From: a virus
Virus record (IMG/VR): IMGVR_UViG_3300010316_000005
Coordinates: 1 to 64,000 of that record
DNA length: 64,000 nt
Direction: 5' to 3' (one strand)
Shown here: one piece after another, positions 1 through 64,000 of the stretch
How the letters are laid out: each line of letters begins with the position of its first letter
How positions within the stretch are numbered: position 1 is the first letter of the stretch
The notes under the pieces: generated by a model
Databases searched by the model: none
What the model was told of the DNA's origin: nothing
What the model saw: the letters and a program-made list of their open reading frames with translations, nothing else
Program-made: the position numbers and the translations under genes

Positions 1-149
1 AAGATTTGCGCCACAAAAACAAAGAAGTAATTAACAAAATTTTGAAAGACGATATGAGTTGGGAAGACAAGCCGTTTCCTGATACTTATCTTGGAAAGCA
101 GTATATTTGGGATTACTGGTAAAAAGAGTCCTTCAGCACTCTTTTGTTG

Positions 150-177
150 TTGACATTTGCAAAAAAGTGTTTATAAT
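150..177 (+). promoter_or_regulatory. sigma70-type early promoter
   Basis: TTGACA (150-155), 16-nt spacer, TATAAT (172-177). Confidence 0.6.
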
Positions 178-377
178 AAAACTATAAGCAAGGAGAGCAT
201 ACAGTGAACCACGAAACTGTTGAACTTTTTTACAACTAATTGCAATAGGCTGGTTTGTTTACTGGATCATCGCAATGATTGCACTTAGTGTTTGGCATTT
301 TGCTCCAATAGGAATTGGACTTACTGCTATGTCTGTTTGCTGGATTGTTGCAACACTACTAACTTAGGAATAAAATA

Positions 378-806
378 ATGACCAAACTTAGCGATAAACT
401 AAAAATCACACTTGCTGAAATGGAAAAGGCTAATATCAACGGTATAGAAGCCCAGCATAACGCTGACCTAGAAAAGATTCGCAAAGAGAGAAAATCAATC
501 GAAACTTGGGTAGAATCTCTACGTGAAACAATGGTGTCGCAAATTGAAGACGGTAAAGTACCGCTCAGTAAGATCGAAAATTACGAACGTAAAAACTGGA
601 CCAATGCTGCCAAAAAGCACAGCGCGTCACATCAAGACCTATGGAACGATTTTGAACAATTTTGGAAATCAGAAGGACTTGATGTTGTGATTACAGACGG
701 CCATGATGGCGTGGGTATCAAGGATTGGATTAACATCTCTGTATCTCCGTTGCCAGAACGTCCACGACTAGGGGGAGTAACCCGTCAGGAATACCCCGGA
801 AGATGA
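378..806 (+). CDS. hypothetical phage protein
   Basis: 142-aa ORF, AGGA RBS, stop overlaps next start. Confidence 0.75.
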   Translation: MTKLSDKLKITLAEMEKANINGIEAQHNADLEKIRKERKSIETWVESLRETMVSQIEDGKVPLSKIENYERKNWTNAAKKHSASHQDLWNDFEQFWKSEGLDVVITDGHDGVGIKDWINISVSPLPERPRLGGVTRQEYPGR

Positions 807-1111
807 TAGATCCAAACGTCAGTCAAGCCGAGCGCGACATACGTGATGGCATTTTGTCACTAGAGGGCATCTATGGTCTTGTAGACACCTTCAAGTGCTA
901 CGTTATCACTGATGATCGTTACGACGAAACTGTACGAGACAAAAATGCTATTTTTGATTGGTGTGAAAAAACGTTTGGTGAACATAAAGCAAGTTTTTTA
1001 TGGATCCCAAGTGGCATTATTGAAAAAGAGAAAAACTATTGGTTCTTAGCTGAAAAGAAGTACCGGACACTATTCGAAATGAAATGGAAAACCCTAGGAG
1101 GTAGCAGATGA
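803..1111 (+). CDS. small early protein, F-x-[LM]-K-W C-terminal family
   Basis: ATGA coupling; WC..FG core; ends LFEMKWK. Confidence 0.7.
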   Translation: MIDPNVSQAERDIRDGILSLEGIYGLVDTFKCYVITDDRYDETVRDKNAIFDWCEKTFGEHKASFLWIPSGIIEKEKNYWFLAEKKYRTLFEMKWKTLGGSR

Positions 1112-1365
1112 AGGTTAAAGATTTACTAGAACAACTTGCAGGATTAGATCCAGGGATGGAAGTAATCATGCAGAAAGACAGCGAAGGCAACGGATACAGT
1201 CCGTTAGCTGGCGCAGATCCAAATGGCATTTATATAGCCGACTCAACATGGAGCGGAGATGTGTATGACGCAGAGTGGACTGCTGATGATGCTGACATGG
1301 ACGAAACCGAATGGGACGAGATCCTAGCTAACCCCCGCGCACTTATTTTATATCCAACTAACTAA
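1108..1365 (+). CDS. hypothetical acidic phage protein
   Basis: GGAGG RBS; N-terminus MKVKDLLEQL resembles ORF 1768. Confidence 0.75.
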   Translation: MKVKDLLEQLAGLDPGMEVIMQKDSEGNGYSPLAGADPNGIYIADSTWSGDVYDAEWTADDADMDETEWDEILANPRALILYPTN

Positions 1366-1376
1366 AGGAACACACC

Positions 1377-1601
1377 ATGGGATACATTACAAAAGACTAT
1401 TCGATTCGTCCTAATCAACAATCACAAAGAACACAGCCCGACCTCTGGGATGTAGTCGTTGGCAAGGACATTCTTATACTAACTGCAAAGAGCAAAGTAC
1501 AAGCTGAAGAGTTTGCTTATCGACTCAACCGTGATCCGCATTGTCTCGAGCGTGGTCAGACACGTCGCGACCGTGGCGGTGTTCCGTCTAACAAGGCGTA
1601 A
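1377..1601 (+). CDS. hypothetical protein
   Basis: AAGGA RBS, 74 aa. Confidence 0.65.
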   Translation: MGYITKDYSIRPNQQSQRTQPDLWDVVVGKDILILTAKSKVQAEEFAYRLNRDPHCLERGQTRRDRGGVPSNKA

Positions 1602-1767
1602 TAATGAAAGCTTACATCCGTTATAAAGAATGGTGGATAGACACGCAAGCACCTCAGTTAGTACCTTCGCTCTATTGGGGGAACACTGAGGAAGACGCTT
1701 TTAAACAAAACCTAGCAAATATGGGATTATATTTGTTAATGGAAACACTAGTAGAGTATGAAGACAA

Positions 1768-1965
1768 ATGAAATTAAGTGAATTTATCAAAGGCTTGCAA
1801 AAGCTAGAACAAGAAGGCCACGGCGAACTTGAAGTTATGTATCGCCATGGCGCCTCAGGCGACTGCGGCGAATTAAGTAGTGCTTATGTAACCGACGAAG
1901 TTGATGACTGCGGCCCTTTTGACTTAGCCGACGAAAGTTACGTTTCAATCTACGCAGGAAATTAA
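1768..1965 (+). CDS. hypothetical acidic phage protein
   Basis: 65 aa, MKLSEFIKGLQKL N-terminus. Confidence 0.65.
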   Translation: MKLSEFIKGLQKLEQEGHGELEVMYRHGASGDCGELSSAYVTDEVDDCGPFDLADESYVSIYAGN

Positions 1966-1967
1966 AG

Positions 1968-2291
1968 ATGTCAAAACTATATATCGCAGTGTTGGACGAG
2001 TTTCCGGACTACATGACCCCAACTCTTGTTGCTCATGCTGTTCTAGCAGCTCATCTACAGTTTAAAGACAACTTGCGCTATGACAGATGGTTAGAACACA
2101 GTTTTAAGAAATGTGTAGTGCGTGTTAATCAAAAAGAGTTTGACAAGATTGCTGCGTTGCCCGACGTACATCTTGCTCACGAAAACAGTACCCTTGAAGC
2201 TCGCAAAAGCTGCGCAGTTGTGTTGCCCACAGGGCCGGGTGACGAACTGCCTAACGTGCTCAAGTATGCTAAATTGTGGAAGCCAGTCTAA
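1968..2291 (+). CDS. PTH2-like peptidyl-tRNA hydrolase
   Basis: KLYIAV..VAHAVLAA..W..KKCVVRV..LKLW-like pattern matches the PTH2 fold; 107 aa. Confidence 0.55.
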   Translation: MSKLYIAVLDEFPDYMTPTLVAHAVLAAHLQFKDNLRYDRWLEHSFKKCVVRVNQKEFDKIAALPDVHLAHENSTLEARKSCAVVLPTGPGDELPNVLKYAKLWKPV

Positions 2292-2491
2292 TGGATTACC
2301 TTCTTTTGCCTTGCGCGGCAGTAGCACGTTTTGAAACTCAAGGTACCGGATATCGTTGCCTTCAGTGCGGAGCAGTAGTAGGATCAGTAGGCCAATCTAA
2401 AGAATGCACTGCCGAGGCCGACAAGTGGAAAACGTTAGAGGCCTTGGGCGGCAAAGGCTGGGATTACAAATTAGGACAACCTGCAGAATGA
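2291..2491 (+). CDS. small zinc-ribbon-like protein
   Basis: YRCLQCGAVVGS..C; ATG overlaps upstream TAA. Confidence 0.6.
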   Translation: MDYLLLPCAAVARFETQGTGYRCLQCGAVVGSVGQSKECTAEADKWKTLEALGGKGWDYKLGQPAE

Positions 2492-2630
2492 ACGAGCTTA
2501 AAAAGAACAATCGGCACATTAAGTCTTGTATGAAACAATATATCAAGACTGACGACCCTGAACTATTGATGGGGTTGCTTCGGCTGATTTCTAAAAGAAA
2601 CAAACTCAAGGCAGAGTTAAAAGAAAACAC

Positions 2631-2659
2631 TTGACACCCGGCCCCTCTTTGTGTATACT
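2631..2659 (+). promoter_or_regulatory. sigma70 promoter upstream of the orphaned cca start
   Basis: TTGACA-17-TATACT, then GAGG RBS and ATG 2688. Confidence 0.75.
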
Positions 2660-2687
2660 GTAAGAGTAATAACAAAAGAGGTACACA

Positions 2688-2714
2688 ATGGAAAAGTTTT
2701 TAGTGCTTAGTTAA
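2688..2714 (+). pseudogene. relic 5' end of cca (MEKFLV-LS*)
   Basis: Strong promoter and RBS feed an 8-codon ORF; MEKFLV joins naturally to GGAVRD of the cca gene at 3693. Confidence 0.65.
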
Positions 2715-2732
2715 CACCCCGCTAGTTTCGGA

Positions 2733-3620
2733 TTATTTTCTACAATTTATTCCATGCCATCTGCTATAGTTGCCAGGTGATATATTTTGTTTCCCACAAT
2801 TTTCACAACACTTAAAGTTAACAGTTTTCCATTCATCACTATTTTGAGTTTCTGATAATTTTCTTGAAGCTTCTTTACCTTTGGTAAGTTTCCATTCTTT
2901 GGATTGTTTAGTGATTGACATTGATTTATATGCCTCTAGACCCACGGTTTCTAACCAAATTGGATTTGACTTTGTAGTAAGTTCCTTTTCTTTAGCAGCT
3001 TTACCTATCGTAGACTTCCATCCCAGGTCATTCTTCTTCTCAAGATCTTTCCGAACTTTTTCCTTTCCTACAGTGGCTTTCCACACAGGATCGTTTTGTA
3101 TTTCTGAAGATTGTTTTGCAACATATTTTCCTGTTGTTTCTTTCCATTCTTTACTAAGCTTTGTTTCTGAAATCTTTTTTTTGTGGTAATCTGATTTGCT
3201 TTTACCTCTTAATGCGTTAGATATACCTTCATTTTGTTCCTTAGAATTTTTTCTTCCTCTATTTCCGATGGATATTTTTCTTTTTGTTTCTTCTGAATGT
3301 GGTCCACTATTATAGAATCGTTCGTTGTGTATAGACATATTAATATACATAGGATTTTTGTGGACATTGAAATATTCTTGAAAATATATTTCCTTTAAGA
3401 TTGCCTCTTTTCGGGTTTTGTGTTTGGTTAATATTACAGTTTTAAATGATTTTCTATTTGTTCTAATTTCTCTTTTCCATATTTTAGAATATTTGTCGGA
3501 ACCAACTGATCCATGATATCCATTTTCCAAGATGTTCGATACAGAAGTGTATCCTATGTAAAATGGTGGCATTTTGTTGCCACCATAAAAAGTTATATAT
3601 GTGCAAAAAACCATTGACAT
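2733..3620 (-). CDS. free-standing GIY-YIG-like homing endonuclease with NUMOD3-like and tandem W..T.G repeats
   Basis: TYIT..FYIGYT..YHGS, HSEETKRKIS, C-terminal CENC..RWHG..C; AT-rich, antisense to neighbours. Confidence 0.75.
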   Translation of the reverse strand: MSMVFCTYITFYGGNKMPPFYIGYTSVSNILENGYHGSVGSDKYSKIWKREIRTNRKSFKTVILTKHKTRKEAILKEIYFQEYFNVHKNPMYINMSIHNERFYNSGPHSEETKRKISIGNRGRKNSKEQNEGISNALRGKSKSDYHKKKISETKLSKEWKETTGKYVAKQSSEIQNDPVWKATVGKEKVRKDLEKKNDLGWKSTIGKAAKEKELTTKSNPIWLETVGLEAYKSMSITKQSKEWKLTKGKEASRKLSETQNSDEWKTVNFKCCENCGKQNISPGNYSRWHGINCRK

Positions 3621-3651
3621 CCTTTCTAAGACAGTGTATAGTTTATTTATA
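3614..3651. promoter_or_regulatory. back-to-back promoters: + sigma70 for cca, - late-type for the HEG
   Basis: TTGACA(3614)-17-TATAGT(3637) on +; TATAAATA on - at 3644-3651. Confidence 0.7.
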
Positions 3652-3668
3652 TAGAGTAGGAGTTTTCG

Positions 3669-4901
3669 GTGGCAATATCTAAATATCTAGTAGGCGGCGC
3701 AGTACGTGATATGCTGCTGGGCCGCGAGGTTGTAGACCGCGACTTTGTTGTAGTTGGTTCAACTCCTGAAGAAATGGTTGCTACTGGCTTTGCACAAGTT
3801 GGCGCAGACTTTCCTGTGTTCCTGCATCCCGAAACTGGCGAAGAATTTGCCCTGGCACGCCGCGAGCGTAAGACAGGCGAAGGCTACCTGGGCTTTACTT
3901 CGGAGTTTGGTGTAGACGTTACGCTGGAAGAAGACCTGGCACGGCGCGACCTGACTGTAAACTCCATGGCACTGGATACTTCTGATACTTGGAAGGACAC
4001 GGTTGTTGATCCATTCGGCGGTCAAGAAGATCTGCGTAACAAAGTACTGCGGCACACTAGCAATGCGTTTGCTGAAGATCCTGTGCGTGTACTGCGGCTG
4101 GCAAGGTTCCGGGCACGACTGGGCCCAGAGTGGACTGTTGCTCCTGAAACAGTAGCACTGGTTTCGCAGATGGCCAAGAAGGGCGTACTGAAGGAACTGA
4201 CTGCTGAGCGAGTTTGGAAGGAAATGAGCCGGGCACTGATGGAGCCACATGCGCGTCTGTTTTTTGACACGCTGCTGGAAACTGATGCTCTGCATGTTGT
4301 ATTTCCTGAAGTATACAAGCTGAAGACTGCGCTGGAGGCACGCCGTTGGCACCCCGAAGGCGATGCGTTTGAACACACTATGCTGGTTCTGACTGCGGCT
4401 GTTAAGTTTGGTTACGATCTGGAAACTCGCTTTGCTGCGCTGGTACACGACTTTGGTAAGGGCCTGACGCCACGTGCGGTACTGCCCAAGCACTACGGTC
4501 ACGAATTTACTGGTGTTGCTGTTGCTGAATCGTTTGCTAACAGGCTGACTGTTCCTAGCAAGATGCGTGACCGTGCTATGAAGACTACTCGGTTCCATAT
4601 GCATATGCACAAGCTGGATACACTGAATCCAAAGACATTTGTAAAGATGTTTGAGGAGATGGGTGCGTTCAACGATCCTGCGGTAGTTGACCTGCTGGTA
4701 AGAGTAGGTGAAGCAGATGACCGCGGCAGACTGGGTAGTGAAAACGCTGATGTAGCACACCTGCAGAAGCTGAAGACACTGTTTGACGTTGCTAAGGCTG
4801 TTAGCTTTGCGGATGTATTTCCAAAGGGCGAAACAAACGGTAACAAGATCAAAGAAGGCATGCGCCGGGCGCGTGTAAAGGCAGTAGCAGAGAGCAAATA
4901 A
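3669..4901 (+). CDS. cca: multifunctional CCA-adding tRNA nucleotidyltransferase with HD domain
   Basis: YLVGGAVRD, DRDFVV, EDLARRDLTVN, EDPVRVLR, HPEGD..H, LVHDFGK. Confidence 0.95.
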   Translation: MAISKYLVGGAVRDMLLGREVVDRDFVVVGSTPEEMVATGFAQVGADFPVFLHPETGEEFALARRERKTGEGYLGFTSEFGVDVTLEEDLARRDLTVNSMALDTSDTWKDTVVDPFGGQEDLRNKVLRHTSNAFAEDPVRVLRLARFRARLGPEWTVAPETVALVSQMAKKGVLKELTAERVWKEMSRALMEPHARLFFDTLLETDALHVVFPEVYKLKTALEARRWHPEGDAFEHTMLVLTAAVKFGYDLETRFAALVHDFGKGLTPRAVLPKHYGHEFTGVAVAESFANRLTVPSKMRDRAMKTTRFHMHMHKLDTLNPKTFVKMFEEMGAFNDPAVVDLLVRVGEADDRGRLGSENADVAHLQKLKTLFDVAKAVSFADVFPKGETNGNKIKEGMRRARVKAVAESK

Positions 4902-4927
4902 TTGCTCTCTGCATTTAAGGAGAAACA

Positions 4928-5359
4928 ATGAACTACGCAGAAAATCCAATTGAAGATTTGCACAATGCTATGGCCCACGCTGAATACGAGGGCTTTAGTA
5001 ATATTCACTATGAAACCCGAGACTGGGAGTTGTATAAATCAAGTGACCGCAAAGAAGACAAACGTATCCCTAAGACACGCAGGCCTACTACAAGAGACTT
5101 TGGTGTATACGCAATGTTCCCCCAAACGTGGGGCAGCACTGCGCTAGGACACGGCGGAATGGGCGGAGCGTCAATGACCACTGCGTACACTATTGTACTA
5201 GAATGTACAAACACCGGAGAGTTTTTGGTTTACTTTGGCGGGAGTTATTGTTACACGATCAAAGGAAAAAACGATGCTTTCCTTGAAGATTGTAAAAATA
5301 GATGTCTTGCTGGGAAGCGTAAAGCAAAAACAAAATACGGAATCGTAGAGCAGGATTAA
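4928..5359 (+). CDS. conserved phage hypothetical protein (probably with a replaced C-terminus)
   Basis: AGGAG RBS; FPQTWGSTALG motif; stop shared with convergent HEG. Confidence 0.8.
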   Translation: MNYAENPIEDLHNAMAHAEYEGFSNIHYETRDWELYKSSDRKEDKRIPKTRRPTTRDFGVYAMFPQTWGSTALGHGGMGGASMTTAYTIVLECTNTGEFLVYFGGSYCYTIKGKNDAFLEDCKNRCLAGKRKAKTKYGIVEQD

Positions 5360-5368
5360 TCCTGCTCT
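5347..5368. repeat. 22-bp perfect palindrome centred on shared TTAA stops
   Basis: AGAGCAGGATTAATCCTGCTCT; both convergent ORFs end EQD*. Confidence 0.9.
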
Positions 5369-6165
5369 CTATTTTTAATATCTTCTAACAAAGAAAGTAA
5401 CTTTTCTTTTGATCCAAGATTCCACCTTCTTGGTAACTTTATATTCTTGCTTAATGCTATTTCTTTTATTTCTTCTCTTATATAGTTGAGTTTAGAATAT
5501 GTTTTTCTTTGTATTTCGCCACCTAAAAAGTGGTGGGTCCCGTTGTCGATTCTTTTCTTGTGTGTTTTTCTTTGTATTTCACCACTTGAAAAGTTATGTT
5601 TTCCTTTAGCAGACAACTCAAATTGCGTGTTGCGTTGAACATCACTATTTAAGAAATGATGTGTTCCGTCTTCTATCCTCTTGCGTTGACTTTCAATCAT
5701 CTTTTTTCTAACATCATCTCTTTGAGACGAATGCCTTCCTTCTTTTAACATTCGCTCATTCATATCTTTTCCTAAAAACGGATGAGAGCCATTTTCAATC
5801 CTTATTTTATTGTTTTTTGATTTTTCTTCGGAGTCAAGCCAATGATGTGTTCCGTCTTGGATTCTCCTTTTTGCCAAGTCGCTGGCAGTTTTTGAATCAA
5901 TGCCTTCTGCTGATTCGGGTATTAAGTTTGCCCATTCTTTGGATTCTACGATATTCCAAAGATTACTATAATACAGTCCGGTTTCTTTGATTTCTTCTTT
6001 GTTATCTGTTTCTAAAAGTAATTCTGTGCTAATATCGTCGCCGTGTGTTTTTATGTGTCGTATCCAATGTTTACCAGACCCTTTATATTCATTTGGATCA
6101 TTTTTTGTGTAGCCGAGATATTTTAATCCAGTTTTGTTGTGTGTTTTAACATATAAATAATACAT
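5356..6165 (-). CDS. Seg-like GIY-YIG homing endonuclease with G-x-H-x-F repeats
   Basis: YLYVKTHNKTGLKYLGYT..YKGSGKHW; repeats DGTHHW, NGSHPF, DGTHHF, KGKHNF, NGTHHF. Confidence 0.75.
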   Translation of the reverse strand: MYYLYVKTHNKTGLKYLGYTKNDPNEYKGSGKHWIRHIKTHGDDISTELLLETDNKEEIKETGLYYSNLWNIVESKEWANLIPESAEGIDSKTASDLAKRRIQDGTHHWLDSEEKSKNNKIRIENGSHPFLGKDMNERMLKEGRHSSQRDDVRKKMIESQRKRIEDGTHHFLNSDVQRNTQFELSAKGKHNFSSGEIQRKTHKKRIDNGTHHFLGGEIQRKTYSKLNYIREEIKEIALSKNIKLPRRWNLGSKEKLLSLLEDIKNREQD

Positions 6166-6247
6166 TGCTGTTGCTCCTTCATTTTGTTTAGCAATAGAGT
6201 AGTTGGGATGCCCGCCAAGAAATCCGTGAACTACACTTTTATTTATA
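6166..6247 (-). ncRNA. putative structured cis-regulatory leader RNA of HEG (copy 1), preceded by TATAAATA
   Basis: Shares stems and TTGGCG loop with 36887-36963, with compensatory changes. Confidence 0.6.
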
Positions 6248-6255
6248 CAAAGTTG

Positions 6256-6285
6256 TTGACAACCATTGGAGAACTGTGCTATAGT
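6256..6285 (+). promoter_or_regulatory. sigma70 promoter restarting downstream transcription
   Basis: TTGACA-18-TATAGT with TG extension. Confidence 0.55.
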
Positions 6286-6384
6286 GTAGAGAGAAAAAGT
6301 AAAAACATCAACGTGTTTGTTGAAGATTGCGCAAATCGCTGTCTAGTAAGCAAGAGAAAGAGCGAAAAGTATCATGGGAATTAA
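6268..6384 (+). pseudogene. relic 3' end of the 4928 gene
   Basis: GELCYSV..VFVEDCANRCLVSKRKSEKY aligns with GSYCYTI..AFLEDCKNRCLAGKRKAKTKY. Confidence 0.8.
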
Positions 6385-6751
6385 TGTAAACGTATATTCA
6401 TACTGGGGCGTTCGCACAAAATGGCAAGACGAATTTTATAACGAATATGACGAAGTCGAAAGTGCCGCTTCAGAAAAGTATGGGTACGGCAAGGAGCAGC
6501 CTGCTGACACTAATGTAGAACTAGTGTCAGATGGAATGAGTTGCGAATATATGGTATTCGGCGTGCAACTTTACGACAGCGGAGATTCGCGCTGGGGAGA
6601 GATGTATAACTCAAACGAAGTTGATATTTATCCTGAAAAGATGGATACACTACGGCACGAGTACATTGAGCTATTCAAACGCTTGTATCCGGACTACGTA
6701 CACCTCGTTGACGTGCCGTGGAAGCTTGTTAACTTTGTTCACTATAGCTGA
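6374..6751 (+). CDS. hypothetical phage protein
   Basis: 125-aa ORF overlapping the relic stop. Confidence 0.75.
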   Translation: MGINVNVYSYWGVRTKWQDEFYNEYDEVESAASEKYGYGKEQPADTNVELVSDGMSCEYMVFGVQLYDSGDSRWGEMYNSNEVDIYPEKMDTLRHEYIELFKRLYPDYVHLVDVPWKLVNFVHYS

Positions 6752-7158
6752 TGTTTAAGTTCCTCAAATATCGTTTCCTCGAATGGAAGTGGGAAAGAAT
6801 TCTTAAAAATAGTGGCCAGCGAACGTGGACAAACTATTTTTATCATAATGATCCTGACTTCAATGCTCGGGGACAAACTGTAGGAGAACAGCTAGTTGGT
6901 TATCCTTATATTGCAATAGTAAATCGCAGTAACCTCGAAACCAGGTTTGAACCAATGTGGGGACCAATAGAACATTGTTCGAGTATAATTAACTGGTGCA
7001 ACGCTAACTGTCGAAGAAAATATAGAGCTCACTGGGAACGTGTTATTAAAGATCACTACGATCAGTACACCCCGAACGGTATCGGTGGCACTGATGAATT
7101 GGTTTTTGGATTTAAAAACGAGAGAGATTTTATAATGTTTACATTGAAGTTTGTATGA
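6751..7158 (+). CDS. F-x-L-K-[WF] family small protein
   Basis: WC core; ends FKNERDFIMFTLKF. Confidence 0.75.
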   Translation: MFKFLKYRFLEWKWERILKNSGQRTWTNYFYHNDPDFNARGQTVGEQLVGYPYIAIVNRSNLETRFEPMWGPIEHCSSIINWCNANCRRKYRAHWERVIKDHYDQYTPNGIGGTDELVFGFKNERDFIMFTLKFV

Positions 7159-7445
7159 CCTCTGTAATTTTACCAATGAACAGTGAGTTACAAGATGAGC
7201 TATTATCAAAGATAGCAAAAGAAATGCAAGAAGAAATCGAAAAGGAATTATTGGATTTACTGGTTCGCCAAAATTTGTTTCGAGCACAAGGCTGGACTAT
7301 GGTACAAGTTAAAAACTGGAGAGAGATATCTGACGATTGGTGCAGTGCATATTTAAAATGTAATTATCAATGCTTCGGGCACTATTGGTATTTTGAAGAT
7401 GAAAGGGACGCAAACTTTTTTGCGTTAAGGTGGTCATCACAATGA
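7155..7445 (+). CDS. F-x-L-R-W family small protein
   Basis: WC core; ends FEDERDANFFALRW. Confidence 0.75.
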   Translation: MTSVILPMNSELQDELLSKIAKEMQEEIEKELLDLLVRQNLFRAQGWTMVQVKNWREISDDWCSAYLKCNYQCFGHYWYFEDERDANFFALRWSSQ

Positions 7446-7666
7446 AGATGGGACAATTTGACGAGACGCTATGGGTGTTCGAACGACACTTTTTCGAAAC
7501 TCTTCCGGACGGAATGAAGCTAAAATCTATTAACGGCGATACAGTTTTAAAATCAGACGATTTAGATCGAGATCATCGCTTTGGCTGCGTAGCATACGGA
7601 CTGACCGAAGAACTAGCAAACGAAACTGGTTACAGGAATAAATTTCTACTATGGAAAATAGAGTGA
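7442..7666 (+). CDS. hypothetical protein
   Basis: ATGA-coupled; ends FLLWKIE. Confidence 0.6.
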   Translation: MKMGQFDETLWVFERHFFETLPDGMKLKSINGDTVLKSDDLDRDHRFGCVAYGLTEELANETGYRNKFLLWKIE

Positions 7667-7863
7667 ACTATGTTTACCAACCGCATATAAAAACTTTCTT
7701 CTGGACTGGAAATTTCTATAGACAACACCAAAAAGAGATAGTACAATGGTGTAAGCAATACGGGTGTAATATGCCCAGCAAAGATCATGGCTGGGTTGAA
7801 TGCCCAGATGATAAAACCGTAACAATGTTTGTATTAAGATGGCCCTACACTTCTACAACTTAG
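7663..7863 (+). CDS. F-x-L-R-W family small protein
   Basis: GTGA-coupled start inferred; WC core; ends TMFVLRWP. Confidence 0.6.
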   Translation: MNYVYQPHIKTFFWTGNFYRQHQKEIVQWCKQYGCNMPSKDHGWVECPDDKTVTMFVLRWPYTSTT

Positions 7864-7921
7864 ACACCGGTGACCTTTTACGATCAACGACACTTGACAC
7901 TATATAAGATGGCTTTTCCAA

Positions 7922-8227
7922 ATGGCTAAAAAAGAAGTAATACTAGATCCAGAGACACTTGACAAAATTTGGCAAGATTGGCAACTGCGCGATAAAGACG
8001 AATCGCCGATGCAGGTGTCAAGCAGCGACCTCTCTCGTAGAATGATGCGATTTCGGGGGTATCAGAACGAATGGCGCGATGGTTATCGCACCAAGCCGTT
8101 TGAGGACTGGCTATGGCAAAACGGATTTAAGGTTATTCAACGAGACAAGAAGCGTTACTTAAAGTACATAGGTACTCCAGCAAAGCTTACAATGTTTCTT
8201 TTAAAATACGGAGGCGGCAATGCCTAA
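7922..8227 (+). CDS. F-x-L-K-Y family protein
   Basis: FEDWLWQNG; ends TMFLLKYG; paralog of 8220. Confidence 0.7.
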   Translation: MAKKEVILDPETLDKIWQDWQLRDKDESPMQVSSSDLSRRMMRFRGYQNEWRDGYRTKPFEDWLWQNGFKVIQRDKKRYLKYIGTPAKLTMFLLKYGGGNA

Positions 8228-8528
8228 GGGTAAAATTTATAGAGGCAATATTCTTGATATGTGTCACCACGTATGGTTAACTGAAACTGACCCCAAAATC
8301 AGGAAGCGACTTAGTGAATATAACTACACAGGAAATATTACACAGAAGTATATATTTCGTTACAGGCACCTAAGCAGAGAAGATGAGAAATCTCAAAGAT
8401 TCGAAACATGGTTGACGCAGCATGGTGTTGAGGTACTAAACGAAGGTCCTTGTGCGCCAAGGCGCGTTCGCGTAAATAACGAGAAATTTTTAACATACCT
8501 ATTCTTAAAGTTTAAAGAAAATAGTTAA
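8220..8528 (+). CDS. F-x-L-K family protein
   Basis: FETWLTQHG; ends TYLFLKF. Confidence 0.7.
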   Translation: MPKGKIYRGNILDMCHHVWLTETDPKIRKRLSEYNYTGNITQKYIFRYRHLSREDEKSQRFETWLTQHGVEVLNEGPCAPRRVRVNNEKFLTYLFLKFKENS

Positions 8529-8532
8529 TAGG

Positions 8533-8561
8533 TTGACATCTGTGTAATTTACTGTTACATT
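8533..8561 (+). promoter_or_regulatory. sigma70 promoter
   Basis: TTGACA-17-TACATT. Confidence 0.6.
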
Positions 8562-8592
8562 AAAAATAAGAAATACTTACGGAGACGAGATC

Positions 8593-9300
8593 ATGCCAGC
8601 AATCAAAGCATACAAATATGACGGACTACTTATTCCTATCGAAGAGGCTAAAGTAGCTAAGGCGTATCAGTGCCCCTGGACAGCCAAGGTCTATTCAACT
8701 AAGCGAGGATATCTCAAGCATCTAGCAGAGCTGCGCACCAATCGTATGCATCAAAAAGCAAGAAGCAAAATCCGTGTTCGCAAGCTTGAAGATTTTTGGA
8801 ACCAGCCCAGCTTCGAAAAGCTGATTGACTGGGTTGAGCTTAACTCAGAGTTCTTCTTAAAAAATGCACTCGGCAATCGAAACGAAAAACTCTTTGATAA
8901 GATTCGAGACGACTTCTGGATCAGAATCACTTACCTCAATCTTAACTGGAGTGAGAGTGTTTCAAACTCACACACTGCGCCACATACAGGCGAAACCAAT
9001 TGGGGAGGTCGCAAGCCAAATGCTCCTCGCGGTTATCCTGGTTGGGCAGGCGAAATCGAGTTTCAACTTAGTCACGACCTGCCATCGTTCTCAAGTGACT
9101 TGTTTCGAGGAACAAGAATTAATACTGGCACAGGAAGTGGTGTTGGCGAAAATCGTTTTGGATACGGCACTGAGTTCTTTGCTGATGACTGGCCTGCAAT
9201 TACTGCTCGCCGCGAAACAATGAAGAGTTGGAATGCCGTTGGCCACACTGCTAACGGAAATAAAATTCAGCTAGGTACTGCGAGGTACTTTAAGAGATGA
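8593..9300 (+). CDS. hypothetical phage protein
   Basis: GGAG RBS, 235 aa, C..H..H near N-terminus. Confidence 0.8.
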   Translation: MPAIKAYKYDGLLIPIEEAKVAKAYQCPWTAKVYSTKRGYLKHLAELRTNRMHQKARSKIRVRKLEDFWNQPSFEKLIDWVELNSEFFLKNALGNRNEKLFDKIRDDFWIRITYLNLNWSESVSNSHTAPHTGETNWGGRKPNAPRGYPGWAGEIEFQLSHDLPSFSSDLFRGTRINTGTGSGVGENRFGYGTEFFADDWPAITARRETMKSWNAVGHTANGNKIQLGTARYFKR

Positions 9301-9710
9301 GCTATAGATATAAGCCTGTGCCGCAGGTCCCTTGGCCAGCACCGAGAAAGAGAAAGAAAAAGAGACAGGAAATGAAAAAGAGACAGTTAATCCGAGAAAG
9401 TGATTACGCAAAGTTACCTACTTGGGTAACTGACTCATATAACGTTGATTTCAAACCGCTTACTAAAAGCTATTTTGAAAAACGGGCTACGTTCTTTTAC
9501 GTCAAAGGAAAGAAGTACGTAGCCGACCAATATGCGCTACACGAATACCCCAAGGATATGATTAAACGATTCACTGGTATTCATTTGTATAAAAGTCAAT
9601 ATAGAGACTGGCTGATCAAATACAATAGCGCCGGTGAATTAACTATCCGGGCCGGACTTCGTCGACCTGAATGTCGACTGGGACTTGCAACCTTCAGGAA
9701 GAAGGTATGA
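9297..9710 (+). CDS. basic hypothetical protein
   Basis: ATGA-coupled, 137 aa. Confidence 0.6.
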   Translation: MSYRYKPVPQVPWPAPRKRKKKRQEMKKRQLIRESDYAKLPTWVTDSYNVDFKPLTKSYFEKRATFFYVKGKKYVADQYALHEYPKDMIKRFTGIHLYKSQYRDWLIKYNSAGELTIRAGLRRPECRLGLATFRKKV

Positions 9711-9903
9711 AAGCTGCTACCTCAGTACTACAACTTAAGAATCGAACTGATAACTGGATTATCTTTCGATTCTTAAGAAGGAAAAAAAGAGCGGTGATAG
9801 AGTATTTTGATTGCGGGGATTTTCAGTACGAATTAGATGTTCCGCTCGGAGAAGGCAAAAGGATCTATAATTTATCTTTACACAACGGTTACGAGGAAAT
9901 CAA

Positions 9904-11229
9904 ATGAGAACACAACCACAACATATTATTCAACAGCTTGAACTAAACCCAAGCAGACTAGATAAAGAAGCTATTTTACATGATGCAATGACTGAAGGAT
10001 TAGACGAATTCTTCGAAGGAGTAACTATGGCGCTCGATGCTATGGTTACTTTCGGCGTTAAGCAAGTGCCTGTTAAAGAAACCAACGACGGCCAAGGACT
10101 GCCGTGGCTTGCGTTTAAGGATCTTGCTGATAAGCTAATGCATCGTGAACTTACTGGACACGCTGCTAGAGACGCTATTCAGTTGACGATGGACATAGCT
10201 ACACAAGAACAATGGAACGACTTTTATCGTCGTATTCTTATCAAAGATCTTAGGTGTGGCGCAAGTGAAAAGACTGTTAACAAAGTTGCTAAAGATTTTC
10301 CGCAATATAAGATTCCGGTTTTTACTTGTCAGTTAGCACACGATGGCGCAAATCACGAAAAGAAGCTGGTCGGAAAAAAGCAGATTGAAATTAAGCTTGA
10401 CGGTGTTCGTGTTCTTGCTATCATTCACGATGTCAACGGAGACACCATTCAGTTGTACAGTCGCAACGGAAAACAGCTTCACAACTTCGATCATATCATT
10501 GAAGACATTCGAGCAGTGATTCGAGAGTATCCTGTTCCGTATCCGTTGGTATTAGACGGCGAAGTAATGAGTGCAAACTTCCAGGATCTAATGAAGCAGA
10601 TCCACCGAAAAGAAACTTCAGAAGCAAGTGACGCTGTCCTGCATCTGTTTGATACTATTCCACTTGGTTCCTTTCTTAACGGGTACTGGGATAAGCCACA
10701 AAGCTACCGCAGCGCGATTACAAAGGCTTGGGCAGAGGAGCATAGCGACCGCTTACAGCACGTTACAGCACTGGATTGGGAAGATGTTGACTTAGACACT
10801 CTAGAAGGCCAGATGCGCTTTAAAGAGCTTAATAAGGCGGCGCTTGCTGCTGATTACGAGGGCCTGCTTGTAAAGGACCCTGATGCGCCGCACGAGAGCA
10901 AACGAGCACATTCGTGGCTAAAAGTCAAACCGTTCATTGAAGTTACACTTGAGGTAGTCGGATACGAAGAAGGTACAGGGCGCAACGAAGGAAGACTTGG
11001 TGCGCTTGTATGTTCTGGCTTCGATGACGGAAAAGAAATTAAAGTTAATGTTGGTGGTGGATTTACTGACGCGCAGCGTAAAGAGCTATGGGAACACCGC
11101 GGCGATTTGGTAACTTGCTTAGTTGAAGTTCGCGCAGATGCGATTACACAGAATCAGGACGGAACCTACAGCTTACGGTTTCCACGTTTTAAAACGTTCC
11201 GTGGGTTTGAGCCAGGCGAAAAGCTGTGA
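9904..11229 (+). CDS. lig: ATP-dependent DNA ligase
   Basis: KLDGVR (motif I), LDGEV, YEGLLVK, WLKVK, SLRFPRF. Confidence 0.95.
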   Translation: MRTQPQHIIQQLELNPSRLDKEAILHDAMTEGLDEFFEGVTMALDAMVTFGVKQVPVKETNDGQGLPWLAFKDLADKLMHRELTGHAARDAIQLTMDIATQEQWNDFYRRILIKDLRCGASEKTVNKVAKDFPQYKIPVFTCQLAHDGANHEKKLVGKKQIEIKLDGVRVLAIIHDVNGDTIQLYSRNGKQLHNFDHIIEDIRAVIREYPVPYPLVLDGEVMSANFQDLMKQIHRKETSEASDAVLHLFDTIPLGSFLNGYWDKPQSYRSAITKAWAEEHSDRLQHVTALDWEDVDLDTLEGQMRFKELNKAALAADYEGLLVKDPDAPHESKRAHSWLKVKPFIEVTLEVVGYEEGTGRNEGRLGALVCSGFDDGKEIKVNVGGGFTDAQRKELWEHRGDLVTCLVEVRADAITQNQDGTYSLRFPRFKTFRGFEPGEKL

Positions 11230-11474
11230 TTTTAAAACTCGGATCTATAATGCAACATGTAGGGCTAGAACCTCCTGAAGCAGACTGGGTTGCTATTCTA
11301 AGAACGCTTGGCGTAGATGCCGATCTTGCTAAAAAAGCTGCAAGGAAAGTTTACTTCGAAGAAACAGAGTTCAAAGAATATTGCCATCACTATGATGTAT
11401 TCTTCATTCCCAACAATACAAAATATGGCGACGTGTTTGCTATTAAGTACGGAGTAAAATACGTTGACGTTTAA
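11226..11474 (+). CDS. F-x-[IL]-K-Y family small protein
   Basis: GTGA-coupled; ends VFAIKYG. Confidence 0.65.
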   Translation: MILKLGSIMQHVGLEPPEADWVAILRTLGVDADLAKKAARKVYFEETEFKEYCHHYDVFFIPNNTKYGDVFAIKYGVKYVDV

Positions 11475-11757
11475 ATACAATCTTCCAGTTTATTATAGCA
11501 AAGCAGGTGCAAGTGAGCGGCGCACAATTAGAGAACAGTACGTAAAAGAACAGGACGGAATGTGCTACTGGTGCAAGCAGCCACTAGATGAAAAGCCGCC
11601 AAAAGAGGTTACAAGCAAGAAAATTAATCTGAAATTGTTTCCTCCGGGATTTCTACGACACCCTGTACATCTACAGCACGATCACTCTAGTGATCTAACA
11701 GAAGGCGCAGTCCACGCATATTGCAATGCAGTGATGTGGCAGTACTACGGACGCTAA
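11464..11757 (+). CDS. endonuclease VII-like His-Me finger protein
   Basis: QDGMCYWC..HLQHDH..GAVHAYCN. Confidence 0.6.
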   Translation: MTFKYNLPVYYSKAGASERRTIREQYVKEQDGMCYWCKQPLDEKPPKEVTSKKINLKLFPPGFLRHPVHLQHDHSSDLTEGAVHAYCNAVMWQYYGR

Positions 11758-11767
11758 AGGAGAAACA

Positions 11768-12160
11768 ATGAGCCAAAAGGAACGAGACGAAGGTCGACGC
11801 ATTTTAGAAGAAAAATTCAAAGCAAAAATCAGTCCTAGTAATCACAAATTTTACAGGATGCAGCCCGTATATAATTATGATAGGTATAAAAGTCCGGGGC
11901 TTGCGGACTATGAGTCAAGCTACCAAGAAGTAGTGGTTGGCGTTGATATTACCCTAGAAGAAGCTAGCTTTGAATACCTGTGCTCTTGCCTGTCTTATCA
12001 GCAATCAGGAAGGGATCGCTTTAAACCGTATGACCATGAGATGTGGGACCGGTTGCAGTCTGAACGAGATCTTCGGGCGCGGCATCCGGGGCTACAGAAA
12101 GCTTATGACAAGTATCGCATCTTACTCGACTTAGTAGCAAATGGCAAAGAAATAGAATAG
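11768..12160 (+). CDS. hypothetical phage protein
   Basis: AGGAG RBS; LRARHPGLQKAYDKY. Confidence 0.75.
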   Translation: MSQKERDEGRRILEEKFKAKISPSNHKFYRMQPVYNYDRYKSPGLADYESSYQEVVVGVDITLEEASFEYLCSCLSYQQSGRDRFKPYDHEMWDRLQSERDLRARHPGLQKAYDKYRILLDLVANGKEIE

Positions 12161-12408
12161 TGATTAGACTAACGTTTACTGTTGACGAATACTATGCAAC
12201 AGATAACAGCGCTTCGTTTTCAATAGCAGTATCAAAGTTTCGACAGAGAGAGTCGGTTAAGTATCTATACGAACACTGCAAAGAGCCAGCAAAAATCGAA
12301 CACTACAAAAAAGCAGAAACTTTTGAAACTGTTTGGTGTACGTGGTGGGACTTACCAGGTGACAGAGAGACCTACTTCTTCCTGAAATGGGGAGACGAAC
12401 TTGGATAA
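12160..12408 (+). CDS. F-x-L-K-W family small protein
   Basis: ends ETYFFLKWG; paralog of 12401. Confidence 0.7.
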   Translation: MIRLTFTVDEYYATDNSASFSIAVSKFRQRESVKYLYEHCKEPAKIEHYKKAETFETVWCTWWDLPGDRETYFFLKWGDELG

Positions 12409-12646
12409 GCTTGCTTGCGTTAAGGTTCCTTTTGCATTAACAAAGGGCACTATGTATCTTGATCACCTATACGAAGCTAAAGAAAATATGCCATGGCTTG
12501 ACTTTTTATATAAAAATTGCGACCACTGGGACTGTGAAGATGGCCGTGCCGACGGACTAATGTTCCCGGACGAGATGGTTGCAGTAGTTTATTATTTCTA
12601 CCTAACTCCTGAACTCGAAACCTTCTATCATCTAAAATATGGTTGA
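12401..12646 (+). CDS. L-K-Y family small protein
   Basis: ends ETFYHLKYG. Confidence 0.7.
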   Translation: MDKLACVKVPFALTKGTMYLDHLYEAKENMPWLDFLYKNCDHWDCEDGRADGLMFPDEMVAVVYYFYLTPELETFYHLKYG

Positions 12647-12699
12647 CTTAGTCTCATTTGGCTATATAATAATATTGAACGTAACGAAAGGGCCCATCA

Positions 12700-13893
12700 A
12701 TGGCACGTAAAGCAACGGCGACAAAAGCACCTCGTAAGAAAAAGACAGTACGCGCAACGCGCCGTACAGTCGGAATCAACGCTATTCCAACTAACAGCTG
12801 GAACCACGCTAAGTTCTATGTACATTACGAAATCGAGGGTCGCGAATGGGGCAAGACTGTCAAGGATTATATTCGCAACAACCTCAAAAAAGACGAAGTT
12901 GCTGCTATTAACAAATTGCCCGACTGGAAAACTGGCGGCTGGAGTCATTGGGCAACAGTAGCAAAATTGCGTGAAGTTGCACCTATACTTATTCCTGAAG
13001 AAATGGAAAAAGGCTTTGACAAGTTCCTTGCTCGGCTAGTTGTCGAAGGCAAAGCTGTTGCTGCTGAGAAAAAGAAAGAAGAAAAGACCAAGAAGAACGT
13101 ACATGTTCCTACTATCCAGGAACGTATTACTGAGCAAGCAGACGAAGCGTGTGAAGAGATCGAAGCTTGGTTTGACGAGTTCATTACCGATCCTAAAAAC
13201 TTCGATCCAAAGAGCTTCGACTTTGCTGCCCACTTTGCTATTAAAAAGGTTTCGCAAGCACACGCTCGCAAGATTAAGAAAACCTACGAAGCACAGCTAA
13301 AAGAAGCACAAGACGTAGTGAACATGCCAACACCAGCTGCGATTAAAAAGATCAAAGACGCGCAAAAGGCAGATTACGCTCAGCAGATGCGTGACGGTTA
13401 CGCATACCTGCGCAAAGTAGATGCTAAGAAATGGCTCGAGTCGCTCGAGACGCTGATGGCAGAATGTGACATGGTTATTGACTCTGCCAAAGCTAGCCGC
13501 AAGCCTCGCGTTAAGAAAGCGCCTAGCAAAGAAAAGCTAATCGCCAAGCTCAAGTATCTCGAAGCAGACGACAAGTACAAGCTCGTAAGTGCTAACCCGA
13601 TTGACTTGCTTGATGCTACCGAAGTTTGGGTGTTTAATGTAAAAACTCGCAAGCTTGGTAAGTACGTAGTCGACGCTCATTCTACATCACTTGGAGTTAA
13701 AGGCACTTCGTTAATCGGGTTCGACCCAACAGCAAGTGTACAAAAGACACTGCGCAAGCCCGACGAGACTCTCAAAGAGTTTAAGAAGGCAGGCAAAGTA
13801 AAACTTCGCAAGTTCCTTGAAGAACTGACTACAACTGACACAAAACTAAACGGACGGTTCAATAGCGACACTATAATTCTCAAGGTTGTTTGA
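12700..13893 (+). CDS. lysine-rich hypothetical protein, likely highly expressed
   Basis: 397 aa; TTGACT-16-TATAAT promoter at 12643-12670; biased codons. Confidence 0.85.
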   Translation: MARKATATKAPRKKKTVRATRRTVGINAIPTNSWNHAKFYVHYEIEGREWGKTVKDYIRNNLKKDEVAAINKLPDWKTGGWSHWATVAKLREVAPILIPEEMEKGFDKFLARLVVEGKAVAAEKKKEEKTKKNVHVPTIQERITEQADEACEEIEAWFDEFITDPKNFDPKSFDFAAHFAIKKVSQAHARKIKKTYEAQLKEAQDVVNMPTPAAIKKIKDAQKADYAQQMRDGYAYLRKVDAKKWLESLETLMAECDMVIDSAKASRKPRVKKAPSKEKLIAKLKYLEADDKYKLVSANPIDLLDATEVWVFNVKTRKLGKYVVDAHSTSLGVKGTSLIGFDPTASVQKTLRKPDETLKEFKKAGKVKLRKFLEELTTTDTKLNGRFNSDTIILKVV

Positions 13894-13917
13894 ATAAATA
13901 TTTAAGCAAACAAGGAG

Positions 13918-14250
13918 ATGATAATGGTAAATTTAAAACTATTAGCTAAAAGATTGAGTTTAGGGGTAGCTCTCTGGAGATGGGCAGGATTTGTTCTGCC
14001 ATTTACTGCACTTGGTGTAATAATTATGACTCATTACTTCGATTGGGACAATTTAGTTCAATCAACGTTTATGGCTATCATTATAATCATGGCAACAGTA
14101 ATGGTGGGATGGTGGTGGTGGGCACTAACAGCCATTCATCGGGTACTGAGTATTATGGTCAATACAGAAGAAAATTTAGTTGAAGTTAAGAAAGAGATTG
14201 CTGTAATACGAGAAGAACTCCCGGTTGAAGAAAAGATAAAAACTTCTTGA
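13918..14250 (+). CDS. membrane protein (2 TM)
   Basis: ATAAATA upstream, AGGAG RBS, two hydrophobic segments. Confidence 0.7.
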   Translation: MIMVNLKLLAKRLSLGVALWRWAGFVLPFTALGVIIMTHYFDWDNLVQSTFMAIIIIMATVMVGWWWWALTAIHRVLSIMVNTEENLVEVKKEIAVIREELPVEEKIKTS

Positions 14251-14275
14251 CTTTTAATGTAAATACTGCTACTAT
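14247..14275 (+). promoter_or_regulatory. sigma70 promoter for queD
   Basis: TTGACT-17-TACTAT. Confidence 0.65.
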
Positions 14276-14280
14276 AAAGT

Positions 14281-14317
14281 TAGAGGACTAATGTTCGACC
14301 CTCTATAAATATTCCGC
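14281..14317 (+). promoter_or_regulatory. candidate preQ1-I-like riboswitch/pseudoknot
   Basis: UAGAGG/CCUCUA stem, 13-nt loop, AU-rich tail able to pair with the loop; directly 5' of queD. Confidence 0.45.
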
Positions 14318-14339
14318 ACATTTTTAAGGAGTAAACATT

Positions 14340-14840
14340 ATGGTACAACCTATTATATACAAATATGTAAGTACAAAAGAATACATTGACGAGTTTCCGT
14401 GCGCTTACAGACAGTGGCGCGCGGATTCACATTGTAACATGAATCACGGCTACGCATTTAGTATGAAATTTTACTTTGGTACAAATGAGTTAGATGCCCG
14501 TAATTGGGTTGCTGACTACGGCGGACTAAAAGAGCTAAAAGCAGTGTTAAAAGATCAGTTTGATCACACTACTTTGGTTGCCGAAGACGACCCAGAACTA
14601 GAATTCTATAAGGAAATGGAACGGCGTAAGCTGGCCAAGCTAACAATCCTTCCTAAGTTAGGCTGCGAAGGCCTTGCTGATACACTTTACAAATATGTAA
14701 ATGGAGTTTATATTCCTGATATGTGGGGTGAGGCAGAAGCAAAGCGTTTGTGGTGTTTTAAAGTAGAAGTGCGTGAAACTCAGAGCAACATGGCGTATCG
14801 AGAAGGTCATCGCGAATTGGCCGAAGACTTGTTTAGTTAA
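14340..14840 (+). CDS. queD: 6-carboxytetrahydropterin synthase (QueD/PTPS)
   Basis: SHC..HGY, DYGGLK..FDH, GCE, VRET. Confidence 0.85.
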   Translation: MVQPIIYKYVSTKEYIDEFPCAYRQWRADSHCNMNHGYAFSMKFYFGTNELDARNWVADYGGLKELKAVLKDQFDHTTLVAEDDPELEFYKEMERRKLAKLTILPKLGCEGLADTLYKYVNGVYIPDMWGEAEAKRLWCFKVEVRETQSNMAYREGHRELAEDLFS

Positions 14841-15610
14841 TGGCCGAAACTAAGCATCAAAGACGGATGAGAAAGGCACAAGAACGTGCTATTAATGGCA
14901 CTCAACCTAAACGCTATGTAATTTGTTTAAAGTACGGTGACAAATATGACGCCGAATACGTTAACAAACTACATAGCATGGTGTCAAGGCACCTTACACT
15001 TGATCACGAATTTGTATGTTTTACTGAACATCCCAAAGGCATAAATCCCGACATTAAGATAATGCCTTTGGACGTACACCATGACATTAAAGGATGGTGG
15101 TACAAGCCACTGTTCTTTAATCCACTGCTAGGGATCGAAGGTACTCTATTGTTCTTAGATCTCGATCTAATTATTTTCAGAAATATCGACTATTTGTTTA
15201 CGCACAAACCCGGACAGTTTTTAATTATACGAGATTTTAACCGTCGCATGATTAAGAATTATCAAAAGTTTAACAGCAGCGTGTTTCGACTAGAAACTGG
15301 CCAACATGTAAAAGTGTACAGAGACTTTATTTCTCGTCCCAAGCACGTTATGCCAAGGTTCCACGGAGATCAAGATTGGATGAGATCTTGCATTACAAAT
15401 GCATTTGACTTTTGGCCCGATGAATGGATACAAAGCTACAAATGGGAGATGCGCGACAATCCCCAGTTAACACGAGTCGCGAAAGGACAACGAACATTTG
15501 TCACGGCTGGTACGCCCACTATCAAAGACGACACTAGCATTGCAGTATTTCACGGAGATCCTAGTCCTCACCAGTGCGCCGACGACTGGGTATCTCAAAA
15601 TTGGCATTGA
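14840..15610 (+). CDS. GT-A glycosyltransferase
   Basis: ICLKYGDKY, GWWYK, FLDLD, FNSS, GDQDW, FHGDP. Confidence 0.8.
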   Translation: MAETKHQRRMRKAQERAINGTQPKRYVICLKYGDKYDAEYVNKLHSMVSRHLTLDHEFVCFTEHPKGINPDIKIMPLDVHHDIKGWWYKPLFFNPLLGIEGTLLFLDLDLIIFRNIDYLFTHKPGQFLIIRDFNRRMIKNYQKFNSSVFRLETGQHVKVYRDFISRPKHVMPRFHGDQDWMRSCITNAFDFWPDEWIQSYKWEMRDNPQLTRVAKGQRTFVTAGTPTIKDDTSIAVFHGDPSPHQCADDWVSQNWH

Positions 15611-15640
15611 CTCTAGCAAAGAAGAGTGTTATAATAAAAT

Positions 15641-16672
15641 ATGTTTAACAATACAATACAGCGGATCGGTTTTGCGTGTAAGTACATGTACCCTGACCAA
15701 TCAATTAAGAAGCAGCTACTCGAAGAGTATCAGCGGCCTCTTAACAATCGTTCTACAACAGTTTCTTGGCTCAATCGACAGACTCGCGATGTTGCCGAAG
15801 AGCGCCTGTGGGACTTAATGCAACACAATATACAAAGTTTTGAAAACTTAGTTAGATACGTAGGATCTCTGCCACATGATTTACGAATGGTCCGCCTTGG
15901 AAGTGACGTTTTGCCTGTTTATACTCAGTCTAGTTGGAGTTATTTTTGGCGCCTTAGCGATACACAAGGGTATTGTGAACGAGCGTTCCGTCGCGTGGGT
16001 GAGATTGCACGTGAGCTTGATGTTCGCTTGTCTATGCATCCTGGCCAGTTCTGCTGTTTCGCATCTGATCGTGAAGATGTTGTCCTTCGTAGCATAGAAG
16101 AATTTGAGTACCACGTAGACGTAATACGATGGATGGGCTATGGCAAGCAATTCCAAGACTTTAAGTGTAACATTCACGTGTCAGGACGCAATGGAGTAGA
16201 GGGCGTAAAGCAAGCTTTAAAAAAAATAACACCCGAAGCGCGAAATGTTATTACTTTCGAAAATGATGAATATTCCTGCGGAGTCGATCAGTTAATTGAA
16301 CTTGCTGATCATGCTGCGTTAGTATTTGATAGCCACCATCACTTCATACATTCCGGCGAACATATGTATCCCAACGATGACCGTTATCAAAAAATATTAG
16401 AAAGTTGGAGAGGTGTTCGTCCTGCAATGCACTATTCTGCTAGCAGAGAAGAATACCTACTAGACGCAGACAAACTTCCTGTAATGGATGATTTACTAGC
16501 AGCAGGCTACAAGCGAGGGAAACTTAGAGCGCATAGTGATTATTATACCAATCACGCCCTTAGTGACCTAATATACGAGTTTTGGCAATATTCTGATATT
16601 ATGTGCGAGTCGAAGGCAAAGAACTTGTCGAGCATTCAGTTATACGAATACTTTAAACAGCAACATATGTAA
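15641..16672 (+). CDS. uvsE: UV-damage endonuclease
   Basis: RIGFACK, RLSMHPGQF, FENDE, FDSHHH, HYS, AHSD, ESKAK; promoter TTGACT-17-TATAAT at 15607-15635. Confidence 0.92.
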   Translation: MFNNTIQRIGFACKYMYPDQSIKKQLLEEYQRPLNNRSTTVSWLNRQTRDVAEERLWDLMQHNIQSFENLVRYVGSLPHDLRMVRLGSDVLPVYTQSSWSYFWRLSDTQGYCERAFRRVGEIARELDVRLSMHPGQFCCFASDREDVVLRSIEEFEYHVDVIRWMGYGKQFQDFKCNIHVSGRNGVEGVKQALKKITPEARNVITFENDEYSCGVDQLIELADHAALVFDSHHHFIHSGEHMYPNDDRYQKILESWRGVRPAMHYSASREEYLLDADKLPVMDDLLAAGYKRGKLRAHSDYYTNHALSDLIYEFWQYSDIMCESKAKNLSSIQLYEYFKQQHM

Positions 16673-17333
16673 ATCTTTTATTGCCGGCGTCATCTATATA
16701 TTGTTTTCTCTTCATTCCTTCGTATTTCTTCTTTCTAGTCTCAGCAGCCCTTTTTGAAATGTCTGATCTTTTTTCTGGAGACATATCTTTTACCCTCTGT
16801 TGTGCTGCTATTTTATAAGATTCGATGGCAGCACTAGATCTCTTTTCGCCTTTTCTTGACTCAAGCAGTTCTATCTGTTGTTTTCTATAGTCTTCGTCTT
16901 GCCACCGCGTTTTCATCGACGCAGATATGCTGTTTCTTCCTGCTAAGGTCTTTGTGTCTTTGCCCCTGTTTGAATTTCCGCTCTTGATTTTATTTTCTGG
17001 TGTATGAGTTTTTCCATAAAACCCGTTGTCAGCGCCTCTATTAACGGGGGGTCGGGCACCTTCCGTAATATTAGTCAAATTACTAATGCCTATGGTTTCT
17101 ATTAAGTGTTCTTCATAATCATATGCGAGTTGCTCGTCGACAAAATATTTTATTATTTCTACTACAGGTTCTAGTTCTTGCTTGTGTAGTTCTTTGATAA
17201 GACTGTCTTTATAATAGTTATTATTGCCATCCGTGAACTGGTTATGGGTATGTGCCCTGTTACCAGTTCCTTTGCCTATATAAAAGACAGTGTTCGAACG
17301 AGGGTCTATAAGTTGGTATACGTAGTATTTCAT
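16653..17333 (-). CDS. GIY-YIG (LEM-3-like) homing endonuclease with NUMOD3
   Basis: YYVYQLIDPR..FYIGKG..R, LTNI, FYGKTHT; tail-to-tail overlap with uvsE. Confidence 0.8.
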   Translation of the reverse strand: MKYYVYQLIDPRSNTVFYIGKGTGNRAHTHNQFTDGNNNYYKDSLIKELHKQELEPVVEIIKYFVDEQLAYDYEEHLIETIGISNLTNITEGARPPVNRGADNGFYGKTHTPENKIKSGNSNRGKDTKTLAGRNSISASMKTRWQDEDYRKQQIELLESRKGEKRSSAAIESYKIAAQQRVKDMSPEKRSDISKRAAETRKKKYEGMKRKQYIDDAGNKRFTYVAV

Positions 17334-17390
17334 ATAGATACTTATCTAAAGTACTTGACATTCACTAAAAGAAGTGGTATAATATATTAT

Positions 17391-17708
17391 ATGAATACAA
17401 AAGATCAACCACATAAGCAGCACTACTGGTGGTTTTTAATGGGAATGAATGATATGCACGAAGTCAACCAAATTATAGATGACCGAACATCTGAAACCCT
17501 TGGAGACTGGTTAATCAAAGAGCGATCAGTCCAGGCTATTGAGAGAAGATGCTATCATCCATTTGCGAGATGCTGGGCGTCTAACCGAAGATTGTTTCTG
17601 CGAAAAGCTAAAATAGTAAAATGCGTTATAACTGAAGCAGGTGACGACGTAGTAGAATATTTTTATTTTGTGCCAAAGCATTATACTCTTTGGCTTATGA
17701 ACCAATAA
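17391..17708 (+). CDS. hypothetical protein
   Basis: ATG just after TTGACA-17-TATAAT (17355-17383). Confidence 0.6.
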   Translation: MNTKDQPHKQHYWWFLMGMNDMHEVNQIIDDRTSETLGDWLIKERSVQAIERRCYHPFARCWASNRRLFLRKAKIVKCVITEAGDDVVEYFYFVPKHYTLWLMNQ

Positions 17709-17773
17709 TTCAGTTGACATCCGATTTCTTTGGCACTATATTTTAAGTATAACTTAAAACAAAGGCAAATAAT

Positions 17774-18910
17774 ATGATGAATTTAATGACAGCAACTCCG
17801 TACGCAGATAAAATTAATCAGCAGTTTTCTAAGCAACAATCACACTACGTTAATCTCAAACAGCGTCTGCGCAGTGTAGTAGACAACGAAACTTACTTGC
17901 AGAGTGTTCTTGAAGATAGTATCGAAGACTTCAAAGAACGCAATCCGCAGTATACTAAGTGGACAGATATTACACTAGCTTCTGCACAAACAACTACACT
18001 AGACAAAATTGCAATTGACACAACCCTACAACGGTTGCTAGTGTTTTACTGGGCAATGGGCATTCTAGATCAGTTTTGGGCAATTCAAGCAGAACCGATT
18101 CGCGTGTACGAAGATCCAGCGTGTTCGGGTAAGTATGTATGTTGGGATGGCCAGCATACTGCTATTGTATTGTTTATTATTGCAAGTATGGTAATGAATG
18201 AAGATATTAGTAAATGTGAAGTTCCTATTGTAATTTATCCTAGTTCGCATAAAGACGAAATGCGTCGAGTGTTTATGGCAGCAAATGGTGAAGGCAAACG
18301 CCCACTAGATGCAATTGACAAATATCAGCAAATGGTATTTGGTGTACGCACAGATGGATCAACAATTCCTAACTGGATTGTAGCAGAACAAAAGCAACAA
18401 TGGCTTGAAAGTGCCAAGATGTTTGCTACACATGAAAAGTTTAATGATACCGAAATGCCGGGTGCGCTAACACGTATACCAGAGCTCATGGATACTAAAA
18501 ACTACACACCTATTATTACAAAATATTTTACACAATATTTTACAGCAGTGTGTCGTAGCAATCGACCTGTACAGCCTAAAGAAGCTTGGATGTTGTACGA
18601 ATATTTTAAACTGTGCAATGCAGATCCTGACATTGAAGTAACTGACAAATATATTCGAGATGTCGCTAACGCACTTAAAGTAGTAGGACATGGTGACTTT
18701 GACAGTCTTGACCTTTGGAGTCGTGCTAAGACTAGTTATCAAGACTACTATCGCGATGCAGTGCGCAATGGGTTGGACTTGCTAGGCATTCGTTACCCAG
18801 AAAAGCCACTAGGTAATACATTCCTTATTGCTCAAATTGCAAAAGCAGGAGTTAAGGTTCCTTACTATAGAGAAACATACTATACTGTACCTGCTGCGGA
18901 TTTGTTCTAA
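17774..18910 (+). CDS. ParB/Srx-like DGQH-motif protein
   Basis: IDTTLQR, YVCWDGQHT, F..AN; own promoter TTGACA-17-TATATT at 17714-17742. Confidence 0.6.
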   Translation: MMNLMTATPYADKINQQFSKQQSHYVNLKQRLRSVVDNETYLQSVLEDSIEDFKERNPQYTKWTDITLASAQTTTLDKIAIDTTLQRLLVFYWAMGILDQFWAIQAEPIRVYEDPACSGKYVCWDGQHTAIVLFIIASMVMNEDISKCEVPIVIYPSSHKDEMRRVFMAANGEGKRPLDAIDKYQQMVFGVRTDGSTIPNWIVAEQKQQWLESAKMFATHEKFNDTEMPGALTRIPELMDTKNYTPIITKYFTQYFTAVCRSNRPVQPKEAWMLYEYFKLCNADPDIEVTDKYIRDVANALKVVGHGDFDSLDLWSRAKTSYQDYYRDAVRNGLDLLGIRYPEKPLGNTFLIAQIAKAGVKVPYYRETYYTVPAADLF

Positions 18911-19392
18911 TGTTAATCTGGGAAGACATACCTAAGAAAAGTCCAAAGAAGCTTAAACAGCAACTTGAAAAAGGTCTAACGTGTACTGTAGAGGGCTGTA
19001 ATAGCCCCCTAACACAAAAGACAGGACCTGGGCAGAATCTATTGTGCCGCGCACATCAAAAAAATCTGCGTGAGTTCGGAGGCACTGGTAGAATAGATCG
19101 TCCGCATACCCATCATCGAACATGGATATGTGTTAAATGTAGCAAAGATGCACGTGAAGAGGTTCGTAAAAATTATCTGCATATTGAAGAACAAGACCCT
19201 GCTCTTTTTAGTAGACTGTGCCGCAACCGTGTTGTCGGCGATCACATTATTCGCAAGGCAGACGGTGGCGACGACTCACCAGAAAACATTCAAACACTAT
19301 GTTTAGAGTGCAACAGCGACAAAACTATTTTAGAAGATGACTGGCGAAATAAAGACTGTATACAAGAGGTGCAAATACTACTATCGCATTGA
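18910..19392 (+). CDS. Zn-binding HNH endonuclease
   Basis: CVKC..DHIIRKADGG....NIQTLCLECNSDKT; extra C..C..C..H. Confidence 0.8.
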   Translation: MLIWEDIPKKSPKKLKQQLEKGLTCTVEGCNSPLTQKTGPGQNLLCRAHQKNLREFGGTGRIDRPHTHHRTWICVKCSKDAREEVRKNYLHIEEQDPALFSRLCRNRVVGDHIIRKADGGDDSPENIQTLCLECNSDKTILEDDWRNKDCIQEVQILLSH

Positions 19393-19425
19393 TGATTTGA
19401 CAGCCGGTGATATTATAAATACTGT

Positions 19426-19716
19426 ATGACATATTTAAACAAAATGTACGGACGCAGTAATGCGCCGGATGCCACAAACGATAAGAACCCAAACAGAGTA
19501 ACTGGTGGGTTAAAAGCACAGGGCGTTGACTCTTATAAGATTGTTGCCGAAGACGGCAGCACTCAAGAAATACCTACGCAGACTTATGTTCGAAGTTTGG
19601 AAGATCAAATTCGCAAGATGAGAGCTGCTATCACAGTACTCGAACGCAAGGCAACACGACAAGAAACTGCCACTAATAGCCTTACTACTGCAATCAAATC
19701 ACACAATCCACGATAA
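19426..19716 (+). CDS. late hypothetical coiled-coil protein
   Basis: TATAAATA 4 nt upstream; KNPNRVTGGLK. Confidence 0.75.
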   Translation: MTYLNKMYGRSNAPDATNDKNPNRVTGGLKAQGVDSYKIVAEDGSTQEIPTQTYVRSLEDQIRKMRAAITVLERKATRQETATNSLTTAIKSHNPR

Positions 19717-19739
19717 ATACTTGTCAAAGGAGAAGTATA

Positions 19740-19916
19740 ATGTTTGGAATAATTAAAGATTGGGGCATGGCACGTTGGTCTGAGAGATCAACTTGGGACG
19801 GTACTATGTTAATTGCAGCGGGTGTAGGATTTATCGTATTTCAGCCAATCGCAGTATACATTGCTTACGCAGCAATTGCGTGGGGCATATGGACTTTCAT
19901 AAAGCCTGAAGCATAA
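19740..19916 (+). CDS. small membrane protein (holin-like), 58 aa
   Basis: Absent from ORF track; AGGAG RBS, GATAAATA upstream; MFGIIKDWG..ERSTWDG plus 2 hydrophobic segments. Confidence 0.7.
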   Translation: MFGIIKDWGMARWSERSTWDGTMLIAAGVGFIVFQPIAVYIAYAAIAWGIWTFIKPEA

Positions 19917-20204
19917 TCAAAGTTTACCAATAGGTAATATCGAGCTCGCGGAGAGATTCCAGACCTGCTTGCGTTCAACACCTTTTTTCTGTGCGAATCT
20001 TTTAGCATCGCAGTCGTTGCACACATGAAAATAGTTGTTGCTTAGGCGCTTAGGGTCCATCTTTCCGCGTTCTCTTGAAAAGTCTACATCACAGTTATCG
20101 CATCTAAATTGAGCATAAGTCTTTACACGAAAATACTCGTGTTCTGAGCCTAATTTGCTCTTTCTAACATGCCGGGTTTTGATTTTTATTTCTCTTAAGA
20201 ACAT
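19917..20204 (-). CDS. zinc-finger protein
   Basis: CDNC..CNDC; start at MFLRE inferred. Confidence 0.7.
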   Translation of the reverse strand: MFLREIKIKTRHVRKSKLGSEHEYFRVKTYAQFRCDNCDVDFSRERGKMDPKRLSNNYFHVCNDCDAKRFAQKKGVERKQVWNLSASSILPIGKL

Positions 20205-20265
20205 AACTATATTTACATAAAGATTATAAAAACACACGATAAATACATATGAGGAAGTAAATTAC

Positions 20266-20616
20266 ATGAACATTTGCACACTAACAGACGCAGCTAAAAC
20301 ACAGATTGTATCGCTATGCGAAGAGAATAACGTATGGGGAGTTAGTCTAAACATCAAGGGCGGCGGATGTGCTGGCTTTGAGTACGACTGGGGAACAGTT
20401 AAAACAGCCGAAGAAGTAGAAAAAGACGACGAAATAGTAGTAGCGGGCGACGCAGCAAACTTTGTAATCGGCGCAGCAAGTACAATGTTCTTAGTTGGAA
20501 CAGAAGTTGACTATGTAAAGAGTTTAGTTGGTTCAAACTTCGAAATTCGCAACCCAAATGCGCAATCTGCTTGCGGATGCGGTGTAAGCGTAAACTTTAA
20601 TATGGACTTATTTTAA
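20266..20616 (+). CDS. iscA: A-type Fe-S carrier (HesB/IscA/SufA)
   Basis: GGGCAGFEY, NPNAQSACGCGVS. Confidence 0.92.
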   Translation: MNICTLTDAAKTQIVSLCEENNVWGVSLNIKGGGCAGFEYDWGTVKTAEEVEKDDEIVVAGDAANFVIGAASTMFLVGTEVDYVKSLVGSNFEIRNPNAQSACGCGVSVNFNMDLF

Positions 20617-20623
20617 GGAATAA

Positions 20624-28615
<7,992 letters not shown>

Positions 28616-28750
28616 TGGATAAAAAAATAAGCACTAACAAACTTGCTAAATCTAATAAAGCAAAGGTGACTAACAGTAGAGACAGCCAGGCCCGCAAGGT
28701 GATGGCTGTCAACAACTCACTCAAAATCGAAGTAATGAAGGGTAAATCAA

Positions 28751-29206
28751 ATGGCTAAGCAAACAATTGCAGTAGGCTCATCGCCAAATTATGGAGATGG
28801 TGATCCGTTGCGCACAGCATTTACAAAAGTTAATGCTAATTTCGATGAACTATACGCTGGACAAAATATAGATCCTGGCAATACTGGTGCTAGCTTAATG
28901 CCAGACGCAGACGGCACAAGAGATTTGGGTGCTGCTGACAAACAATGGGCAGACTTGTATGTAAAAGATTACATATACCTCAACGGAACACGGATTGAAG
29001 TGGATTCTGGTGGCGTGTTGCGCATCGGCGGCGGGATACAACAAGTAATCGATGTTGTTGGCAGCGTATTTGCAGACGACAGCACGTTACTAGTTGATGG
29101 CGTTAACGGAACTATTCCGGGATATATTAGTATTGACGAGTTAAAGTCAGCAGTATCAGCATCGGGCACCTACGCTGAGTTTGTTGCTTATATAAACAAT
29201 CTATAA
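28751..29206 (+). CDS. baseplate/tail protein
   Basis: GDGDPLRTAFTKVNANFDELY. Confidence 0.8.
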   Translation: MAKQTIAVGSSPNYGDGDPLRTAFTKVNANFDELYAGQNIDPGNTGASLMPDADGTRDLGAADKQWADLYVKDYIYLNGTRIEVDSGGVLRIGGGIQQVIDVVGSVFADDSTLLVDGVNGTIPGYISIDELKSAVSASGTYAEFVAYINNL

Positions 29207-29229
29207 ATACAATAACAGGAGAATTAAAA

Positions 29230-29580
29230 ATGGCAAACAGAGTACCACTAGTTATTGTTTCAACTGAAACAGGGTATGAAATTAAAGAACTTCCCAATGC
29301 TGATACACTGTTTTTGCAATCAAACAGCATCGACGAGGTTGAAGACATTACTGCGTTCGGAACAGTTAATGTAGGTAACTTGATAGTAAACGGGACCAGC
29401 ATTGATCCTGCTGACATTACTAGTACAAACAGCGGCAATTCGCCATTTAGACTAGCACAATTTACAACAGCACAGCGTGACGAGTTATCATTGCCCGGTG
29501 ACGGAGATATGATTTATAATCTAACTACTCAAACTTTCCAAGGTTATTCAAATGGAAGTTGGGCAGACCTGAACGCATAA
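29230..29580 (+). CDS. tail-associated protein
   Basis: TTAQRD..GDMIYN.T..FQGY..GSW motif. Confidence 0.75.
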   Translation: MANRVPLVIVSTETGYEIKELPNADTLFLQSNSIDEVEDITAFGTVNVGNLIVNGTSIDPADITSTNSGNSPFRLAQFTTAQRDELSLPGDGDMIYNLTTQTFQGYSNGSWADLNA

Positions 29581-29600
29581 TATGAAATACGGAGAATAAA

Positions 29601-30296
29601 ATGGCAGTAGAACTAATCAATATAGGCAACGTAGCGAATGACGGCACGGGCGACGATCTACGCGAAGCCTTTATTAAAATAAATCAAAATTTTGAAGAAA
29701 TTGATCTACGTGATGACGAGAAAACAACCGCAGCAAATATTGGTGCAGTAGGCGAAGGACTCTTTGCGAAAAAGCAAGGCTACGAACTACAATTTAAGAA
29801 ATTAGTAGCAGGCACAGACATTACATTAAATTCAACTAACGATCAAGTTACTGTCAACGCCAATGGCGGCTTAAAGACATTGCTAGCTGTTAGTGACTCT
29901 GGTAGCATTATGCTGCAAGAGACTGCTAGCCTAAACATTAATGGCGGCGCGGGCATCGAAACTGCTATTGTAGGTAATACGCTAACAATCACAAATACAT
30001 CAAGTGAACTCGTTACTGATACTACCCCGCAACTAGGCGGCAACCTGGATGCACAAGGGTTTAATATAACTAACGCAAACACAATAGAAGGAACATTTGT
30101 TGGTAACCTAACTGGATTAGTTTATGGAATCGATGTTAGGGAATTTGCGCAGTACGGTGAATTAAACAGCTGGGACTTTGGGAAAATAGACCTCGAAGCT
30201 AATAACATTCTCGAATATCTTATCTTTGGTACTACCGTCGATATGGGAACGTTTGATGATCCAAATCCTATTTTGATTGACATAGGCTCATTCTAA
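29601..30296 (+). CDS. baseplate/tail protein
   Basis: INIGNVANDGTGDDLREAFIKINQNF; DTTPQLGGNLD. Confidence 0.8.
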   Translation: MAVELINIGNVANDGTGDDLREAFIKINQNFEEIDLRDDEKTTAANIGAVGEGLFAKKQGYELQFKKLVAGTDITLNSTNDQVTVNANGGLKTLLAVSDSGSIMLQETASLNINGGAGIETAIVGNTLTITNTSSELVTDTTPQLGGNLDAQGFNITNANTIEGTFVGNLTGLVYGIDVREFAQYGELNSWDFGKIDLEANNILEYLIFGTTVDMGTFDDPNPILIDIGSF

Positions 30297-30334
30297 ACAA
30301 GATATTACGATAAATATTATAAAGGAATCGATTA

Positions 30335-33300
30335 ATGTCTACTTCACTATGGAAAGTGCCAAACGGGCAAGAACTATCAATACTTGTTGAAAGAAATAAG
30401 GTTCAGATACTGCTTCCTCTGGCAACTGGTTTTGATGATATTGAAGTAGAGTTGATCAGTGGAAATCTTCCGACTGGAACAAGATTAGAGGGTGATAAAA
30501 TTGTCGGACTTGCGTATGAAGTACAGCGCGATACCTTGTACACGTTTGTTCTAAGGGCGTCAAGTTGCGGAATATTCGACGACAGAACTTTTAAGATTAC
30601 AGTAATAGGACCCGACGAGCCAGAATGGCGCACTCCTCCTGGATTGCTAGCAGTCGGTAACAACGGGTTGCTGTTTGTGTTAGACAATCAGTTAGTAGAT
30701 TACAACCTCTTTGCACAAGACACAGACCTTCCAGCAGGCGACGAGCTAGAATATTTTATCGCAGAAGGCGATGGGGTCTTGCCTGAAGGGTTAACACTTA
30801 CCCCAGAAGGTAACATCTACGGCATAACCGAACCGCTACTAAGTTTAGATAAACGTTACGAAGGCGGAGCGTTTGATACTATGCCATTTGGCACTGTTTT
30901 AGATTATGCTGTTCTGCCTGACAACGGATTTTCATCATTCTTATTTGACAGTCAAACTTATGATTACAATGAAATTACACAAAGCCTACGCAAACTAAAT
31001 AGGTACTGGCCCTTTGCTGTCACGGTAACAGACGGGGACACATTTGCTAGACGTGAGTTTAAGATTTATGTTGTAGGTGATGATTATCTAAGAGCAGACA
31101 ACACCATCGAACACGCTAGCACTGGTATTTTTACAGCAGACAACACTCATGTACGTACACCAATTTGGATTACTCCAAATAACCTTGGATCAAAGCGTGC
31201 AAACAATTACTTTACAATACCTTTACAAATCATTGACAACGAAACACTAGTGGGCACAGTGTCATATACCATTAATGACGTAAATGATGATGGCTCGGCA
31301 TCAATACTGCCGCCTGGTCTAGAGCTCGACACAGACTCAGGAATACTACACGGCAGAGTTCCCTATCAGCCTGCGGTAACAGAAGACTATAAATTCTCAA
31401 TTACTGCTACAAGAGTAGAGAGTGATTTGGAAAATATTTCTATATTTGCTAATTTCTATGAAGATGTTGTACTAGGTGCTAAAAGTTTTAAGATATTTAA
31501 GATTGACTTAACTGACTCCGACGGTATTAATGACTTAATTGCGTTAAGAAATAGAGAAATACTACTAAACAATCGCTTGTACAAGGTTAACAATGTAGAC
31601 GATCGCAACGAAGAATATGATGTAATTTATGTTAACGAAAGCATTGGCCCAAACATATCTCTTATATTAAGTAGAAGAGGAATTGCCGGTACTGACTACA
31701 TCTTTACCAATCGTTTAACAGACGCAGAATCTGCAAAGTATCGCGGAAGAACAATTAAGCTGTCAGCGGGCGAAGAATATGTAGTACAAAGCGTAGTTCC
31801 TTATGTTGTGTACGAAGTAACATCGTCGTCATTGCTAGACATTAACTCTGCAATAACAGAGCTACAAAATGAATATGGCGGCACTGTGTATATTACAGAG
31901 TCTGCTCCGGACACTTGGCAAGTAAGTTTAAGAAGCACTTCTAAGACAAGAAATATAGGAAACATTAAAGATTCGTTTCAGGCATTTAACAGCGGCACCG
32001 CGTTTTCAGTAAGAATATTCAAGGACAATGAGACTAGATTGTTGTTTGATGTTAACTTAACAACTGACATTAGTCAAGGTAGAAACATCGGTATAGCACT
32101 ATTTAAGAACGACTTCTTTAGAGAGAATATGGTAATTGCAACTAACGATGAAGTTGCGATGCCAGAATCAACTAAGACATTTAATTTAGCAGTGATCGGC
32201 GAAATTGATTCAGCGATAGAATGGATTACGCCGACAGACCTAGGATCGATCAAAGCCAACTTGCCTAGTATTTTTAGAGTACAAGCCAGCACAACTGTTC
32301 CTAACAACACTATGACATACGAACTAGTAAGTGGGACACTGCCTAACGGCATGTATCTAAGTCCAACTGGAGAAATTATTGGCACTGCTAATCAATATGA
32401 AACTGAGATTCTGAAGGGTCTTACTTCGTTTGATAATAATGTCATAGCCTGGGACGGTAGTAATCCCGGCGACACAACATTTGATAGAGTGTTTACATTT
32501 TCGATTAAGGCAGTCGATAACGTGGGCATTGCTGAAATTATCAAAGAGTTTACAATAACTGTACTCGACGATGATCCGAAACTGTATACTGATCTTTATT
32601 TAAAGCCGATGCTCAAGCCTGCGCAACGAGAACTATACAGACTATTTATTAGTGATACAACTATCTTTACGCCTTCAAAAATATATAGAGCAGTTGATCC
32701 AAAGTTTGGAATACAAACTCAAATTCAAATGTTAGCATATGCAGGCATTGAAGCTAAGAAGATTGAAGAATTTGTAGCTGCTACTGCTAAAAATCACAAA
32801 CGAAGAAGATATCAGATCGGTGACTTTAGAAAAGCAGAAGCAAAGATTCCGGGGACTAATGAAGTTGTCTACGAAGTAGTATACGCTGAAATAATTGATC
32901 CTGCAAACCCTAAAAAGGGCAAGTCGAAAAAGACATTCAAGATAGATACACAGAATAAAATTACAGCAGACAGTATGCAATATCCTCCAAAGGATGACGT
33001 TGTTAAACTGGGCCTAGGACTAGACAGGATCGCAGTCGGCAACGGAACAACTGTAGACTTTGTATACGTGGAGCAAGGTGGCATTATTGTGCGCAGCAGA
33101 GATGGGTCAGGACTAGGCGTAAGTGTTGAAAATGACTTTGAAATTGAAATAAGAGACGGAGGCACTGTTAGCATTGTAGTAGAAGTTACAGACAGCGAGC
33201 CTTATAGAATGAGACCTTTGCCAGCAGAAAATACAATCAAAGCTGACTCAAACGCAATTAAAGTTTCCGACAGTAAGGACCAAGCACGCTACTTGTCAAA

Positions 33301-33592
33301 CACTCAAAATATGAGAAGTAGTATCAAAGCTGTCGGTGCCAATGAGCGAGAGTACTTGCCATTGTGGATGCGTACCCCGCAAGAAAATTTACAAGAGCTA
33401 GGCTACGCAACAGCAATACCAATATGCTATTGCAAACCTGGGCAAGCAGACGACATACTATTAAACATTAAAAATAGCAACTTTGATTTAAAAGCTATTG
33501 ACTTTGAAGTAGATCGATATATCATTGAAAGAACTGAAGGTGTTAACATACCGCAATACATTTTGTTCGCAAATTATCAGTTTAATGTTTAA
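30335..33592 (+). CDS. baseplate wedge-like protein with Ig-like repeats
   Basis: Repeated SG.LP.G..L...G.I.G units; YLPLWMRTPQ C-terminus. Confidence 0.75.
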   Translation: MSTSLWKVPNGQELSILVERNKVQILLPLATGFDDIEVELISGNLPTGTRLEGDKIVGLAYEVQRDTLYTFVLRASSCGIFDDRTFKITVIGPDEPEWRTPPGLLAVGNNGLLFVLDNQLVDYNLFAQDTDLPAGDELEYFIAEGDGVLPEGLTLTPEGNIYGITEPLLSLDKRYEGGAFDTMPFGTVLDYAVLPDNGFSSFLFDSQTYDYNEITQSLRKLNRYWPFAVTVTDGDTFARREFKIYVVGDDYLRADNTIEHASTGIFTADNTHVRTPIWITPNNLGSKRANNYFTIPLQIIDNETLVGTVSYTINDVNDDGSASILPPGLELDTDSGILHGRVPYQPAVTEDYKFSITATRVESDLENISIFANFYEDVVLGAKSFKIFKIDLTDSDGINDLIALRNREILLNNRLYKVNNVDDRNEEYDVIYVNESIGPNISLILSRRGIAGTDYIFTNRLTDAESAKYRGRTIKLSAGEEYVVQSVVPYVVYEVTSSSLLDINSAITELQNEYGGTVYITESAPDTWQVSLRSTSKTRNIGNIKDSFQAFNSGTAFSVRIFKDNETRLLFDVNLTTDISQGRNIGIALFKNDFFRENMVIATNDEVAMPESTKTFNLAVIGEIDSAIEWITPTDLGSIKANLPSIFRVQASTTVPNNTMTYELVSGTLPNGMYLSPTGEIIGTANQYETEILKGLTSFDNNVIAWDGSNPGDTTFDRVFTFSIKAVDNVGIAEIIKEFTITVLDDDPKLYTDLYLKPMLKPAQRELYRLFISDTTIFTPSKIYRAVDPKFGIQTQIQMLAYAGIEAKKIEEFVAATAKNHKRRRYQIGDFRKAEAKIPGTNEVVYEVVYAEIIDPANPKKGKSKKTFKIDTQNKITADSMQYPPKDDVVKLGLGLDRIAVGNGTTVDFVYVEQGGIIVRSRDGSGLGVSVENDFEIEIRDGGTVSIVVEVTDSEPYRMRPLPAENTIKADSNAIKVSDSKDQARYLSNTQNMRSSIKAVGANEREYLPLWMRTPQENLQELGYATAIPICYCKPGQADDILLNIKNSNFDLKAIDFEVDRYIIERTEGVNIPQYILFANYQFNV

Positions 33593-33622
33593 TAACGATA
33601 AATATGTAAAAGAGGAATTGAA

Positions 33623-34204
33623 ATGGCTAGCAACATCATTAGCACTACAATAGACGGAGCGTTTCCGGTAGCCGGAGTGGACAACGACACTCAAGGATTT
33701 AGAGATAATTTTACTATTATCAAAGATGGCCTTGCGAACGCTAAGATAGAAATCGAAACACTACAAGATAGCACTGCTAAGAAAGATGAAGACAACAATT
33801 TTGACGGCAGTCAGATATCTGGAGCGGAGTTTGTAAATAATACGCACGCGGCTGTTACTCCAACTAACCCTATTGAGCTATCATATGCGTCGGGTAGTTA
33901 CTTTGAGATTAGCATTGCTAGAGATTCAGGCGATCGTGCCGACGCTGATATCGGATTAGTTGATTGGCCAGATACGGGATACGCTATTATACGTGCATCA
34001 ATTCGCACAGACGGCGACGAATCTGACATTGTTGTTAATTGGACATCAAGTGTCGGAGGCGGTTCGACTATCTACCTTGACGATAGTTGGCCTAGTCCTG
34101 ATTTTCAAGCAACTGCTGATCGTAAGGTGGTTGAGTTTTGGACTTTTAACGGTGGCACCACTGTGTACGGAAGGTATATAGGAGTATTCACAGAAAGTGT
34201 TTAA
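33623..34204 (+). CDS. virion structural protein
   Basis: FPVAGVDNDTQGFRDNF; GATAAATA upstream. Confidence 0.7.
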   Translation: MASNIISTTIDGAFPVAGVDNDTQGFRDNFTIIKDGLANAKIEIETLQDSTAKKDEDNNFDGSQISGAEFVNNTHAAVTPTNPIELSYASGSYFEISIARDSGDRADADIGLVDWPDTGYAIIRASIRTDGDESDIVVNWTSSVGGGSTIYLDDSWPSPDFQATADRKVVEFWTFNGGTTVYGRYIGVFTESV

Positions 34205-34442
34205 TCCTTTGCTTCCCAGTCTAAGCGACTTGACTATTAGTCAGCTTGAAGATCGTGTTGTAGATTTGCAACGTAAGTATTTTCAAACAAGCAATCCTAA
34301 TCTGAAGCAGCAAATTGTAGTCAATCTTAACACGTTCAAAGAAGAAATCAGCTATCGTCGCGGCCTCGAGCGCCAGCGCCAGCAAGAAGAAATGAATAAA
34401 GATGGCGATAATGGACTTGACAATTTAATCAATATCAGTTAA
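34197..34442 (+). CDS. hypothetical protein
   Basis: MFNPL..; helical. Confidence 0.7.
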   Translation: MFNPLLPSLSDLTISQLEDRVVDLQRKYFQTSNPNLKQQIVVNLNTFKEEISYRRGLERQRQQEEMNKDGDNGLDNLINIS

Positions 34443-34451
34443 ACTAAACAT

Positions 34452-34982
34452 ATGTTATTGAAAACTGATGACCTAGGCATTCCTAGATTTACTTCTCGCA
34501 ATCTTATTGATATGATATACAGCGGACACGCTAGTAAGTGTCACGTTGTTCTGTGTGATGCAGATGACGAGATTGAAAAATTTAATGCAGCGATGGCAGA
34601 CCAAGGATTGCCATTGCTAACAAAATATGTTCCTATCGACGTTGAACAAAAAGACTTTGACAACGTATGTCAAAGTGAATGGTTTATGCCAGACAAATAT
34701 AAAAAATCTGACGAAGTTCTGTTTCATGACTTACTTGGAATGTCTAGTGACACCGACGAAGCAGATAGAATTTTGGAAGAATTTGATGCCTATGATGATA
34801 GAGGTATGCTTGACTTATTGAAATATCTAATATACCTTGTAGACTTTATGCGTGAAAATAATATCGTATGGGGAGTCGGACGTGGATCTAGTGTAGCTAG
34901 TTTTATATTATACAAGATAGGCATTCATAAAATCAATAGCTTAAAATACGGTTTAGACTGGCGAGAATTCCTGCGAGACTAA
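34452..34982 (+). CDS. DNA polymerase III alpha (DnaE)-like fragment
   Basis: R..EE, LVDFMRENNIVWGVGRGSSVAS..LY.IGIH.IN.LKY.L...FL; promoter TTGACA-17-TAAACT at 34417-34445. Confidence 0.8.
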   Translation: MLLKTDDLGIPRFTSRNLIDMIYSGHASKCHVVLCDADDEIEKFNAAMADQGLPLLTKYVPIDVEQKDFDNVCQSEWFMPDKYKKSDEVLFHDLLGMSSDTDEADRILEEFDAYDDRGMLDLLKYLIYLVDFMRENNIVWGVGRGSSVASFILYKIGIHKINSLKYGLDWREFLRD

Positions 34983-35009
34983 ATATACGTATATTATAAG
35001 GAGACAGAT

Positions 35010-35354
35010 ATGTCAAAAGTAGCTAAAGGTAGAAAGCAGTATACTTCAATGAGAGGTAAACCTGTCGACATCGATCTTCTTCGCAAGAAGAATGAACTAA
35101 CTCCAGCAGTAGGCAACTCGCGCGTTAACGCAAGAGGCGACGAACTAGGAGCAGGCGGCAAGATTGTACGCAAAAGAGAAGAAATTGTAAAAGAGTTTTA
35201 CAACAAGAGCCCATCGGTTCCTGACGAACGCACAGCAAAGAAGCCTGACCCAATCATCGTTAAGGAAGAGCTGTCTGCAGACGAAGCAGAATTGTTCGAC
35301 GACGACTGGGTAGAAGACAAAGACGGAAATTTTGTTAAAAAAGGTGAAAAATGA
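35010..35354 (+). CDS. conserved phage hypothetical protein
   Basis: AVGNSRVNARGDELGAGG. Confidence 0.75.
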   Translation: MSKVAKGRKQYTSMRGKPVDIDLLRKKNELTPAVGNSRVNARGDELGAGGKIVRKREEIVKEFYNKSPSVPDERTAKKPDPIIVKEELSADEAELFDDDWVEDKDGNFVKKGEK

Positions 35355-35743
35355 AAACTATTAGCGGAACACTAGTACCAATTAAAGATAACGTAATCAT
35401 TACAGAGATGTACTTTGGTGAGCAAAAAACTACTAGCGGCCTTATTCTTAACGACGATAACGGCACAACTCGGGGAATCTATCCTCGCTGGGGCCGCGTT
35501 TATAAAAAAGGGCCAGCTAACACTGAGCCATACCAAGAAGGCGACTGGGTCCTTGTTGCTCACGGACGCTGGACTCGAAGTATAAAAGTCGACGAAGGCG
35601 AAGGTGAGGTTGAAATCCGAATGGCAGAACTTGACAGTATCCTCGGATGGAGCAACGAGAAACCATCTGGAGTACAGTTCGGCAAGGAATATACCAATGG
35701 ACAAGAAGCTACAATCGACCCTTCAAGTTTTATCAACGTCTGA
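35351..35743 (+). CDS. groES: GroES-like co-chaperonin
   Basis: PIKDNVII..EQKTTSGLIL..GP....GDWVLV. Confidence 0.75.
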   Translation: MKTISGTLVPIKDNVIITEMYFGEQKTTSGLILNDDNGTTRGIYPRWGRVYKKGPANTEPYQEGDWVLVAHGRWTRSIKVDEGEGEVEIRMAELDSILGWSNEKPSGVQFGKEYTNGQEATIDPSSFINV

Positions 35744-35865
35744 ACTAACTAAAACACTGTCTAGACTAGACACTGCATATCATGTTGATACAGACATGTG
35801 CTCTCGAATGAGCATGTTACTGTTGATAGATGAAATAAAAATAGAACTTAACAATAGAGGTAATA

Positions 35866-36234
35866 ATGACTAATATATTTAAAGATTCAAAGGACTTCAT
35901 GGTGGCCATTGATCAGCACGAACCTAACCAAGCACAATTTGACTTGTATGTTAAACTAATCGACGAAGAACATAGCGAACTACATGACGCAATTGAAGCA
36001 GATGATCGGGTGGAGCAGCTCGACGCTCTTGTTGACATCTTAGTTGTAACTGCCGGAGCAATCAACTCAATGGGTGCAGATGGCGAAGGCGCGTGGAACG
36101 AAGTGATGCGCACTAACTTTGCTAAGGTCGATCCAGAAACAGGCAAGGTTCGCAGACGCGAGGACGGAAAAGTTTTGAAAGGGCCTAATTGGGTTCCGCC
36201 TAATTTAGAGCCTTTCTTGTCTAAATTAAAGTAA
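35866..36234 (+). CDS. MazG/PRA-PH-like NTP pyrophosphohydrolase (probably with a replaced C-terminus)
   Basis: LIDEEHSEL..DALVDILVV..EVMRTNFAK..REDGKVLK. Confidence 0.85.
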   Translation: MTNIFKDSKDFMVAIDQHEPNQAQFDLYVKLIDEEHSELHDAIEADDRVEQLDALVDILVVTAGAINSMGADGEGAWNEVMRTNFAKVDPETGKVRRREDGKVLKGPNWVPPNLEPFLSKLK

Positions 36235-36886
36235 ATCTGTTTTTATACAATTTGTTAGGATTATACCTAACAGCCCAAAATAGTCCGCTGCGGTTTATCC
36301 CTAGCGGACTTATTTTTTCTTCAAAATTATGTCTATTGAACATTGTCCGTTCTCCAGTGTGCATGTCTAGTAGTACATAATCTTTAACAGGAATTGGTCG
36401 AATTTCGTTTCGACGCTTAACTCCTTCTGAAATCTTTTTAGAAACTTTTTTAGAGGTAGTATTACCGTAATTCCAGTGGCTTTTTCCAGTCATGCGATCT
36501 ATGTGTTGAGCCACTCTTTCTTTGTCATCTTTCCAGCCGTGTCCTTTCTTTGCTTTAGAAATGTTTGCCTTTGTTTCTTTTGACATTACCCAGCCAGCAT
36601 TGCCATCGCCGCCGTCTGTTTTATTATGTAATATGCCAGTACCGTTGTCTATGCGCCCATGCCATCTTATTAGGCGCCGTTCTAATGCTAACGCGCCTAC
36701 ATCTGTTAGATTAGATTCTAAGATGAAAATATTCGAAAAGTCTTTTTTTGGAAATATAGTTCTGTCTGATCTAGCCCATGCTCGTTTACCACATCCTTTA
36801 CCTATGTAATAAGGTGTTCCGTTATCTCTTATGTAAGCATAGACGTAAAAATCTTTAGGCAAGTTGTTTTTAGAGTAAATATTCAT
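36221..36886 (-). CDS. GIY-YIG homing endonuclease
   Basis: FYVYAYIRDNGTPYYIGKG..R, LHNKTDGGDG, SKETKANIS; tail-to-tail overlap. Confidence 0.8.
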   Translation of the reverse strand: MNIYSKNNLPKDFYVYAYIRDNGTPYYIGKGCGKRAWARSDRTIFPKKDFSNIFILESNLTDVGALALERRLIRWHGRIDNGTGILHNKTDGGDGNAGWVMSKETKANISKAKKGHGWKDDKERVAQHIDRMTGKSHWNYGNTTSKKVSKKISEGVKRRNEIRPIPVKDYVLLDMHTGERTMFNRHNFEEKISPLGINRSGLFWAVRYNPNKLYKNRFTLI

Positions 36887-36963
36887 GCTGATAGTTCCTT
36901 TTAAAATTCAACTGTTAGAGTAGTCAGGTACGCCAATACCGTGGACTACACTTATATTTATAC
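36887..36963 (-). ncRNA. putative structured cis-regulatory leader RNA of HEG (copy 2)
   Basis: TATAAATA then GTAGTC..GGTA-TTGGCG-TACC..GACTAC; homologous to 6166-6247. Confidence 0.6.
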
Positions 36964-36980
36964 AAAAGATATAAAAGAAC

Positions 36981-37043
36981 AGGGAAGATGTTCTTAAACC
37001 CGCAGACTGGAAAGCACCTGAACTAGCACCTTTCCTAAAATAA
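36981..37043 (+). pseudogene. relic 3' end of the MazG-like gene
   Basis: REDVLKPADWKAPELAPFLK* vs current REDGKVLKGPNWVPPNLEPFLSKLK*. Confidence 0.85.
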
Positions 37044-37099
37044 CCGTTGACTCCTTGTAATTTTTATGCTATAGTGTAATGAATTACAAGGAGACTTTT

Positions 37100-37636
37100 A
37101 TGGCCACACACGGCACAATCGACTTAGAGACGCTAGACGTTATTCCGACAGCAACCATACTCAGCTTAGGTGCTGTTAAATTTGATCCGTTCTCTAACGC
37201 AGAACCACATTCAGAATTATATCTTAAAATTTCAATCGACGAACAAGACGCTCTTGGTTGTACTGTCGCCGACAGTACAATCGAATGGTGGGGCAAACAA
37301 GATCCTGAAATTATGGAAGAAGCGTTTGACCAGAACGGCGCAGTGTCAGTTGAAGAAGCACTGCGTCAAGTTAGCAAATGGGCAGTGGGAGTAGATGAAT
37401 TTTGGGGACAGGGGTACGGCTTTGACTTCACAATTCTCGAAGATATGTATCGCAAAGTAGGGAAGCCTATTCCATGGCAGTTTTGGCAAGTAATGGACAG
37501 TCGTACTATTACAACGCGTATGCCACGTGATCCACGCAAAGATATGCAGACCAGCTTGCACAATGCACTTGCTGACGCATACTTTCAGGCAAAGTCAATT
37601 CAAATTATTTTTAAACATAACGGGTGGACTAAATGA
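37100..37636 (+). CDS. DEDDh 3'-5' exonuclease
   Basis: IDLETL, FDF.IL, DSRT, HNALADA; promoter TTGACT-17-TATAGT at 37047-37075. Confidence 0.85.
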   Translation: MATHGTIDLETLDVIPTATILSLGAVKFDPFSNAEPHSELYLKISIDEQDALGCTVADSTIEWWGKQDPEIMEEAFDQNGAVSVEEALRQVSKWAVGVDEFWGQGYGFDFTILEDMYRKVGKPIPWQFWQVMDSRTITTRMPRDPRKDMQTSLHNALADAYFQAKSIQIIFKHNGWTK

Positions 37637-37821
37637 ATCCTGTCAGCAGAACATTAAGCGATGAAGAACAAAAATTAATCGACGACTATATCAAAAAAGG
37701 CGGCAACGTTACACAGTGTGACAAGTATGCAGTATCTGAAGAGATTGAATATACTGGTGGGTTCTACCAAAAGCGTAAGCGTAAAAAAGAGGCAGAGGCC
37801 AAAGATGACGACAAAGGTTGA
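37633..37821 (+). CDS. small hypothetical protein
   Basis: IDDYIKKGGNVTQC. Confidence 0.65.
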   Translation: MNPVSRTLSDEEQKLIDDYIKKGGNVTQCDKYAVSEEIEYTGGFYQKRKRKKEAEAKDDDKG

Positions 37822-37987
37822 TCTAACTGATTTCAATTTAACTCCTGATGATGCAGTCAATGCTCTTTTATGGATAATTGAAAATCAAGGACCACTGGGC
37901 AAGAAGAGAAAGTTTAGCGATCTAAAAATTGTTGAGTTCGAGGATGGCCGCGAAGCAACACATTTCATACTTAGATGGAGTAAGTAA
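37805..37987 (+). CDS. F-x-L-R-W family small protein
   Basis: ends FEDGREATHFILRWS. Confidence 0.65.
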   Translation: MTTKVDLTDFNLTPDDAVNALLWIIENQGPLGKKRKFSDLKIVEFEDGREATHFILRWSK

Positions 37988-37988
37988 G

Positions 37989-38201
37989 ATGGTAAAATGG
38001 TGGGACTGGATTATTGCCTTTGTTTGGGCAGGTATAATGATGGCACTCTTAGCCAAAGGGGTTACTGCTCCTACTTGGTGGGAACCACTCTTCTACGGTT
38101 TTGTTACTGGAATGGTTTACAGATTTTGGCGTGACTACTATTGCATTTATCGACTGGCATGGGAGATTGTAAAAAATGACAAACATATTCGAAGAATGTA
38201 A
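37989..38201 (+). CDS. small membrane protein
   Basis: MVKWWDW, two hydrophobic segments. Confidence 0.55.
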   Translation: MVKWWDWIIAFVWAGIMMALLAKGVTAPTWWEPLFYGFVTGMVYRFWRDYYCIYRLAWEIVKNDKHIRRM

Positions 38202-38385
38202 GTGTCCAACTGAATACAGCATTGAGCCGCACGGAGATGGCTTTGCGCTCTATCTCGGGCGTTGTGGCCATCGACACGGGTACAATTTAATTAATATGAA
38301 AGAGCCGGCGTGGAATTTTGATGCCGAGCATCTCTCACGTTTGCTAAATATCGGCGCAGAACATTATAAAGAGGAAAATGAATGA
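38176..38385 (+). CDS. hypothetical protein
   Basis: GGAG RBS, coupled to the clamp loader. Confidence 0.6.
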   Translation: MTNIFEECKCPTEYSIEPHGDGFALYLGRCGHRHGYNLINMKEPAWNFDAEHLSRLLNIGAEHYKEENE

Positions 38386-39302
38386 AGAACTTATGGGTAG
38401 AATCATACCGTCCACACACACTAGACGGTTATGTATTTAAAGACGACTCTCAAAAAGATCAGATCAAAAGTTGGATTAAAGCAGGTACAATTCCGCATTT
38501 GCTACTAAGTGGCAGTGCAGGAATCGGCAAAACAACTATTGCTAAGATTCTGATCAATCAGCTTGATGTACAAGAGCATGATGTACTGTACGCCAACGGA
38601 TCAAAAGAGGGTAGAAAGATTGAATGGGTCGACAAGCTGATTATGTTCTGTCAGACTATGCCGTTTGGCGATTATAAGATTGTGCTCATTGACGAAGCTG
38701 ACTATATGAACTTGCACTCTGTACAGCCTGCGTTGCGCAACTTGATGGAAGAGTACAGCTCTAGCGTAAGGTTTATTCTAACGTGCAACTATCCAAACAA
38801 GCTCATGCCAGCTATTCATAGTAGATGTCAGCATATGCACTTTGAAAAGATTGACAAGACAGAGTTTACTGCTCGTGTTGCAGAAATTCTTATCACTGAA
38901 GGTGTTGAGTTTAAACTCGATGTCCTCGACAGCTACGTTAAAGCGTACTACCCAGACCTAAGAAAAGCAATCAATACTGTACAGCTAAACAGCCAAACTA
39001 ACACATTGGTTAGTGCAGCAGCAAGTGGGAACAGCGCAGACTATCATCTACAGATGGTTGATTTATTTAAAGCAGGCAAAGTCGCCGAAGCAAGAAAACT
39101 AATTTGTTCGCAAGTACAGCCGGAAGAGATTGACGAAATCTATCGTTGGTTATATACTAACATTGACTTGTTTGGCGACACTGAAGACCAACAAGATGAT
39201 GCTGTCCTAATTATTAAACAGGGCATTGTCGATCACGCACTAGTAGCTGATCCAGAGATCAACCTAAGTGCAACACTTATTCAGCTAGGAAGAATAAAAT
39301 GA
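38382..39302 (+). CDS. clamp loader AAA+ subunit (gp44/RFC-small-like)
   Basis: LWVESYRP, GSAGIGKTT, IDEAD, FILTCNY, SRC. Confidence 0.92.
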   Translation: MKNLWVESYRPHTLDGYVFKDDSQKDQIKSWIKAGTIPHLLLSGSAGIGKTTIAKILINQLDVQEHDVLYANGSKEGRKIEWVDKLIMFCQTMPFGDYKIVLIDEADYMNLHSVQPALRNLMEEYSSSVRFILTCNYPNKLMPAIHSRCQHMHFEKIDKTEFTARVAEILITEGVEFKLDVLDSYVKAYYPDLRKAINTVQLNSQTNTLVSAAASGNSADYHLQMVDLFKAGKVAEARKLICSQVQPEEIDEIYRWLYTNIDLFGDTEDQQDDAVLIIKQGIVDHALVADPEINLSATLIQLGRIK

Positions 39303-39559
39303 GCAGGCGGCAGCGACTACTAAAGCAACATATGGTTTCGGTATCTATGCAAGCGTTGTATATGGTATTGGCAATTGTAACTGCTGGTGTCGCTGCTTTT
39401 TCGATGTACGCAGGATCTGCTTTGATATTTATATTTTATGTCGCAGCGATGGTAGTCGGCGCTGGCGGCATAGTGTTTCAAATTTGGGGAAGTGTAATTC
39501 TCAAAGAACACGCACAGGACTACACTTTAAACAGTTTAAAAGGAGATTACGATGAGTAG
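39299..39559 (+). CDS. 2-TM membrane protein
   Basis: hydrophobic; ends NSLKGD. Confidence 0.65.
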   Translation: MSRRQRLLKQHMVSVSMQALYMVLAIVTAGVAAFSMYAGSALIFIFYVAAMVVGAGGIVFQIWGSVILKEHAQDYTLNSLKGDYDE

Positions 39560-39830
39560 AGTTTGGAGGAGAGTTTTCAAGAAACTAGGAAAGGGCCTGT
39601 GGATTTTTAGTAAATTTTTTGCCGGTTGGGCAGCAGGATGCGCAGTAACAATTGGGGCACTTTACTTAGTTGGTGTTCGAAACCCGGACGCACTGTATAC
39701 TATCGGATCACTTACTCCGATTATTATTGGTTTCGTATACATCATTGTTAAAGAAATGTACACTGACGCAAGGGACGAAGTAGAGCGCGAAAATCGCCGG
39801 ATGATGAATAGCATTAGTGGAAAATATTAA
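39552..39830 (+). CDS. 2-TM membrane protein, paralog of 40187
   Basis: MSRVW..EVERENRRMMNSI. Confidence 0.7.
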   Translation: MSRVWRRVFKKLGKGLWIFSKFFAGWAAGCAVTIGALYLVGVRNPDALYTIGSLTPIIIGFVYIIVKEMYTDARDEVERENRRMMNSISGKY

Positions 39831-40184
39831 ATGACCTACCTAGTAACTGACAACTGCATACGCTGTAAACACATGGACTGTGTAGCAGTATGTCCAGTAG
39901 ATTGCTTTTACGAAGGCGAAAATATGTTAGTCATTGACCCCGTTGAATGTATCGACTGCGGTGTGTGCGAACCCGAATGTCCTGTTAACGCTATTGTTCC
40001 TGACAATGAGTTAAAAGGCGATAACTTGGCTAAATGGCTGAAGATTAATACCGACTACGCAGCAGAATGGCCTAACATTACACAAGTACGAGAAGAGGAT
40101 CGACCTGCTGATAGAGAAGAGTGGGACGGCGTTCCGAACAAGTATGAAGATCACTTTTCAACAGAACCCGGACAGGGAGACTAA
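39831..40184 (+). CDS. fdxA: 7Fe ferredoxin
   Basis: [38 protein letters not shown]. Confidence 0.92.
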
Positions 40185-40186
40185 CG

Positions 40187-40495
40187 ATGAAACGAGTATG
40201 GATGAAGTTTTTACAGAAGGCCGGAGCAAGTTTATGGAAGACATTTTTACCTGTATTAGGAACGTTATTTGTAGTAGCAATATATCTTGGATTGGCGGTT
40301 GGGATTTCTTTTAGCTTACAGTTTGTTTTCCCCGGAGGACCAATTGGCTTTTTTCTATTAATTAGTTTGGCGCTACCTATGATAACCGGAATGGCAATAT
40401 ACAACGGGCGCAAGTTATATGCCGAGGCGAAAAAAGAAGTCGAGCGTGAAAATAAAAGAATGATGGCTAGTATAAAAGGCGATACTTATGATTAG
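40187..40495 (+). CDS. 2-TM membrane protein, paralog of 39552
   Basis: MKRVW..EVERENKRMMASIKGD. Confidence 0.7.
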   Translation: MKRVWMKFLQKAGASLWKTFLPVLGTLFVVAIYLGLAVGISFSLQFVFPGGPIGFFLLISLALPMITGMAIYNGRKLYAEAKKEVERENKRMMASIKGDTYD

Positions 40496-40970
40496 AGCTA
40501 TACTCGCGTGTGACGATAATTGGGGGATCGGGAAGAACAATGATCTTCCTTGGCCGCACAATCCTGCTGACTTAAAATGGTTTAAAGAATCAACTGATGG
40601 CGGAGTTGTGGTTATGGGCAGGAACACTTGGGATAGCTTGCCTAAGCAGCCGTTGCCCAACAGACGCAATGTTATATTGTCATCGTCGATAGGCAAAATA
40701 CGATCACCATTTATAGAAGTTATTAAACCCGACATCTTTGGCTCTAGAATAAATGTACTCGAGCAGGAAGATGCACCAGTTTGGTTTATTGGCGGAGCAC
40801 ATCTTATTAATAGTTATCTTAGAATCATAGATGAAATCTGGCTCAGTCGAATTGCTGGCAACTATAACTGTGATGTTTTTCTGCCCCGTACGGCAATTGA
40901 GCTTGCCTACGAGTTACAGAGTAGCGAAAGCAATAACGGAGTTCATATAGAAAAATGGGTAAAAGTATAA
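40488..40970 (+). CDS. folA: dihydrofolate reductase
   Basis: IGKNNDLPW..DLKWFK..VVMGRNTWDSL..PLPNR..IGG. Confidence 0.95.
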   Translation: MIRAILACDDNWGIGKNNDLPWPHNPADLKWFKESTDGGVVVMGRNTWDSLPKQPLPNRRNVILSSSIGKIRSPFIEVIKPDIFGSRINVLEQEDAPVWFIGGAHLINSYLRIIDEIWLSRIAGNYNCDVFLPRTAIELAYELQSSESNNGVHIEKWVKV

Positions 40971-40983
40971 AAAAAGGAATAAA

Positions 40984-41850
40984 ATGAAAGAATATTTAGA
41001 CGCACTAGAATTTATATTAACTAACGGTAAAGACCGTGGCGACAGAACAGGAACCGGTACACGCGGAGTATTTGGATATCAAATGCGTTTCAACTTGCGT
41101 AAAGAATTCCCAGCAGTAACTACAAAGAAGCTAGCGTGGAAGTCAGTAGTCGGAGAGCTACTTTGGATGTTAGAAGGCAGCTCAGACGAGCGCAGGCTTG
41201 CAGAGATTACATTCGAAAAGCCACGTGAAGAATTAATCGGCAAGAATACCATTTGGACTGCTAATGCCGACAAGCAAGCCAAGGACCTTGGTTATGTTAA
41301 TACCGACACCGAAAAAGATCTTGGTCCTGTTTACGGACATCAATGGCGTAGTTGGGATGCACAACTTGGCTTTGTAGATCAAATTGCAGAAGTACTGGAT
41401 CAAATGTATTACGATCCGAACAGTCGCAGACATATTGTTAGTGCGTGGAACCCTGATAAAGTGGGCGTAATGGCATTGCCGCCTTGTCATGCAATGTTTC
41501 AATTTCACATACAAGACGGTGAACTAAGTTGTCAACTGTATCAAAGGTCAGTTGATGCACCACTTGGTTTGCCATTTAATATTGCTAGTTACAGTTTGTT
41601 AACACATATGTTTGCCCAATTACTCGGGTTAAAGGTTGGTGAATTTATCCATACCTCTGGCGATTTACACATCTATCAGAATCAAATAGAAAGAGTAAAA
41701 GAACAGCTTACAAGAGAACCTCTTCCAGGGCCGACGTTAGAAATGCCTAAATTTTCAAATTTAGACGAGTTAATAAAAACAACACCGAGTCAATATAAGT
41801 TGATAAATTATCAACATCACCCTGAAATTAAGATACCGTTTGCTGTATAG
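40984..41850 (+). CDS. thyA: thymidylate synthase
   Basis: DRTGTGT, LGPVYG.QW, LPPCH, YQRSVD..LGLPFN, GDLHIY. Confidence 0.97.
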   Translation: MKEYLDALEFILTNGKDRGDRTGTGTRGVFGYQMRFNLRKEFPAVTTKKLAWKSVVGELLWMLEGSSDERRLAEITFEKPREELIGKNTIWTANADKQAKDLGYVNTDTEKDLGPVYGHQWRSWDAQLGFVDQIAEVLDQMYYDPNSRRHIVSAWNPDKVGVMALPPCHAMFQFHIQDGELSCQLYQRSVDAPLGLPFNIASYSLLTHMFAQLLGLKVGEFIHTSGDLHIYQNQIERVKEQLTREPLPGPTLEMPKFSNLDELIKTTPSQYKLINYQHHPEIKIPFAV

Positions 41851-41856
41851 TTTTTC

Positions 41857-41895
41857 TTGCTGTTCCTTTCAATAAGATAAAGAAAGGAACAGCAA
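41857..41895 (+). promoter_or_regulatory. RBS-sequestering hairpin of HEG
   Basis: Perfect 14-bp IR TTGCTGTTCCTTTC / GAAAGGAACAGCAA covering the SD and the A of ATG. Confidence 0.8.
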
Positions 41896-42704
41896 TGCAA
41901 GGAATATATTATATAGAAAATACTAAAACTCAGCGTAGATATTATGGGAGTTCATTTGATATAGTAAAAAGACTAACGCAACACCGACAAGACTTAGAAA
42001 AAGGAAAACATCATAATATACAACTACAAAGAACTTATAACAAGCATGGAAACATATTTCGTTATGTAACGTTAAAAGAGACTAATTTTAATACTCGAGA
42101 AGAACTATTAGAATATGAACAGACATTTTTAGATAAAAACATCAATGGCTATAACATGGCACCCGCAAACGGCGGCAATATCCTAGGGGCACATCCAAAT
42201 AAAGATCAAATTAGAGAAAAAATTATAAAAACTCATAGTGACACTTTGAAAAGTATGAGCATTGAAGAAAAAAAGAAAAAATTTGGTCGTCCTAAAACTA
42301 AAAATGGAAACTGGAAACAAGGAGCAACTGTTAACATTTGTCCTAACTGCAATAGTTCAATGGGGTATTATGCAAAAACTTGCGGAGAATGCAGAGACAG
42401 AACAAAAGATAATAATCCGTTTTATAGAAAGTCGCACACTGATAAAACTAAATCTATTTTAAGAGAAAAACTGTCAGGCGAAAATTCGTGGATTAAAAAC
42501 ATTGATCCTAGTGAATTGCCTTATACAAAACAATATGTAATAGAATATCCCACCGGATTCTTAAAAGAAGTATATGGCCTAAAAACTATAGCAGAAGAAT
42601 TTAATACAAGTATAGCAAATTTACACGCAACAATAAATCGTATGAGACAAGGAAAAATTCCAACAAGGGGAACTTTTAAAGGAATGAATATCTATGAAAA
42701 ATAA
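41895..42704 (+). CDS. GIY-YIG homing endonuclease (Zn finger, NUMOD3)
   Basis: GIYYI..YYGSS..R..H, GYN, CPNC..CGEC, NPFYRKSHT. Confidence 0.88.
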   Translation: MQGIYYIENTKTQRRYYGSSFDIVKRLTQHRQDLEKGKHHNIQLQRTYNKHGNIFRYVTLKETNFNTREELLEYEQTFLDKNINGYNMAPANGGNILGAHPNKDQIREKIIKTHSDTLKSMSIEEKKKKFGRPKTKNGNWKQGATVNICPNCNSSMGYYAKTCGECRDRTKDNNPFYRKSHTDKTKSILREKLSGENSWIKNIDPSELPYTKQYVIEYPTGFLKEVYGLKTIAEEFNTSIANLHATINRMRQGKIPTRGTFKGMNIYEK

Positions 42705-42756
42705 ATTAATTGGGTATATCCCAATGGATAGCATAAAGGCGCCAATGGCAGTATGA
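42694..42756 (+). pseudogene. relic 3' end of thyA
   Basis: KLIGYIPMDSIKAPMAV* vs current KLINYQHHPEIKIPFAV*; TGA overlaps ATG 42753. Confidence 0.85.
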
Positions 42757-42998
42757 CCGAGGTAGTAACAAACATCGACTATGTTGAGAAATTTGCTTAC
42801 TTGCCTACGCAGGTCTCTAGTGGCGAAAGGGTGTGGTGGGATTATTATTGGATAAAAATAGTATCCTACGATCCTTCTTTAAAAATTGCGATTGATCAGG
42901 GATACGATTACTACTTAGCTAGTAAGCACATACGACTTTCATCTCGAGATAAAGAAAAAGATGAAATGTGGAGAGCAATAACCGATGATGGGAGTTAA
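42753..42998 (+). CDS. hypothetical protein, paralog of next ORF
   Basis: KFAYLPT..SGERVWW..Y. Confidence 0.65.
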   Translation: MTEVVTNIDYVEKFAYLPTQVSSGERVWWDYYWIKIVSYDPSLKIAIDQGYDYYLASKHIRLSSRDKEKDEMWRAITDDGS

Positions 42999-42999
42999 C

Positions 43000-43272
43000 A
43001 TGGGATATCGACCAGTAAGGGCGCATACAACAACGCGCAAGTTTGCCTGGAGACCAATAAGAACTGGTTCGGGAAAATGGGTATTTTGGAAACACTATTA
43101 CCGACAATCAGAATTATCAGACGGGTCAGGTACAGAATACCGAAGCTATCGATATATAAATATTACCGAAAATGAATATTTGATTTATCAAATACAAAAT
43201 TCAGAACGACCAAGGACCCCACCTGTAGATTTTTTCTTTAAATCAAGAAGAGGTCCTCGGCCTGGTTATTGA
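43000..43272 (+). CDS. hypothetical protein
   Basis: KFAWRPI..SGKWVFW..Y; GGAG RBS supports ATG 43000. Confidence 0.6.
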   Translation: MGYRPVRAHTTTRKFAWRPIRTGSGKWVFWKHYYRQSELSDGSGTEYRSYRYINITENEYLIYQIQNSERPRTPPVDFFFKSRRGPRPGY

Positions 43273-43998
43273 TTACTCGTCGCCGTAAATGTCGAGTACC
43301 TCTTTAACTGCTTCATGACGTTCAACGTCTTTTCTTTCAAAGTGAATCATTTCAATTCTCTGAGAATGTTTGTTTTCATAGTGACGTATGAAATCTACAA
43401 GACCATTATCCTTTAGTCGATCTGCTTGATACAAGTCACCTGTTACTGCCATATACGAATCATTACCTAATCGTGTTAGTAACATCTTCATTTGACTTGG
43501 TGTTGCATTTTGCATTTCGTCTGCAATAATGTATGCGTTTTTGAACGTTCTTCCTCGCATATATGATAGCGGAGCAATTTCAATAACTCCTTCTGCGATC
43601 ATACCTGTAATTTCTCTTGAGTCAAAATACTCACGTAGCACATCAAAAATCGGGCGCGTCCACGGCGCCATCTTTTCTTCAAGAGTACCCGGAAGGGCTC
43701 CTAAATCTTCGTCAACTGATACTGCTGGTCTTGTAACAATGATCTTGTCGACTAGTCCTTCTTTGAAACTTTTTACTGCTACTTGCACAGCTAATAGTGT
43801 TTTACCTGTTCCTGCTGGTCCAATTCCAAAGACTATGTCTTTACCCGGATCCAATAGATTTAACACGTAGGTTTCCTGATTTAAATTTCTTGGAAGTATT
43901 GATACTACTGTTTTCTTTTTTTGAAAAGAATTAATGTTAACTACGTTCTCTTTGTAGTTGTTACGAGGTTGCTTTCTCGAAGCTCTAGCTTTACCCAT
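43273..43998 (-). CDS. phoH: PhoH-family ATPase
   Basis: GPAGTGKT, TRPAV, LPG, YMRGRT, ADEMQN, GD..Q.D. Confidence 0.95.
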   Translation of the reverse strand: MGKARASRKQPRNNYKENVVNINSFQKKKTVVSILPRNLNQETYVLNLLDPGKDIVFGIGPAGTGKTLLAVQVAVKSFKEGLVDKIIVTRPAVSVDEDLGALPGTLEEKMAPWTRPIFDVLREYFDSREITGMIAEGVIEIAPLSYMRGRTFKNAYIIADEMQNATPSQMKMLLTRLGNDSYMAVTGDLYQADRLKDNGLVDFIRHYENKHSQRIEMIHFERKDVERHEAVKEVLDIYGDE

Positions 43999-44149
43999 TA
44001 AGTGTCCTCCTTAGGGAAATGTGTAAGGACGAAGTCGCTAAGGACTATGCGCCCTTACAAATGTATTTATCCCCATTTTGTAATCGTTAAAAGATCACTT
44101 AACTTTTTAATTGCGATAAATAAGTATAATAAAAGTAGGTACAACCATT

Positions 44150-44692
44150 ATGCATGACGTTCTAGACATTATTAATAACATAGAAGGTATATACGAATCA
44201 GATACTGCTTTCCAAGTTCTCAAAGATTTTGAAAGAGTACTTGACGAGCTTGACATCTACGTATATAAAAACTGGGAAACAGGCGAATTGGCCGAAGGCC
44301 CTAAGATTGAAAGACACTGGGTTACATGCACGTTTATGTGGCCTAAGGAAGAAATGCCCGACCCAATGGGCGGCAAGCGTTTGCTTGATTATGACTGCAA
44401 AGTCAAGTATATCAAGTCAAGTTTAATGACTCCGAGAAAAATTATGAAGCCAGACGATATGCGCCCTGGTACTAAAAAAGGTAAGATTGACCTAGCGCCA
44501 ATATGGCTTGTGCAAATACAAATGCCAAAAAAATTGATTGCTGATATATATTCAGGATATATTGAAGAACTAATGCAAGAACCAGCCCAAGAAGTATCAG
44601 TGACAAGTCAAACTGAAGAGCCGGATGACTTAGCAATGGATGAGCCGGAACTAGGTGCAGGCGAAGAGCCAGGTGGCGAGGATCTACTATGA
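44150..44692 (+). CDS. conserved late hypothetical protein
   Basis: GATAAATA upstream; DFERVLDE..NW..GE..GP. Confidence 0.8.
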   Translation: MHDVLDIINNIEGIYESDTAFQVLKDFERVLDELDIYVYKNWETGELAEGPKIERHWVTCTFMWPKEEMPDPMGGKRLLDYDCKVKYIKSSLMTPRKIMKPDDMRPGTKKGKIDLAPIWLVQIQMPKKLIADIYSGYIEELMQEPAQEVSVTSQTEEPDDLAMDEPELGAGEEPGGEDLL

Positions 44693-45408
44693 CATTAAGA
44701 AACGGCGACCTTAGAGATTTAGTATATCACATTCTTGAAATTGATTCGTACAAGTCTAAAATGGGCTCGGACGAAGATATCATTACTCTTAGCTTTAGTG
44801 CTAAAACAAAAGAGTCAGCTGACGACCTAGCTGACTTTATTGAAAAGGGTTACGACTTTGTGCTAGATGCCGACGCTACTCCTGGTGAACAAAGCGATGG
44901 CACATATAAAGTGTTTGTTGAGATTGAGCGCGAGCGCGGTGCTGCACAAAACATTACAGAATTGTCATACGGCATAAGTGAACTAACTGGGTTAGACAAC
45001 CTTAAATTCCGTTACTACAAAGACTGGAAAAGCCAACCACTAGACGAAGTATCCCTGGAAGCAGCTATACCAGTTGACAGAGATAATTACGGAATGAAGG
45101 TTAATGAGTCAAATCTTAACAACTATTCAAACTTTTTTAATAAAAGCTTTTTAGAGTCAGTTGATATGTTTGACAACATACTGCGAATCAAAAAGGCTTG
45201 GGCAGAGCCTGTATTTTTTCAAGTTATCGAATTTGGAAATAAAACTGAAATACTAAACAACCTGTCTGAAAGCTTAAACGTAAACGAATGGGCCGAAATC
45301 ATTTTCCTAACAAAGTACATAGGCGACTATGACATTACCAAATACGGTGATAAAATCGTTGTAGAAAATAACAGAAAAGTATTAGTAGCAAAAAGGATTG
45401 TTACCTAA
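44689..45408 (+). CDS. conserved late hypothetical protein
   Basis: IDSYKSKMG..FIEKGY.FVLDAD..GE. Confidence 0.8.
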   Translation: MTLRNGDLRDLVYHILEIDSYKSKMGSDEDIITLSFSAKTKESADDLADFIEKGYDFVLDADATPGEQSDGTYKVFVEIERERGAAQNITELSYGISELTGLDNLKFRYYKDWKSQPLDEVSLEAAIPVDRDNYGMKVNESNLNNYSNFFNKSFLESVDMFDNILRIKKAWAEPVFFQVIEFGNKTEILNNLSESLNVNEWAEIIFLTKYIGDYDITKYGDKIVVENNRKVLVAKRIVT

Positions 45409-45860
45409 TGCATTATATTATCGGAATAATGGCAATTATAATGATAGTAGCAGGCGGCATTGGCTACTGGTATTACAACGATAGTCAAGAAAGAATCACG
45501 ACATTGATTACTAATAATGCCCAGCTTGAAAGTGGTATAGCTACTAGTGAAGAAACTATCACTACATTACAAGACAATTACGCATTAGCAAACAAAACGA
45601 TTGCCGAGTTAAACGAAGAACTAAGAAATATCAAAAGACAAAACCAACTATTAGTTGATAAGTTTTCTGATAGTGATCTTGGAGTGGCGGCAGCAGCAAG
45701 ACCAGAATTAATCAAAAGACTAATTAACAAAGGAACAGCTAATGCGTTTCGTTGCTTTGAACTTTTAAGCGGTGCAGCATTAACTGACAAAGAAAGGAAC
45801 GCAAAAAATGCAAGGGAGTTCAACAACGAATGCCCCTGGCTCTGGAAAAGCGTTAAATGA
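45408..45860 (+). CDS. putative i-spanin (Rz-like)
   Basis: N-terminal TM, coiled coil, C-terminal Cys; partner lipoprotein downstream. Confidence 0.6.
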   Translation: MHYIIGIMAIIMIVAGGIGYWYYNDSQERITTLITNNAQLESGIATSEETITTLQDNYALANKTIAELNEELRNIKRQNQLLVDKFSDSDLGVAAAARPELIKRLINKGTANAFRCFELLSGAALTDKERNAKNAREFNNECPWLWKSVK

Positions 45861-46553
45861 TATTTCTTTACATAAAAAAACATAACAAGACAGGTCTTAA
45901 ATATCTCGGAATGACTACTGCTACTGACCCTCACATTTATAAAGGATCAGGAAAACATTGGAAACGTCATATTGAAAAACATGGGTACGATGTAGAAACA
46001 GAGATACTATTAGAAACAACTTCTAAAGAAGAGCTTAAAGAAGTTGGTCTTTATTATAGTAAAAAATGGAACATTGTGAACTCAAAAGAATGGGCAAATT
46101 TAACTGAAGAAACGGGCAATGGCATGAGCTCGTCATTTTCAAAAGAAATACAACAAAAAAGAGTAAATGAAGGCTCGCATCCGTTTCTGGGAGGCAAACG
46201 GACTAGAGAGAGAAATCTTCAAATGTCTAAAGATGGATTGCATCCGTTTCTGGGAGGCAAGTACACTAAAGAAAATAACAAACGTATGATTTCTAATGGC
46301 ACACATCCTTTTCAGAATAAAACGAAAATGGAACACAATCGAAAACGAGTTAGTGAAACTCAGAGAAATAGAGTGAAAGAGGGGAAATCATAATTTTAAA
46401 GGCAAAGTACCAGTCATTGACAAAGATGGGAATTCTTTTATTATTAGCACAGAAGAGTACCATAATCAAAAAATAGGCGATATTAACTCTTGGAAGTATG
46501 TCTCTGTTAGATCTAAAGAAGCAAGAAAGAGAAAAAATGAAAACCCAAATTAA
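45857..46553 (+). pseudogene. frameshifted Seg-like GIY-YIG endonuclease
   Basis: FLYIKKHNKTGLKYLG..YKGSGKHW; frame stops at 46393 but the +1 frame continues GNHNFKGKVPV..NPN* to 46553. Confidence 0.7.
46177..46260 (+). repeat. 21-bp exact direct repeat, 63-bp period
   Basis: GCATCCGTTTCTGGGAGGCAA at 46177 and 46240, encoding HPFLGGK. Confidence 0.85.
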
Positions 46554-46950
46554 AAGTGCCCTTGGCTGTTTAGTCCTTCTGCTCGCCCTTAGTGCTTGCG
46601 GGGAGCCAGTCAAAAAAATACAAGTTAGTGCTAAGCCAGTCAACAAGCCTGAATTAGTGCTGCCTAGAACAGGCGAGCTCAACCTTAAAAATGTAACTTG
46701 GTTTGTAATTACTCCCGAGAATATAGAAGAAAAATGGGCAGAGCTAGAAGCATCGGGACAGTCATTAGTATTCTTTGCAGTATCGGCCGAAGGCTATGAA
46801 AACGTAAGTCTTAACCTTAACGACCTACGTAGCTACATTCAGTCACAGCAAGCAACTATTGTAGCATATAAAAAATACTACAACGCTGCGGACACTGCAC
46901 TCAACGAAGCAAACGAACAGCTTAAAAAGAGCTATTGGGAGACCTGGTAA
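46537..46950 (+). CDS. putative o-spanin lipoprotein (Rz1-like)
   Basis: Signal peptide with lipobox LSA-C; Pro-rich segment. Confidence 0.65.
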   Translation: MKTQIKSALGCLVLLLALSACGEPVKKIQVSAKPVNKPELVLPRTGELNLKNVTWFVITPENIEEKWAELEASGQSLVFFAVSAEGYENVSLNLNDLRSYIQSQQATIVAYKKYYNAADTALNEANEQLKKSYWETW

Positions 46951-46996
46951 TTTAGGCAGATAGCGATAAATACATTAGAGTAAGCGAGGTACTTTA

Positions 46997-47419
46997 ATGT
47001 CAAGATATCCACACGACGAATGGGACGATCACGAAGGTGACCTGCCGGCTTATGAAACTACCTACCGAGGCAATGAGCCACAGGACAGGGACAGTCATGA
47101 CATCGTAATTGAAACCAGCGAATCTGGTGTAACTCGTAAAATTAAACTAGATCTAGAGGTAGACACTACTGCTAAGGATCTAGGACCTAATCCTTATGCT
47201 AAATGGATACATTTAGCTAGAATGATTGATGCTTGGCGACCTTTCCCTAGATTGTTCATCATAGTTTATATGTATATGGTGTACAGAGTCGTCGAATGGT
47301 ACATTACGCTGCCGGACCCTAGCATGGAGCAGAGCGGGCTTATAAGCGTAGTCGTTGGTGCAGGTGCTGCATGGTTCGGACTGTATGTCGGTTCCGGCGG
47401 ACGCAGTGGCAAAGAATAA
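46997..47419 (+). CDS. membrane protein, possible holin
   Basis: D.WR.FPR..2 [13 protein letters not shown]; near spanins. Confidence 0.6.
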
Positions 47420-47430
47420 TAAGTACATGT

Positions 47431-48246
47431 ATGGATTACTACAAAATACTCGGTGTTCCTAGAGGATCATCTCAAGAGGACATTAAAGCAGCATATCGAA
47501 AACTGGCGCGGCAGCACCACCCCGACAGTGGAGGCAATGCAGAAGAGTTTAAGAAAGTCAGCGAAGCATACGAGACGTTAAAGGACGAATACAAGCGCAG
47601 TCAGTACGACGGGCCTGGGCCAAATCAGCAAACAAAAACACGTCCTGATGATTTCTGGACGCAAGACAAATATCACCATTTCGACATTAATGAGATATTT
47701 CGACAACAGAAAATGAAGAACCCAGACTTGACTGTACACGCCACTGTTGCGTTAAAGGATATAATCACAGGGTCAGACTTTATCATCGACTATCGTTTGG
47801 GGAGTGGCAAGCAAGAAACAATCAATGTAAAAATTCCAGCTGGCGCAAGACATGGTGATACTATCAAGTACGATAGCCTGGGTGATGACGCAAACGCTCG
47901 GTTTCCTCGAGGTGACCTATATGTCAAAGTTCAAATCGCAACGCACAAAGATTGGGTAAGGGACGGTAACAATCTTGCTACTAAAAAAAGCATAAATGTA
48001 TTTGACATTATGCTAGGTTGTGCTATAATAATAGAGACACTAGATAACAAGCGTGTTAGGTTAAACGTTCCCAAAGGTACTAAAGCAGGTACTATTTTAA
48101 GTATCGGTGGCTACGGAATACCTGACTTAAGAACACAAAAAAGAGGTAACTTGTATATTCAAATCGAACCTGAGATTCCAACTATCGTTGATGACGATGC
48201 TATCAAAAAGATACAAGAAATTAAAAGAATTATAGAGGAAAAATAA
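47431..48246 (+). CDS. dnaJ: DnaJ/CbpA-type co-chaperone without Zn finger
   Basis: [17 protein letters not shown]. Confidence 0.9.
48002..48029 (+). promoter_or_regulatory. internal sigma70 promoter inside dnaJ, reading into clpA
   Basis: TTGACA-16-TATAAT with TG extension. Confidence 0.55.
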
Positions 48247-48248
48247 TA

Positions 48249-50495
48249 ATGGTTGAACCATCAAAAGAACTGCATTTAGTTTTCGACAAGGCAATTAGTG
48301 ATGCTCGCAAGTTAAAACACGACTACACGACCCTTGAACATTTGCTATATGCAATGCTCTGCGAAGAAGGATTTGTTAAAACACTAACTGATTTTGGTGC
48401 AGATTTAGATTACATTAAATCAAATCTCGAGCATCACTTAAAAACCAAGTGCGACGACATTACTTCAGACGAAGAAGTAGTAAATCCAAAAAAGACGCAA
48501 ACGTTAGAAAGAGTGCTCAATCGAGCCTTTACACAGGTATTGTTTGCCGGGCGCACTCATATGTCAACCAGCGACGTACTAATTAGTATGTTGTCTGAAA
48601 AACAATCCGTAGCAGTTTACTACCTCGAGTCAGGCAAAGTGAATAAAGCAGACTTTATGGCGTATGTTGACGCAGGCCTGGACAGCGAAGAAGTTGAAGA
48701 AGAAGAAATGAGCGTAGAGACTCGCAAGGCATTAAAGAACTTTACAGTTAACTTGAACGACGAAGTTAAGCGCAATAAGATCGATCCTGTTATTGGCCGC
48801 AACGAAGAACTAAATGCGCTGGCACTAGCACTCGGCCGCCGCAATAAAAACAACGTACTGATGGTAGGCGAGCCGGGCGTTGGTAAAACTGCCGTAGCAG
48901 AAGGTCTCGCTTGGAACATTGTAAACGGCACTGTTCCGGAATTCCTAAAAGATTACAAAGTTTATAACCTTGATATCGGTGCTATGCTCGCTGGGTCAAA
49001 GTATCGCGGCGACTTTGAAGAACGGTTTAAGCTAGTTCTACAGGCGTTGACTAAGCAAGGCAAAACAATTATGTTTGTTGACGAAGCGCACATGATGAGT
49101 GGCGCAGGTGCAGGCGGACAGAACTCTAGCAACGATCTTGCAAACATGCTAAAGCCCGCACTTACCAAAGGCGACTTGAAAGTTGTAGCATCAACTACTT
49201 GGGACGAGTATCGCAAGTACTTTGAAAAGGATCGCGCTCTTATGCGTCGATTCCAGCGTGTAACAATCGACGAGCCAGATGCTGAAACTACAAGAGAAAT
49301 TCTTAGAGGCATTAAAACATACTACGAAGAATTCCATTCTACAGAAATTACTGAAGAAGCTATAGTTGCAGCGGTAAAACTTAGTGTTAAATATCAGAGT
49401 GATAAGAAGCTGCCAGATAAGGCAATTGACTTAATTGACGTTGCGTGTTCTCGCTTTAAGTTAAACGATCAAGAAGAGAACAAGATTGTTACAGAAGAAA
49501 GCATTCAGTTTGAACTTGCTAAGATGCTCGGATTGCCAACTGAACAGATTGCAGAACGTGAAACTGACAATCTTGTAAACCTCGAAGAAAACCTTAAGAA
49601 GGTTGTATACGGACAGGATCAAGCAATTGAAAGCGTAGTTGACAAGATTCTTGTTAGCCAGGCTGGATTAAAAGCTGAGAATAAACCTGTTGGTAGCTTT
49701 GTGTTTATGGGCCCAACTGGTACAGGTAAAACTGAAACAGCAAAGCAGCTTGCTAAAAACCTCGGCGTAAAGCTTGTGCGCTTTGATATGAGTGAGTATA
49801 TGGAGAAGCATAGCGTTTCGAAATTTATTGGGTCGCCTCCAGGTTATGTCGGACACGAAGAAAATGGTGGCTTGTTAATCACTAAGCTACAAGAGAATCC
49901 AAACTGTATTCTACTGCTAGACGAGATTGAAAAAGCCCATCCTGATGTAAGTCAAATTCTTCTACAGCTAATGGACAACGGTAAAGTTACAGGATCCAAC
50001 GGCAAGGAAGCAGATGCTCGCAACTGTATTCTAATCCTTACAACTAACCTAGGCGCAAAGCAGTCGGAGAAAAATTCAATCGGATTCGGAAGCGATGAGT
50101 CTCAAGGCTACGACGACACAGAGTTTAAGAAATTCTTTGCTCCAGAGTTTAGAAACAGACTCGATGGTACCGTTACGTTTGCTAAAATGAGCAAGGAGAT
50201 TATGATGAAAATCGTTGGTAAGTTCTTGCTTGAACTCAAAGAAATGGTTACTGATAGAGATATTGATATCACTGTTACTGACGATGCACTTGACTATCTT
50301 GTAGACAAAGGTTATGATCCTAAGATGGGTGCGCGTCCATTGCAGCGTGTTATTGATAACGAAATCAAACGTCCTCTGTCAAGACAGATCCTGTTCGGCA
50401 ATCTTAAAAAAGGCGGCACGGTTGAAATCGGGTTTGTTGATAACAAACTAGTATTAAAGGCAGAAACTAAGAATGAAACCCAAGAAAGCCTCTAA
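48249..50495 (+). CDS. clpA: ClpA AAA+ unfoldase
   Basis: GEPGVGKT and GPTGTGKT, no ClpB middle domain, SIGFG loop, MGARPL. Confidence 0.92.
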   Translation: MVEPSKELHLVFDKAISDARKLKHDYTTLEHLLYAMLCEEGFVKTLTDFGADLDYIKSNLEHHLKTKCDDITSDEEVVNPKKTQTLERVLNRAFTQVLFAGRTHMSTSDVLISMLSEKQSVAVYYLESGKVNKADFMAYVDAGLDSEEVEEEEMSVETRKALKNFTVNLNDEVKRNKIDPVIGRNEELNALALALGRRNKNNVLMVGEPGVGKTAVAEGLAWNIVNGTVPEFLKDYKVYNLDIGAMLAGSKYRGDFEERFKLVLQALTKQGKTIMFVDEAHMMSGAGAGGQNSSNDLANMLKPALTKGDLKVVASTTWDEYRKYFEKDRALMRRFQRVTIDEPDAETTREILRGIKTYYEEFHSTEITEEAIVAAVKLSVKYQSDKKLPDKAIDLIDVACSRFKLNDQEENKIVTEESIQFELAKMLGLPTEQIAERETDNLVNLEENLKKVVYGQDQAIESVVDKILVSQAGLKAENKPVGSFVFMGPTGTGKTETAKQLAKNLGVKLVRFDMSEYMEKHSVSKFIGSPPGYVGHEENGGLLITKLQENPNCILLLDEIEKAHPDVSQILLQLMDNGKVTGSNGKEADARNCILILTTNLGAKQSEKNSIGFGSDESQGYDDTEFKKFFAPEFRNRLDGTVTFAKMSKEIMMKIVGKFLLELKEMVTDRDIDITVTDDALDYLVDKGYDPKMGARPLQRVIDNEIKRPLSRQILFGNLKKGGTVEIGFVDNKLVLKAETKNETQESL

Positions 50496-51216
50496 GTTAT
50501 TTTATAACTATTATGCTTATAAGATAAACATAGCAATGGATCTTTGTTTTATGTTCTCAAGCTATCACTCCTCCGGAAGGGGGCGTGATGGCGCTCGGGA
50601 GTTAATTGATACTTTTAGAGAACGTCTAAAGACTAAAAAATCATTTGAGCACCGGCGATGGAGTACTTTGCATAAAGTAACCAAGGAGTCAGTAAAACAG
50701 GCTGAGTTTATTTTAAGTTATTTAGATAATTACGAGTGCAAGACTCGCACAGAGTACGGACACCGTATGTCTATATTTACAAATGACGCAGTAGTAGTAG
50801 CTGCATTTAAAAAAGACCCTTATGGTCTTACTAAGGAAATCTACGAAGTAGATCCCGAGATCCGCGGGTTTCTTGAATTAAATCCAAAAACCTGTATTGT
50901 CAATGAGCCAACTGAATTTGAATTTAAGGTTTATTTAAAAGGACATCTTGATCCATCGTTTGCTAATTGGATCGATGGAAATCCAACCCAATGCAAAGTA
51001 GGCGATATTACACTGGGCAATATAAGAGAGCATGCCTGGATGGCAGGCAATTATATCTTTATTAAGAATAGAAAAATTCTAGACTTAGTAAATCTCATTA
51101 TCAGCCAAAATATTATCAAGATAGAGAATTTGATATACCTCGGTGATATTGATAAATACTTACATGACAACACAGAGCGAAACATTATTGACAACACAGA
51201 CTCACCCAATAGATAG
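50473..51216 (+). CDS. hypothetical protein
   Basis: 247-aa ORF overlapping the clpA end. Confidence 0.7.
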   Translation: MKPKKASKLFYNYYAYKINIAMDLCFMFSSYHSSGRGRDGARELIDTFRERLKTKKSFEHRRWSTLHKVTKESVKQAEFILSYLDNYECKTRTEYGHRMSIFTNDAVVVAAFKKDPYGLTKEIYEVDPEIRGFLELNPKTCIVNEPTEFEFKVYLKGHLDPSFANWIDGNPTQCKVGDITLGNIREHAWMAGNYIFIKNRKILDLVNLIISQNIIKIENLIYLGDIDKYLHDNTERNIIDNTDSPNR

Positions 51217-51505
51217 TTCTGAACTATCTGTAGTGGGCGACAAATATAAAGGAGACGGTTTCTACGGACGTAGTGACGGTCTCCATACTGTTCAATATTC
51301 TTATACAGAATTTACTGGATCAATCTATGTGGAAGCAACGTTAGCAACTGAGCCAACTGACAAAGATTGGTTTTCTGTTTTTACAACAACAGTTGAACAG
51401 GACGATGTAAGTGACATAATCAGTTTCACTGGTAACTACGTTTGGGTTAGAGCTCGCGCAGTTTATACTGATGGCACAATAAACAGTATAGTATTAAATC
51501 ATTAA
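51164..51505 (+). CDS. putative virion protein
   Basis: KGDGFYG..DGLHTV..FTGNYVWVRA; GATAAATA 5 nt upstream. Confidence 0.7.
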   Translation: MTTQSETLLTTQTHPIDSSELSVVGDKYKGDGFYGRSDGLHTVQYSYTEFTGSIYVEATLATEPTDKDWFSVFTTTVEQDDVSDIISFTGNYVWVRARAVYTDGTINSIVLNH

Positions 51506-51514
51506 GGCAGGTAT

Positions 51515-51757
51515 ATGAATCATTTCGTAAGAGTAATTTTTGACAGTAGAGAAAATTTCACAGAGCAGCTAGACGAATCGGTTTTTCCGACACAGTCTCT
51601 TTTGGAAACGGCAGACGGCCGTCCTGTTATAGAAATTCCGCTACCAAAGGCGCTGTCAGAAGAAGAGTCAGATGAGTTTGCTGATCGTTTAATCAATTAT
51701 ATGATTGAACAAGGTCACAATGACTTTGACGTAGAAATATCAATGGATGAAGAATAA
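51515..51757 (+). CDS. acidic hypothetical protein
   Basis: 80 aa; LxE sites. Confidence 0.7.
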   Translation: MNHFVRVIFDSRENFTEQLDESVFPTQSLLETADGRPVIEIPLPKALSEEESDEFADRLINYMIEQGHNDFDVEISMDEE

Positions 51758-52086
51758 TGCGTATTGAAGACTTAGAAGCAATGAATCAAGAACTGTCGTT
51801 TAACTTAGTCGACGACATGGCAATCTATATGAGAAATGACCCCAACTTTTATAGAAAGTCATTTTTCCCAGCATTGCAGCGCATGAAGGAAATGTACCAC
51901 AAGGGCGAAGAGTACGATCCAGCTAAGGAACTAGGACCAATGGTTAACAAAGCTGCTAAAAATTATTGTAAGAAATTTAAGATCCCAAGACGTCCAGAGG
52001 ATCTATTTGGCGACGACGACCAGCAAGAGTTAATTAAAAAAATATATAGCGAAGAGATGGCCAACATCAAACAGGATGTATACTAA
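51757..52086 (+). CDS. hypothetical late protein
   Basis: ND..FYRK..FP motif. Confidence 0.75.
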   Translation: MRIEDLEAMNQELSFNLVDDMAIYMRNDPNFYRKSFFPALQRMKEMYHKGEEYDPAKELGPMVNKAAKNYCKKFKIPRRPEDLFGDDDQQELIKKIYSEEMANIKQDVY

Positions 52087-53222
52087 TGCGATTTTTAGAG
52101 TTTAACCAAACACTTACCGAAAAGAAGTTAGGCAGGGCCTTTAATCACTTAGAGGACCTTGTTTTCTTTCACGGTGTAAGTGGAGCAATTGAAGCTCTAG
52201 AACATTTAAAAGACTTTTCTTCAGAAGAAGGGTCAAATTCAATTCGCATGAAGTGGGACGGTAATCCACAGATATATTGGGGCAGAGAGCAAGCAGGCGG
52301 GCCACTAGTGCTAGTAGGTCACAACGCATGGTCGCGCGGTGCTATAGCCAAAAGCAAAGAAGAGATTGTTGACTTTATTGTTAACCAAAGTGGCAACGCT
52401 AAGTCAGAAGAAGAAGTAGCTGCTAGAAAAGAATTCGCAAACACATTCGCAAGTTTGTATGATTTGTTTGATCGCGCTACCCCAAGTAATTTTGAAGGCT
52501 ACGTTTACGCAGATGGATTGTTTTTAAATCCTCCAGAGCTAAAAGATGGCGTGTATACGTTTTGTCCGAACCCTAAATCACAAACTTGCTATCATGTTAA
52601 ACAAAGTAGCGAGTTAGGCAAGCAGATTGCTAAAGCACAAGTGATGGTTGTAGGACATGCGTTCTTCCCAGAATTTGGAATGCCAGATGACCAGCAGAAG
52701 CCAAAGACAAAGTTTAACGAATTCAACAATGTTCCAGAACTAATTGTTCTAGGTCCAGTATACAACACTACTCCAGTAAAAGTCGATACATCAGAGATTG
52801 ATGAAATCGAGGCTTACGCCAAACAACATGCAGGCGAAATAGAAAAGTTTCTAGCAAGTGTTGCTGGACTCAGTGACTTAAAGAATATCATCTACACTTA
52901 CGTAAACCAAACAGCCAAAGCCAAACAACTCGATAGCCTAAGTGCTGCGCATTTCTTTGACTGGGTTAAAAACAGCAGAGTTAGTGACAATAAGCAAAAG
53001 AAGATTTACGAACTTAATCAACAACAAAACAATGTAATGGACGTAATCTTTACATTAGTTAAAAGAATTCAAGCAGCTAAAGATCATGTTATTGATCAGG
53101 TAGAGGGCGAGCAAGGCGACATTTGGGATACTAATGGCGAGGGAAGAGTTCGTTATGCTGGAGATGATAAACAACACGGACACGTTAAACTTGTCCCACG
53201 AAAAAGATGGACACCGAGCTAA
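52086..53222 (+). CDS. ligase-fold nucleotidyltransferase-like protein, candidate internal head protein
   Basis: MRFLEF..LTE leader; HLED, KWDG, DG, EGRV, VKLV. Confidence 0.55.
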   Translation: MRFLEFNQTLTEKKLGRAFNHLEDLVFFHGVSGAIEALEHLKDFSSEEGSNSIRMKWDGNPQIYWGREQAGGPLVLVGHNAWSRGAIAKSKEEIVDFIVNQSGNAKSEEEVAARKEFANTFASLYDLFDRATPSNFEGYVYADGLFLNPPELKDGVYTFCPNPKSQTCYHVKQSSELGKQIAKAQVMVVGHAFFPEFGMPDDQQKPKTKFNEFNNVPELIVLGPVYNTTPVKVDTSEIDEIEAYAKQHAGEIEKFLASVAGLSDLKNIIYTYVNQTAKAKQLDSLSAAHFFDWVKNSRVSDNKQKKIYELNQQQNNVMDVIFTLVKRIQAAKDHVIDQVEGEQGDIWDTNGEGRVRYAGDDKQHGHVKLVPRKRWTPS

Positions 53223-54295
53223 TGATATTAAGACAACTTTTTGAATCAAACGAAACTGTAGGTTTAATCTTTGGAAGATTTAATCCGCCTCACAAGGGGC
53301 ATAAAGCAGCTTGGGAAATGATGGCAAAGAATAATGCTTGGTACGTCGGAACAAATAAGTCAACACAAGGTCCAAAAGATCCACTCCCGTATGATGTTAA
53401 AATTAAAGCAATGGAAACTATTTGGCCAGAAGTAGCAAAGCATATCGTTCCTCACCAAAGCTGGTTAACACTTGCTAGTGAAATCTATAAGAAGCACGGC
53501 AGTGTTACACTAAATGTATACACAGACGAAGCATGGGTTATAAAAGCGTTGAATCAATACAACGGAGTTAAGAAACCAGACGGGCACGGCTTCTATGATT
53601 TCAAAGACATTGTAAGTGTCCAGACTCCTCGTTTAAGTTCAGCAACGGCACTTCGAAAAGCAGTAGCAGATGATGACCGAGATGCATTTGCCGATGCAGC
53701 AGGCGTTCCTGCTGACACACCTGTAGCAGGTACTCCGTTCTTTGACTTAGTAGCACAACACTTAGGACAATACAAAAAAGAGTCAGCAGTAGCGGAAACT
53801 CCAAAAGACGAAGTAATAGCTAAGATTGTGCCAAAGCAAAAAGAAAGAATGATCGATAAGGTATTAAAATATCTAGACGCTAAAATAAACTCAGATACTG
53901 ATAAAAAGAAAACTATAGACAGTCACGCTTTTGACATTGGTCAAGAAGTTAGGCTAGATCAAATTGGTCTTACTCCAAGGACACTAGCAAAAGCATACAA
54001 ACAAGCTACCGGAATACCGGCATCAACTTACGAAAATGAAGTAGAGGAAGGTATGCCGCCTGCAGGTACAAAGGTCACTGTTGCTGTTAAAGACAAGACT
54101 ATTGGAACATTTGATCTACCACCTGATGCAGAACCACATCATGTAAATATTATGCTCAAAAAGATGGCAAAGATGATACCATTGCCGGAACTAGAGCGCA
54201 TAAGCATTTCAAGAAAAATTGCATCAGGCAAAGCAGCTAACTGGCAAGGTGTTGACTTTCAACCGCAGAGCAGTCGTCCGAAAGGAATGACATAA
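53222..54295 (+). CDS. HxGH cytidylyltransferase-like protein with C-terminal extensions
   Basis: MILRQLFE leader; FGRFNPPHKGH, DPL, SSATALR. Confidence 0.7.
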   Translation: MILRQLFESNETVGLIFGRFNPPHKGHKAAWEMMAKNNAWYVGTNKSTQGPKDPLPYDVKIKAMETIWPEVAKHIVPHQSWLTLASEIYKKHGSVTLNVYTDEAWVIKALNQYNGVKKPDGHGFYDFKDIVSVQTPRLSSATALRKAVADDDRDAFADAAGVPADTPVAGTPFFDLVAQHLGQYKKESAVAETPKDEVIAKIVPKQKERMIDKVLKYLDAKINSDTDKKKTIDSHAFDIGQEVRLDQIGLTPRTLAKAYKQATGIPASTYENEVEEGMPPAGTKVTVAVKDKTIGTFDLPPDAEPHHVNIMLKKMAKMIPLPELERISISRKIASGKAANWQGVDFQPQSSRPKGMT

Positions 54296-54513
54296 TGGAT
54301 TTAGGTGAACTTAAAAAGCTAGCTGGCATTACGAATGAGTTCCATGGGTATAAGCCAGTTGAAGAAAACATCTCAGTTACAGGAACTGAGAAGCGCAGAA
54401 TAGAAAAAGAAAAAGGAATCGAGCCCGGCGCAGACGAATGGTTTAAGCTTTGGTTTTCTCTTCCTGGACTAACAGGACAGCATACTCCTGCTTTTAGAGG
54501 ACGTAAAAAATAA
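54295..54513 (+). CDS. small late protein
   Basis: LKKLAGI; IEPG..EWFKLWFS. Confidence 0.75.
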   Translation: MDLGELKKLAGITNEFHGYKPVEENISVTGTEKRRIEKEKGIEPGADEWFKLWFSLPGLTGQHTPAFRGRKK

Positions 54514-55853
54514 TGAAGATGAATGAAATTGATTGCTGGAAGGGTTATAAAAAGCAAGGTACAAAAAAAGGCAAGAATGGAAAGCGTGTAAATAACTGCG
54601 TCAAAGAAGATGGCCGTATTGTCAAAGGGGTTAACACCACAGTTGATGTAGGTGTTAACGAAATTCCTCGCCAGGCAGAGAAGTTCGGTAATAAAGTATC
54701 CAAGGACGGGTATCCTCCTAGTATGTCTCCTATTGTAAAGCCTAAGGCAACAACTGTCAAGGAAAATAATAGTCCAAGATACACTGCTTATGAATGGGCA
54801 CTTATAGAAGGCGGACATGTGCTAGACAAGCCGACGCCGAGTATTTCGGCACTAGCAAAGAAGCACAATGTTAGTACCGGAACTATTTTAAAACAGCTTG
54901 AAAAAGGCATCGAAGTGGAATACGAGCATACTAGTGATTTTGACATTGCTAAAGAAATTGCACTAGATCATCTATCAGAATTTCCTGACTATTACACTAG
55001 ACTAAAAAAAGCAGAAACAGAAAGCGTAAGAGAGTTTCGCAAGGCAGGCGACTTATTTGCTGCACTAACTGAGGGCGTTATAGTACAGCTCGAGCGCGGC
55101 GATGATATGGATATACTGCACTTCAGAGATTCGAAGAAGCCAGGTCGTGTAGAAGTGCGCGGCAAGAAGGGTTATGAAGCTGGAGGCTATGATCCTAAGG
55201 ATCCGTTGCACCAAACATTAGACAAGCTAGGCAAAGCTGCTAATATCTCAGATTTAATGAATGGCGAAAAGATTGCTATCAATCCTCATCATCCGCATGG
55301 TAAACGTGCATTAGACACAGCACAAAAGGTTATGAGCGAAGAAGAGGGCGCACAGCCCATTACTCCGCCACTACTTAAAAAGCTAGAGTTTCACATTGAC
55401 AAAATGTTTGCTAGCCTCGGAATGGACGTTGAGTTTACTAGACACTTTCTTGATCGCGTAAATGATCCTAGAAATCAAAGACAAATAACTGTACAAGAGC
55501 TAGCTAGACTATTTAAAGAAACATATCGCAAGTGGGGCAAAAAGATTTCTCAAATGGGGCCGGATGCACAAGCTGTTATTAAAGATATGCAAACTGATAT
55601 TAACTTGCCGTTTGTACTAAACTGGGACAAGCAGAACCAACAACTTGATTTAGTTGCTAAAACAATTATGCGCAAGAAGAATTTTACAACGCCGAATCAG
55701 CAGCTTCCATTAGAAAACACTGCTAACGAAAAGGCTCCTCCGGGTAGAGAAAAGCAAGTCAAAAAACTTAAAGGCAAGTTTGATGACCCGGGCGCACCAT
55801 ATGCTATAGCGTGGGCGCAGCACAACAAGAGCGGGAAACCTAAGAAAAAATGA
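54513..55853 (+). CDS. mosaic multi-module late protein, candidate head polyprotein
   Basis: CWKGY..NCV; GI.VE.EH..EIALDHL.E.PDYY; FTRHFLDR.ND.RN; PYAIAW modules separated by xxE. Confidence 0.7.
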   Translation: MKMNEIDCWKGYKKQGTKKGKNGKRVNNCVKEDGRIVKGVNTTVDVGVNEIPRQAEKFGNKVSKDGYPPSMSPIVKPKATTVKENNSPRYTAYEWALIEGGHVLDKPTPSISALAKKHNVSTGTILKQLEKGIEVEYEHTSDFDIAKEIALDHLSEFPDYYTRLKKAETESVREFRKAGDLFAALTEGVIVQLERGDDMDILHFRDSKKPGRVEVRGKKGYEAGGYDPKDPLHQTLDKLGKAANISDLMNGEKIAINPHHPHGKRALDTAQKVMSEEEGAQPITPPLLKKLEFHIDKMFASLGMDVEFTRHFLDRVNDPRNQRQITVQELARLFKETYRKWGKKISQMGPDAQAVIKDMQTDINLPFVLNWDKQNQQLDLVAKTIMRKKNFTTPNQQLPLENTANEKAPPGREKQVKKLKGKFDDPGAPYAIAWAQHNKSGKPKKK

Positions 55854-56683
55854 GCAACTTGATATTATCAGCAATAGAATTTAATAGAATTTTCCCAAGG
55901 GCGTTTAATCCACGAATAATTTATCGAGAGATAGAAGAAAAATTTCCGCGCTATGGCGTAACAACACCAGTGCGGATTGCAGGATTCTTATCACAAGTAG
56001 GTCACGAATCCGGGGGCTTTTCGCTCAAAGAAGAAAACTTAAACTATTCAGCAAAGGGGTTACGCTCAACATTTGGAAAATATTTTAGAAGTGTTAACGC
56101 GGACAACTATGCCAGACAGCCTGAAAAGATCGCTAACTATGTATACGCAAATAGAATGGGCAACGGTACTCCATCTAGCGGCGATGGATGGAAATATAGA
56201 GGTCGTGGATTTATACAGTTAACTGGCAAAAACAACTATACTCTATTTGCTAGAGATATGGAACTGACCATCGATGAAGCTATTGAATATCTAGAATCAA
56301 CTGAAGGCGCAGTTGAGAGCGCCCTATGGTTTTGGAATCGCAATAGACTAAATCTATATGCTGACAAACGAGATGTACGTGGAATGACCAGACGCATTAA
56401 TGGAGGCTACAACGGCATTGATGATCGAATCAGTCACTGGAATCATTTACTTAATGTATTAAAAGACGATAGCTCTGTGCGAGAAAACCGAGTTAGTAAT
56501 ATTGTACTTAAACTAGGTTCAAGAGGAAATGAAGTTGCTAAGATGCAAAGAGCACTAGGATTGACAGCAGATGGAAGATTTGGCCCTAACACCGAAGCAG
56601 CCGTTAAAAGCTTTCAAAGAGCAAATCAATTAATTGTAGACGGCGTAGCTGGACCAAACACACTAAGAAGGATATATAGATAA
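55850..56683 (+). CDS. GH19-family endolysin with peptidoglycan-binding domain
   Basis: Q..HESGG..ENLNYS, YRGRGFIQLTG..NY, INGG; LKLGSRG.EV..DG.FGP.T. Confidence 0.9.
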   Translation: MSNLILSAIEFNRIFPRAFNPRIIYREIEEKFPRYGVTTPVRIAGFLSQVGHESGGFSLKEENLNYSAKGLRSTFGKYFRSVNADNYARQPEKIANYVYANRMGNGTPSSGDGWKYRGRGFIQLTGKNNYTLFARDMELTIDEAIEYLESTEGAVESALWFWNRNRLNLYADKRDVRGMTRRINGGYNGIDDRISHWNHLLNVLKDDSSVRENRVSNIVLKLGSRGNEVAKMQRALGLTADGRFGPNTEAAVKSFQRANQLIVDGVAGPNTLRRIYR

Positions 56684-56862
56684 TGAAGATTAACGATATC
56701 ATACAAGAGACTACAAGTGCAGGTGCAGTAGCAACAGTAGCAGCGCCAGTTGGCAAATTACAAAAACGCAATAATATGTACAACAGCGATGGCACAATGA
56801 AGAATGCCTTAGATCAAGATAACATTCTCTCTAATGGCAAGCCGAAAAAAAAGAAAAGATAA
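56683..56862 (+). CDS. small late protein (59 aa)
   Basis: Absent from ORF track; MKINDIIQETTSAGAVATV; coupled to the lysin stop. Confidence 0.65.
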   Translation: MKINDIIQETTSAGAVATVAAPVGKLQKRNNMYNSDGTMKNALDQDNILSNGKPKKKKR

Positions 56863-56886
56863 ATACGTTAACTCCGGAGATAACAA

Positions 56887-57366
56887 ATGACAAAAAAGAA
56901 AACAAATGAAGGACTTGGCGAGCTAGCTGACGCAGCAGAAAAGGACCACGAAGTACAGATGGCGCGTGCCGACTGCTACAAAATAGCAAAGTATGCTATT
57001 CAGTTACACGACCTTTTAAAGAAAGTTACCGAAGAGGAAGGTCTTGAAGGATGGCAGCAAGCTAAGATTACAAAGGCCGCTGACTACATATCAAGTGTAT
57101 TTCACAGCCTCGAGTATGACGAAAAAGTAACCAACAACGACGATGCGTCAGTAATGGACATTGCTATGAACACCAAAGAAGCAAGAGAATCAACTGACGT
57201 ATATAAGTCAAAGCTACATTCAACACTTAGAGAAAGAACTGAGAAAATTGGATGTACTGGTTGCGATGAAGTTTCAACTAAAGCAGCGTGGCAGAAGAAT
57301 AGCGGCACTTGCCCTAAGTGCAAGAAATCATCACAGGGCGTAGCAGAAGCAAAGGTAAAAAAGTAA
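56887..57366 (+). CDS. late protein with C-terminal Zn ribbon
   Basis: DHEVQMAR..LEGWQQAKITKAADYI; CTGC..CPKC. Confidence 0.75.
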   Translation: MTKKKTNEGLGELADAAEKDHEVQMARADCYKIAKYAIQLHDLLKKVTEEEGLEGWQQAKITKAADYISSVFHSLEYDEKVTNNDDASVMDIAMNTKEARESTDVYKSKLHSTLRERTEKIGCTGCDEVSTKAAWQKNSGTCPKCKKSSQGVAEAKVKK

Positions 57367-57542
57367 TGTATAAAAAAGTAGAAGATATATTTAACGGAAC
57401 AGACAGCAATCGTGCTGATCCTACTCCAACTTCAGTTGCGCCGTCGCAACCAGCACCCCAAAAAGCAGAAGCTGATATGACAGAAGCTGATAAGATTAGG
57501 GCGATGGGAGACAAGCTTTCTGCGATTTGGGACAGTAAGTAA
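57366..57542 (+). CDS. small late protein
   Basis: TAATG coupling on both sides. Confidence 0.55.
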   Translation: MYKKVEDIFNGTDSNRADPTPTSVAPSQPAPQKAEADMTEADKIRAMGDKLSAIWDSK

Positions 57543-58288
57543 TGGATTGGAATAAGCTACAGCATACGCTATATAATCTAGATCCAACAGATCGTCGTGA
57601 CGATATCGCTAAACTAACTCAGGTTGCACAAAGTGGTGCACCAACTGTGGCACCAACAAAAGATTACGTAACCGAAAGTGTTAATGTTCCGCAAGGATCT
57701 ATGCCATTGGGTATAGATTCAATCAGTGACTTTGCTGCACTTGCTGGCATTGTAACCGAAGGTAAACAAAAAGACGCAGATCAAGTTCGCGCAAAAGGTC
57801 CAATGCCTAAAGCAGAACCAGGACGCACAAAGCATCCATTCCAGGATAAGCTAGTAGGCGAAGAAGAAATTGACGAGGTAGGCGCGACTGACTTTGTTAA
57901 GGGACGATTTAAGCAAGGATACAACAACGCCAATAATCCCGCAGCCCTTAAGAATCCAGACGGATCTTCTAAACAGGCAGCAGCTAAAAAAGAACCGACA
58001 CGCATTACTGGAGGTATGTCAGGACAACGTATAGCTTCAGAATTAGGTGTCACTGAGCCGCAGCAATTTGCAAACGGTTACAACAAAATTAAATCAGGCA
58101 GACCAATTAACCGCAACGAGCAAATGGCTCTAGGTGCCGGCTTCGCACAGTTAATGAAAATGGACGACGTAAGCTTACGTAAAATGATGAATCAACTAGT
58201 GCAGCTTAGACAAGAGTCTGCGGTGCCAGCGAAGCGTACTGAATCAATTAAAGAAGAGCTTTACAGAAAACTCAATGCAGGAAAGTGA
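57542..58288 (+). CDS. late protein, candidate head/core protein
   Basis: LAGI, HPF..KLVGE, ESIKEEL. Confidence 0.7.
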   Translation: MDWNKLQHTLYNLDPTDRRDDIAKLTQVAQSGAPTVAPTKDYVTESVNVPQGSMPLGIDSISDFAALAGIVTEGKQKDADQVRAKGPMPKAEPGRTKHPFQDKLVGEEEIDEVGATDFVKGRFKQGYNNANNPAALKNPDGSSKQAAAKKEPTRITGGMSGQRIASELGVTEPQQFANGYNKIKSGRPINRNEQMALGAGFAQLMKMDDVSLRKMMNQLVQLRQESAVPAKRTESIKEELYRKLNAGK

Positions 58289-58880
58289 TGACAGCGCAGA
58301 AGACATAGTTTGGAAAACAGTTGATCCAGATGATATCTGGGTTATGGACAAACTTATTCTTTCGCGCAAGCTAGGATATAACTGCGGCCCTGTTGGCCAA
58401 GACGTTAGTGCAGCGGGCTGGTATATTGTAAGACCATGCGTGAATATGATAGGGCTAGGGCTAGGTACACAAAAAGTTTGGCTGGATCAAAGCACTATGA
58501 ATTTGCCAATAGGGTATTTTTGGTGTGAATGGTTTGACGGTGAACACCTTAGCATAGACTATTACAATAAAAATCAAATGCTTTGTGTAGCAGGAAAGAA
58601 ACCCGACGACACATTTACAAAGTGGACAAGCTGGCACAGAGACAGCTTCATCATGCCCTTTCCTGAGATATTAGATCAGCTTGTACACCAAGGATGGATA
58701 AACTGTGAATTTATAGGCGACCGGCTTATCGAAGTACATTTGCGCCGCAATGAAGACTTTGACGGAAATATTAATCGTTTTATACCGGTGTGGGAAGGGG
58801 AAGATACTAGCCCTCCCAAAGGTTACACATACCGTGAGTACCCAGATGTACACGGTCGTATCGGAGCATTTGTCAAATAA
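58275..58880 (+). CDS. hypothetical protein, possibly ATP-grasp-like
   Basis: YIVRP..N..G, CEWFDG..SIDY, NCEFIG..IEVHLR. Confidence 0.6.
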   Translation: MQESDDSAEDIVWKTVDPDDIWVMDKLILSRKLGYNCGPVGQDVSAAGWYIVRPCVNMIGLGLGTQKVWLDQSTMNLPIGYFWCEWFDGEHLSIDYYNKNQMLCVAGKKPDDTFTKWTSWHRDSFIMPFPEILDQLVHQGWINCEFIGDRLIEVHLRRNEDFDGNINRFIPVWEGEDTSPPKGYTYREYPDVHGRIGAFVK

Positions 58881-58936
58881 ACACTTGACAAAAGTTCAAC
58901 AATATCATATACTTAATTAAGAAATGGAGACTTATT

Positions 58937-59203
58937 ATGAGTGATCGCGTCTATGGACCAGAAGAAAAAAAGAAATTGGAAAGACTAGTTAGCGAAGGTG
59001 TAACTGTGTTACAAGAAGTCGAAGACTTGAACGCAGGTCTAAAAGAAACTATAAAAGCAGTAGCAGAAGAACTAAATGTAAAGCCATCGCTTATTACTAA
59101 AGCAATTAAGATTGCTAAGAATCGTGACTGGGGTCGCGTTAACGATGAGTTTGAAGATCTAGAAACAATCGTTGCAACAATTGGCGTAGACGATAATGAG
59201 TAA
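58937..59203 (+). CDS. small helical DNA-binding protein (T4 DsbA/GapR-like)
   Basis: LKETIKAVAEEL.VKP..I.KAIK; promoter TTGACA-17-TATACT at 58885-58913. Confidence 0.55.
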   Translation: MSDRVYGPEEKKKLERLVSEGVTVLQEVEDLNAGLKETIKAVAEELNVKPSLITKAIKIAKNRDWGRVNDEFEDLETIVATIGVDDNE

Positions 59204-59435
59204 GGAAATACCCGAACATCGGGATATCCTAGGAAACGTAGTTAAGGTAGACGATGTTGTCGTCTACCCTTCACACAATAGCCTAAAGATTGCACAGGTT
59301 AAAAAGTTAAACCCAAAAATGATTAATGTTTCGCCAGTTGGCAAAACGTATCATGATAGAAAATATCCAACGGATTTGTTAATAGTCGACGATCCTAAAA
59401 TTACATTATATATATTACAGAAGAGTAGCGCATGA
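59196..59435 (+). CDS. hypothetical SH3-like protein
   Basis: DILG..VKVDD.VV. Confidence 0.65.
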   Translation: MSKEIPEHRDILGNVVKVDDVVVYPSHNSLKIAQVKKLNPKMINVSPVGKTYHDRKYPTDLLIVDDPKITLYILQKSSA

Positions 59436-59713
59436 TTAAAAAAATATTAAGCTTCTTTAGCGAAAGCCGAAAGGCGAGCCCGATTGCATTTTATTGTGAG
59501 ATGGCAGAAGCTGCATTACTAATTAGTGCTAGTGCGATTTTAGCATTTACTATTTTAGACCCAGCAACAAAATTGTTTGTGCCGCTGTATCTTGTTGGCT
59601 CAATACTAGGAATAATAAGCGCAGTTTATAGACGCGCTGCGTTTGTTATTGTGTTATGTAGTTGGTTCACTGCGATGAATTTCATTGCTTTGATTCAATT
59701 ATTCTTGCTTTAA
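59432..59713 (+). CDS. membrane protein (3 TM)
   Basis: hydrophobic, 93 aa. Confidence 0.7.
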   Translation: MIKKILSFFSESRKASPIAFYCEMAEAALLISASAILAFTILDPATKLFVPLYLVGSILGIISAVYRRAAFVIVLCSWFTAMNFIALIQLFLL

Positions 59714-59729
59714 TAAATATCACAGAGTC

Positions 59730-59778
59730 GCTCACTTAAGAGCAGGTATAAGGTATGCTGGCCATAATCAGCAAGGAG
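59730..59778 (+). promoter_or_regulatory. candidate translational operator of the DNA polymerase
   Basis: GCTC/GAGC hairpin, then TGCTG-GCCATAAT-CAGCA hairpin abutting AGGAG. Confidence 0.5.
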
Positions 59779-59784
59779 AAATAT

Positions 59785-62478
59785 ATGCCATACGTAGACG
59801 GTTTTTTTGACCGAGACAACGACGTTATTAAAATAGTTGAAAGAGTAGACGGAAAAAGAGTTTACCAAGACTATCAATCAAAATACACATTCTATTACGA
59901 AGATCCAAAAGGCAAGTACAAGAGTACATACGGCCACCCGCTAAGTAAAATTGTATGCAAGAATACAAAAGACTTCCGCAAAGAACTAGCAATTAACAAA
60001 GACAAACATCTATTTGAATCAGATATCAATCCAATCTTTCAATGCTTGTCAGAACATTACCTCAATCAAGATGCGCCCAAACTAAATGTATGTTTCTTCG
60101 ACATCGAAACTGACTTCGATCCCGAAAGAGGGTTTGCGCCGCCCGAGGATCCATTTATGCCAATCACTGCTATTACTGTGAATTTACAGTGGCTAGATGT
60201 ATTAATCACAATAGCTATTCCGCCAAAGGGATTGCCATTTGAAGAAGCCAAGGCGATGTGTAAAGAACGTTGGGGCGAAGATGTTGTATTGTTTACTAAC
60301 GATTCAAATCACGCAGGCGAGCAACAAATGCTACAGACGTTCCTTGATCTAATCGAGGATGCTGATATCTTAAGTGGATGGAACTCAGAAGGGTACGATA
60401 TTCCGTACACTGTTAACAGAGTTAAGCGTATTTTAAGCAGCAATGACACACGGAGATTCTGCCTATGGGATCAAAAGCCAAAGCGTAGAGAGTTTGAAAA
60501 GTTCGGAAAGACTTCGGAAACGTATGACCTTGTTGGTCGCGTTCACCTTGACAGCTTGAACTTATACAGAAAATACACATACGAAGAACGCCACAGTTAC
60601 AGACTTGACGCAATTGGCGAAATGGAAATTGGCGAGAACAAAACTGTTTACGAAGGTACGCTGGATCAACTCTACAACAAAGACTTTAAAAAGTTTATCG
60701 AATACAACAGACAAGACACTGCGTTGCTAGACAAGCTAGATAAGAAGCTGCGCTTCATTGACCTTAGCAACGAACTAGCACACGCCAACACAGTGCTTCT
60801 ACAGACTACCATGGGCGCGGTTGCTGTTACTGAGCAAGCTATTATCAACGAAGCACACAGACGCGGGCTACAAGTGCCTAATCGCAAACCGCGCGAAGAT
60901 GGTGCTACTCAAGCTGCTGGCGCTTACGTTGCGTTTCCTAAAAAAGGACTACACAAGTGGATTGGGTCAATGGACTTGAACTCACTGTATCCGGCAGTTA
61001 TTCGCTCGCTAAACATGGCTCCAGAAACTATCGTTGGTCAGATTAGACCGGATACTTCTAACAGCCGTGTCGAGGCTGACATGAACATAAAGAAGAAAAG
61101 CTTTGCTGGATCGTGGGAAGGACGTTTTGCTACTGAAGAATATGAAGCTGTAATGGAACAACGCAGAGATGTTCCACTTATTATAGACTGGGAAGATGGC
61201 GCAGTTGATACACTTAGCGGTGCTGAGATTCATAAGATGATCTTTGATAGCAATCAACCATGGATGCTAAGTGCTAATGGTACAATCTTTACAACAGAGT
61301 TTGAAGGCGTTATTCCGGGTATTCTAAAGCGTTGGTACAGTGAGCGTAAAGAACTACAAGCTAAACTTAAAAAGGCAAGAGAAGCAGGCAACGATGCTGA
61401 AATTGCATTTTGGGACAAAAGACAGCTTGTTAAGAAGATTAACTTGAACAGCTTGTACGGTGCTATTCTTAACCCAGGCTGTAGATTCTTTGACAAACGA
61501 ATTGGACAATCAACTACGCTAACCGGTAGACAAATTGTTAAGCACATGAGTGCAGAGGTTAACAAGACGATTACAGGCGAGTACGATCATGTTGGCGAAA
61601 GTGTTATCTACGGTGATACCGACTCTGTGTATTTTAGTGCGTACCCTGTTCTTAAAGCCGACATCGATGCTGGACATATACCTTGGTCAAAAGAAACTGT
61701 TATACAATTGTACGATCAAGTAGCGGAGCAAGCTAACTCAACGTTCCCAGACTTTATGAGCAGAGCGTTTCATTGTCCGCGGTCGCGCAGTGACGTCATT
61801 GCTGCGGGACGTGAAATTGTTGGTAGCTCTGGGTTGTTTATCACTAAGAAGCGTTATGCTATTATGGTGTATGACGACGAAGGCAATCGTAAGGATACAG
61901 ATGACAGCCCAGGCAAGACTAAAGTTATGGGCTTAGATCTGCGTCGTTCTGATACTCCGGTGTTTATGCAAGACTTCTTAAAAGAAATCTTAGGCATGGT
62001 ACTACAGGACGCCGACGAGAAAAGTGTACTAGACAGAATTACTAAGTTCCGTAATGAGTTTGAAAGTATGCCGGGGTGGGAAAAAGGTACACCCAAGCGA
62101 GTAAACAAACTCAGTCATTATCGTAGGCTAGAAGAAAAACAAGGCAAGGCAAATATGCCAGGTCACGTTAGAGCTGCCCTTAACTGGAACACATTGAAGC
62201 GTATGAACAGTGACAAGTATTCACAAGAAATTGTTGACGGCATGAAGGTTATTGTTTGTAAGCTAAAGGGTAATCCACTGGGATACACATCTGTGGCATA
62301 TCCCACAGACGAACTACGTATTCCGGATTGGTTCAAGGAGATGCCATTTGACACAAATGCAATGAGCGAAACTATCATTGATAACAAGATTGGCAACCTC
62401 ATTGGTGTTCTAGACTATGACTTAGAGTCAACTAAGCAGTACACTACATTTAACAACTTGTTTGACTTTGGAGATTGA
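59785..62478 (+). CDS. polB: family B DNA polymerase
   Basis: FDIET, GWNS..YD, DLNSLYP, K..LNSLYG, YGDTDS, KKRY. Confidence 0.97.
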   Translation: MPYVDGFFDRDNDVIKIVERVDGKRVYQDYQSKYTFYYEDPKGKYKSTYGHPLSKIVCKNTKDFRKELAINKDKHLFESDINPIFQCLSEHYLNQDAPKLNVCFFDIETDFDPERGFAPPEDPFMPITAITVNLQWLDVLITIAIPPKGLPFEEAKAMCKERWGEDVVLFTNDSNHAGEQQMLQTFLDLIEDADILSGWNSEGYDIPYTVNRVKRILSSNDTRRFCLWDQKPKRREFEKFGKTSETYDLVGRVHLDSLNLYRKYTYEERHSYRLDAIGEMEIGENKTVYEGTLDQLYNKDFKKFIEYNRQDTALLDKLDKKLRFIDLSNELAHANTVLLQTTMGAVAVTEQAIINEAHRRGLQVPNRKPREDGATQAAGAYVAFPKKGLHKWIGSMDLNSLYPAVIRSLNMAPETIVGQIRPDTSNSRVEADMNIKKKSFAGSWEGRFATEEYEAVMEQRRDVPLIIDWEDGAVDTLSGAEIHKMIFDSNQPWMLSANGTIFTTEFEGVIPGILKRWYSERKELQAKLKKAREAGNDAEIAFWDKRQLVKKINLNSLYGAILNPGCRFFDKRIGQSTTLTGRQIVKHMSAEVNKTITGEYDHVGESVIYGDTDSVYFSAYPVLKADIDAGHIPWSKETVIQLYDQVAEQANSTFPDFMSRAFHCPRSRSDVIAAGREIVGSSGLFITKKRYAIMVYDDEGNRKDTDDSPGKTKVMGLDLRRSDTPVFMQDFLKEILGMVLQDADEKSVLDRITKFRNEFESMPGWEKGTPKRVNKLSHYRRLEEKQGKANMPGHVRAALNWNTLKRMNSDKYSQEIVDGMKVIVCKLKGNPLGYTSVAYPTDELRIPDWFKEMPFDTNAMSETIIDNKIGNLIGVLDYDLESTKQYTTFNNLFDFGD

Positions 62479-62479
62479 T

Positions 62480-62893
62480 ATGATTGCAGGATTCACTTGT
62501 AGTGCTTGGGATCTACTTCACGCGGGACATGTTCAAATGTTGCGCGAAGCAAAGGATCAATGCGAATATTTAATCTGCGGATTGCAAGTAGATCCTACTA
62601 TCGATCGGCCGTCTAAGAATTCGCCAGTGCAAACCATTGTTGAAAGGTATACCCAACTAAAGGGTGTGAGGTATGTAGACGAAATAATACCTTACACTAC
62701 CGAAGCTGACCTTGAAGATATACTTTCTATGTATCATATTGATGTCAGAATACTAGGCGATGAATATCGTGAGATGGATTTTACTGGCAAAGACATCTGC
62801 AAGAAGCGAGGGATACAACTCTACTTTAATAAACGCGAGCACCGGTTTAGCAGCAGTGACCTTAGACAAAGAGTGACGGAGAGTAACAAATGA
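62480..62893 (+). CDS. tagD: glycerol-3-phosphate cytidylyltransferase-like protein
   Basis: DLLHAGH, ER..Q, YVDE, SSS.LR. Confidence 0.8.
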   Translation: MIAGFTCSAWDLLHAGHVQMLREAKDQCEYLICGLQVDPTIDRPSKNSPVQTIVERYTQLKGVRYVDEIIPYTTEADLEDILSMYHIDVRILGDEYREMDFTGKDICKKRGIQLYFNKREHRFSSSDLRQRVTESNK

Positions 62894-63054
62894 CCAACGA
62901 AACCCTCGAGTACCAAGTGACTCAACTAACTAAGCAAGTTGAACAGCTAGAACAAGAACTAGCACTTCTAAAAAATGAACTCAGCACAATTAGATTTGAA
63001 GGATGTTGGAAGTATCACGAAGATCCGCATCATAGACATACACCAAAGGAATGA
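62890..63054 (+). CDS. small coiled-coil protein (54 aa)
   Basis: Absent from ORF track; GGAG RBS. Confidence 0.5.
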   Translation: MTNETLEYQVTQLTKQVEQLEQELALLKNELSTIRFEGCWKYHEDPHHRHTPKE

Positions 63055-63137
63055 TCTAAATAATCAAGAGAACCTTCGAAAAAACGCTTGACTTTCAAGT
63101 ACTTAGATATTACAATAAAACAAATGGAGAAACATAT

Positions 63138-63866
63138 ATGAAAGATATACTACAAGACATCGTCGCTCACACGCACAGCTTGGGCTTCTTAACCTTAGTC
63201 AAAGTTACGTCAGAGTCTGACACTCTAATTGACTCAATGGCAGAAGACCGTTCTGTTATTATGAGCGCAACTACACACAAGCCAATCGACGAGTTTGACG
63301 GTGTGTTTGGTATGCCCAACCTAGATAAATTGAATTTGCACTTGAAGAACCCAGAGTACAAAGAAAATGCTAATATTGAAGTTGTCGTTGTTGAGAAGAA
63401 CGGCGAACAAGTGCCGACGCACATTCACTTTGAAAACCAAGCAGGCGACTTCCAGAACGACTATCGCTTTATGAGCCGCGCTGTCATTGACGAGAAACTA
63501 AAGAGCGTTAAGTTCAAGGGCGCAGCATGGAATGTAGAATTTCAGCCAAGTATGGCTTCAATTCAAAGAATGAAGCTAATGTCAGCAGCACACTCCGAAG
63601 AGCCTAACTTTAACGTAAGCACCAAAGACGGCGACCTAGTGTTTAGCTTCGGTGACCTTAGTACACACGCAGGCGAATTTGTTTTCGAAGCAGGCGTTGA
63701 AGGTAAGCTATCGCACACTTGGAGTTGGCCGGTTTCTGCGGTGCAGTCTGTGTTAAACTTAGACGGCGACGTTACTATGAGTATTTCGGACCAAGGCGCA
63801 ATGATGATCAGCGTAGACTCTGGTTTGGCCAAGTATGACTACATACTACCAGCACAAAGCAAATAA
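63138..63866 (+). CDS. putative sliding clamp (gp45-like)
   Basis: 242 aa alpha/beta, near PolB, ends YDYILPA; promoter TTGACT-17-TACAAT at 63088-63116. Confidence 0.55.
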   Translation: MKDILQDIVAHTHSLGFLTLVKVTSESDTLIDSMAEDRSVIMSATTHKPIDEFDGVFGMPNLDKLNLHLKNPEYKENANIEVVVVEKNGEQVPTHIHFENQAGDFQNDYRFMSRAVIDEKLKSVKFKGAAWNVEFQPSMASIQRMKLMSAAHSEEPNFNVSTKDGDLVFSFGDLSTHAGEFVFEAGVEGKLSHTWSWPVSAVQSVLNLDGDVTMSISDQGAMMISVDSGLAKYDYILPAQSK

Positions 63867-63876
63867 GGAGACTGTA

Positions 63877-64000
63877 ATGTCTGAAGAATTTAATATCTAC
63901 GAATTTGGAAAAATGTTTGATGCCGCAATGTCGTCGGACAATCCAAGTGTTAAAAAAGCACTAAGAAACTTTATGATGATCTGCGCAATGGTTCATGCAG
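63877..64000 (+). CDS. partial hypothetical protein
   Basis: AGGAG RBS, open to window end. Confidence 0.6.
   Translation, partial: MSEEFNIYEFGKMFDAAMSSDNPSVKKALRNFMMICAMVHA

Follow-up and report, generated by a model that had tools for sequence, protein, structure and literature searches.

The window analysed here, 64 kb of DNA from an uncultured T4-like phage, contains four sites at which a free-standing homing endonuclease gene (HEG) lies between the terminus that a gene currently uses and a short orphan version of that terminus (Table 1). The terminus concerned is the N-terminus in cca, and the C-terminus in gene 4928, a MazG-like gene and thyA. This four-locus arrangement had been proposed in a first-pass annotation, and all four sites were found in the sequence, together with the contexts described for the orphans: a promoter-like site and ribosome-binding site (RBS) at cca, overlaps between a stop and the next ATG at 6374 and 42753, and a promoter-like site at 37047. 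The thyA orphan was likewise present, although at 17 codons it is longer than had been noted. Only 51-57% of the bases are common to the two copies of each pair, so that, as had also been proposed, they are not target-site duplications. The insertions lie within the host gene, from a few to about 40 codons off its end.

Table 1. Features of the four HEG sites in the 64-kb window.
Feature	Coordinates	Strand	Remarks
Orphan cca start	2631..2714	+	Promoter-like site, RBS, ATG, six cca-like codons, two more codons, stop
HEG1, 295 aa	2733..3620	-	Antisense to cca; endonuclease families PHROG 10820 (E 1e-20) and PHROG 314 (E 7e-18)
Putative cassette-borne control region and substitute cca start	3614..3692		Plus-strand promoter-like site, minus-strand TATAAATA, GTG, first 8 codons
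cca, tRNA nucleotidyltransferase	3669..4901	+	Hybrid with putative substituted N-terminus; Pfam PolyA_pol, PolyA_pol_RNAbd, HD
Gene 4928, 143 aa	4928..5359	+	Last ~40 codons (5240-5359), putative substituted C-terminus
HEG2, 269 aa	5356..6165	-	Convergent, overlaps gene 4928 stop; PHROG 12324 'intron-like DNA endonuclease' (E 2e-13)
TATAAATA upstream of HEG2	6240..6247	-	T4 late-promoter consensus
Orphan C-terminus of gene 4928, 38 codons	6268..6384	+	Stop overlaps ATG of gene at 6374
MazG-like pyrophosphohydrolase	35866..36234	+	Last ~26 codons (36154-36234), putative substituted C-terminus; Pfam PRA-PH
HEG3, 221 aa	36221..36886	-	Pfam NUMOD3 (E 2e-7); PHROG 15526, PHROG 314
TATAAATA upstream of HEG3	36955..36962	-	
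Orphan MazG C-terminus (36975-37043), then promoter-like site of next gene	36975..37075	+	
thyA	40984..41850	+	Last 17 codons (41797-41850), putative substituted C-terminus; Pfam Thymidylat_synt (E 4e-97)
14-bp hairpin	41857..41895	+	Buries HEG4 RBS, reaches its ATG
HEG4, 269 aa, free-standing I-TevI homologue	41895..42704	+	Pfam GIY-YIG, PDB matches
Orphan thyA C-terminus, 17 codons and stop	42703..42756	+	Overlaps HEG4 stop and ATG at 42753

All four HEGs matched PHROG endonuclease families. Their description as four GIY-YIG genes held at Pfam level for HEG4, which scored 27.3 bits against PF01541 (cut-off 22.6); HEG1 and HEG3 remained below threshold (E 0.23 and 0.29), HEG2 had no Pfam GIY-YIG match, and in HEG1-HEG3 the motifs are visible by eye only. 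HEG2 has 952 homologues, some of them with NUMOD3. Searches against PDB returned no match for HEG1, HEG2 or HEG3. HEG4 matched the catalytic domain of I-TevI (1mk0, E 4e-17) and, through residues 129-203, its DNA-binding domain (1i3j, E 1.3e-8), while its match to Pfam I-TevI_ZnF fell below the cut-off of that family. By these similarities HEG4 is an I-TevI homologue in both domains.

The minus strand of the window has four matches to TATAAATA, and three of these precede the three antisense HEGs by 24-75 nt, that of HEG1 at 3644-3651, and the leader that follows the motif is common to HEG2 and HEG3. The HEG4 hairpin (minimum free energy -21.1 kcal/mol, z -5.8) carries in its loop a late-promoter-like GATAAA motif. 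Translation of I-TevI is delayed, and the hairpin recalls how. These elements suggest that the HEGs are expressed late.

The thyA gene of T4 (td) carries a group I intron with I-TevI, a homologue of HEG4, and it could be argued that the HEG regions of the window are spliced out, or bypassed in translation, and that the orphans are the real gene ends. However, a search of the window at Rfam gathering scores found no family, and when the search of the four sites was relaxed to E up to 1, intron families were still absent. Each HEG is an ORF by itself, outside any intron or intein, and three of them are antisense to the host gene. In addition, each host gene has an in-frame terminus and stop ahead of its HEG, and in one relative of the thyA locus (L018) the two ends are separated by just ~120 nt, in which there is no element. 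We therefore regard splicing or bypass as exceedingly improbable.

The similarity between the two flanks of a HEG was then compared with chance by local protein alignment, using 400 random pseudo-inserts from the same genome as the null (mean score 28, s.d. 8, 95th percentile 37). Flank-to-flank scores were 91 for gene 4928, 52 for MazG and 36 for thyA; such an alignment needs more sequence than the cca orphan offers, so that the cca case rests on a HEG-less relative, L195. Two further HEGs of the window were considered and rejected, as neither had a convincing orphan: one at 16653-17333 (minus strand) scored 27, and another, at 45857-46393, scored 41, but in an alignment that crosses a stop codon within the gene that follows. 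Other samples yielded near-identical contigs, which carried HEG1, HEG2, HEG3 and HEG4 in the same places (HEG4 in 17/17), and no within-species empty site was seen among them. No close DNA match to the window was found in the public phage collection.

At cca, the orphan start retains a promoter-like site (-35 at 2631-2636 and -10 at 2654-2659, with a 17-nt spacer), the RBS AAAGAGG at 2675-2681, and an ATG at 2688 that opens an 8-codon ORF whose first six codons read MEKFLV. The start in use has a promoter-like site of its own on the plus strand (3614-3619 and 3637-3642), AGGAG at 3658-3662 and GTG at 3669. The cca protein of L195, a metagenomic relative that covers only 40 nt before its start, is 80% identical to that of the window, and it begins with the six codons of the orphan (17/18 bases identical) fused directly to the GGAVRD codons. 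Six residues precede GG in the orphan and in all other relatives; with the current start, a GTG, there are eight. The closest syntenic relatives have no cca at this locus, and among the matches listed from the public phage collection no cca protein exceeds about 46% identity. A distant HEG1-like gene was found antisense upstream of cca in another locus (L010), where no recognisable orphan start was seen.

For gene 4928, the orphan was the better match in 6/6 of the closest HEG-less relatives, with 53-63% identity versus 39-51% for the current end, which differs from those relatives by a 2-residue deletion and a 5-residue extension. The current end of the MazG-like gene is also atypical, and its last 4 codons (14 nt) overlap the 3′ end of HEG3. 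In the syntenic HEG-less relatives L101, L141, L148 and L154, the MazG stop abuts the same TTGACTCC promoter and exonuclease gene that follow the orphan in the window (-35 at 37047-37052, -10 at 37070-37075). Over 49 relatives, identity was 51% to the orphan and 52% to the current end, and the orphan was better in only 13/49. The MazG assignment rests on the junction between orphan and promoter and on the closest syntenic relatives, not on overall identity. The IMG/VR scan confirmed no HEG2 or HEG3 relatives with usable context.

Among 43 distinct HEG-less thyA C-termini, identity was 74% to the orphan versus 50% to the current end, and the orphan was better in 39/43; some 75 HEG-less loci finish in the orphan form, often with a stop that overlaps the next ATG. 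The distal copy is thus closer to element-less relatives at cca, thyA and gene 4928, and by context only at MazG. As the first-pass annotation had predicted, HEG-less relatives continue directly into the orphan end at 4/4 sites, again through genomic context at MazG; the opposite outcome, in which they would carry the terminus now in use, was not what we found. The unusual thyA end occurred only beside HEG4 relatives (L020-L023, L192) or in L018. The HEG that goes with it may be full or decayed, and in L018 it is missing while the orphan is still there. Loci where the HEG is full, decayed, and lost or never present are therefore all represented for thyA, and relatives without the HEG exist for cca, MazG and gene 4928. 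The suggestion that the same HEG would accompany the same terminus in other phages was borne out for thyA and HEG4. It is at thyA that the proximal copy was seen to be foreign and endonuclease-linked and to travel with its HEG; for the other three sites the same is predicted.

Since the two copies lie side by side and point the same way, the gene end might instead have been duplicated in place when the HEG inserted, with later divergence and nothing imported. This is very improbable: the untranslated copy keeps the family-canonical protein sequence, length and next-gene junction, while the translated copy, which is under selection, is the aberrant one, and the aberrant thyA end is common to other HEG-carrying phages.

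We also compared thyA along its length. Over the last ~350 nt, base identity was 80-93% to HEG-carrying loci versus 52-78% to HEG-less loci, a difference that was absent from the 5′ two-thirds of the gene. The last ~350 nt thus look co-converted, as a gradient rather than up to a fixed left boundary. The claim that the mobile unit consists of a HEG plus a recoded terminus was supported, except that the left limit of the transferred segment is not fixed. The thyA terminus, the spacer hairpin and the start of HEG4 are conserved as one unit, and L020 and L023 have almost the same spacer. The orphans of L020 and L018 differ from that of the window, as expected if each is the native end of its own lineage.

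The orphans could be accidental scars, left when a HEG crosses between diverged phages and repair of the break relies on homology towards the gene body but on illegitimate joining at the opposite side. Part of the gene end of the recipient would then stay behind without a role, and there would be neither a defined cassette nor a strategy. This explanation partly overlaps the cassette reading and differs from it solely in whether the unit is reused. It would accommodate the length of the thyA orphan, which varies by lineage (13, 17 and at least 19 codons), the gradient in place of a fixed left boundary, and L192 and L193, which carry a HEG4 relative after thyA with no detectable orphan and indicate that the orphan is not obligatory. 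Against it, the orphan begins 0-15 nt from the HEG4 stop codon both in the window and in L020, although DNA identity between the thyA bodies of these lineages is just ~77%, which argues that the donor-side junction is conserved across lineages. The block formed by thyA terminus, hairpin and HEG4 start also speaks for a reused unit, and six such sites in one genome would need many independent accidents. On balance we consider accidental scars unlikely.

All in all, these results make it probable (about 0.8, in our estimate) that each site is a mobile cassette in which a HEG is combined with a late promoter and leader of its own and with a replacement terminus for the host gene next to it. According to this model, the endonuclease would cut the HEG-less allele near the end of the gene, and the HEG-carrying genome would serve as repair template, with the gene body as one homology arm and the native terminus and the sequence beyond it as the other. 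Through such homing, the recipient would gain a complete hybrid gene that continues into the imported terminus and probably yields an active protein, and its own terminus would be displaced past the HEG as an untranslated dead stub. The new allele should escape cutting because roughly every second base of the imported terminus differs from the native one and the original sequence is interrupted by the insertion. Neither RNA nor protein splicing would be required. Since the end substituted at cca is the N-terminus, the cassette there would also supply the promoter, RBS and start codon.

Several known systems resemble this arrangement in part. HEG4 is homologous to I-TevI in the catalytic domain, zinc finger and DNA-binding region and is associated with the same host gene, thyA/td. 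In contrast to I-TevI, it has no intron around it and occupies the 3′ end of thyA, which would be kept whole by a substitute C-terminus instead of RNA splicing. Another endonuclease gene of T4, mobA, is located between genes 39 and 60. In phage Aeh1, mobE lies inside nrdA, a case of 'genes in pieces' (Friedrich et al. 2007, as cited in PMC2988022). These are also intron-less free-standing HEGs inside essential genes that still function, as the host genes of the window presumably do; there, however, both halves are translated and assemble as subunits, whereas here the short piece would be discarded and replaced by an imported copy. The T4-like seg and mob endonucleases (SegF, SegG, SegB, MobE), which home without introns (reviewed in PMC2988022), are likewise free-standing genes, of the GIY-YIG or HNH type, that adjoin phage genes or lie between them; their expression is late, as is probable here. 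They cut the HEG-less allele of a neighbouring gene, as the HEGs of the window may do, with co-conversion of the flanks, and their inserts may carry promoters of downstream genes (PMC2988022). These cases are described as intergenic, whereas here the insertion is inside coding sequence and the displaced terminus remains. The review (PMC2988022) contains no word beginning with 'duplicat' and describes no orphan gene ends, and a search of the phage literature outside subscription journals found no description of duplicated gene termini around a HEG.

The closest parallel is found in fungal mitochondria, in the mobile endonuclease ORFs ('mORFs', 'gene hybrids') of Allomyces macrogynus atp6 and of Glomus atp6, atp9, cox2 and nad3 (PMC3630166, where Paquin et al. 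1994 is cited for them). There too, an endonuclease ORF (LAGLIDADG or GIY-YIG) lies close to the 3′ end of its host gene and follows a foreign C-terminus that is in frame with that gene; the native C-terminus is a downstream duplicate that resembles close relatives, and there is no intron. As in those elements, each HEG of the window separates two diverged copies of one terminus, and the proximal copy continues the reading frame of the host gene. The general strategy suggested by the first-pass annotation is consequently not new to biology. Here the host is a bacteriophage, and several HEG families share the arrangement, at four sites, in one genome. A further difference is that the fungal ORFs are fused in phase, whereas the phage endonucleases are encoded separately, often antisense, and have late promoters of their own. 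The N-terminal version, with promoter, RBS and start codon, has no counterpart among the mORFs, and this form with its own promoter appears to be new.

These observations imply that selfish endonucleases can occupy essential phage genes without splicing machinery, and, for phage genomes, they would explain some of the 'odd' gene ends and of the short ORFs that go unannotated. For annotation, the signature is a HEG between two diverged copies of one gene end. Because the orphans record the allele before invasion, they indicate the region that each uncharacterised endonuclease probably targets, and this could aid the discovery of new site-specific nucleases. The occurrence of the same solution in phages and in fungal mitochondria suggests that it arises readily wherever HEGs cross between diverged genomes. 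We put forward tentatively, as a possibility somewhat short of even odds, that terminus replacement is a widespread third route, beside introns and inteins, by which HEGs enter conserved phage coding sequence. If so, the displaced orphan would act as a homology arm for the next round of homing, and immunity to self-cleavage would come from the imported terminus. N-terminal cassettes would bring promoters and so rewire host-gene expression, and after decay of the HEG the hybrid gene and its orphan would persist, as L018 suggests, as datable scars of past invasions.

All four sites proposed in the first-pass annotation, namely cca (homing endonuclease gene HEG1), gene 4928 (HEG2), the MazG-like gene (HEG3) and thyA (HEG4), were found in the sequence as described, each consisting of a complete host gene, an endonuclease-like ORF before or after it and, on the far side, a short second copy of one gene terminus, here called the orphan. 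The thyA orphan runs for 17 codons, reaching the HEG4 stop codon, and not for the 7 originally read. When translated HEG flanks were aligned with each other, scores of 91, 52 and 36 were obtained for gene 4928, the MazG-like gene and thyA respectively, whereas 400 pseudo-inserts placed at random in this genome gave a mean of 28 (s.d. 8, 95th percentile 37). Base identity within each pair is only 51-57%, which bears out the clear difference in DNA, and Rfam found no intron at the HEG sites.

The window covers the opening 64 kb of a 175,736-base record whose completeness is estimated at about half. Its dhfr-thyA-phoH synteny, clamp-loader gene, cca and TATAAATA late-promoter motifs suggest what we take to be a T4-like phage. 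No close DNA relative was found in the public phage collection; IMG/VR and metagenomes supplied many relatives at 60-85% protein identity (related loci carry L-numbers). Near-identical contigs also came from other samples, 10 covering HEG2, 6 covering the HEG3 region and 17 covering the HEG4 region (these 17 drawn from at least eight samples); in every one the HEGs are in the same places and intact.

The dhfr-thyA...phoH order is kept in 80 related loci, about 75 of which have no HEG after thyA and the canonical ...IKAPMAV end, their stop often overlapping the next ATG exactly as in the window orphan. Identity to 43 distinct HEG-less ends was 74% for the orphan and 50% for the end thyA now uses, the orphan being higher in 39; empty alleles of thyA thus exist, and in the orphan form that had been predicted. 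The unusual ...IKIPFAV-type end was seen only in the window and a few other loci: beside a full-length HEG4 homologue (86% identical) in L023, with an internally deleted HEG4 in L020-L022, and with no HEG in L018/L090. L020 has its own orphan immediately past the HEG stop, and L018 looks like the scar remaining after HEG loss. Taken as a series, L023, L020-L022 and L018 look as if a HEG had invaded, decayed and been lost, with hybrid gene and orphan persisting. Between the window, L020 and L023 there is hardly any difference in the substitute thyA end, the spacer hairpin or the HEG start; at thyA the same HEG travels with the same terminus, as first suggested. Over the last ~350 nt of thyA the window and the HEG-carrying loci share 80-93% of bases, and over the 5′ two-thirds their identity is no higher than that to HEG-less loci; we read this gradient as the signature of co-conversion. 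In L192 thyA, here too with an aberrant end, is followed by a HEG4 homologue of lower identity (58%), and in L193 an HNH chimera comes directly after a thyA with a canonical end and no visible orphan; the DNA-binding module therefore stays tied to the thyA end. The HEG4 ribosome-binding site is covered by a 14-bp hairpin (z -5.8) with a late-promoter-like motif in its loop, recalling I-TevI of T4, whose translation is delayed.

IMG/VR relatives of cca all start M-x-x-Y/F-L-V ahead of GGAVRD, as does the orphan; the current start is a GTG with two extra residues. The closest syntenic relatives have no cca at this locus. A metagenome scan recovered the expected empty allele in L195 (cca protein 80% identical), where the orphan's six first codons (17 of 18 bases identical) are joined straight to the GGAVRD codons, with upstream coverage of just 40 nt before the start. 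Ten HEG-less relatives were found for gene 4928, and the six closer ones resemble the orphan, as anticipated, in length and sequence (53-63% identity, versus 39-51% for the current end, which has a two-residue deletion and a five-residue extension). For the MazG-like gene the same expectation held by genomic context. HEG3 was absent from all 80 related loci, and in the syntenic relatives L101, L141, L148 and L154 the stop abuts the TTGACTCC promoter and the exonuclease gene, as the orphan's does; L148, the closest, is by eye a far better match to the orphan, but overall identity to relatives did not separate the orphan from the current end. The last four codons of the current end overlap the 3′ end of HEG3, which lies on the opposite strand. 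The exonuclease gene more likely starts at the second ATG (~37100), preceded by AAGGAG, than at 37079.

HEG1, HEG2 and HEG3 are antisense to their host genes; the 64 kb contain four minus-strand TATAAATA matches, three of which sit 24-75 nt upstream of these HEGs. HEG2 and HEG3, unrelated as proteins, have a common leader starting at TATAAATA, with a folding energy no better than that of shuffled controls. Leader homology stops a few bases past TATAAATA, just ahead of each orphan, which marks the right-hand cassette boundary. The cca cassette comprises antisense HEG1, a compact divergent control region (minus-strand TATAAATA for HEG1, plus-strand -35/-10 pair for cca) and a new start. Judged by its matches (Pfam GIY-YIG above threshold; PDB 1mk0, E 4e-17, and 1i3j, E 1e-8), HEG4 is a genuine I-TevI homologue. 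The GIY-YIG assignment, made for all four, stood for HEG4; in HEG1, HEG2 and HEG3 the domain was sub-threshold or undetected, and these matched PHROG endonuclease families (HEG3 also NUMOD3). No convincing orphan was seen at the two further HEGs of the window.

Two more N-terminal cases were read beyond the window in the same record (G000), at an RNase H/flap-endonuclease-like gene and a putative portal gene. The former looks like a fifth terminus-replacement site. At the latter, the ATG overlaps the stop of a HEG3 paralogue, and both genes begin MSWKK but use different codons to do so; apparently the native start now serves the HEG, and the cassette provides the gene with a new one.

Coordinates of cassette features and neighbouring elements
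Sequence	Positions	Strand	Feature
Window	6166-6250	-	HEG2 leader: TATAAATA, then conserved stem with variable tip
Window	36887-36965	-	HEG3 leader, same layout
Window	16653-17333	-	Further HEG, LEM-3-like GIY-YIG domain (Pfam, E 5e-10); overlaps 3′ end of gene 15641-16672
Window	37079-37110		ATG at 37079 just 3 nt past -10 hexamer
Window	45857-46393	+	Further HEG, shortened HEG2 paralogue (49% identical); apparent lost C-terminal part in another frame
G000	73931-73954		Seven-codon orphan start MNTYILV and stop, overlapping stop of upstream gene
G000	74097-74357	-	NUMOD3-like HEG remnant; RNase H/flap-endonuclease-like gene then starts MNKTYII
G000	95821-96438	-	ORF opening with intein-like C-terminal block ending ...VVHN, then C
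G000	96435-97244		Endonuclease-like ORF adjoining the preceding ORF
G000	157375-157935		HEG3 paralogue (42% identical), starts MSWKK
L008	4258-4716		~460 nt breaking cca of one relative after ~residue 86; intron or other insert possible
L018	2373-2552		HEG-associated thyA end, ~120 nt diverged spacer, orphan canonical end, then nrdA; no HEG
L193	1743-2315		HNH domain fused to HEG4-type DNA-binding region

Homing via double-strand-break repair is the most likely origin of these arrangements. Gene body and native terminus would act as the two homology arms, and the imported terminus would complete the reading frame and at the same time destroy the target. The sequences themselves show the linkage of end and HEG at thyA, the empty alleles and the co-conversion gradient; cleavage, immunity and expression are what we infer. 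As the main alternative, chiefly at cca, gene 4928 and the MazG-like gene, the orphans could be scars left by accident when a break was repaired illegitimately on one side; the HEG-side junction conserved at thyA and the number of cases are not easily squared with this reading. Phages are well known to show intronless homing with co-conversion. The cassette architecture matches that of mobile endonuclease ORFs of fungal mitochondria, which place a foreign C-terminus ahead of the endonuclease and leave the native one downstream, such hybrids being known first from Allomyces atp6, then from Glomus atp6, atp9, cox2 and nad3 (PMC3630166). In the main T4 review (PMC2988022) no word that begins with 'duplicat' occurs and orphan gene ends are not described, and our literature search found no phage description of duplicated gene ends around a HEG. 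What is fresh here is the N-terminal form, which carries a promoter, together with a series in which invasion, decay and loss can be seen.

Follow-up and report, generated by a model that had tools for sequence, protein, structure and literature searches.

Homing endonucleases must stay low and late, as they otherwise harm their carrier, and the textbook account of their control rests on a handful of T4 genes. In IS10/Tn10, facing host sigma-70 promoters overlap by 36 bp, and the transcript RNA-OUT has been shown experimentally. The PeSL cassettes that Arbiol et al. reportedly described in T4-type phages in 2010 are said to combine a portable early promoter with a stem-loop before unrelated ORFs; they are said not to be nuclease-specific and are thought to act as recombination sites.

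In the T4-family cases, control is aimed at keeping the selfish nuclease low or late: the inhibitory hairpin forms only when transcripts read through from early or middle promoters, and it encloses the late promoter (PMC2988022). Dassa et al. (2009) described hairpins that hold TATAAATA before free-standing GIY-YIG and Vsr-like genes, located in 'fractured genes' of marine metagenomes. A 5' UTR hairpin occurs in 15/16 of these loci and a late-promoter element in 10, and the authors interpreted the hairpins, which lie between split-intein gene halves in the orientation of the host gene, as attenuating translation on the sense strand (PMC2677866). Additionally, CfrI (Millard et al. 2010) is described as an antisense RNA of about 225 nt opposite a homing-endonuclease gene of the T4-like cyanophage S-PM2; it is co-expressed with that gene and connects psbA with F-CphI, and its mechanism is unassigned (PMC2984593, PMC12197685).

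The window analysed here, the first 64,000 nucleotides of the IMG/VR virus record IMGVR_UViG_3300010316_000005, carries on its minus strand two copies (6152-6247 and 36875-36962) of a portable module of about 95 bases. A third copy lies beyond the window in the same 175,736-bp phage record, where a covariance-model search returned exactly three copies with E-values of 1e-12 to 1e-17, far exceeding chance resemblance. Read 5' to 3', the module opens with a T4-type late-promoter box, (N)ATAAATA; after 5 nt comes the bulged hairpin P1, next a small hairpin, P2, whose pairing involves the Shine-Dalgarno (SD) sequence, then CAGC and, another 5 nt on, TATTTA(T). The last motif is the late box inverted, and the two facing boxes are about 85 bp apart. 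We give an even chance to the reading that this module is a self-contained antisense-RNA brake on free-standing homing-endonuclease genes of many uncultured T4-superfamily phages, with the hairpin pair used on both strands and the whole swapped between unrelated families as one unit. The features of copy 1 and its surroundings are as follows.

6240-6247, minus strand: late box TATAAATA, found by sequence and predicted to drive the nuclease mRNA
6234, minus strand: predicted mRNA start (G), the 6th nucleotide past the late box
6196-6237, minus strand: hairpin P1, from its fold and covariation in 59 and at least 114 relatives; it also has AG/CT closing pairs, a T·T mismatch, a 12-nt loop and a 1-nt C bulge
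6234-6229 with 6204-6199, minus strand: 6-bp outer stem of P1, GTAGTT with AACTAC
6225-6222 with 6209-6206, minus strand: inner stem of P1, GGAT with ATCC
6228-6226, minus strand: CAC bulge
6198-6195, minus strand: TCTA
6171-6194, minus strand: hairpin P2, from sequence and fold (TTGCT 6194-6190 with AGCAA 6175-6171)
6179-6174, minus strand: SD sequence AAGGAG, its 3' half being the 3' arm of P2
6170-6167, minus strand: CAGC, followed by A and the ATG; on the plus strand GCTG, at the predicted antisense start
6165-6163, minus strand: ATG start codon
6152-6159, plus strand: inverted late box TATAAATA, the proposed antisense promoter, facing the first box; on the gene strand TATTTATA, within nuclease codons 3-5
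6165-6247, plus strand: predicted cis-antisense RNA, from geometry, wobble asymmetry and a U-rich tail (TTTTATTTATA at 6237-6247), with its start near 6165-6167
5356-6165, minus strand: nuclease ORF of 269 aa, matching PHROG 12324 'intron-like DNA endonuclease' (E 1.6e-13) and giving no match in a Pfam search; it begins MYYLYVKTHNKTGLKYLG and carries GTHHFL-type repeats
6256-6285, plus strand: sigma-70-type promoter of the neighbouring plus-strand gene (TTGACA, 18 nt, TGcTATAGT; 11/12 consensus matches and an extended -10 TG), beginning 9 nt past copy 1

The corresponding features of copy 2 are these.

36955-36962, minus strand: late box TATAAATA, found by sequence, with a predicted start at G36949
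36917-36952, minus strand: hairpin P1, from sequence, fold and covariation
36949-36944 with 36925-36920, minus strand: outer stem of P1, GTAGTC with GACTAC; the CAC bulge lies between the stems, and TCTA comes after GACTAC
36940-36937 with 36930-36927, minus strand: inner stem of P1, GGTA with TACC, loop TTGGCG
36893-36913, minus strand: hairpin P2, from sequence and fold (AGTT 36913-36910 with AACT 36896-36893)
36900-36896, minus strand: SD sequence AAGGA, adjoining P2
36890-36887, minus strand: CAGC, with the ATG (36886-36884) directly after it
36881-36875, minus strand: TATTTAC box, GTAAATA on the plus strand
36221-36886, minus strand: nuclease ORF of 221 aa with a GIY-YIG-type N-terminus (FYVYAYIR..GTPYYIGKG) and NUMOD3 (Pfam E 2.4e-7); it also matches PHROG 15526, of unknown function (E 1e-20), and PHROG 314 'homing endonuclease' (E 8.9e-5)
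37047-37075, plus strand: sigma-70-type promoter of a plus-strand exonuclease gene (10/12 matches and TG), beyond copy 2

An earlier note on this DNA had described a leader RNA shared by two nuclease genes. Re-reading located every listed feature of both copies on the minus strand, together with the compensatory changes that it claimed between the two copies in the outer and inner stems. The downstream proteins, called dissimilar, have 14% identity, and the third stem said to overlap the SD is P2, which pairs there and covaries. The marked region belongs to the element, but the element ends about 10 nt deeper in the ORF, at TATTTA(T) (6159-6153 and 36881-36875). The note had missed that TATAAATA is, as judged from its placement, the late promoter of the phage, that a putative inverted late box lies inside codons 2-4, and that pairing is statistically better on the non-gene strand.

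IMG/VR was searched by two pattern scans and by models built from their matches, and at least 173 distinct copies were obtained (59 in set 1, at least 114 in set 2). Set 2 was selected for CAGC-N5-TATTTA, while the pattern of set 1 fixed neither motif, so the conservation of both is tested by set 1 only; there, CAGC is present in 57/59 copies and the inner box lies 5 nt past it in 55/59. In cultured phages, megablast and blastn searches with the region and a typical copy gave only one degenerate copy, in Rhizobium phage RHph_I1_18, and a model scan found no member in T4, Aeh1, S-PM2, Sinorhizobium phage Phosso, Agrobacterium phage Atu_ph07 or Vibrio phage 2.275.O. A full-text literature search for the core sequence returned unrelated primer matches only. 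The suggestion that the family is unnamed agrees with Rfam: a gathering scan of the whole window against Rfam 15 gave 0 matches, and E-value scans of copy 1 and a second copy (L030) gave chance-level matches with E above 2.9, far below the gathering thresholds. ARAGORN reported no tRNA or tmRNA. The module is abundant in environmental T4-like phages, exclusive to nuclease genes among the matches listed and not in Rfam. Even if read conservatively, it constitutes a new RNA family that is well defined and has a clear place in the genome.

The covariation first seen between two copies extends to the larger alignments. Cells that pair amount to 95.5% in the 59 copies of set 1 and 93.3% in the at least 114 copies of set 2. 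The observed covariation was reached by 0/500 shuffles in either set, and slid controls gave at most 0.06 against 0.24 and 0.37 observed in sets 1 and 2 (set 2 among the matches listed in both cases). The outer stem of P1 shows four pair types at several positions, and the P2 pairs covary, with GC 32/AU 22/CG 2 in set 1 and GC 86/AU 21 in set 2 (among the matches listed). Unpaired invariant positions are limited, among the matches listed, to the C-R-C bulge, the U·U mismatch, UCUA and CAGC, and a partner for CAGC, sought by eye in the P1 loop and elsewhere, gave no conserved pairing. The inner hairpin loop, previously described as an invariant TTGGCG, proved highly variable: at least 84 different loops were counted across the family, several of them in both orientations.

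The pairing statistics also differ between the two strands. Among the matches listed, the nine pairs of the P1 core, scored in 114 copies, are Watson-Crick in 1006 cells, A·C in 16 and G·U in none. In P2 (set 2, among the matches listed), G·U is likewise absent from the three core pairs, where A·C occurs 4 times, and 21 copies show C·A at the fourth pair. The A·C cases are spread over at least 12 different stem backgrounds. Since each A·C of the gene strand corresponds to a G·U in the opposite-strand RNA, these statistics favour the strand opposite the gene, and because the fold fits that strand better, a small antisense RNA is probably made too. A contrary lean was observed in two peripheral pairs: the outermost closing pair is G·U in 28 and 12 copies (the 12 among the matches listed), and the loop-closing pair is G·U in 11 against A·C in 4 (among the matches listed). 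In set 1, 2 G·U also occur in P2. Strand-biased mutation could in principle be the source of the asymmetry, and the model used to fit the alignments had itself been built from the gene strand. Furthermore, P1 on the opposite strand has a mean of -11.2 kcal/mol, and the 10 nt after it contain about 6 U, typically as UUUAUUUAUC, compared with 2.5 U in 10 nt after P1 on the gene strand (both among the matches listed). The opposite strand also folds more stably, to which we attach little weight, base composition not being controlled. A simple terminator scan did not list the P1 complement, whose A·A mismatch, AU-rich base and invariant bulge of 3 nt are unusual for an intrinsic terminator.

ATAAATA, located 15-30 nt before many SD and ATG sites on both strands of this genome, is the late-promoter motif of this phage, and in both copies the ATG follows TATAAATA at 75-77 nt. 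T4-type genes flank the module (DNA polymerase and clamp loader here, Gp23, UvsY and UvsW in related loci). The late promoter reported for T4-like cyanophages is NATAAATA (PMC2984593), and in T4 itself transcription starts about one helical turn downstream of the late box (PMC2988020). Both boxes of the module have a common box-N5-G geometry, and an A precedes TAAATA in 73% of the sense boxes and 76% of the antisense boxes, whatever the orientation of the neighbours (among the matches listed). The distance of TATTTA from CAGC is fixed, while the ATG slides (offsets 5, 4 and 3), so that the box is read as MxIY, MIF or MYL, HNH proteins included. This fixed spacing in three reading frames indicates conservation of TATTTA at the nucleotide level.

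The two-way arrangement that we propose, with facing late promoters giving a nuclease mRNA and a cis-antisense RNA of about 70-80 nt as in RNA-IN/RNA-OUT of IS10, stands evenly balanced between being right and wrong. Firing of both boxes, the start sites, termination and repression are all predicted from sequence. From the outer box (N)ATAAATA, transcription of the nuclease gene would start at the initial G of P1, in which case the mRNA would begin with P1 and carry the weak P2 paired to the 3' half of the SD. The inner box (TATTTAT, codons 2-4) would start the opposite-strand RNA at the G of GCUG, the complement of CAGC. This antisense RNA would be complementary to the whole 5' UTR including the SD, would form hairpins complementary to P2 and P1, and would end at the P1 complement and a U-rich tail that complements the outer box and the A-rich spacer. 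Each promoter would thereby encode part of the other RNA: the antisense U tract would complement the mRNA promoter, and codons 2-4 would hold the antisense promoter. Both RNAs would be late and pair over their full length, with complementary loops. The potentially harmful nuclease mRNA would thereby be translated less and probably also be less stable, and collision of the facing polymerases would add to the repression. If the antisense reading is true, it would add a transposon-like or toxin-antitoxin-like RNA brake to homing-endonuclease biology, explain how nuclease genes can sit backwards between essential phage genes, and represent a very compact bidirectional promoter/terminator design, probably readable by the T4 late machinery in laboratory use.

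The likeness to IS10 is that a selfish element's potentially harmful DNA-cutting enzyme is encoded by a gene whose 5' end bears promoters facing each other, with a short stem-loop antisense RNA complementary to the mRNA 5' end and RBS. At sequence level, the facing boxes bracket the 5' UTR here as well, the inverted box being present in 55/59 copies of set 1. Unlike in IS10, the promoters would be phage late promoters, the overlap would be the whole 56-60-nt UTR and the antisense RNA would have two hairpins, all deduced here from the DNA letters. CfrI offers a precedent for an antisense RNA opposite a homing-endonuclease gene, although its host S-PM2 has no match to the module. In contrast to the PeSL cassettes, the module has late boxes and covariation, and it is exclusive to nuclease genes among the matches listed.

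A possible, though rather unlikely, alternative is a sense-only late mRNA leader of the T4 kind, in which P1 stabilises the 5' end, P2 weakly masks the SD and the opposite strand has no antisense role. On the same view, held at the same strength, TATTTA would pair with TAAATA (helix P0, with A and U as its only bases) only in longer read-through transcripts, locking the start until late. This logic is documented for I-TevI, I-TevII, I-TevIII, segB and Aeh1 mobE, and as in those cases a late promoter stands directly before the endonuclease gene and RNA structure occludes the RBS (PMC2988022). The published description of the hairpins of Dassa et al. would fit the module: they are environmental and T4-like, hold TATAAATA, have two complementary conserved stem motifs and precede free-standing genes of several endonuclease families in marine metagenomes; unlike here, that paper reports no inverted box, antisense RNA or strand asymmetry (PMC2677866). 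Intein families were absent from the 25 most frequent of the 39 Pfam families flanking co-oriented copies (among the matches listed). The sense-only leader would also account for the predicted mRNA start exactly at the base of P1 and for the peripheral G·U pairs, which favour the gene strand, and P0 closes the MFE folds predicted for copy 1, copy 2 and a third copy (L031) when they are taken as read-through transcripts. However, P0 (TAAATA:TATTTA) was rejected as a conserved helix, as it shows no compensatory changes and rare variants break its pairing. The upstream neighbour is on the other strand in 115/167 copies (69%, from crude ORF calls among the matches listed), so there is usually no read-through to lock, and such a lock cannot explain the conservation of the inner box. 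All three copies of this genome are antisense to both neighbours and lack the co-oriented early or middle polycistronic embedding of the T4 paradigm. Unlike the T4 cases, most copies are antisense to their neighbours (among the matches listed) and carry a second, inverted late box, and the SD hairpin lies 3' of the predicted late start and is present in late transcripts, which are not freed as in T4. Finally, P2 alone is worth only about -2.4 kcal/mol, and the invariant CAGC and the 0 G·U against 16 A·C of the P1 core (among the matches listed) would be left unexplained.

The association with nuclease genes suggested from two copies was observed throughout, as each copy among the matches listed precedes a homing-endonuclease-like ORF. 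The enzymes include GIY-YIG subfamilies, three HNH Pfam families and other nuclease types (a zinc-finger/DUF723 type and a REase_MTES_1575 type). The earlier reading as a cis-regulatory RNA stands insofar as the element is conserved, covarying and linked to nucleases. Its further proposals, a protein- or ligand-sensing switch or an RNA cofactor of the nuclease, are very improbable. A protein-binding site could be formed by the invariant C-R-C bulge (114/114 in set 2, among the matches listed) together with the U·U mismatch and, at the foot of the inner stem, G-G/C-C (set 2, among the matches listed). Against a switch, helix sequences vary freely, loops vary and flip, neither a conserved alternative fold nor a junction or multi-helix core was found, and Rfam gave no match; the module precedes unrelated nuclease families and therefore cannot be a specific cofactor.

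Unrelated ORFs share the module down to their first four codons, which would also fit a DNA-level hairpin boundary of a mobile cassette, kept uniform by gene conversion, where nuclease ORFs recombine or shuffle behind a common promoter much as in the promoter-stem-loop cassettes of T4-type phages. The almost purely Watson-Crick P1 core and the position of the copy 1 module at the edge of an inserted segment agree with this explanation, as do at least 6 cases in which the loop is flipped on the same stem, a DNA-level inversion. It is nevertheless quite improbable, since exchange by homology needs identity, yet P1 stems differ widely with pairing kept, and the presence of two promoter boxes, the pairing with the SD and the geometry of the U tract all speak for transcripts.

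Another reading, improbable in our assessment, is that the opposite-strand features serve the neighbouring phage genes as a terminator/insulator (the P1 complement with the U tract) with outward promoters (the inverted late box and an adjoining sigma-70 promoter), any effect on the nuclease being incidental; as the cassette is usually inserted backwards, such elements would allow the next gene to be expressed again. In 77/139 callable cases, the two neighbours both lie on the other strand (among the matches listed), and promoters for downstream genes are known in T4 nuclease genes (PMC2988022). The inner box, however, is equally conserved where the neighbour is co-oriented (75% vs 77% perfect, among the matches listed), a late promoter just before a terminator-like hairpin would be a poor driver of the next gene, and no role would be left for the covarying P2 or the invariant CAGC. 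In favour of neighbour service, each of the three copies in this genome has a strong sigma-70-type promoter directly beside it, and an opposite-strand TTGAC lies within 38 nt of the box in 36/172 copies against a background of 4.3%, more commonly where the neighbour is opposite (28% vs 10%, p 0.009; all among the matches listed). The TACACTATAGCA box 5' of both copies was considered as part of the element and rejected; it is the -10 region (TGcTATAGT) of the opposite-strand sigma-70-type promoter.

The minus-strand reading of the window bore out the layout that the earlier note had described for two copies of a leader module, each heading a nuclease ORF. The compensatory changes it reported for the two P1 stems were confirmed, P2 differs by such changes too, and the downstream proteins, described as dissimilar, share 14% identity. 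The stem said to overlap the SD corresponds to P2. The features of these copies, of a third copy and of the adjoining promoters are as follows.

6247-6240, minus strand: late box TATAAATA of copy 1, followed by 5 nt and then P1
6237-6196, minus strand: bulged hairpin P1 of copy 1, with AG/CT closing pairs, T·T mismatch, stem GTAGTT/AACTAC, CAC bulge and inner stem GGAT/ATCC
6194-6171, minus strand: small hairpin P2 of copy 1, its 3' arm being the 3' half of the SD
6170-6167, minus strand: CAGC of copy 1
6165-6163, minus strand: start codon ATG of copy 1
36962-36884, minus strand: copy 2, with compensatory changes relative to copy 1 in both P1 stems and P2
36931-36936: P1 loop TTGGCG of copy 2
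74600-74687 of the record, outside the window: third copy of the module
6256-6285, plus strand: strong sigma-70-type promoter for the next phage gene, abutting copy 1
37047-37075, plus strand: strong sigma-70-type promoter for the next phage gene, abutting copy 2
about 1530-1570 of L003 (the extract around the third copy): sigma-70 promoter abutting that copy and pointing at the neighbouring phage gene

The covariance-model search proposed earlier was run with a model built from relatives and revealed exactly 3 copies in the 175,736-bp virus record to which the window belongs; pattern scans of IMG/VR revealed a large family. Rfam gave no match to the module at gathering or permissive thresholds, consistent with the earlier remark that no named family was recognised. 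A first IMG/VR pattern with the P1 arms fixed matched 83 loci, and a second with P1 left free (CTCTA..GGAG..CAGC-N5-TATTTA) matched at least 120 stretches; of the 110 distinct second-pattern matches listed, 108 carry a late box resembling TAAATA and, after it, a hairpin of the P1 type, whose stems are highly varied. The model aligned 59 distinct copies (set 1) and at least 114 (set 2), at least 173 in all, and among those listed every copy has a nuclease-like ORF downstream. Pfam domains in these ORFs comprise NUMOD3, HNH, HNH_3, HNH_5, GIY-YIG, SegE_GIY-YIG, I-TevI DNA-binding, DUF723/zinc-finger and REase_MTES_1575; the only non-nuclease domain among the copies listed was one weak Rsc14 match (E 1.8e-5). 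T4-type genes flank the family (Gp23, UvsY, UvsW and PhoH). Scanning T4, Aeh1, S-PM2, Phosso, Atu_ph07 and one Vibrio jumbo phage with the model yielded no member, and Rhizobium phage RHph_I1_18 carries one degenerate copy.

The proposed pairs hold in 95.5% of cells in set 1 and 93.3% in set 2 (copies listed). Covariation scores were 0.24 and 0.37 (copies listed), respectively, against 0.09 and 0.12 in shuffles; none of 500 shuffles reached the observed score in either set, and sliding the partners gave at most 0.06 in both. Up to four pair types occur per position in the P1 outer stem among the listed set 2 copies (e.g., AU 66, CG 25, GC 20, UA 3), and the P1 inner stem and P2 also covary. 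The invariant positions are the C-R-C bulge, the T·T mismatch, the G-G/C-C base of the inner stem, UCUA, CAGC and both boxes. The TCTA linker proved as invariant as claimed, as did the CAGC of the claimed CAGCA; the CAC bulge is kept as C-R-C. The 3-nt bulge (model positions 27-29) is retained in 114 of 114 listed copies, with the T·T mismatch beside the closing pairs. Together they may form a protein or RNase recognition feature, and their invariance is accounted for by none of the explanations considered. A switch or cofactor RNA, as offered in the earlier note, is regarded as extremely improbable.

The TTGGCG loop, also held to be invariant, is not: 84 distinct P1 loops occur among the matches listed. 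Eight loop sequences are found alongside their own reverse complements, and in six cases both orientations share one stem (copies listed). The pairs are TTGGCG (13 copies)/CGCCAA (9), CGGCAA (11)/TTGCCG (5) and six others among the copies listed. Such flips are the hallmark of the small hairpin having been inverted repeatedly at the DNA level; that the module is itself a DNA-level recombination boundary appears very unlikely.

The record contains T4-type replication genes (family B DNA polymerase, PHROG 262; clamp loader; ligase), and its polymerase is nearest to those of jumbo relatives of T4, with Sinorhizobium phage Phosso first (50% identity) and Atu_ph07 and 121Q-like phages next. Many SD and start sites on both strands of this genome have ATAAATA 15-30 nt upstream, matching NATAAATA, the late promoter of T4-like cyanophages (PMC2984593), and in T4 the late box precedes the transcription start by about one helical turn (PMC2988020). 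These parallels identify the earlier note's TATAAATA as a late promoter; the nuclease mRNA is predicted to start at the first G of P1.

The inner box, TATTTA(T), is an inverted late box, which the other strand reads as (N)ATAAATA, 5 nt and GCUG; the box-N5-G geometry is common to the sense and antisense sides. It follows CAGC at a constant 5 nt, whereas the position of the start codon varies, and it is read as MxIY, MIF or MYL (offsets 5, 4 and 3), HNH proteins included, so its conservation is at the nucleotide level. The base before TAAATA is A in 73% of boxes on the sense side and 76% on the antisense side, an equal consensus strength that is independent of neighbour orientation (copies listed). 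No earlier published account of an inverted box conserved in three frames was found.

The strand asymmetry of non-Watson-Crick pairs was ranked the most telling result. Across the nine P1 core pairs of the 114 listed set 2 copies, chosen without reference to P1, 1006 cells are Watson-Crick, none G·U and 16 A·C, and the A·C cases are spread over at least 12 different stem backgrounds (copies listed). The P1 core of set 1 lacks G·U and has a single A·C. The three core pairs of P2 (set 2, listed) have 0 G·U and 4 A·C, and the fourth pair of P2 is C·A in 21 copies. Since an A·C of the gene strand becomes a G·U when the opposite strand is transcribed, the pairing looks selected in an RNA that is antisense to the leader. 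In that orientation, about 6 of the 10 nt after P1 (about -11 kcal/mol) are U (UUUAUUUAUC, complementary to the sense box with its A-rich spacer); the gene-strand figure is 2.5 (copies listed). Two peripheral pairs show the opposite lean, both alignments were fitted by a gene-strand-built model, which bears on the asymmetry, and mutation bias may be its source. A simple terminator scan did not list this opposite-strand hairpin, which is bulged. No earlier published account of the asymmetry was found.

We give an even chance to a cassette that works in both directions, in which two late promoters face each other and yield a structured-UTR nuclease mRNA and a 70-80-nt cis-antisense RNA over that UTR. 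The promoters would produce the mRNA on one strand and the antisense RNA on the other, the latter covering the mRNA UTR. Complementary loops of the two RNAs would allow fast pairing in the style of IS10 RNA-IN/RNA-OUT. CfrI of S-PM2 provides an antisense precedent in T4-like phages (PMC2984593).

In the classical T4 scheme, a helix between late box and start region locks read-through transcripts (PMC2988022), and late promoters with RBS hairpins are already known on T4-family nuclease genes (PMC2988022). A sense-only leader of this kind is possible, if doubtful. The equivalent helix, P0, is predicted by folding but shows no covariation in set 1 or set 2 (copies listed). Crude ORF calls place the upstream neighbour of 115 of 167 listed copies on the opposite strand; in the 139 listed cases where both neighbours could be called, 77 have both opposite. 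Each of the three copies in this genome is inserted backwards. This mostly backward placement weakens the read-through-lock explanation. A 2009 study of marine metagenomes (PMC2677866) noted conserved hairpins with TATAAATA before free-standing endonuclease genes; these fit the module by description and may be the same sequences. Neither the predominance of backward insertion nor the exclusive nuclease-gene link across unrelated nuclease families was found in an earlier published account.

The promoters abutting all three modules are near-consensus with an extended -10 (TTGAC-N17/18-TGcTATAGT). Other-strand TTGAC occurs within 38 nt of the box in 21% of cases, about 5-fold above the 4.3% background and chiefly where the neighbour is opposite (copies listed). 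That the module chiefly insulates and re-promotes neighbouring phage genes is considered unlikely.

The C-terminus of the plus-strand gene 4928-5359 (..CYTIKGKNDAFLEDCKNRCLAGKRKAKTKY.., 5250-5359) is duplicated as an orphan past copy 1 (..CYSVERKSKNINVFVEDCANRCLVSKRKSEKY.., 6268-6384, plus strand); this makes the copy 1 nuclease cassette, together with its leader, look inserted, with a replacement gene end of its own. The plus-strand promoter beyond copy 1 has its -35 on the cassette side and its -10 inside the orphan duplicate. A perfect 9-bp palindromic hairpin (5347-5368; AGAGCAGGA TTAA TCCTGCTCT) with T-rich tails on both strands lies where gene 4928-5359 and the nuclease gene converge; it looks like a two-way terminator.

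At the third copy (record 73790-74687; L003:790-1524, minus strand), the module scores 62-65 bits and the nuclease ORF is decayed, with two in-frame TAG codons, the first at the W of its relatives (YLIGWS), and an apparent frameshift ahead of the C-terminal domain. Either the module has persisted beyond its gene or the gene decayed recently. Two further backward nuclease-like genes have no module. One (2733-3620, minus) is HNH/homing-endonuclease-like and has a short UTR and, at 3651-3644, a plain TATAAATA; the other (16653-17333, minus) is GIY-YIG with a LEM-3-like domain and no late box in view. A backward PhoH gene (43273-43998, minus) has ATAAATA at 44070, and its 5' UTR (43999-44076, minus) contains a different long hairpin, TGTAAGG..CCTTACA, ahead of a strong SD. 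A single 2,662-aa ORF occupies 20627-28615 on the plus strand.

Follow-up and report, generated by a model that had tools for sequence, protein, structure and literature searches.

The DNA examined here (the window, i.e., the whole stretch of 64,000 nucleotides corresponding to positions 1 to 64,000 of the IMG/VR virus record IMGVR_UViG_3300010316_000005) contains a mazG-like gene whose end is found twice, once in the gene itself and once beyond an endonuclease gene lying on the opposite strand. The question raised by this locus is which of the two ends belongs to the gene and how the other one came to be there. The first-pass annotation had proposed a 3' replacement, in which a new gene end arrived with the endonuclease and the old one was stranded behind it. 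This reading is upheld by the colinearity of the locus with endonuclease-free relatives, by the recurrence of the same layout at other loci and by the presence of an identical cassette in diverged gene bodies. We estimate at about 85% the probability that an intron-less homing-endonuclease cassette is inserted inside the 3' end of mazG and has replaced the gene end of an uncultured T4-like phage. The locus is composed of the following features:

35866..36234, + strand: predicted MazG-like (PRA-PH type) nucleotide pyrophosphohydrolase gene, an intact hybrid of 122 aa with Pfam and PHROG matches
35866..36180, + strand: mazG body up to the V-L-K codons, which follows the resident gene lineage
36181..36234, + strand: replacement tail associated with the endonuclease gene, 17 codons and a stop, of which the final 14 nt lie within the endonuclease 3' end
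36221..36886, − strand: predicted free-standing GIY-YIG and NUMOD3 homing endonuclease gene, intact, 221 aa, recognized by its motifs, NUMOD3 and predicted fold
36895..36962, − strand: endonuclease leader, with a ribosome-binding site (RBS) at 36895-36900, a hairpin at 36917-36952 and the T4-late-promoter-like TATAAATA at 36955-36962
36973..36989, + strand: remains of the K-R-(E)-D-G-K codons, scrambled and with the frame broken (the stub), the same remains being found at other orphans
36990..37043, + strand: orphan tail, 17 intact codons (V-L-K-P-A-D-W ...) and TAA, without a start codon
37047..37636, + strand: sigma-70-like promoter (promoter scan) and Rv2179c-like 3'-5' exonuclease gene (PF16473, E 1e-35)

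The product of the mazG-like gene (stop TAA at 36232-36234) matches PF01503 (PRA-PH) with 39.8 bits (cut-off 21.3) and PF03819 (MazG) with 16.6 bits, under the cut-off of 22; its match to phrog_671, a phage "nucleotide pyrophosphohydrolase" family, has an E-value of 7e-36. The acidic metal-binding motifs, E-E-x-x-E followed by E/D-x-x-D, are kept in this protein and in all the aligned relatives, as judged by eye from the alignment. The product is a MazG-like/PRA-PH all-alpha NTP pyrophosphohydrolase, with its activity predicted. Relatives were retrieved from 80 loci on viral contigs (58-71% identity), all of them free of the endonuclease and all ending with the conserved stretch K-R-E-D-G-K-V-L-K-P-E-G-W followed by about 10 variable residues. 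Among the GenBank phages, a megablast search with the locus gave no match, and tblastn with the MazG protein disclosed distant relatives only (best 47%).

The body and the tail of the gene have different affinities. Residues 81-100 are 100% identical to those of a syntenic endonuclease-free locus (L043), and the nearest bodies in a large protein set (P0122-P0126) are 82-86% identical and carry unrelated tails, the agreement running to V-L-K and being followed by divergence; no body relative nearer than 86% was found. The tail in use belongs to the class G-P-N-W ... P-P-N-L, which occurs only adjoining this endonuclease clade, that is, in the group of loci around L184 (referred to as the L184 group) and in the protein P0128, on bodies just 69-74% identical to that of the window. 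P0128 and the endonuclease homologue P0009 probably lie on one contig, since the longest contig is of 48,759 nt for both. Because the nearest bodies have other tails and this tail class sits on bodies of 69-74% identity, the active tail appears to have arrived with the endonuclease.

The endonuclease ORF ends at 36221-36223 on the reverse strand and the mazG ORF at 36232-36234 on the forward one; the two are thus convergent and overlap by 14 nt, exactly with the coordinates and frames given by the first-pass annotation. As many as 40 full-length homologues of the endonuclease were found in the large protein collection (50-88% identity), the nearest being P0002 and P0003 (86-88%). In the resulting alignment of 41 sequences, Y14, Y16, Y26, Y27, G29, R35, E69 and N88 are invariant, and these residues include the tyrosines of GIY and YIG and the active-site Arg, Glu and Asn. 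NUMOD3 (PF07460) is present in all 41 members (31 bits in the window protein, cut-off 20.4), and PHROG 314, a "homing endonuclease" family, matches the window endonuclease with an E-value of 9e-5. The Pfam GIY-YIG models (PF01541/PF22945) gave no match at E <= 0.01 in any of the 41 members, and a search of the PDB with the sequence profile gave none either, I-TevI included. The fold was predicted with AlphaFold (pLDDT 79.7), and the nine top Foldseek matches of the model are all UvrC GIY-YIG domains. VIA-align scores for the N-terminal domain of the model are moderate, i.e., Z 6.7 with both UvrC and PD-T4-3 (1ycz, 9u75), Z 4.9 with I-TevI (1ln0) and Z 4.2 with T4 EndoII, and the predicted structure of the C-terminal residues 152-221 is matched to the I-HmuI DNA-binding domain with Z 4.4. 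The predicted structure and activity are those of a GIY-YIG homing endonuclease of the Seg/I-TevI type.

The leader hairpin, which follows the TATAAATA-like late promoter and precedes the RBS of the endonuclease gene, is present in the window and in L164, L170, L171, L173, L184 and L192, and in the alignment of these seven loci 8 of the 16 predicted pairs have compensatory changes. A paralogue of the endonuclease N-terminal domain exists in the same phage record (G000:C1:157384-157701; 43% over residues 11-117).

The orphan tail was found as the first-pass annotation had described it: the frame of 36981..37043 contains a 20-residue peptide and a TAA at 37041-37043, followed by CCG and by the TTGACT of the -35 box at 37047. 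A start codon is lacking in this frame, which is closed by a stop five codons upstream (36972-36974). A profile HMM was built on 48 unique endonuclease-free tails and scanned over all the 3409 six-frame peptides of the window. The best match with the whole tail HMM is the orphan (27.4-28.4 bits, E ~1e-7 to 4.3e-7), the second is the active tail (17.4-19.8 bits, E 5.8e-4), and, besides these two, nothing under E 0.8 was found in the window. The annotation had named as its own refutation a family alignment in which the orphan peptide is not homologous to the C-terminus of the enzyme; what was observed is the opposite, the orphan being more canonical than the active tail. Moreover, in tblastn searches the orphan falls on the mazG 3' end of many relatives. 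It reads P-A-D-W, not P-E-G-W, and this variant is found in the intact alleles P0151, P0152 and P0162, the tail type x-D-W-K-A-P being common also to the close-body relative P0124 (84% body identity).

Across the segment from the orphan and its stop through the promoter (-35 box with flanks, -10 box) and the RBS to the exonuclease start, the sequence is colinear with the endonuclease-free syntenic loci L003, L043 and L056, and the gap of 3 nt between the stop and the -35 box is the same 3 nt in L003. Given its tail type and the intact alleles that have its variant, the orphan looks like the end of a live allele and not like decayed DNA: it would be a canonical 17-codon gene end stranded ahead of the exonuclease promoter, and the sequence is compatible with its being silent.

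One detail of the earlier reading has to be changed. The orphan peptide had been considered to begin with a "RED" homologous to the R-E-D of the gene and followed by a 6-nt deletion of the G-K codons. The comparison with four other orphans revealed that the homology starts at V-L-K-P (36990) and that, in place of a deletion, there are scrambled G-K codons with a 2-nt excess. A stub with the core ACAGG directly precedes each orphan, representing a damaged copy of the D-G-K codons, in the window, in L164, in the L184 group and in L192; the window, L164 and L184 have 2 nt too many at this place, L164 has a stop codon as well, and L192 lacks one codon. The "R-E-D" of the window is a coincidence, since the scrambled D-G-K codons of the stub spell R-E-D in the frame of the tail.

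The promoter behind the orphan consists of a -35 box TTGACT (37047-37052), a 17-nt spacer and a -10 box TATAGT (37070-37075), matching 10 of 12 positions with a TG. The exonuclease gene probably starts at 37100: this start is likelier than the listed ATG at 37079, because the alignment with the relatives begins only at residue 7-8 and it is the ATG at 37100 that the RBS at 37088-37094 serves. On the other side of mazG, at 34452-34982, there is a 176-aa ORF whose matches are limited to phrog_11127, a phage family of 171 positions, and to positions 18-94 of 260, near the N-terminus, of the DNA polymerase III alpha NTPase domain (PF07733); its product is a stand-alone, fragment-sized "polymerase" protein.

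Elsewhere in the window, a second gene-end replacement can be observed at 4928-6380. A diverged copy of the ~35 C-terminal residues encoded by the gene 4928..5359 (143 aa) begins near 6268 in frame 0, just past the start of a reverse-strand ORF (5356..6165), and is preceded by the same leader motif; the alignment scores 91, whereas shuffled sequences reach 46 at most. Among the other reverse-strand ORFs of the window, the test for a C-terminal orphan was negative at 2733, 16653 and 54237 and positive only for 5356..6165.

A search for related loci with the window endonuclease alone found nothing, and a search with the 41-sequence alignment gave N-terminal-domain relatives only, among the matches listed. 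Endonuclease-bearing loci were gathered using two homologues as queries and a degenerate DNA pattern for the conserved C-terminus; the pattern requiring Ile re-found four known loci, and a widened version retrieved 16 metagenome loci and found none in the genome contigs. All the full-length homologues with flanks (about 10 distinct loci) are convergent with, and abut, the mazG 3' end: these are L164, L170, L171/L186, L173, L192 and the L184 group (seven loci). Since the surrounding genes vary between loci, it is mazG, and not a type of genome, with which the endonuclease is associated. At this fixed mazG 3' site the endonuclease is present in about 10 distinct loci and absent from 80. On the mazG-body tree, the endonuclease-bearing label needs six changes, at least four of which are forced by supported branches.

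The order core, inserted end, endonuclease ORF and native-type end is the same in the window, L164, L173, L192 and the L184 group. The left junction of the orphan is likewise shared by all of them, and at all five orphan-bearing loci, window included, the orphan outscores the active tail against the endonuclease-free tail profile. No orphan was found at L170 and L171, where the endonuclease is present. As many as 56 of 59 endonuclease-free proteins have the motif P-x-G-W, which none of the seven tail types linked to the endonuclease has (Fisher p 1.5e-7, with no correction for relatedness). In some endonuclease-free loci (L043/L046/L047/L049 and L060-L062), P-x-G-W is replaced by the non-canonical P-T-N-W or P-K-S-Y, and these ends resemble the endonuclease-linked tails; such alleles may be resistant ones remaining after the loss of the endonuclease. 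About one quarter of the 120 closest MazG proteins vary at exactly the two codons affected.

The L184 group gives a direct view of the movement of such a cassette. Its endonuclease is 78% identical to that of the window, and its tail belongs to the same class (G-P-x-W ... P-P-N-L). In L184, L190, L193 and L198 the mazG bodies are only 55-80% identical, and from the G-K codons onwards about 1.1 kb are 100% identical, a block that runs from the new tail over the endonuclease and its leader to the orphan and the promoter; this sister cassette has recently moved between mazG alleles. The left junctions all fall in the G-K-V-L-K codons and span about 12 nt; that of L198 lies past V-L, because L198 retains its own V-L codons. 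On the right side, L185, L187, L190, L193 and L196 have an intact small membrane-protein ORF and then the exonuclease gene. In both L184 and L198 the imported block breaks off within this small ORF, at the I-G-W codons, and is continued in frame by a mazG tail that differs between the two loci, i.e., a second, nested orphan; at the right joint the block and the G-W codons of the target share the microhomology GGNTGG. The resulting ORFs are chimeras of the donor membrane protein and the recipient mazG tail (about 2400-2550 in L184, with the endonuclease on the − strand, and about 5450-5600 in L198). The second orphans are the tails of the recipients themselves, and they were absent from every endonuclease-free allele collected.

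Since the left junctions lie at or before K and the right ones at G-W, the break can be bracketed to the K-P-E codons. The first-pass annotation, which had placed the breakpoint near the RED-GK-VLK codons, was close: as indicated by the sister-group junctions, the break lies a few codons downstream, in K-P-E and not in R-E-D/G-K.

How far do these data establish that the orphan is the former end of this very genome's gene? The annotation had taken this for granted, and it is likely; in the sister group, though, the first orphan travels with the cassette, and the window orphan could therefore have been imported in the same way. The anatomy would be identical, and the orphan would have come through a long co-conversion tract from a syntenic donor already having the layout tail, endonuclease, orphan and promoter. 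In favor of such an import, the first orphan of the L184 group and the promoter behind it lie within the 100%-identical mobile block, and the stub ahead of the window orphan is common to L164 and the L184 group. Against it, the x-D-W-K-A-P tail type occurs also in P0124, among the closest bodies, and the promoter spacing equals that of the endonuclease-free relatives, neither point being decisive. Import is thus a serious possibility, even if we lean towards a resident origin.

There is little chance that the orphan has been retained for a function, as a short translated peptide or as a part of the promoter/UP region of the exonuclease gene. Its 17 codons are indeed intact and its stop lies 3 nt ahead of the -35 box; nevertheless, the frame lacks a start codon and is closed by a stop five codons upstream, the endonuclease-free relatives have a live gene end at the same spot, L170 and L171 do without an orphan, and the intactness is accounted for by recency or by renewal at each invasion.

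It is still less probable that a tandem duplication of the mazG 3' end came first and that the endonuclease landed later between the two copies, no foreign tail being involved. An endonuclease gene flanked by two diverged copies of one gene end would fit this scheme, which is opposed by the restriction of the active tail class to the neighborhood of this endonuclease clade, on unrelated bodies, by the two tails being about as different as those of unrelated alleles and by the identical cassette in four different mazG backgrounds. Lastly, a chance similarity or an assembly artefact, which has nothing in its favor except the shortness of the segment, is practically negligible given the E-value of 4.3e-7 in the six-frame scan, the same layout in independent assemblies from several metagenomes and the endonuclease protein on 7 contigs.

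Under the replacement of the gene end by an incoming cassette, the mobile unit would be composed of the substitute mazG tail, the reverse-strand GIY-YIG/NUMOD3 gene with its late-type promoter, the hairpin leader and the K-R-E-D-G-K stub. The enzyme would cut an endonuclease-free mazG in the highly conserved K-P-E-G-W codons, a site that we infer from the junctions only; among the free-standing Seg enzymes of T4, cleavage some way off from the enzyme's own gene is frequent (PMC2988022). The broken mazG would be repaired from an endonuclease-bearing phage, and since the left end would recombine in the conserved G-K-V-L-K codons, the gene body would stay resident. The substitute tail and the endonuclease gene would be copied in, leaving the canonical tail downstream, unread. 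In this way the target would be split, the copy in use having its left half with altered P-E-G codons and the orphan its right half with a ruined left half; because neither copy is a full target site, the carrier genome would be protected.

Because it retains the right half of the target, the orphan could also serve as a homology arm. We put forward tentatively, and without considering it the likelier case, that the element makes use of the stranded tail, namely as a portable right-hand arm renewed at each invasion, and that recombination between the two tails deletes the endonuclease. If the arm reading were true, the cassette could home into any mazG regardless of the downstream sequence; a renewal at each invasion would explain intact orphans beside a decaying stub; and a precise tail-to-tail recombination would yield endonuclease-free yet resistant alleles, for example, those with P-T-N-W tails such as L043. 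In that case, a complete cycle of gain, loss and immunity could be read from metagenomes.

It is known that in fungal mitochondria mobile ORFs (mORFs) carry a foreign C-terminus, as in atp6 of Allomyces macrogynus and in atp6, atp9, cox2 and nad3 of Glomus (PMC3630166), and C-terminal duplications of atp6 and cob have been described in the same organelles (PMC6279837). As in the mORFs (PMC3630166), the inserted C-terminal segment is the one in use and the native one is stranded downstream of the endonuclease ORF, the inserted end is the more divergent (here, the orphan outscores the active tail at 5/5 loci), and the spread is horizontal. Unlike them, the present case concerns a phage and not an organelle, only 17 codons are replaced, and the endonuclease gene runs antisense towards mazG under a promoter and a leader of its own, whereas that of the mORFs has the same orientation or is fused in frame. 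Another difference is seen in the population data, with nested orphans and one cassette shared unchanged by several alleles. Judged by this analogy, the design itself is known, being documented mainly in fungal mitochondria, and the phage version can be considered a variant of it. No description of a mazG-targeting endonuclease, or of a spare-gene-end design in phages, was found in the literature, of which our coverage is incomplete.

Other similarities connect the locus with phage T4 and its relatives. As in the "intronless homing" of the Seg enzymes (PMC2988022), a GIY-YIG nuclease with a modular DNA-binding tail is found in a T4-like phage, is driven by a late promoter, adjoins the targeted gene and would spread by break repair with co-conversion of the flanks. 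The seg genes, however, lie between genes and their products often cut at a distance (PMC2988022), whereas the window gene lies within the target coding sequence, and its cassette carries a spare gene end and leaves a duplicate. The GGNTGG microhomology junctions of L184 and L198 recall the 1999 work on T4 intron homing with engineered laboratory substrates (summarised in PMC2988022), in which homology is one-sided and the other junction is formed at a microhomology; unlike those, the present events are natural ones and leave in-frame chimeric small ORFs. In Aeh1 nrdA/mobE and T4 gene 60/mobA (PMC2988022), too, an endonuclease gene is inserted in a conserved coding part, but those insertions give two reassembling polypeptides, whereas mazG stays a single gene because the cassette supplies the missing end. 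Finally, with I-TevI, the endonuclease of the phage T4 td intron, the window protein shares the GIY-YIG fold, a NUMOD3-type linker, the DNA-binding architecture and a putative target in a highly conserved coding stretch; unlike I-TevI, it has no intron, and there is no match at the sequence level.

Of greatest interest is how the movement of the cassette is recorded at the level of populations. The related loci form an unusually clear natural record, with one cassette in four diverged alleles, left junctions within about 12 nt, right junctions at microhomologies giving rise to nested orphans and chimeric small ORFs, and a hot spot of two-codon variation at the putative cut site. This record gives a testable target prediction for a new, presumptive mazG-specific GIY-YIG enzyme, and annotators might consider that short "intergenic" stretches beside phage endonuclease genes can be fossil gene ends. 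For the phages themselves, the finding means that, by way of a spare gene end, a homing endonuclease can inhabit an intact phage protein gene with neither an intron nor an intein.

Follow-up and report, generated by a model that had tools for sequence, protein, structure and literature searches.

The window analysed here, a stretch of viral DNA of 64,000 nt, contains a thymidylate synthase gene, thyA (40984-41850, + strand, 288 aa), followed by a free-standing homing endonuclease gene and, behind the latter, by a second, orphan thyA end. The C-terminal end of the complete gene reads KLINYQHHPEIKIPFAV before the stop codon (HHPEIKIPFAV). The locus is composed of the following features, all on the same strand:

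40984-41544, + strand: resident (native) 5' two thirds of thyA (gene nt 1-561, through the Tyr-Gln codons), assigned from nucleotide identities and the 5' tree
41545-41568, + strand: putative converted stretch bounded by the I-TevI cut-site homolog and the td intron-site homolog, assigned from the codon alignment, MaxChi and the Pro signature
41569-41850, + strand: putative cassette-borne replacement of the last third of thyA ('spare exon 2') with the stop codon, assigned from identities, codon positions and Pfam
41857-41895, + strand: predicted 14-bp hairpin over the endonuclease Shine-Dalgarno sequence and up to the ATG, assigned from free energy and compensatory stem changes
41895-42704, + strand: free-standing GIY-YIG homing endonuclease gene, apparently intact, 269 aa, assigned from Pfam and PDB matches and orthologs
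42694-42756, + strand: relic mini-ORF of 20 codons, MKNKLIGYIPMDSIKAPMAV and a stop, in which the native thyA end runs from about 42703 (KLIGYIPMDSIKAPMAV and the stop)
42753-42998, + strand: downstream gene of 81 codons, 'KFAW/YxP' family, its ATG overlapping the relic TGA

Both thyA ends, the endonuclease gene and the TGA/ATG overlap, with the coordinates and peptides given for them in the initial annotation, are all present in the sequence. The relic ORF begins at an ATG among the final codons of the endonuclease and terminates in a TGA that overlaps the start codon of the 42753-42998 gene. In endonuclease-free relatives, it is the thyA stop that is overlapped by the ATG of the 'KFAW/YxP' gene, and among near relatives the overlap of thyA with this gene family is mostly ATGA or TAATG. 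The spare 3' part of thyA is in frame with the resident 5' part, and the gene covers positions 1-266 of the 266 positions of the Pfam thymidylate synthase profile without the relic. The insert is wholly occupied by coding DNA and the 39-nt hairpin. A megablast search of isolated phages gave no match, and the only match in a distant blastn search against isolated phages was the conserved thyA core.

Judging from its alignment, the orphan at 42694-42756 is a genuine thyA end and not a chance match: its 54 nt agree with native thyA ends at 40-45 positions, as compared with 25-26 of 54 for cassette-type ends, including that of its own gene. The native part of this relic comprises 17 codons. Rather than an unbroken thyA and relatives ending in IKIPFAV, we found a breakpoint within the gene, and nearly all relatives with the native signature end in ...SIKAPMAV; this signature, DMFLGV, is present in 68 of the 80 related viral loci.

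The initial annotation described, by eye, a shift to more AT-rich sequence near the YQRSVD codons of thyA. The direction of this shift is confirmed in the window gene by GC content (0.433 before the Gln-Arg codons versus 0.356 after) and by GC3 (0.358 versus 0.277), whereas the GC3 difference alone is not significant (Fisher p = 0.19), and the breakpoint therefore rests on sequence relationships instead. In 13 of 14 triplets, the MaxChi breakpoint falls at gene nt 536-565 (window 41519-41548), the one outlier, with L011 (related viral loci are referred to by L numbers), having its breakpoint at nt 360-366; none of 500 permutations was as high as the observed value in any triplet. In a codon alignment with T4 td and relatives, the sequence switches at the Gln-Arg codons, and the 24 nt that follow (41545-41568) encode RSVDAPLG in place of the native RSADMFLG. 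The 5' part of the window gene is 72-78% identical at the nucleotide level to all relatives, endonuclease-linked genes being no nearer than endonuclease-free ones. The 3' part is 83-85% identical to those of L001 and L004 and, in places, 88-95% identical to the L092 cassette, as compared with 58-68% for native endonuclease-free genes. The left boundary directly adjoins the best-conserved part of thyA (the PPCH...CQLYQ codons), where crossovers between genes of ~75% identity would gather wherever the cut is made.

A split phylogeny of thyA, a check named beforehand, gave discordant trees for the two parts of the gene. The window gene, L001 and L004 are dispersed among endonuclease-free lineages in the 5' tree. 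The clearest case is provided by L004 and L012, which are 86% identical and sisters (support 99) in the 5' part, versus 60% identical in the 3' part, where their sisterhood is rejected by the AU test (p = 0.007). This is the sole decisive AU test, since neither a single 5' clade of the window, L001 and L004 (p = 0.138) nor a grouping of the native clade with the 3' parts of the cassettes (p = 0.567) was rejected. The breakpoint scans, the codon alignment, the discordant trees and the L092/L097 pair described below support a foreign last third of thyA with its left switch at the Gln-Arg codons, as was originally proposed in the form of a module that replaced roughly the last third of the gene including the cut site.

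The endonuclease matches the Pfam GIY-YIG domain (PF01541), and its residues 2-92 are aligned with the catalytic domain of I-TevI (PDB 1mk0/1ln0, E = 4e-17). The aligned catalytic residues are GIY, YYG, KR, QH, E (EYE) and N (NGYN), which corresponds to an N-terminal GIY-YIG domain with the catalytic Tyr, Tyr, Arg, His, Glu and Asn. The linker region contains a four-Cys zinc finger followed by DNA-binding modules: residues 129-203, including CPNC...CGEC, are aligned with the DNA-binding domain of I-TevI (1i3j, zinc finger and the helix after it; E = 1.3e-8), while the Pfam I-TevI_ZnF match is below the cut-off and about the last 65 residues have no alignment to I-TevI. T4 I-TevI is 38% identical to the window nuclease over residues 2-196 and gives the strongest E-values among isolated phages, and orthologs with 75-86% identity are located behind thyA in L004, L092, L093, L095, L099 and L100. 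These similarities support the assignment of the nuclease as a close relative of I-TevI, and from this homology, together with the recombination boundaries, we infer the same cleavage specificity, with a cut in the Gln-Arg codons. The converted tract (41545-41850) spans the distance from this predicted cut site to the nuclease gene.

The hairpin at 41857-41895 has a free energy of -21 kcal/mol (z = -5.0 versus shuffled sequences). Its stem is identical in L001 and L004 and shows compensatory changes in L092, L094 and L098. In the predicted fold, the hairpin buries the Shine-Dalgarno sequence of the nuclease gene and reaches its ATG. The same kind of hairpin control is known for I-TevI, segB and mobE (PMC2988022).

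When the gene is mapped onto T4 td, the homolog of the I-TevI cut site is found at gene nt 561/563 and that of the intron site at 585/586. The element occupies the latter position, which corresponds to the T4 td intron insertion site and separates the Gly codon from the Leu codon in FLG/LPFNI; the 24 nt between the two sites were converted along with it. In L092, the relic comprises 99 codons. It begins with LPFNI (gene nt 586), the point at which the intron is inserted in T4 td, and shares 87-97% identity with the 3' third of thyA in L097 versus 57-73% with the cassette end of L092 itself. L092 (occupied) and L097 (empty site) are sibling contigs from one metagenome sample, and thus show the presence and absence of the element at one site in related genomes, a trait of I-TevI-type homing. 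Altogether, the element or remnants of it are present at 5 of 80 viral loci. Pro as the second residue after Asp (DAPLG in the window versus native DMFLG) is found in all seven genes with a downstream endonuclease, remnant or relic and in none of the 68 MF-type genes. This signature accompanies the nuclease in at least three cassette families (AP, LP and FP), and native-type alleles such as L097 and L013 have the YQRSADMFLGVPFNI codons at the site.

Empty, occupied, eroded and endonuclease-lost stages all occur among these loci: i) the empty site (L097); ii) a long relic (L092); iii) a short relic (the window, L099, L095, L100 and L004, the contigs of L004 and L094 ending before the whole relic and that of L004 only 9 nt after the nuclease stop); iv) an eroded relic (L001 and L093); v) a nuclease with an internal deletion (L001-L003); and vi) a cassette allele kept after the loss of the nuclease (L102, L101 and the P0018 context).

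The cassette module is present in about 42 protein clusters, whose C-terminal parts have a median identity of 84% and whose N-terminal parts are as little as 56% identical to each other. A comparison of 42 cassette-type with 49 native-type clusters gave identities of up to 95% (median 79%) for the N-terminal parts and never above 73% (median 65%) for the C-terminal parts. Differences among the cassette copies fall mostly at third codon positions (e.g. 8/3/40), indicating that the spare gene end is under purifying selection as protein-coding DNA. JGI and ENA samples yielded independent contigs with the same layout. When viral contigs were scanned with the nuclease protein, only three loci were detected, and a search with the hairpin pattern recovered the same contigs. 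The contigs thus directly show the chimera and its boundaries, its occurrence in varied thyA backgrounds, and the stages in which the element is gained, decays and is lost.

We interpret the region, with a probability of roughly 0.8, as a mobile homing-endonuclease cassette in phage thyA. This cassette would comprise a spare last third of the gene, a hairpin over the ribosome-binding site and an I-TevI-like nuclease; it would reside at the homolog of the td intron site, the resident gene end having been displaced and eroded to a relic. The gene remains whole without splicing because the cassette carries its own copy of the downstream gene part. In the proposed mechanism, the nuclease would bind native thyA near the DMFLGV/PFNI codons and introduce an I-TevI-like cut about 23-25 nt upstream, in the Gln-Arg codons. 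During repair, the donor sequence would be copied from the cut onward, across the spare gene end and the nuclease gene, with the stranded native end and the next gene as right-hand homology. The donor allele would be immune through the copied 24 nt (RSVDAPLG, with Pro replacing Phe), because these differ from the target, which makes the RSVDAPLG stretch (41545-41568) the candidate immunity determinant. The resident downstream part would be pushed behind the nuclease gene and then erode (from 99 codons in L092 to 17 native codons in the window), and the remnant would be kept as a short ORF with its ATG in the last codons of the nuclease gene and its stop on the ATG of the next gene. The site of cleavage, the basis of immunity and the coupling to the next gene are predictions from comparative sequence analysis.

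Alternatively, the nuclease might target its own insertion point, either the thyA 3' end or the junction of thyA with the next gene, and the foreign third might be a long co-conversion tract whose left end marks the first stretch conserved enough for recombination. Free-standing T4 nucleases are known to convert hundreds of flanking bases (PMC2988022), and both the proximity of the left boundary to the highly conserved PPCH...CQLYQ codons and the junction at the Lys codon of YKLI common to five genomes would fit such a target. We nevertheless consider this explanation unlikely: the long relic in L092 begins exactly at the homolog of the td intron site and not near the 3' end; the homology to I-TevI, which targets this stretch of td, extends through the zinc-finger linker; and the Pro signature beside the site tracks the nuclease across at least the AP, LP and FP cassette families.

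It is highly improbable that the nuclease is located within a self-splicing intron and that the 'relic' is the true last exon of thyA, even though group I introns of T4 td and Bacillus thyA carry I-TevI or I-BmoI at or near this site. No Rfam intron family matched 40900-43100 even at E = 1, and the insert, being filled by coding sequence and the hairpin, has no room for a ribozyme core. The intron reading was rejected on these grounds; moreover, thyA is complete without the relic, its spare end appears to be under purifying selection, and relics spanning 8 to 99 codons cannot all be one exon. We also rejected, as the least credible of these options, a local tandem duplication of the gene's own end and an assembly chimera. 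Although two thyA ends within 900 bases might suggest either of them, the two ends are identical at only 25 of 54 nt, the L092 relic matches its sibling L097 and not its own gene, and the layout recurs on the independent JGI and ENA contigs.

The length of the relic ORF varies from 99 codons in L092 to 20 in each of the window, L099, L095 and L100, 15 in L001 and 8 in L093. In all seven genomes it starts at an ATG inside the nuclease end and continues in frame to the native stop, and in six of them (the window, L001, L092, L093, L095 and L099) this stop overlaps the ATG of the next gene. The initial annotation considered the relic to be a translational coupler. The comparative data favor this idea, short of proof, and the next gene probably receives ribosomes from the relic.

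The relic could instead be a neutral scar, with the next gene initiating by itself and the relic frames reflecting shared ancestry and chance; this is a serious possibility, to which we assign somewhat less than even odds. The relic ORFs reflect some five distinct junctions or deletions (one each for L092, the KLI junction and L001, and two for L093), each of which is a multiple of three; the probability of this by chance is roughly 0.004 to 0.04, according to the way in which the events are counted. However, the 'MKN/K' junction (the Lys codon of YKLI) common to the window, L004, L095, L099 and L100 may be one inherited event, so that fewer in-frame events would be independent. The AAGG within the native IKAPMAV codons could serve as the own ribosome-binding site of the next gene; yet in L093, where AAGG is deleted, an 8-codon ORF still bridges a strong AAGGGAG site to the ATGA overlap. 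The scar explanation is also favored by L100, in which the relic is intact although its stop has no overlap and the start of the next gene lies 60 nt farther downstream and has a site of its own, and by L084 and L098, which have no relic. In the latter two loci, a terminator and a convergent gene are located downstream, and thus nothing there needs coupling.

The cassette can be compared with several known homing systems. I-TevI from the T4 td intron and I-BmoI from the Bacillus mojavensis thyA intron belong to the same nuclease family, with a GIY-YIG domain and a zinc-finger linker, and are found in the same host gene, T4 td sharing also the insertion point (FLG/LPFNI). The left edge of the converted DNA in the window coincides with the I-TevI cut position, and a hairpin predicted to hide the ribosome-binding site is likewise present upstream of the nuclease gene. 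In contrast to both systems, the locus has no intron, and the gene is kept whole by the carried downstream copy and not by splicing. Since insertion here leaves the target unsplit, immunity would have to come from sequence changes such as RSVDAPLG; in the I-BmoI system, the intron-containing allele is protected by nucleotide differences (PMC3664794).

Fungal mitochondrial mORFs with a foreign C-terminus have an identical order of parts: the 5' part is resident, the 3' part joined to it in frame is foreign, and an endonuclease ORF and the displaced native 3' part come next. They have been described for atp6 of Allomyces macrogynus and for atp6, atp9, cox2 and nad3 of Glomus (PMC3630166). C-terminal duplications of atp6 and cob have been reported in fungal mitochondria as well (PMC6279837), and this architecture is thus already known from these organelles. 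As in the mORFs, it is the displaced native part (in both the window relic and the L092 relic), and not the inserted one, that is similar to nuclease-free relatives. In contrast to the mORFs, the element resides in a phage genome, its nuclease, an I-TevI homolog, is encoded by a separate ORF after the stop codon and is subject to translational control of its own, a trimmed mini-ORF overlapping the next gene is what is left of the displaced end, and the insertion is at a known intron site. In the full text of the open-access literature, we found no phage precedent for a nuclease-borne gene end.

Intronless homing by free-standing nucleases is known for SegF and SegG of T4 (PMC2988022). These are also GIY-YIG enzymes and cut a few hundred bases away from their own genes (the predicted distance being about 350 nt in the window), and the intervening DNA is co-converted. 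In crosses of T-even phages both flanks are near-identical and therefore no duplicate is left, whereas the stretch converted here is a diverged gene end and the old end stays behind. In two further systems, mobE of Aeromonas phage Aeh1 splits nrdA into 'genes in pieces', and F-CphI takes part in collaborative homing with the cyanophage psbA intron (both cited in PMC2988022 and PMC6083498). Both are likewise free-standing nucleases in or beside an essential conserved phage gene; however, nrdA of Aeh1 consists of two working pieces and F-CphI depends on the neighbouring intron, while thyA here stays in one piece by means of the carried duplicate.

How homing endonucleases join introns, and how they invade essential conserved genes without host death, are long-standing questions. 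The locus described here appears to place an I-TevI relative at the textbook td intron site without any intron and with a carried gene end, providing a natural comparison of two strategies, an intron versus a carried exon, at one target. We give even chances to the broader proposal that the I-TevI lineage has a second, intron-free lifestyle at the same spot of thyA, in which a cut-resistant spare 'exon' takes the place of the ribozyme and the leftover of the old exon is reused as a ribosome-relay ORF to the next gene. If this is true, intron-borne and exon-carrying homing would be interchangeable solutions for one nuclease family at one target. An in-frame relay ORF, if confirmed, would represent adaptation of a host operon to a selfish insertion. 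The set of metagenomic contigs displays each stage from the empty site to the lost nuclease, and the proposed mechanism predicts which allele is cut, where, and which few bases give immunity.

The thyA genes in this group of phages are mosaics, and thyA phylogenies are therefore misleading unless this is recognised. The same applies to the 'thymidylate synthase fragment' reported by gene callers, as in L092. Short left-anchored conversion tracts were suggested at the protein level for the P0041, P0044 and P0056 alleles and were set aside, as they are not clearly cassette-derived in nucleotides. At the nucleotide level, L096 is slightly nearer to the cassette in one stretch (73-89% versus 60-78%).

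The locus lies within a 175.7-kb virus record and comprises the features below, for which the coordinates and peptides of the initial annotation proved correct in every detail by sequence and translation.

Features of the thyA locus in the window
40488-40970, plus strand: dihydrofolate reductase gene
40984-41850, plus strand: thyA, 288 aa, full-length Pfam thymidylate synthase match (E = 3.9e-97)
between thyA and the nuclease gene: 44-nt spacer, holding a hairpin
41895-42704, plus strand: GIY-YIG nuclease gene, 269 codons
42694-42756, plus strand: orphan ORF of 20 codons, MKNKLIGYIPMDSIKAPMAV and a TGA that overlaps the next ATG
from the ATG at 42753, plus strand: gene of 81 codons, 'KFAWxP' family, its start overlapping the orphan TGA

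For comparison, 80 related viral loci were retrieved and sorted according to the residue pair that follows the Asp of the YQRSxD motif. The DMFLGV form, referred to here as native, was found in 68 of the 80, nearly all of which end in ...SIKAPMAV. Overlap of the thyA stop codon with the start of a small 'KFAWxP' gene, the family also present behind the orphan ORF, is very frequent in the nearest relatives. Among the same 80 loci, the ending HHPEIK(I/M)PFAV is confined to the window and the related contigs L001-L004, and only there is thyA followed by this GIY-YIG gene or a remnant of it. Across the 54 nt of the orphan, 40-45 positions agree with native ends, compared with 25-26 for ends of the cassette type, i.e. 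those travelling with the nuclease. Based on the endings of native relatives, the nuclease linkage of HHPEIK(I/M)PFAV and these match counts, the orphan is, as judged from sequence, the original end of the thyA of this phage, and the end now in use arrived with the nuclease gene.

All near relatives possess a 288-codon thyA, which allowed a gap-free codon-by-codon comparison. The first 561 nt of the window gene are 73-78% identical to all relatives, the nuclease-linked genes being no closer than the others; the last 303 nt are 83-85% identical to L001 and L004, versus 62-66% to nuclease-free genes. In a maximum chi-square scan, 13 of 14 triplets switch at gene nt 536-565 (window 41519-41548) and the remaining one, with L011, at nt 360-366; in every triplet the observed maximum was reached by 0 of 500 permutations. 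In the alignment the change begins at the Arg codon of YQRS, with RS(V/A)DAPLGL in cassette-type and RSADMFLGV in native genes; thyA contains a breakpoint, and nearly all of its native relatives end in ...SIKAPMAV rather than IKIPFAV. The split phylogeny suggested in the initial annotation is discordant: the window, L001 and L004 are dispersed among nuclease-free lineages in the 5' trees, where L004 and L012 are sisters (support 99, 86% identity), and form one clade in the 3' tree (support 98). For the 3' part, the sisterhood of L004 and L012 is rejected by the AU test (p = 0.007); two further AU tests gave no rejection (p = 0.138 and p = 0.567) and are not decisive, so we make no claim on the donor lineage. 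The AT-rich shift originally seen by eye is reflected in GC content, which drops from 0.433 to 0.356, but not significantly in GC3 alone (p = 0.19).

Residues 2-92 of the nuclease align to the crystallised catalytic domain of I-TevI (E = 4e-17), which is encoded by the group I intron of the T4 thymidylate synthase gene td, and residues 129-203 align to the I-TevI DNA-binding fragment including its zinc finger (E = 1.3e-8). The strongest E-values among isolated phages belong to I-TevI copies, with ~38-39% identity over residues 2-196. An intron at the window locus was ruled out, as an Rfam search of the region gave no match and no room is left for one. Rebuilding the intron-less junction of T4 td places the intron between the Gly and Leu codons of FLG-LPFNI, the homologous site in the window being 41568/41569. 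In the work of Bell-Pedersen et al. of 1991 and of Edgell, Stanger and Belfort of 2004, I-TevI is said to cut 23 and 25 nt upstream of the intron insertion point, at Gln-Arg codons, and we take the homologous cut site in the window to lie at ~41543-41546. The left edge of the foreign DNA thus coincides with this cut-site homolog. T4 intron nucleases are known to cut within 25 bp of their insertion sites (PMC2988022).

When the C-terminal 103 residues of ThyA were searched against a large protein collection, many more cassette-type genes emerged, and two contexts from one metagenome (JGI 3300075147), L092 and L097, represent the occupied and empty states of the site. In L092, thyA is followed by the nuclease gene, then by a 99-codon 'thymidylate synthase' fragment and a 97-codon gene, and finally by phoH on the opposite strand; L097 has the same neighbours, but its thyA runs directly into the 97-codon gene. 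The L092 fragment starts at LPFNI, the exact homolog of the td insertion site (gene nt 586), and shares 87-97% identity with the final third of the L097 thyA, versus 57-73% with the working last third of L092 itself. This comparison defines an element of ~1.15 kb, composed of a spare thyA last third with its stop codon, the hairpin spacer and the nuclease gene, that occupies the position of the T4 intron; the 24 nt that separate the cut-site homolog from the insertion point are converted along with it. The initial proposal that a module replaced roughly the last third of thyA is upheld by the chi-square breakpoint, the codon alignment, the discordant trees and the L092/L097 pair, and we consider it very likely (a probability of roughly 90%) that thyA became chimeric through a nuclease cassette inserted at the td intron position.

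Identities were calculated among protein clusters, 42 of the cassette type and 49 of the native type. Between the two types, identity has a median of 79% and reaches 95% in the N-terminal part, and has a median of 65% and never exceeds 73% in the C-terminal part; among cassette-type proteins it falls to 56% in the N-terminal part and has a median of 84% in the C-terminal part. The module is found on at least 4 or 5 distinct N-terminal backgrounds, always with the junction YQRS-VDAP. Cassette copies differ from one another chiefly at third codon positions (e.g. 8/3/40); the spare end is thus a working, selected coding sequence and has long been circulating. Pro at the second residue after Asp (DAPLG, DLPLG and DFPLG, versus native DMFLG) is seen at 7 of 7 loci that carry the nuclease, a remnant of it or a relic, versus 0 of 68 MF genes, and also in other cassette families, ending in ...PF(A/S)(V/T). 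Because the insertion leaves the target sequence uninterrupted, a donor allele would need such changes to escape its own nuclease, and the Pro-bearing stretch is a candidate immunity determinant; taken together, the proposed cut site and immunity determinant are probable. Nuclease-free thyA alleles with DAFLGL at the target stretch (proteins P0041, P0042, P0044, P0047, P0052 and P0056, and loci L096 and L097) combine cassette-like Ala and Leu with native-like Phe, some also with cassette-like EFIHTSGDLHIY. Such alleles may go back to old, short conversion tracts, or may be escape alleles; nucleotide identities do not discriminate between the two. In a cassette-type thymidylate synthase of 479 aa (P0032, on a 2.2 kb contig), a ~190-residue extra insert separates the QWR region from the DQI helix within the N-terminal half.

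The spacer hairpin (14 bp, -21 kcal/mol, z = -5) buries the Shine-Dalgarno sequence and extends to the ATG of the nuclease gene. Relatives preserve the stem, and changes to it in L092, L094 and L098 are compensatory; the loop reads (G/A)ATAAATA in most relatives, resembling a T4-type late promoter, and is degenerate in the window. Published control of I-TevI, segB and mobE follows the same scheme: the site is hidden by folding of early read-through transcripts, while late transcripts start within the structure (PMC2988022). The spacer at 41848-41880, as in L004, L092, L093, L094, L095 and L098, starts with TTTTCTTG, then TTCCTTT-AATA; this loosely resembles a td-type target (TTTTCTTGGGTCTACCGTTTAATA in T4). 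I-TevI uses an operator of such type over its own late promoter for autorepression.

The initial annotation regarded the 20-codon relic as a translational coupler. In 7 genomes the relic ORF begins at an ATG formed by the nuclease-end Tyr-Glu codons (TATGAAA), ~10 nt after AAGGA, and continues in frame to the native thyA stop, which in 6 of the 7 overlaps the ATG of the next gene. All of the ~5 junction or deletion events (the L092 and 'MKN-K' junctions, and deletions of 15 nt in L001 and of 24 and 12 nt in L093) are multiples of three, with a chance of ~0.004 to 0.04 by the number counted as independent. In L093, the native AAGG before the next gene is gone, and an 8-codon ORF still connects a strong ribosome-binding site with ATGA. 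Where the relic is missing, in L084 and L098, no co-directional gene follows that could be served. On the other side, the relic of L100 is intact yet has no overlap with the next gene, and the 'MKN-K' junction, common to five genomes, may be a single inherited event. On balance, we lean slightly towards the relic as a relay for the next gene.

All expected stages of the cassette are represented among the contigs.

Stages of the cassette
empty site: L097
fresh-looking insertion, whole displaced end kept: L092
relic trimmed to 20 codons: window, L099, L095, L100, L004 (contig ends 9 nt past the nuclease stop)
relic trimmed further: L001 (15 codons), L093 (8 codons)
nuclease gene with internal deletion at ACAAGTATRG microhomology: L001-L003
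nuclease lost, cassette-type thyA end kept: L102, L101, P0018 context

The nuclease gene at L001:4917-5195, and likewise in L002 and L003, is short of ~550 nt deleted between two ACAAGTATRG repeats, leaving the hairpin, the first ~155 nt and last ~90 nt of the gene and the 15-codon relic; in L102 the hairpin survives as its 5' arm. In L084 and L098, thyA is followed by nucleases of two more divergent clades (56-61% identity), then by a terminator and a convergent gene, and no relic is present.

Fungal mitochondrial mobile endonuclease ORFs, such as those of Allomyces atp6 and of Glomus atp6, atp9, cox2 and nad3, bring along a foreign C-terminus and leave the native one stranded (PMC3630166; also PMC6279837), and the window cassette shares this architecture. 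Its enzymology would be that of I-TevI, and its genetics those of intronless homing, in which DNA is co-converted from a cut some distance away (PMC2988022). The open-access papers searched contained neither a phage example of a nuclease-borne gene end nor a report of an I-TevI homolog standing free at the td site. The original reading is supported and sharpened.

Several neighbouring observations concern related arrangements. L085:2743-3315 encodes a nuclease with an HNH-type N-terminus (HHIVPKHMGG...) behind a native-type thyA (ending IKAPMAI), and over its C-terminal 103 residues it shares 62% identity with the DNA-binding end of the window nuclease, as if one DNA-binding module had exchanged its catalytic domain at this locus. 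A more remote phage thyA (L071:4001-5051, 65% identity) ends in ...YPTIKIPFAV, with DLPLGI at the target stretch; 65 nt past it, a 37-codon ORF ending in DFILESYDPIDSIKAPMAV is another stranded native end, the nuclease gene between the two ends being gone. The phoH beside thyA at L102:2809-4467 (minus strand) has 592 codons versus the usual ~240 and a faint LAGLIDADG_3 match, and may contain an intein or in-frame endonuclease insertion. The window itself has a second stranded gene end, at 35866-37043: a MazG-like gene (35866-36234) ends in ...RREDGKVLKGPNWVPPNLEPFLSKLK beside an endonuclease-like gene of 221 codons (36221-36886, minus strand), and behind the latter an orphan frame at ~36975-37043, confirmed by translation, reads NREDVLKPADWKAPELAPFLK up to its stop, a diverged copy of the MazG end.
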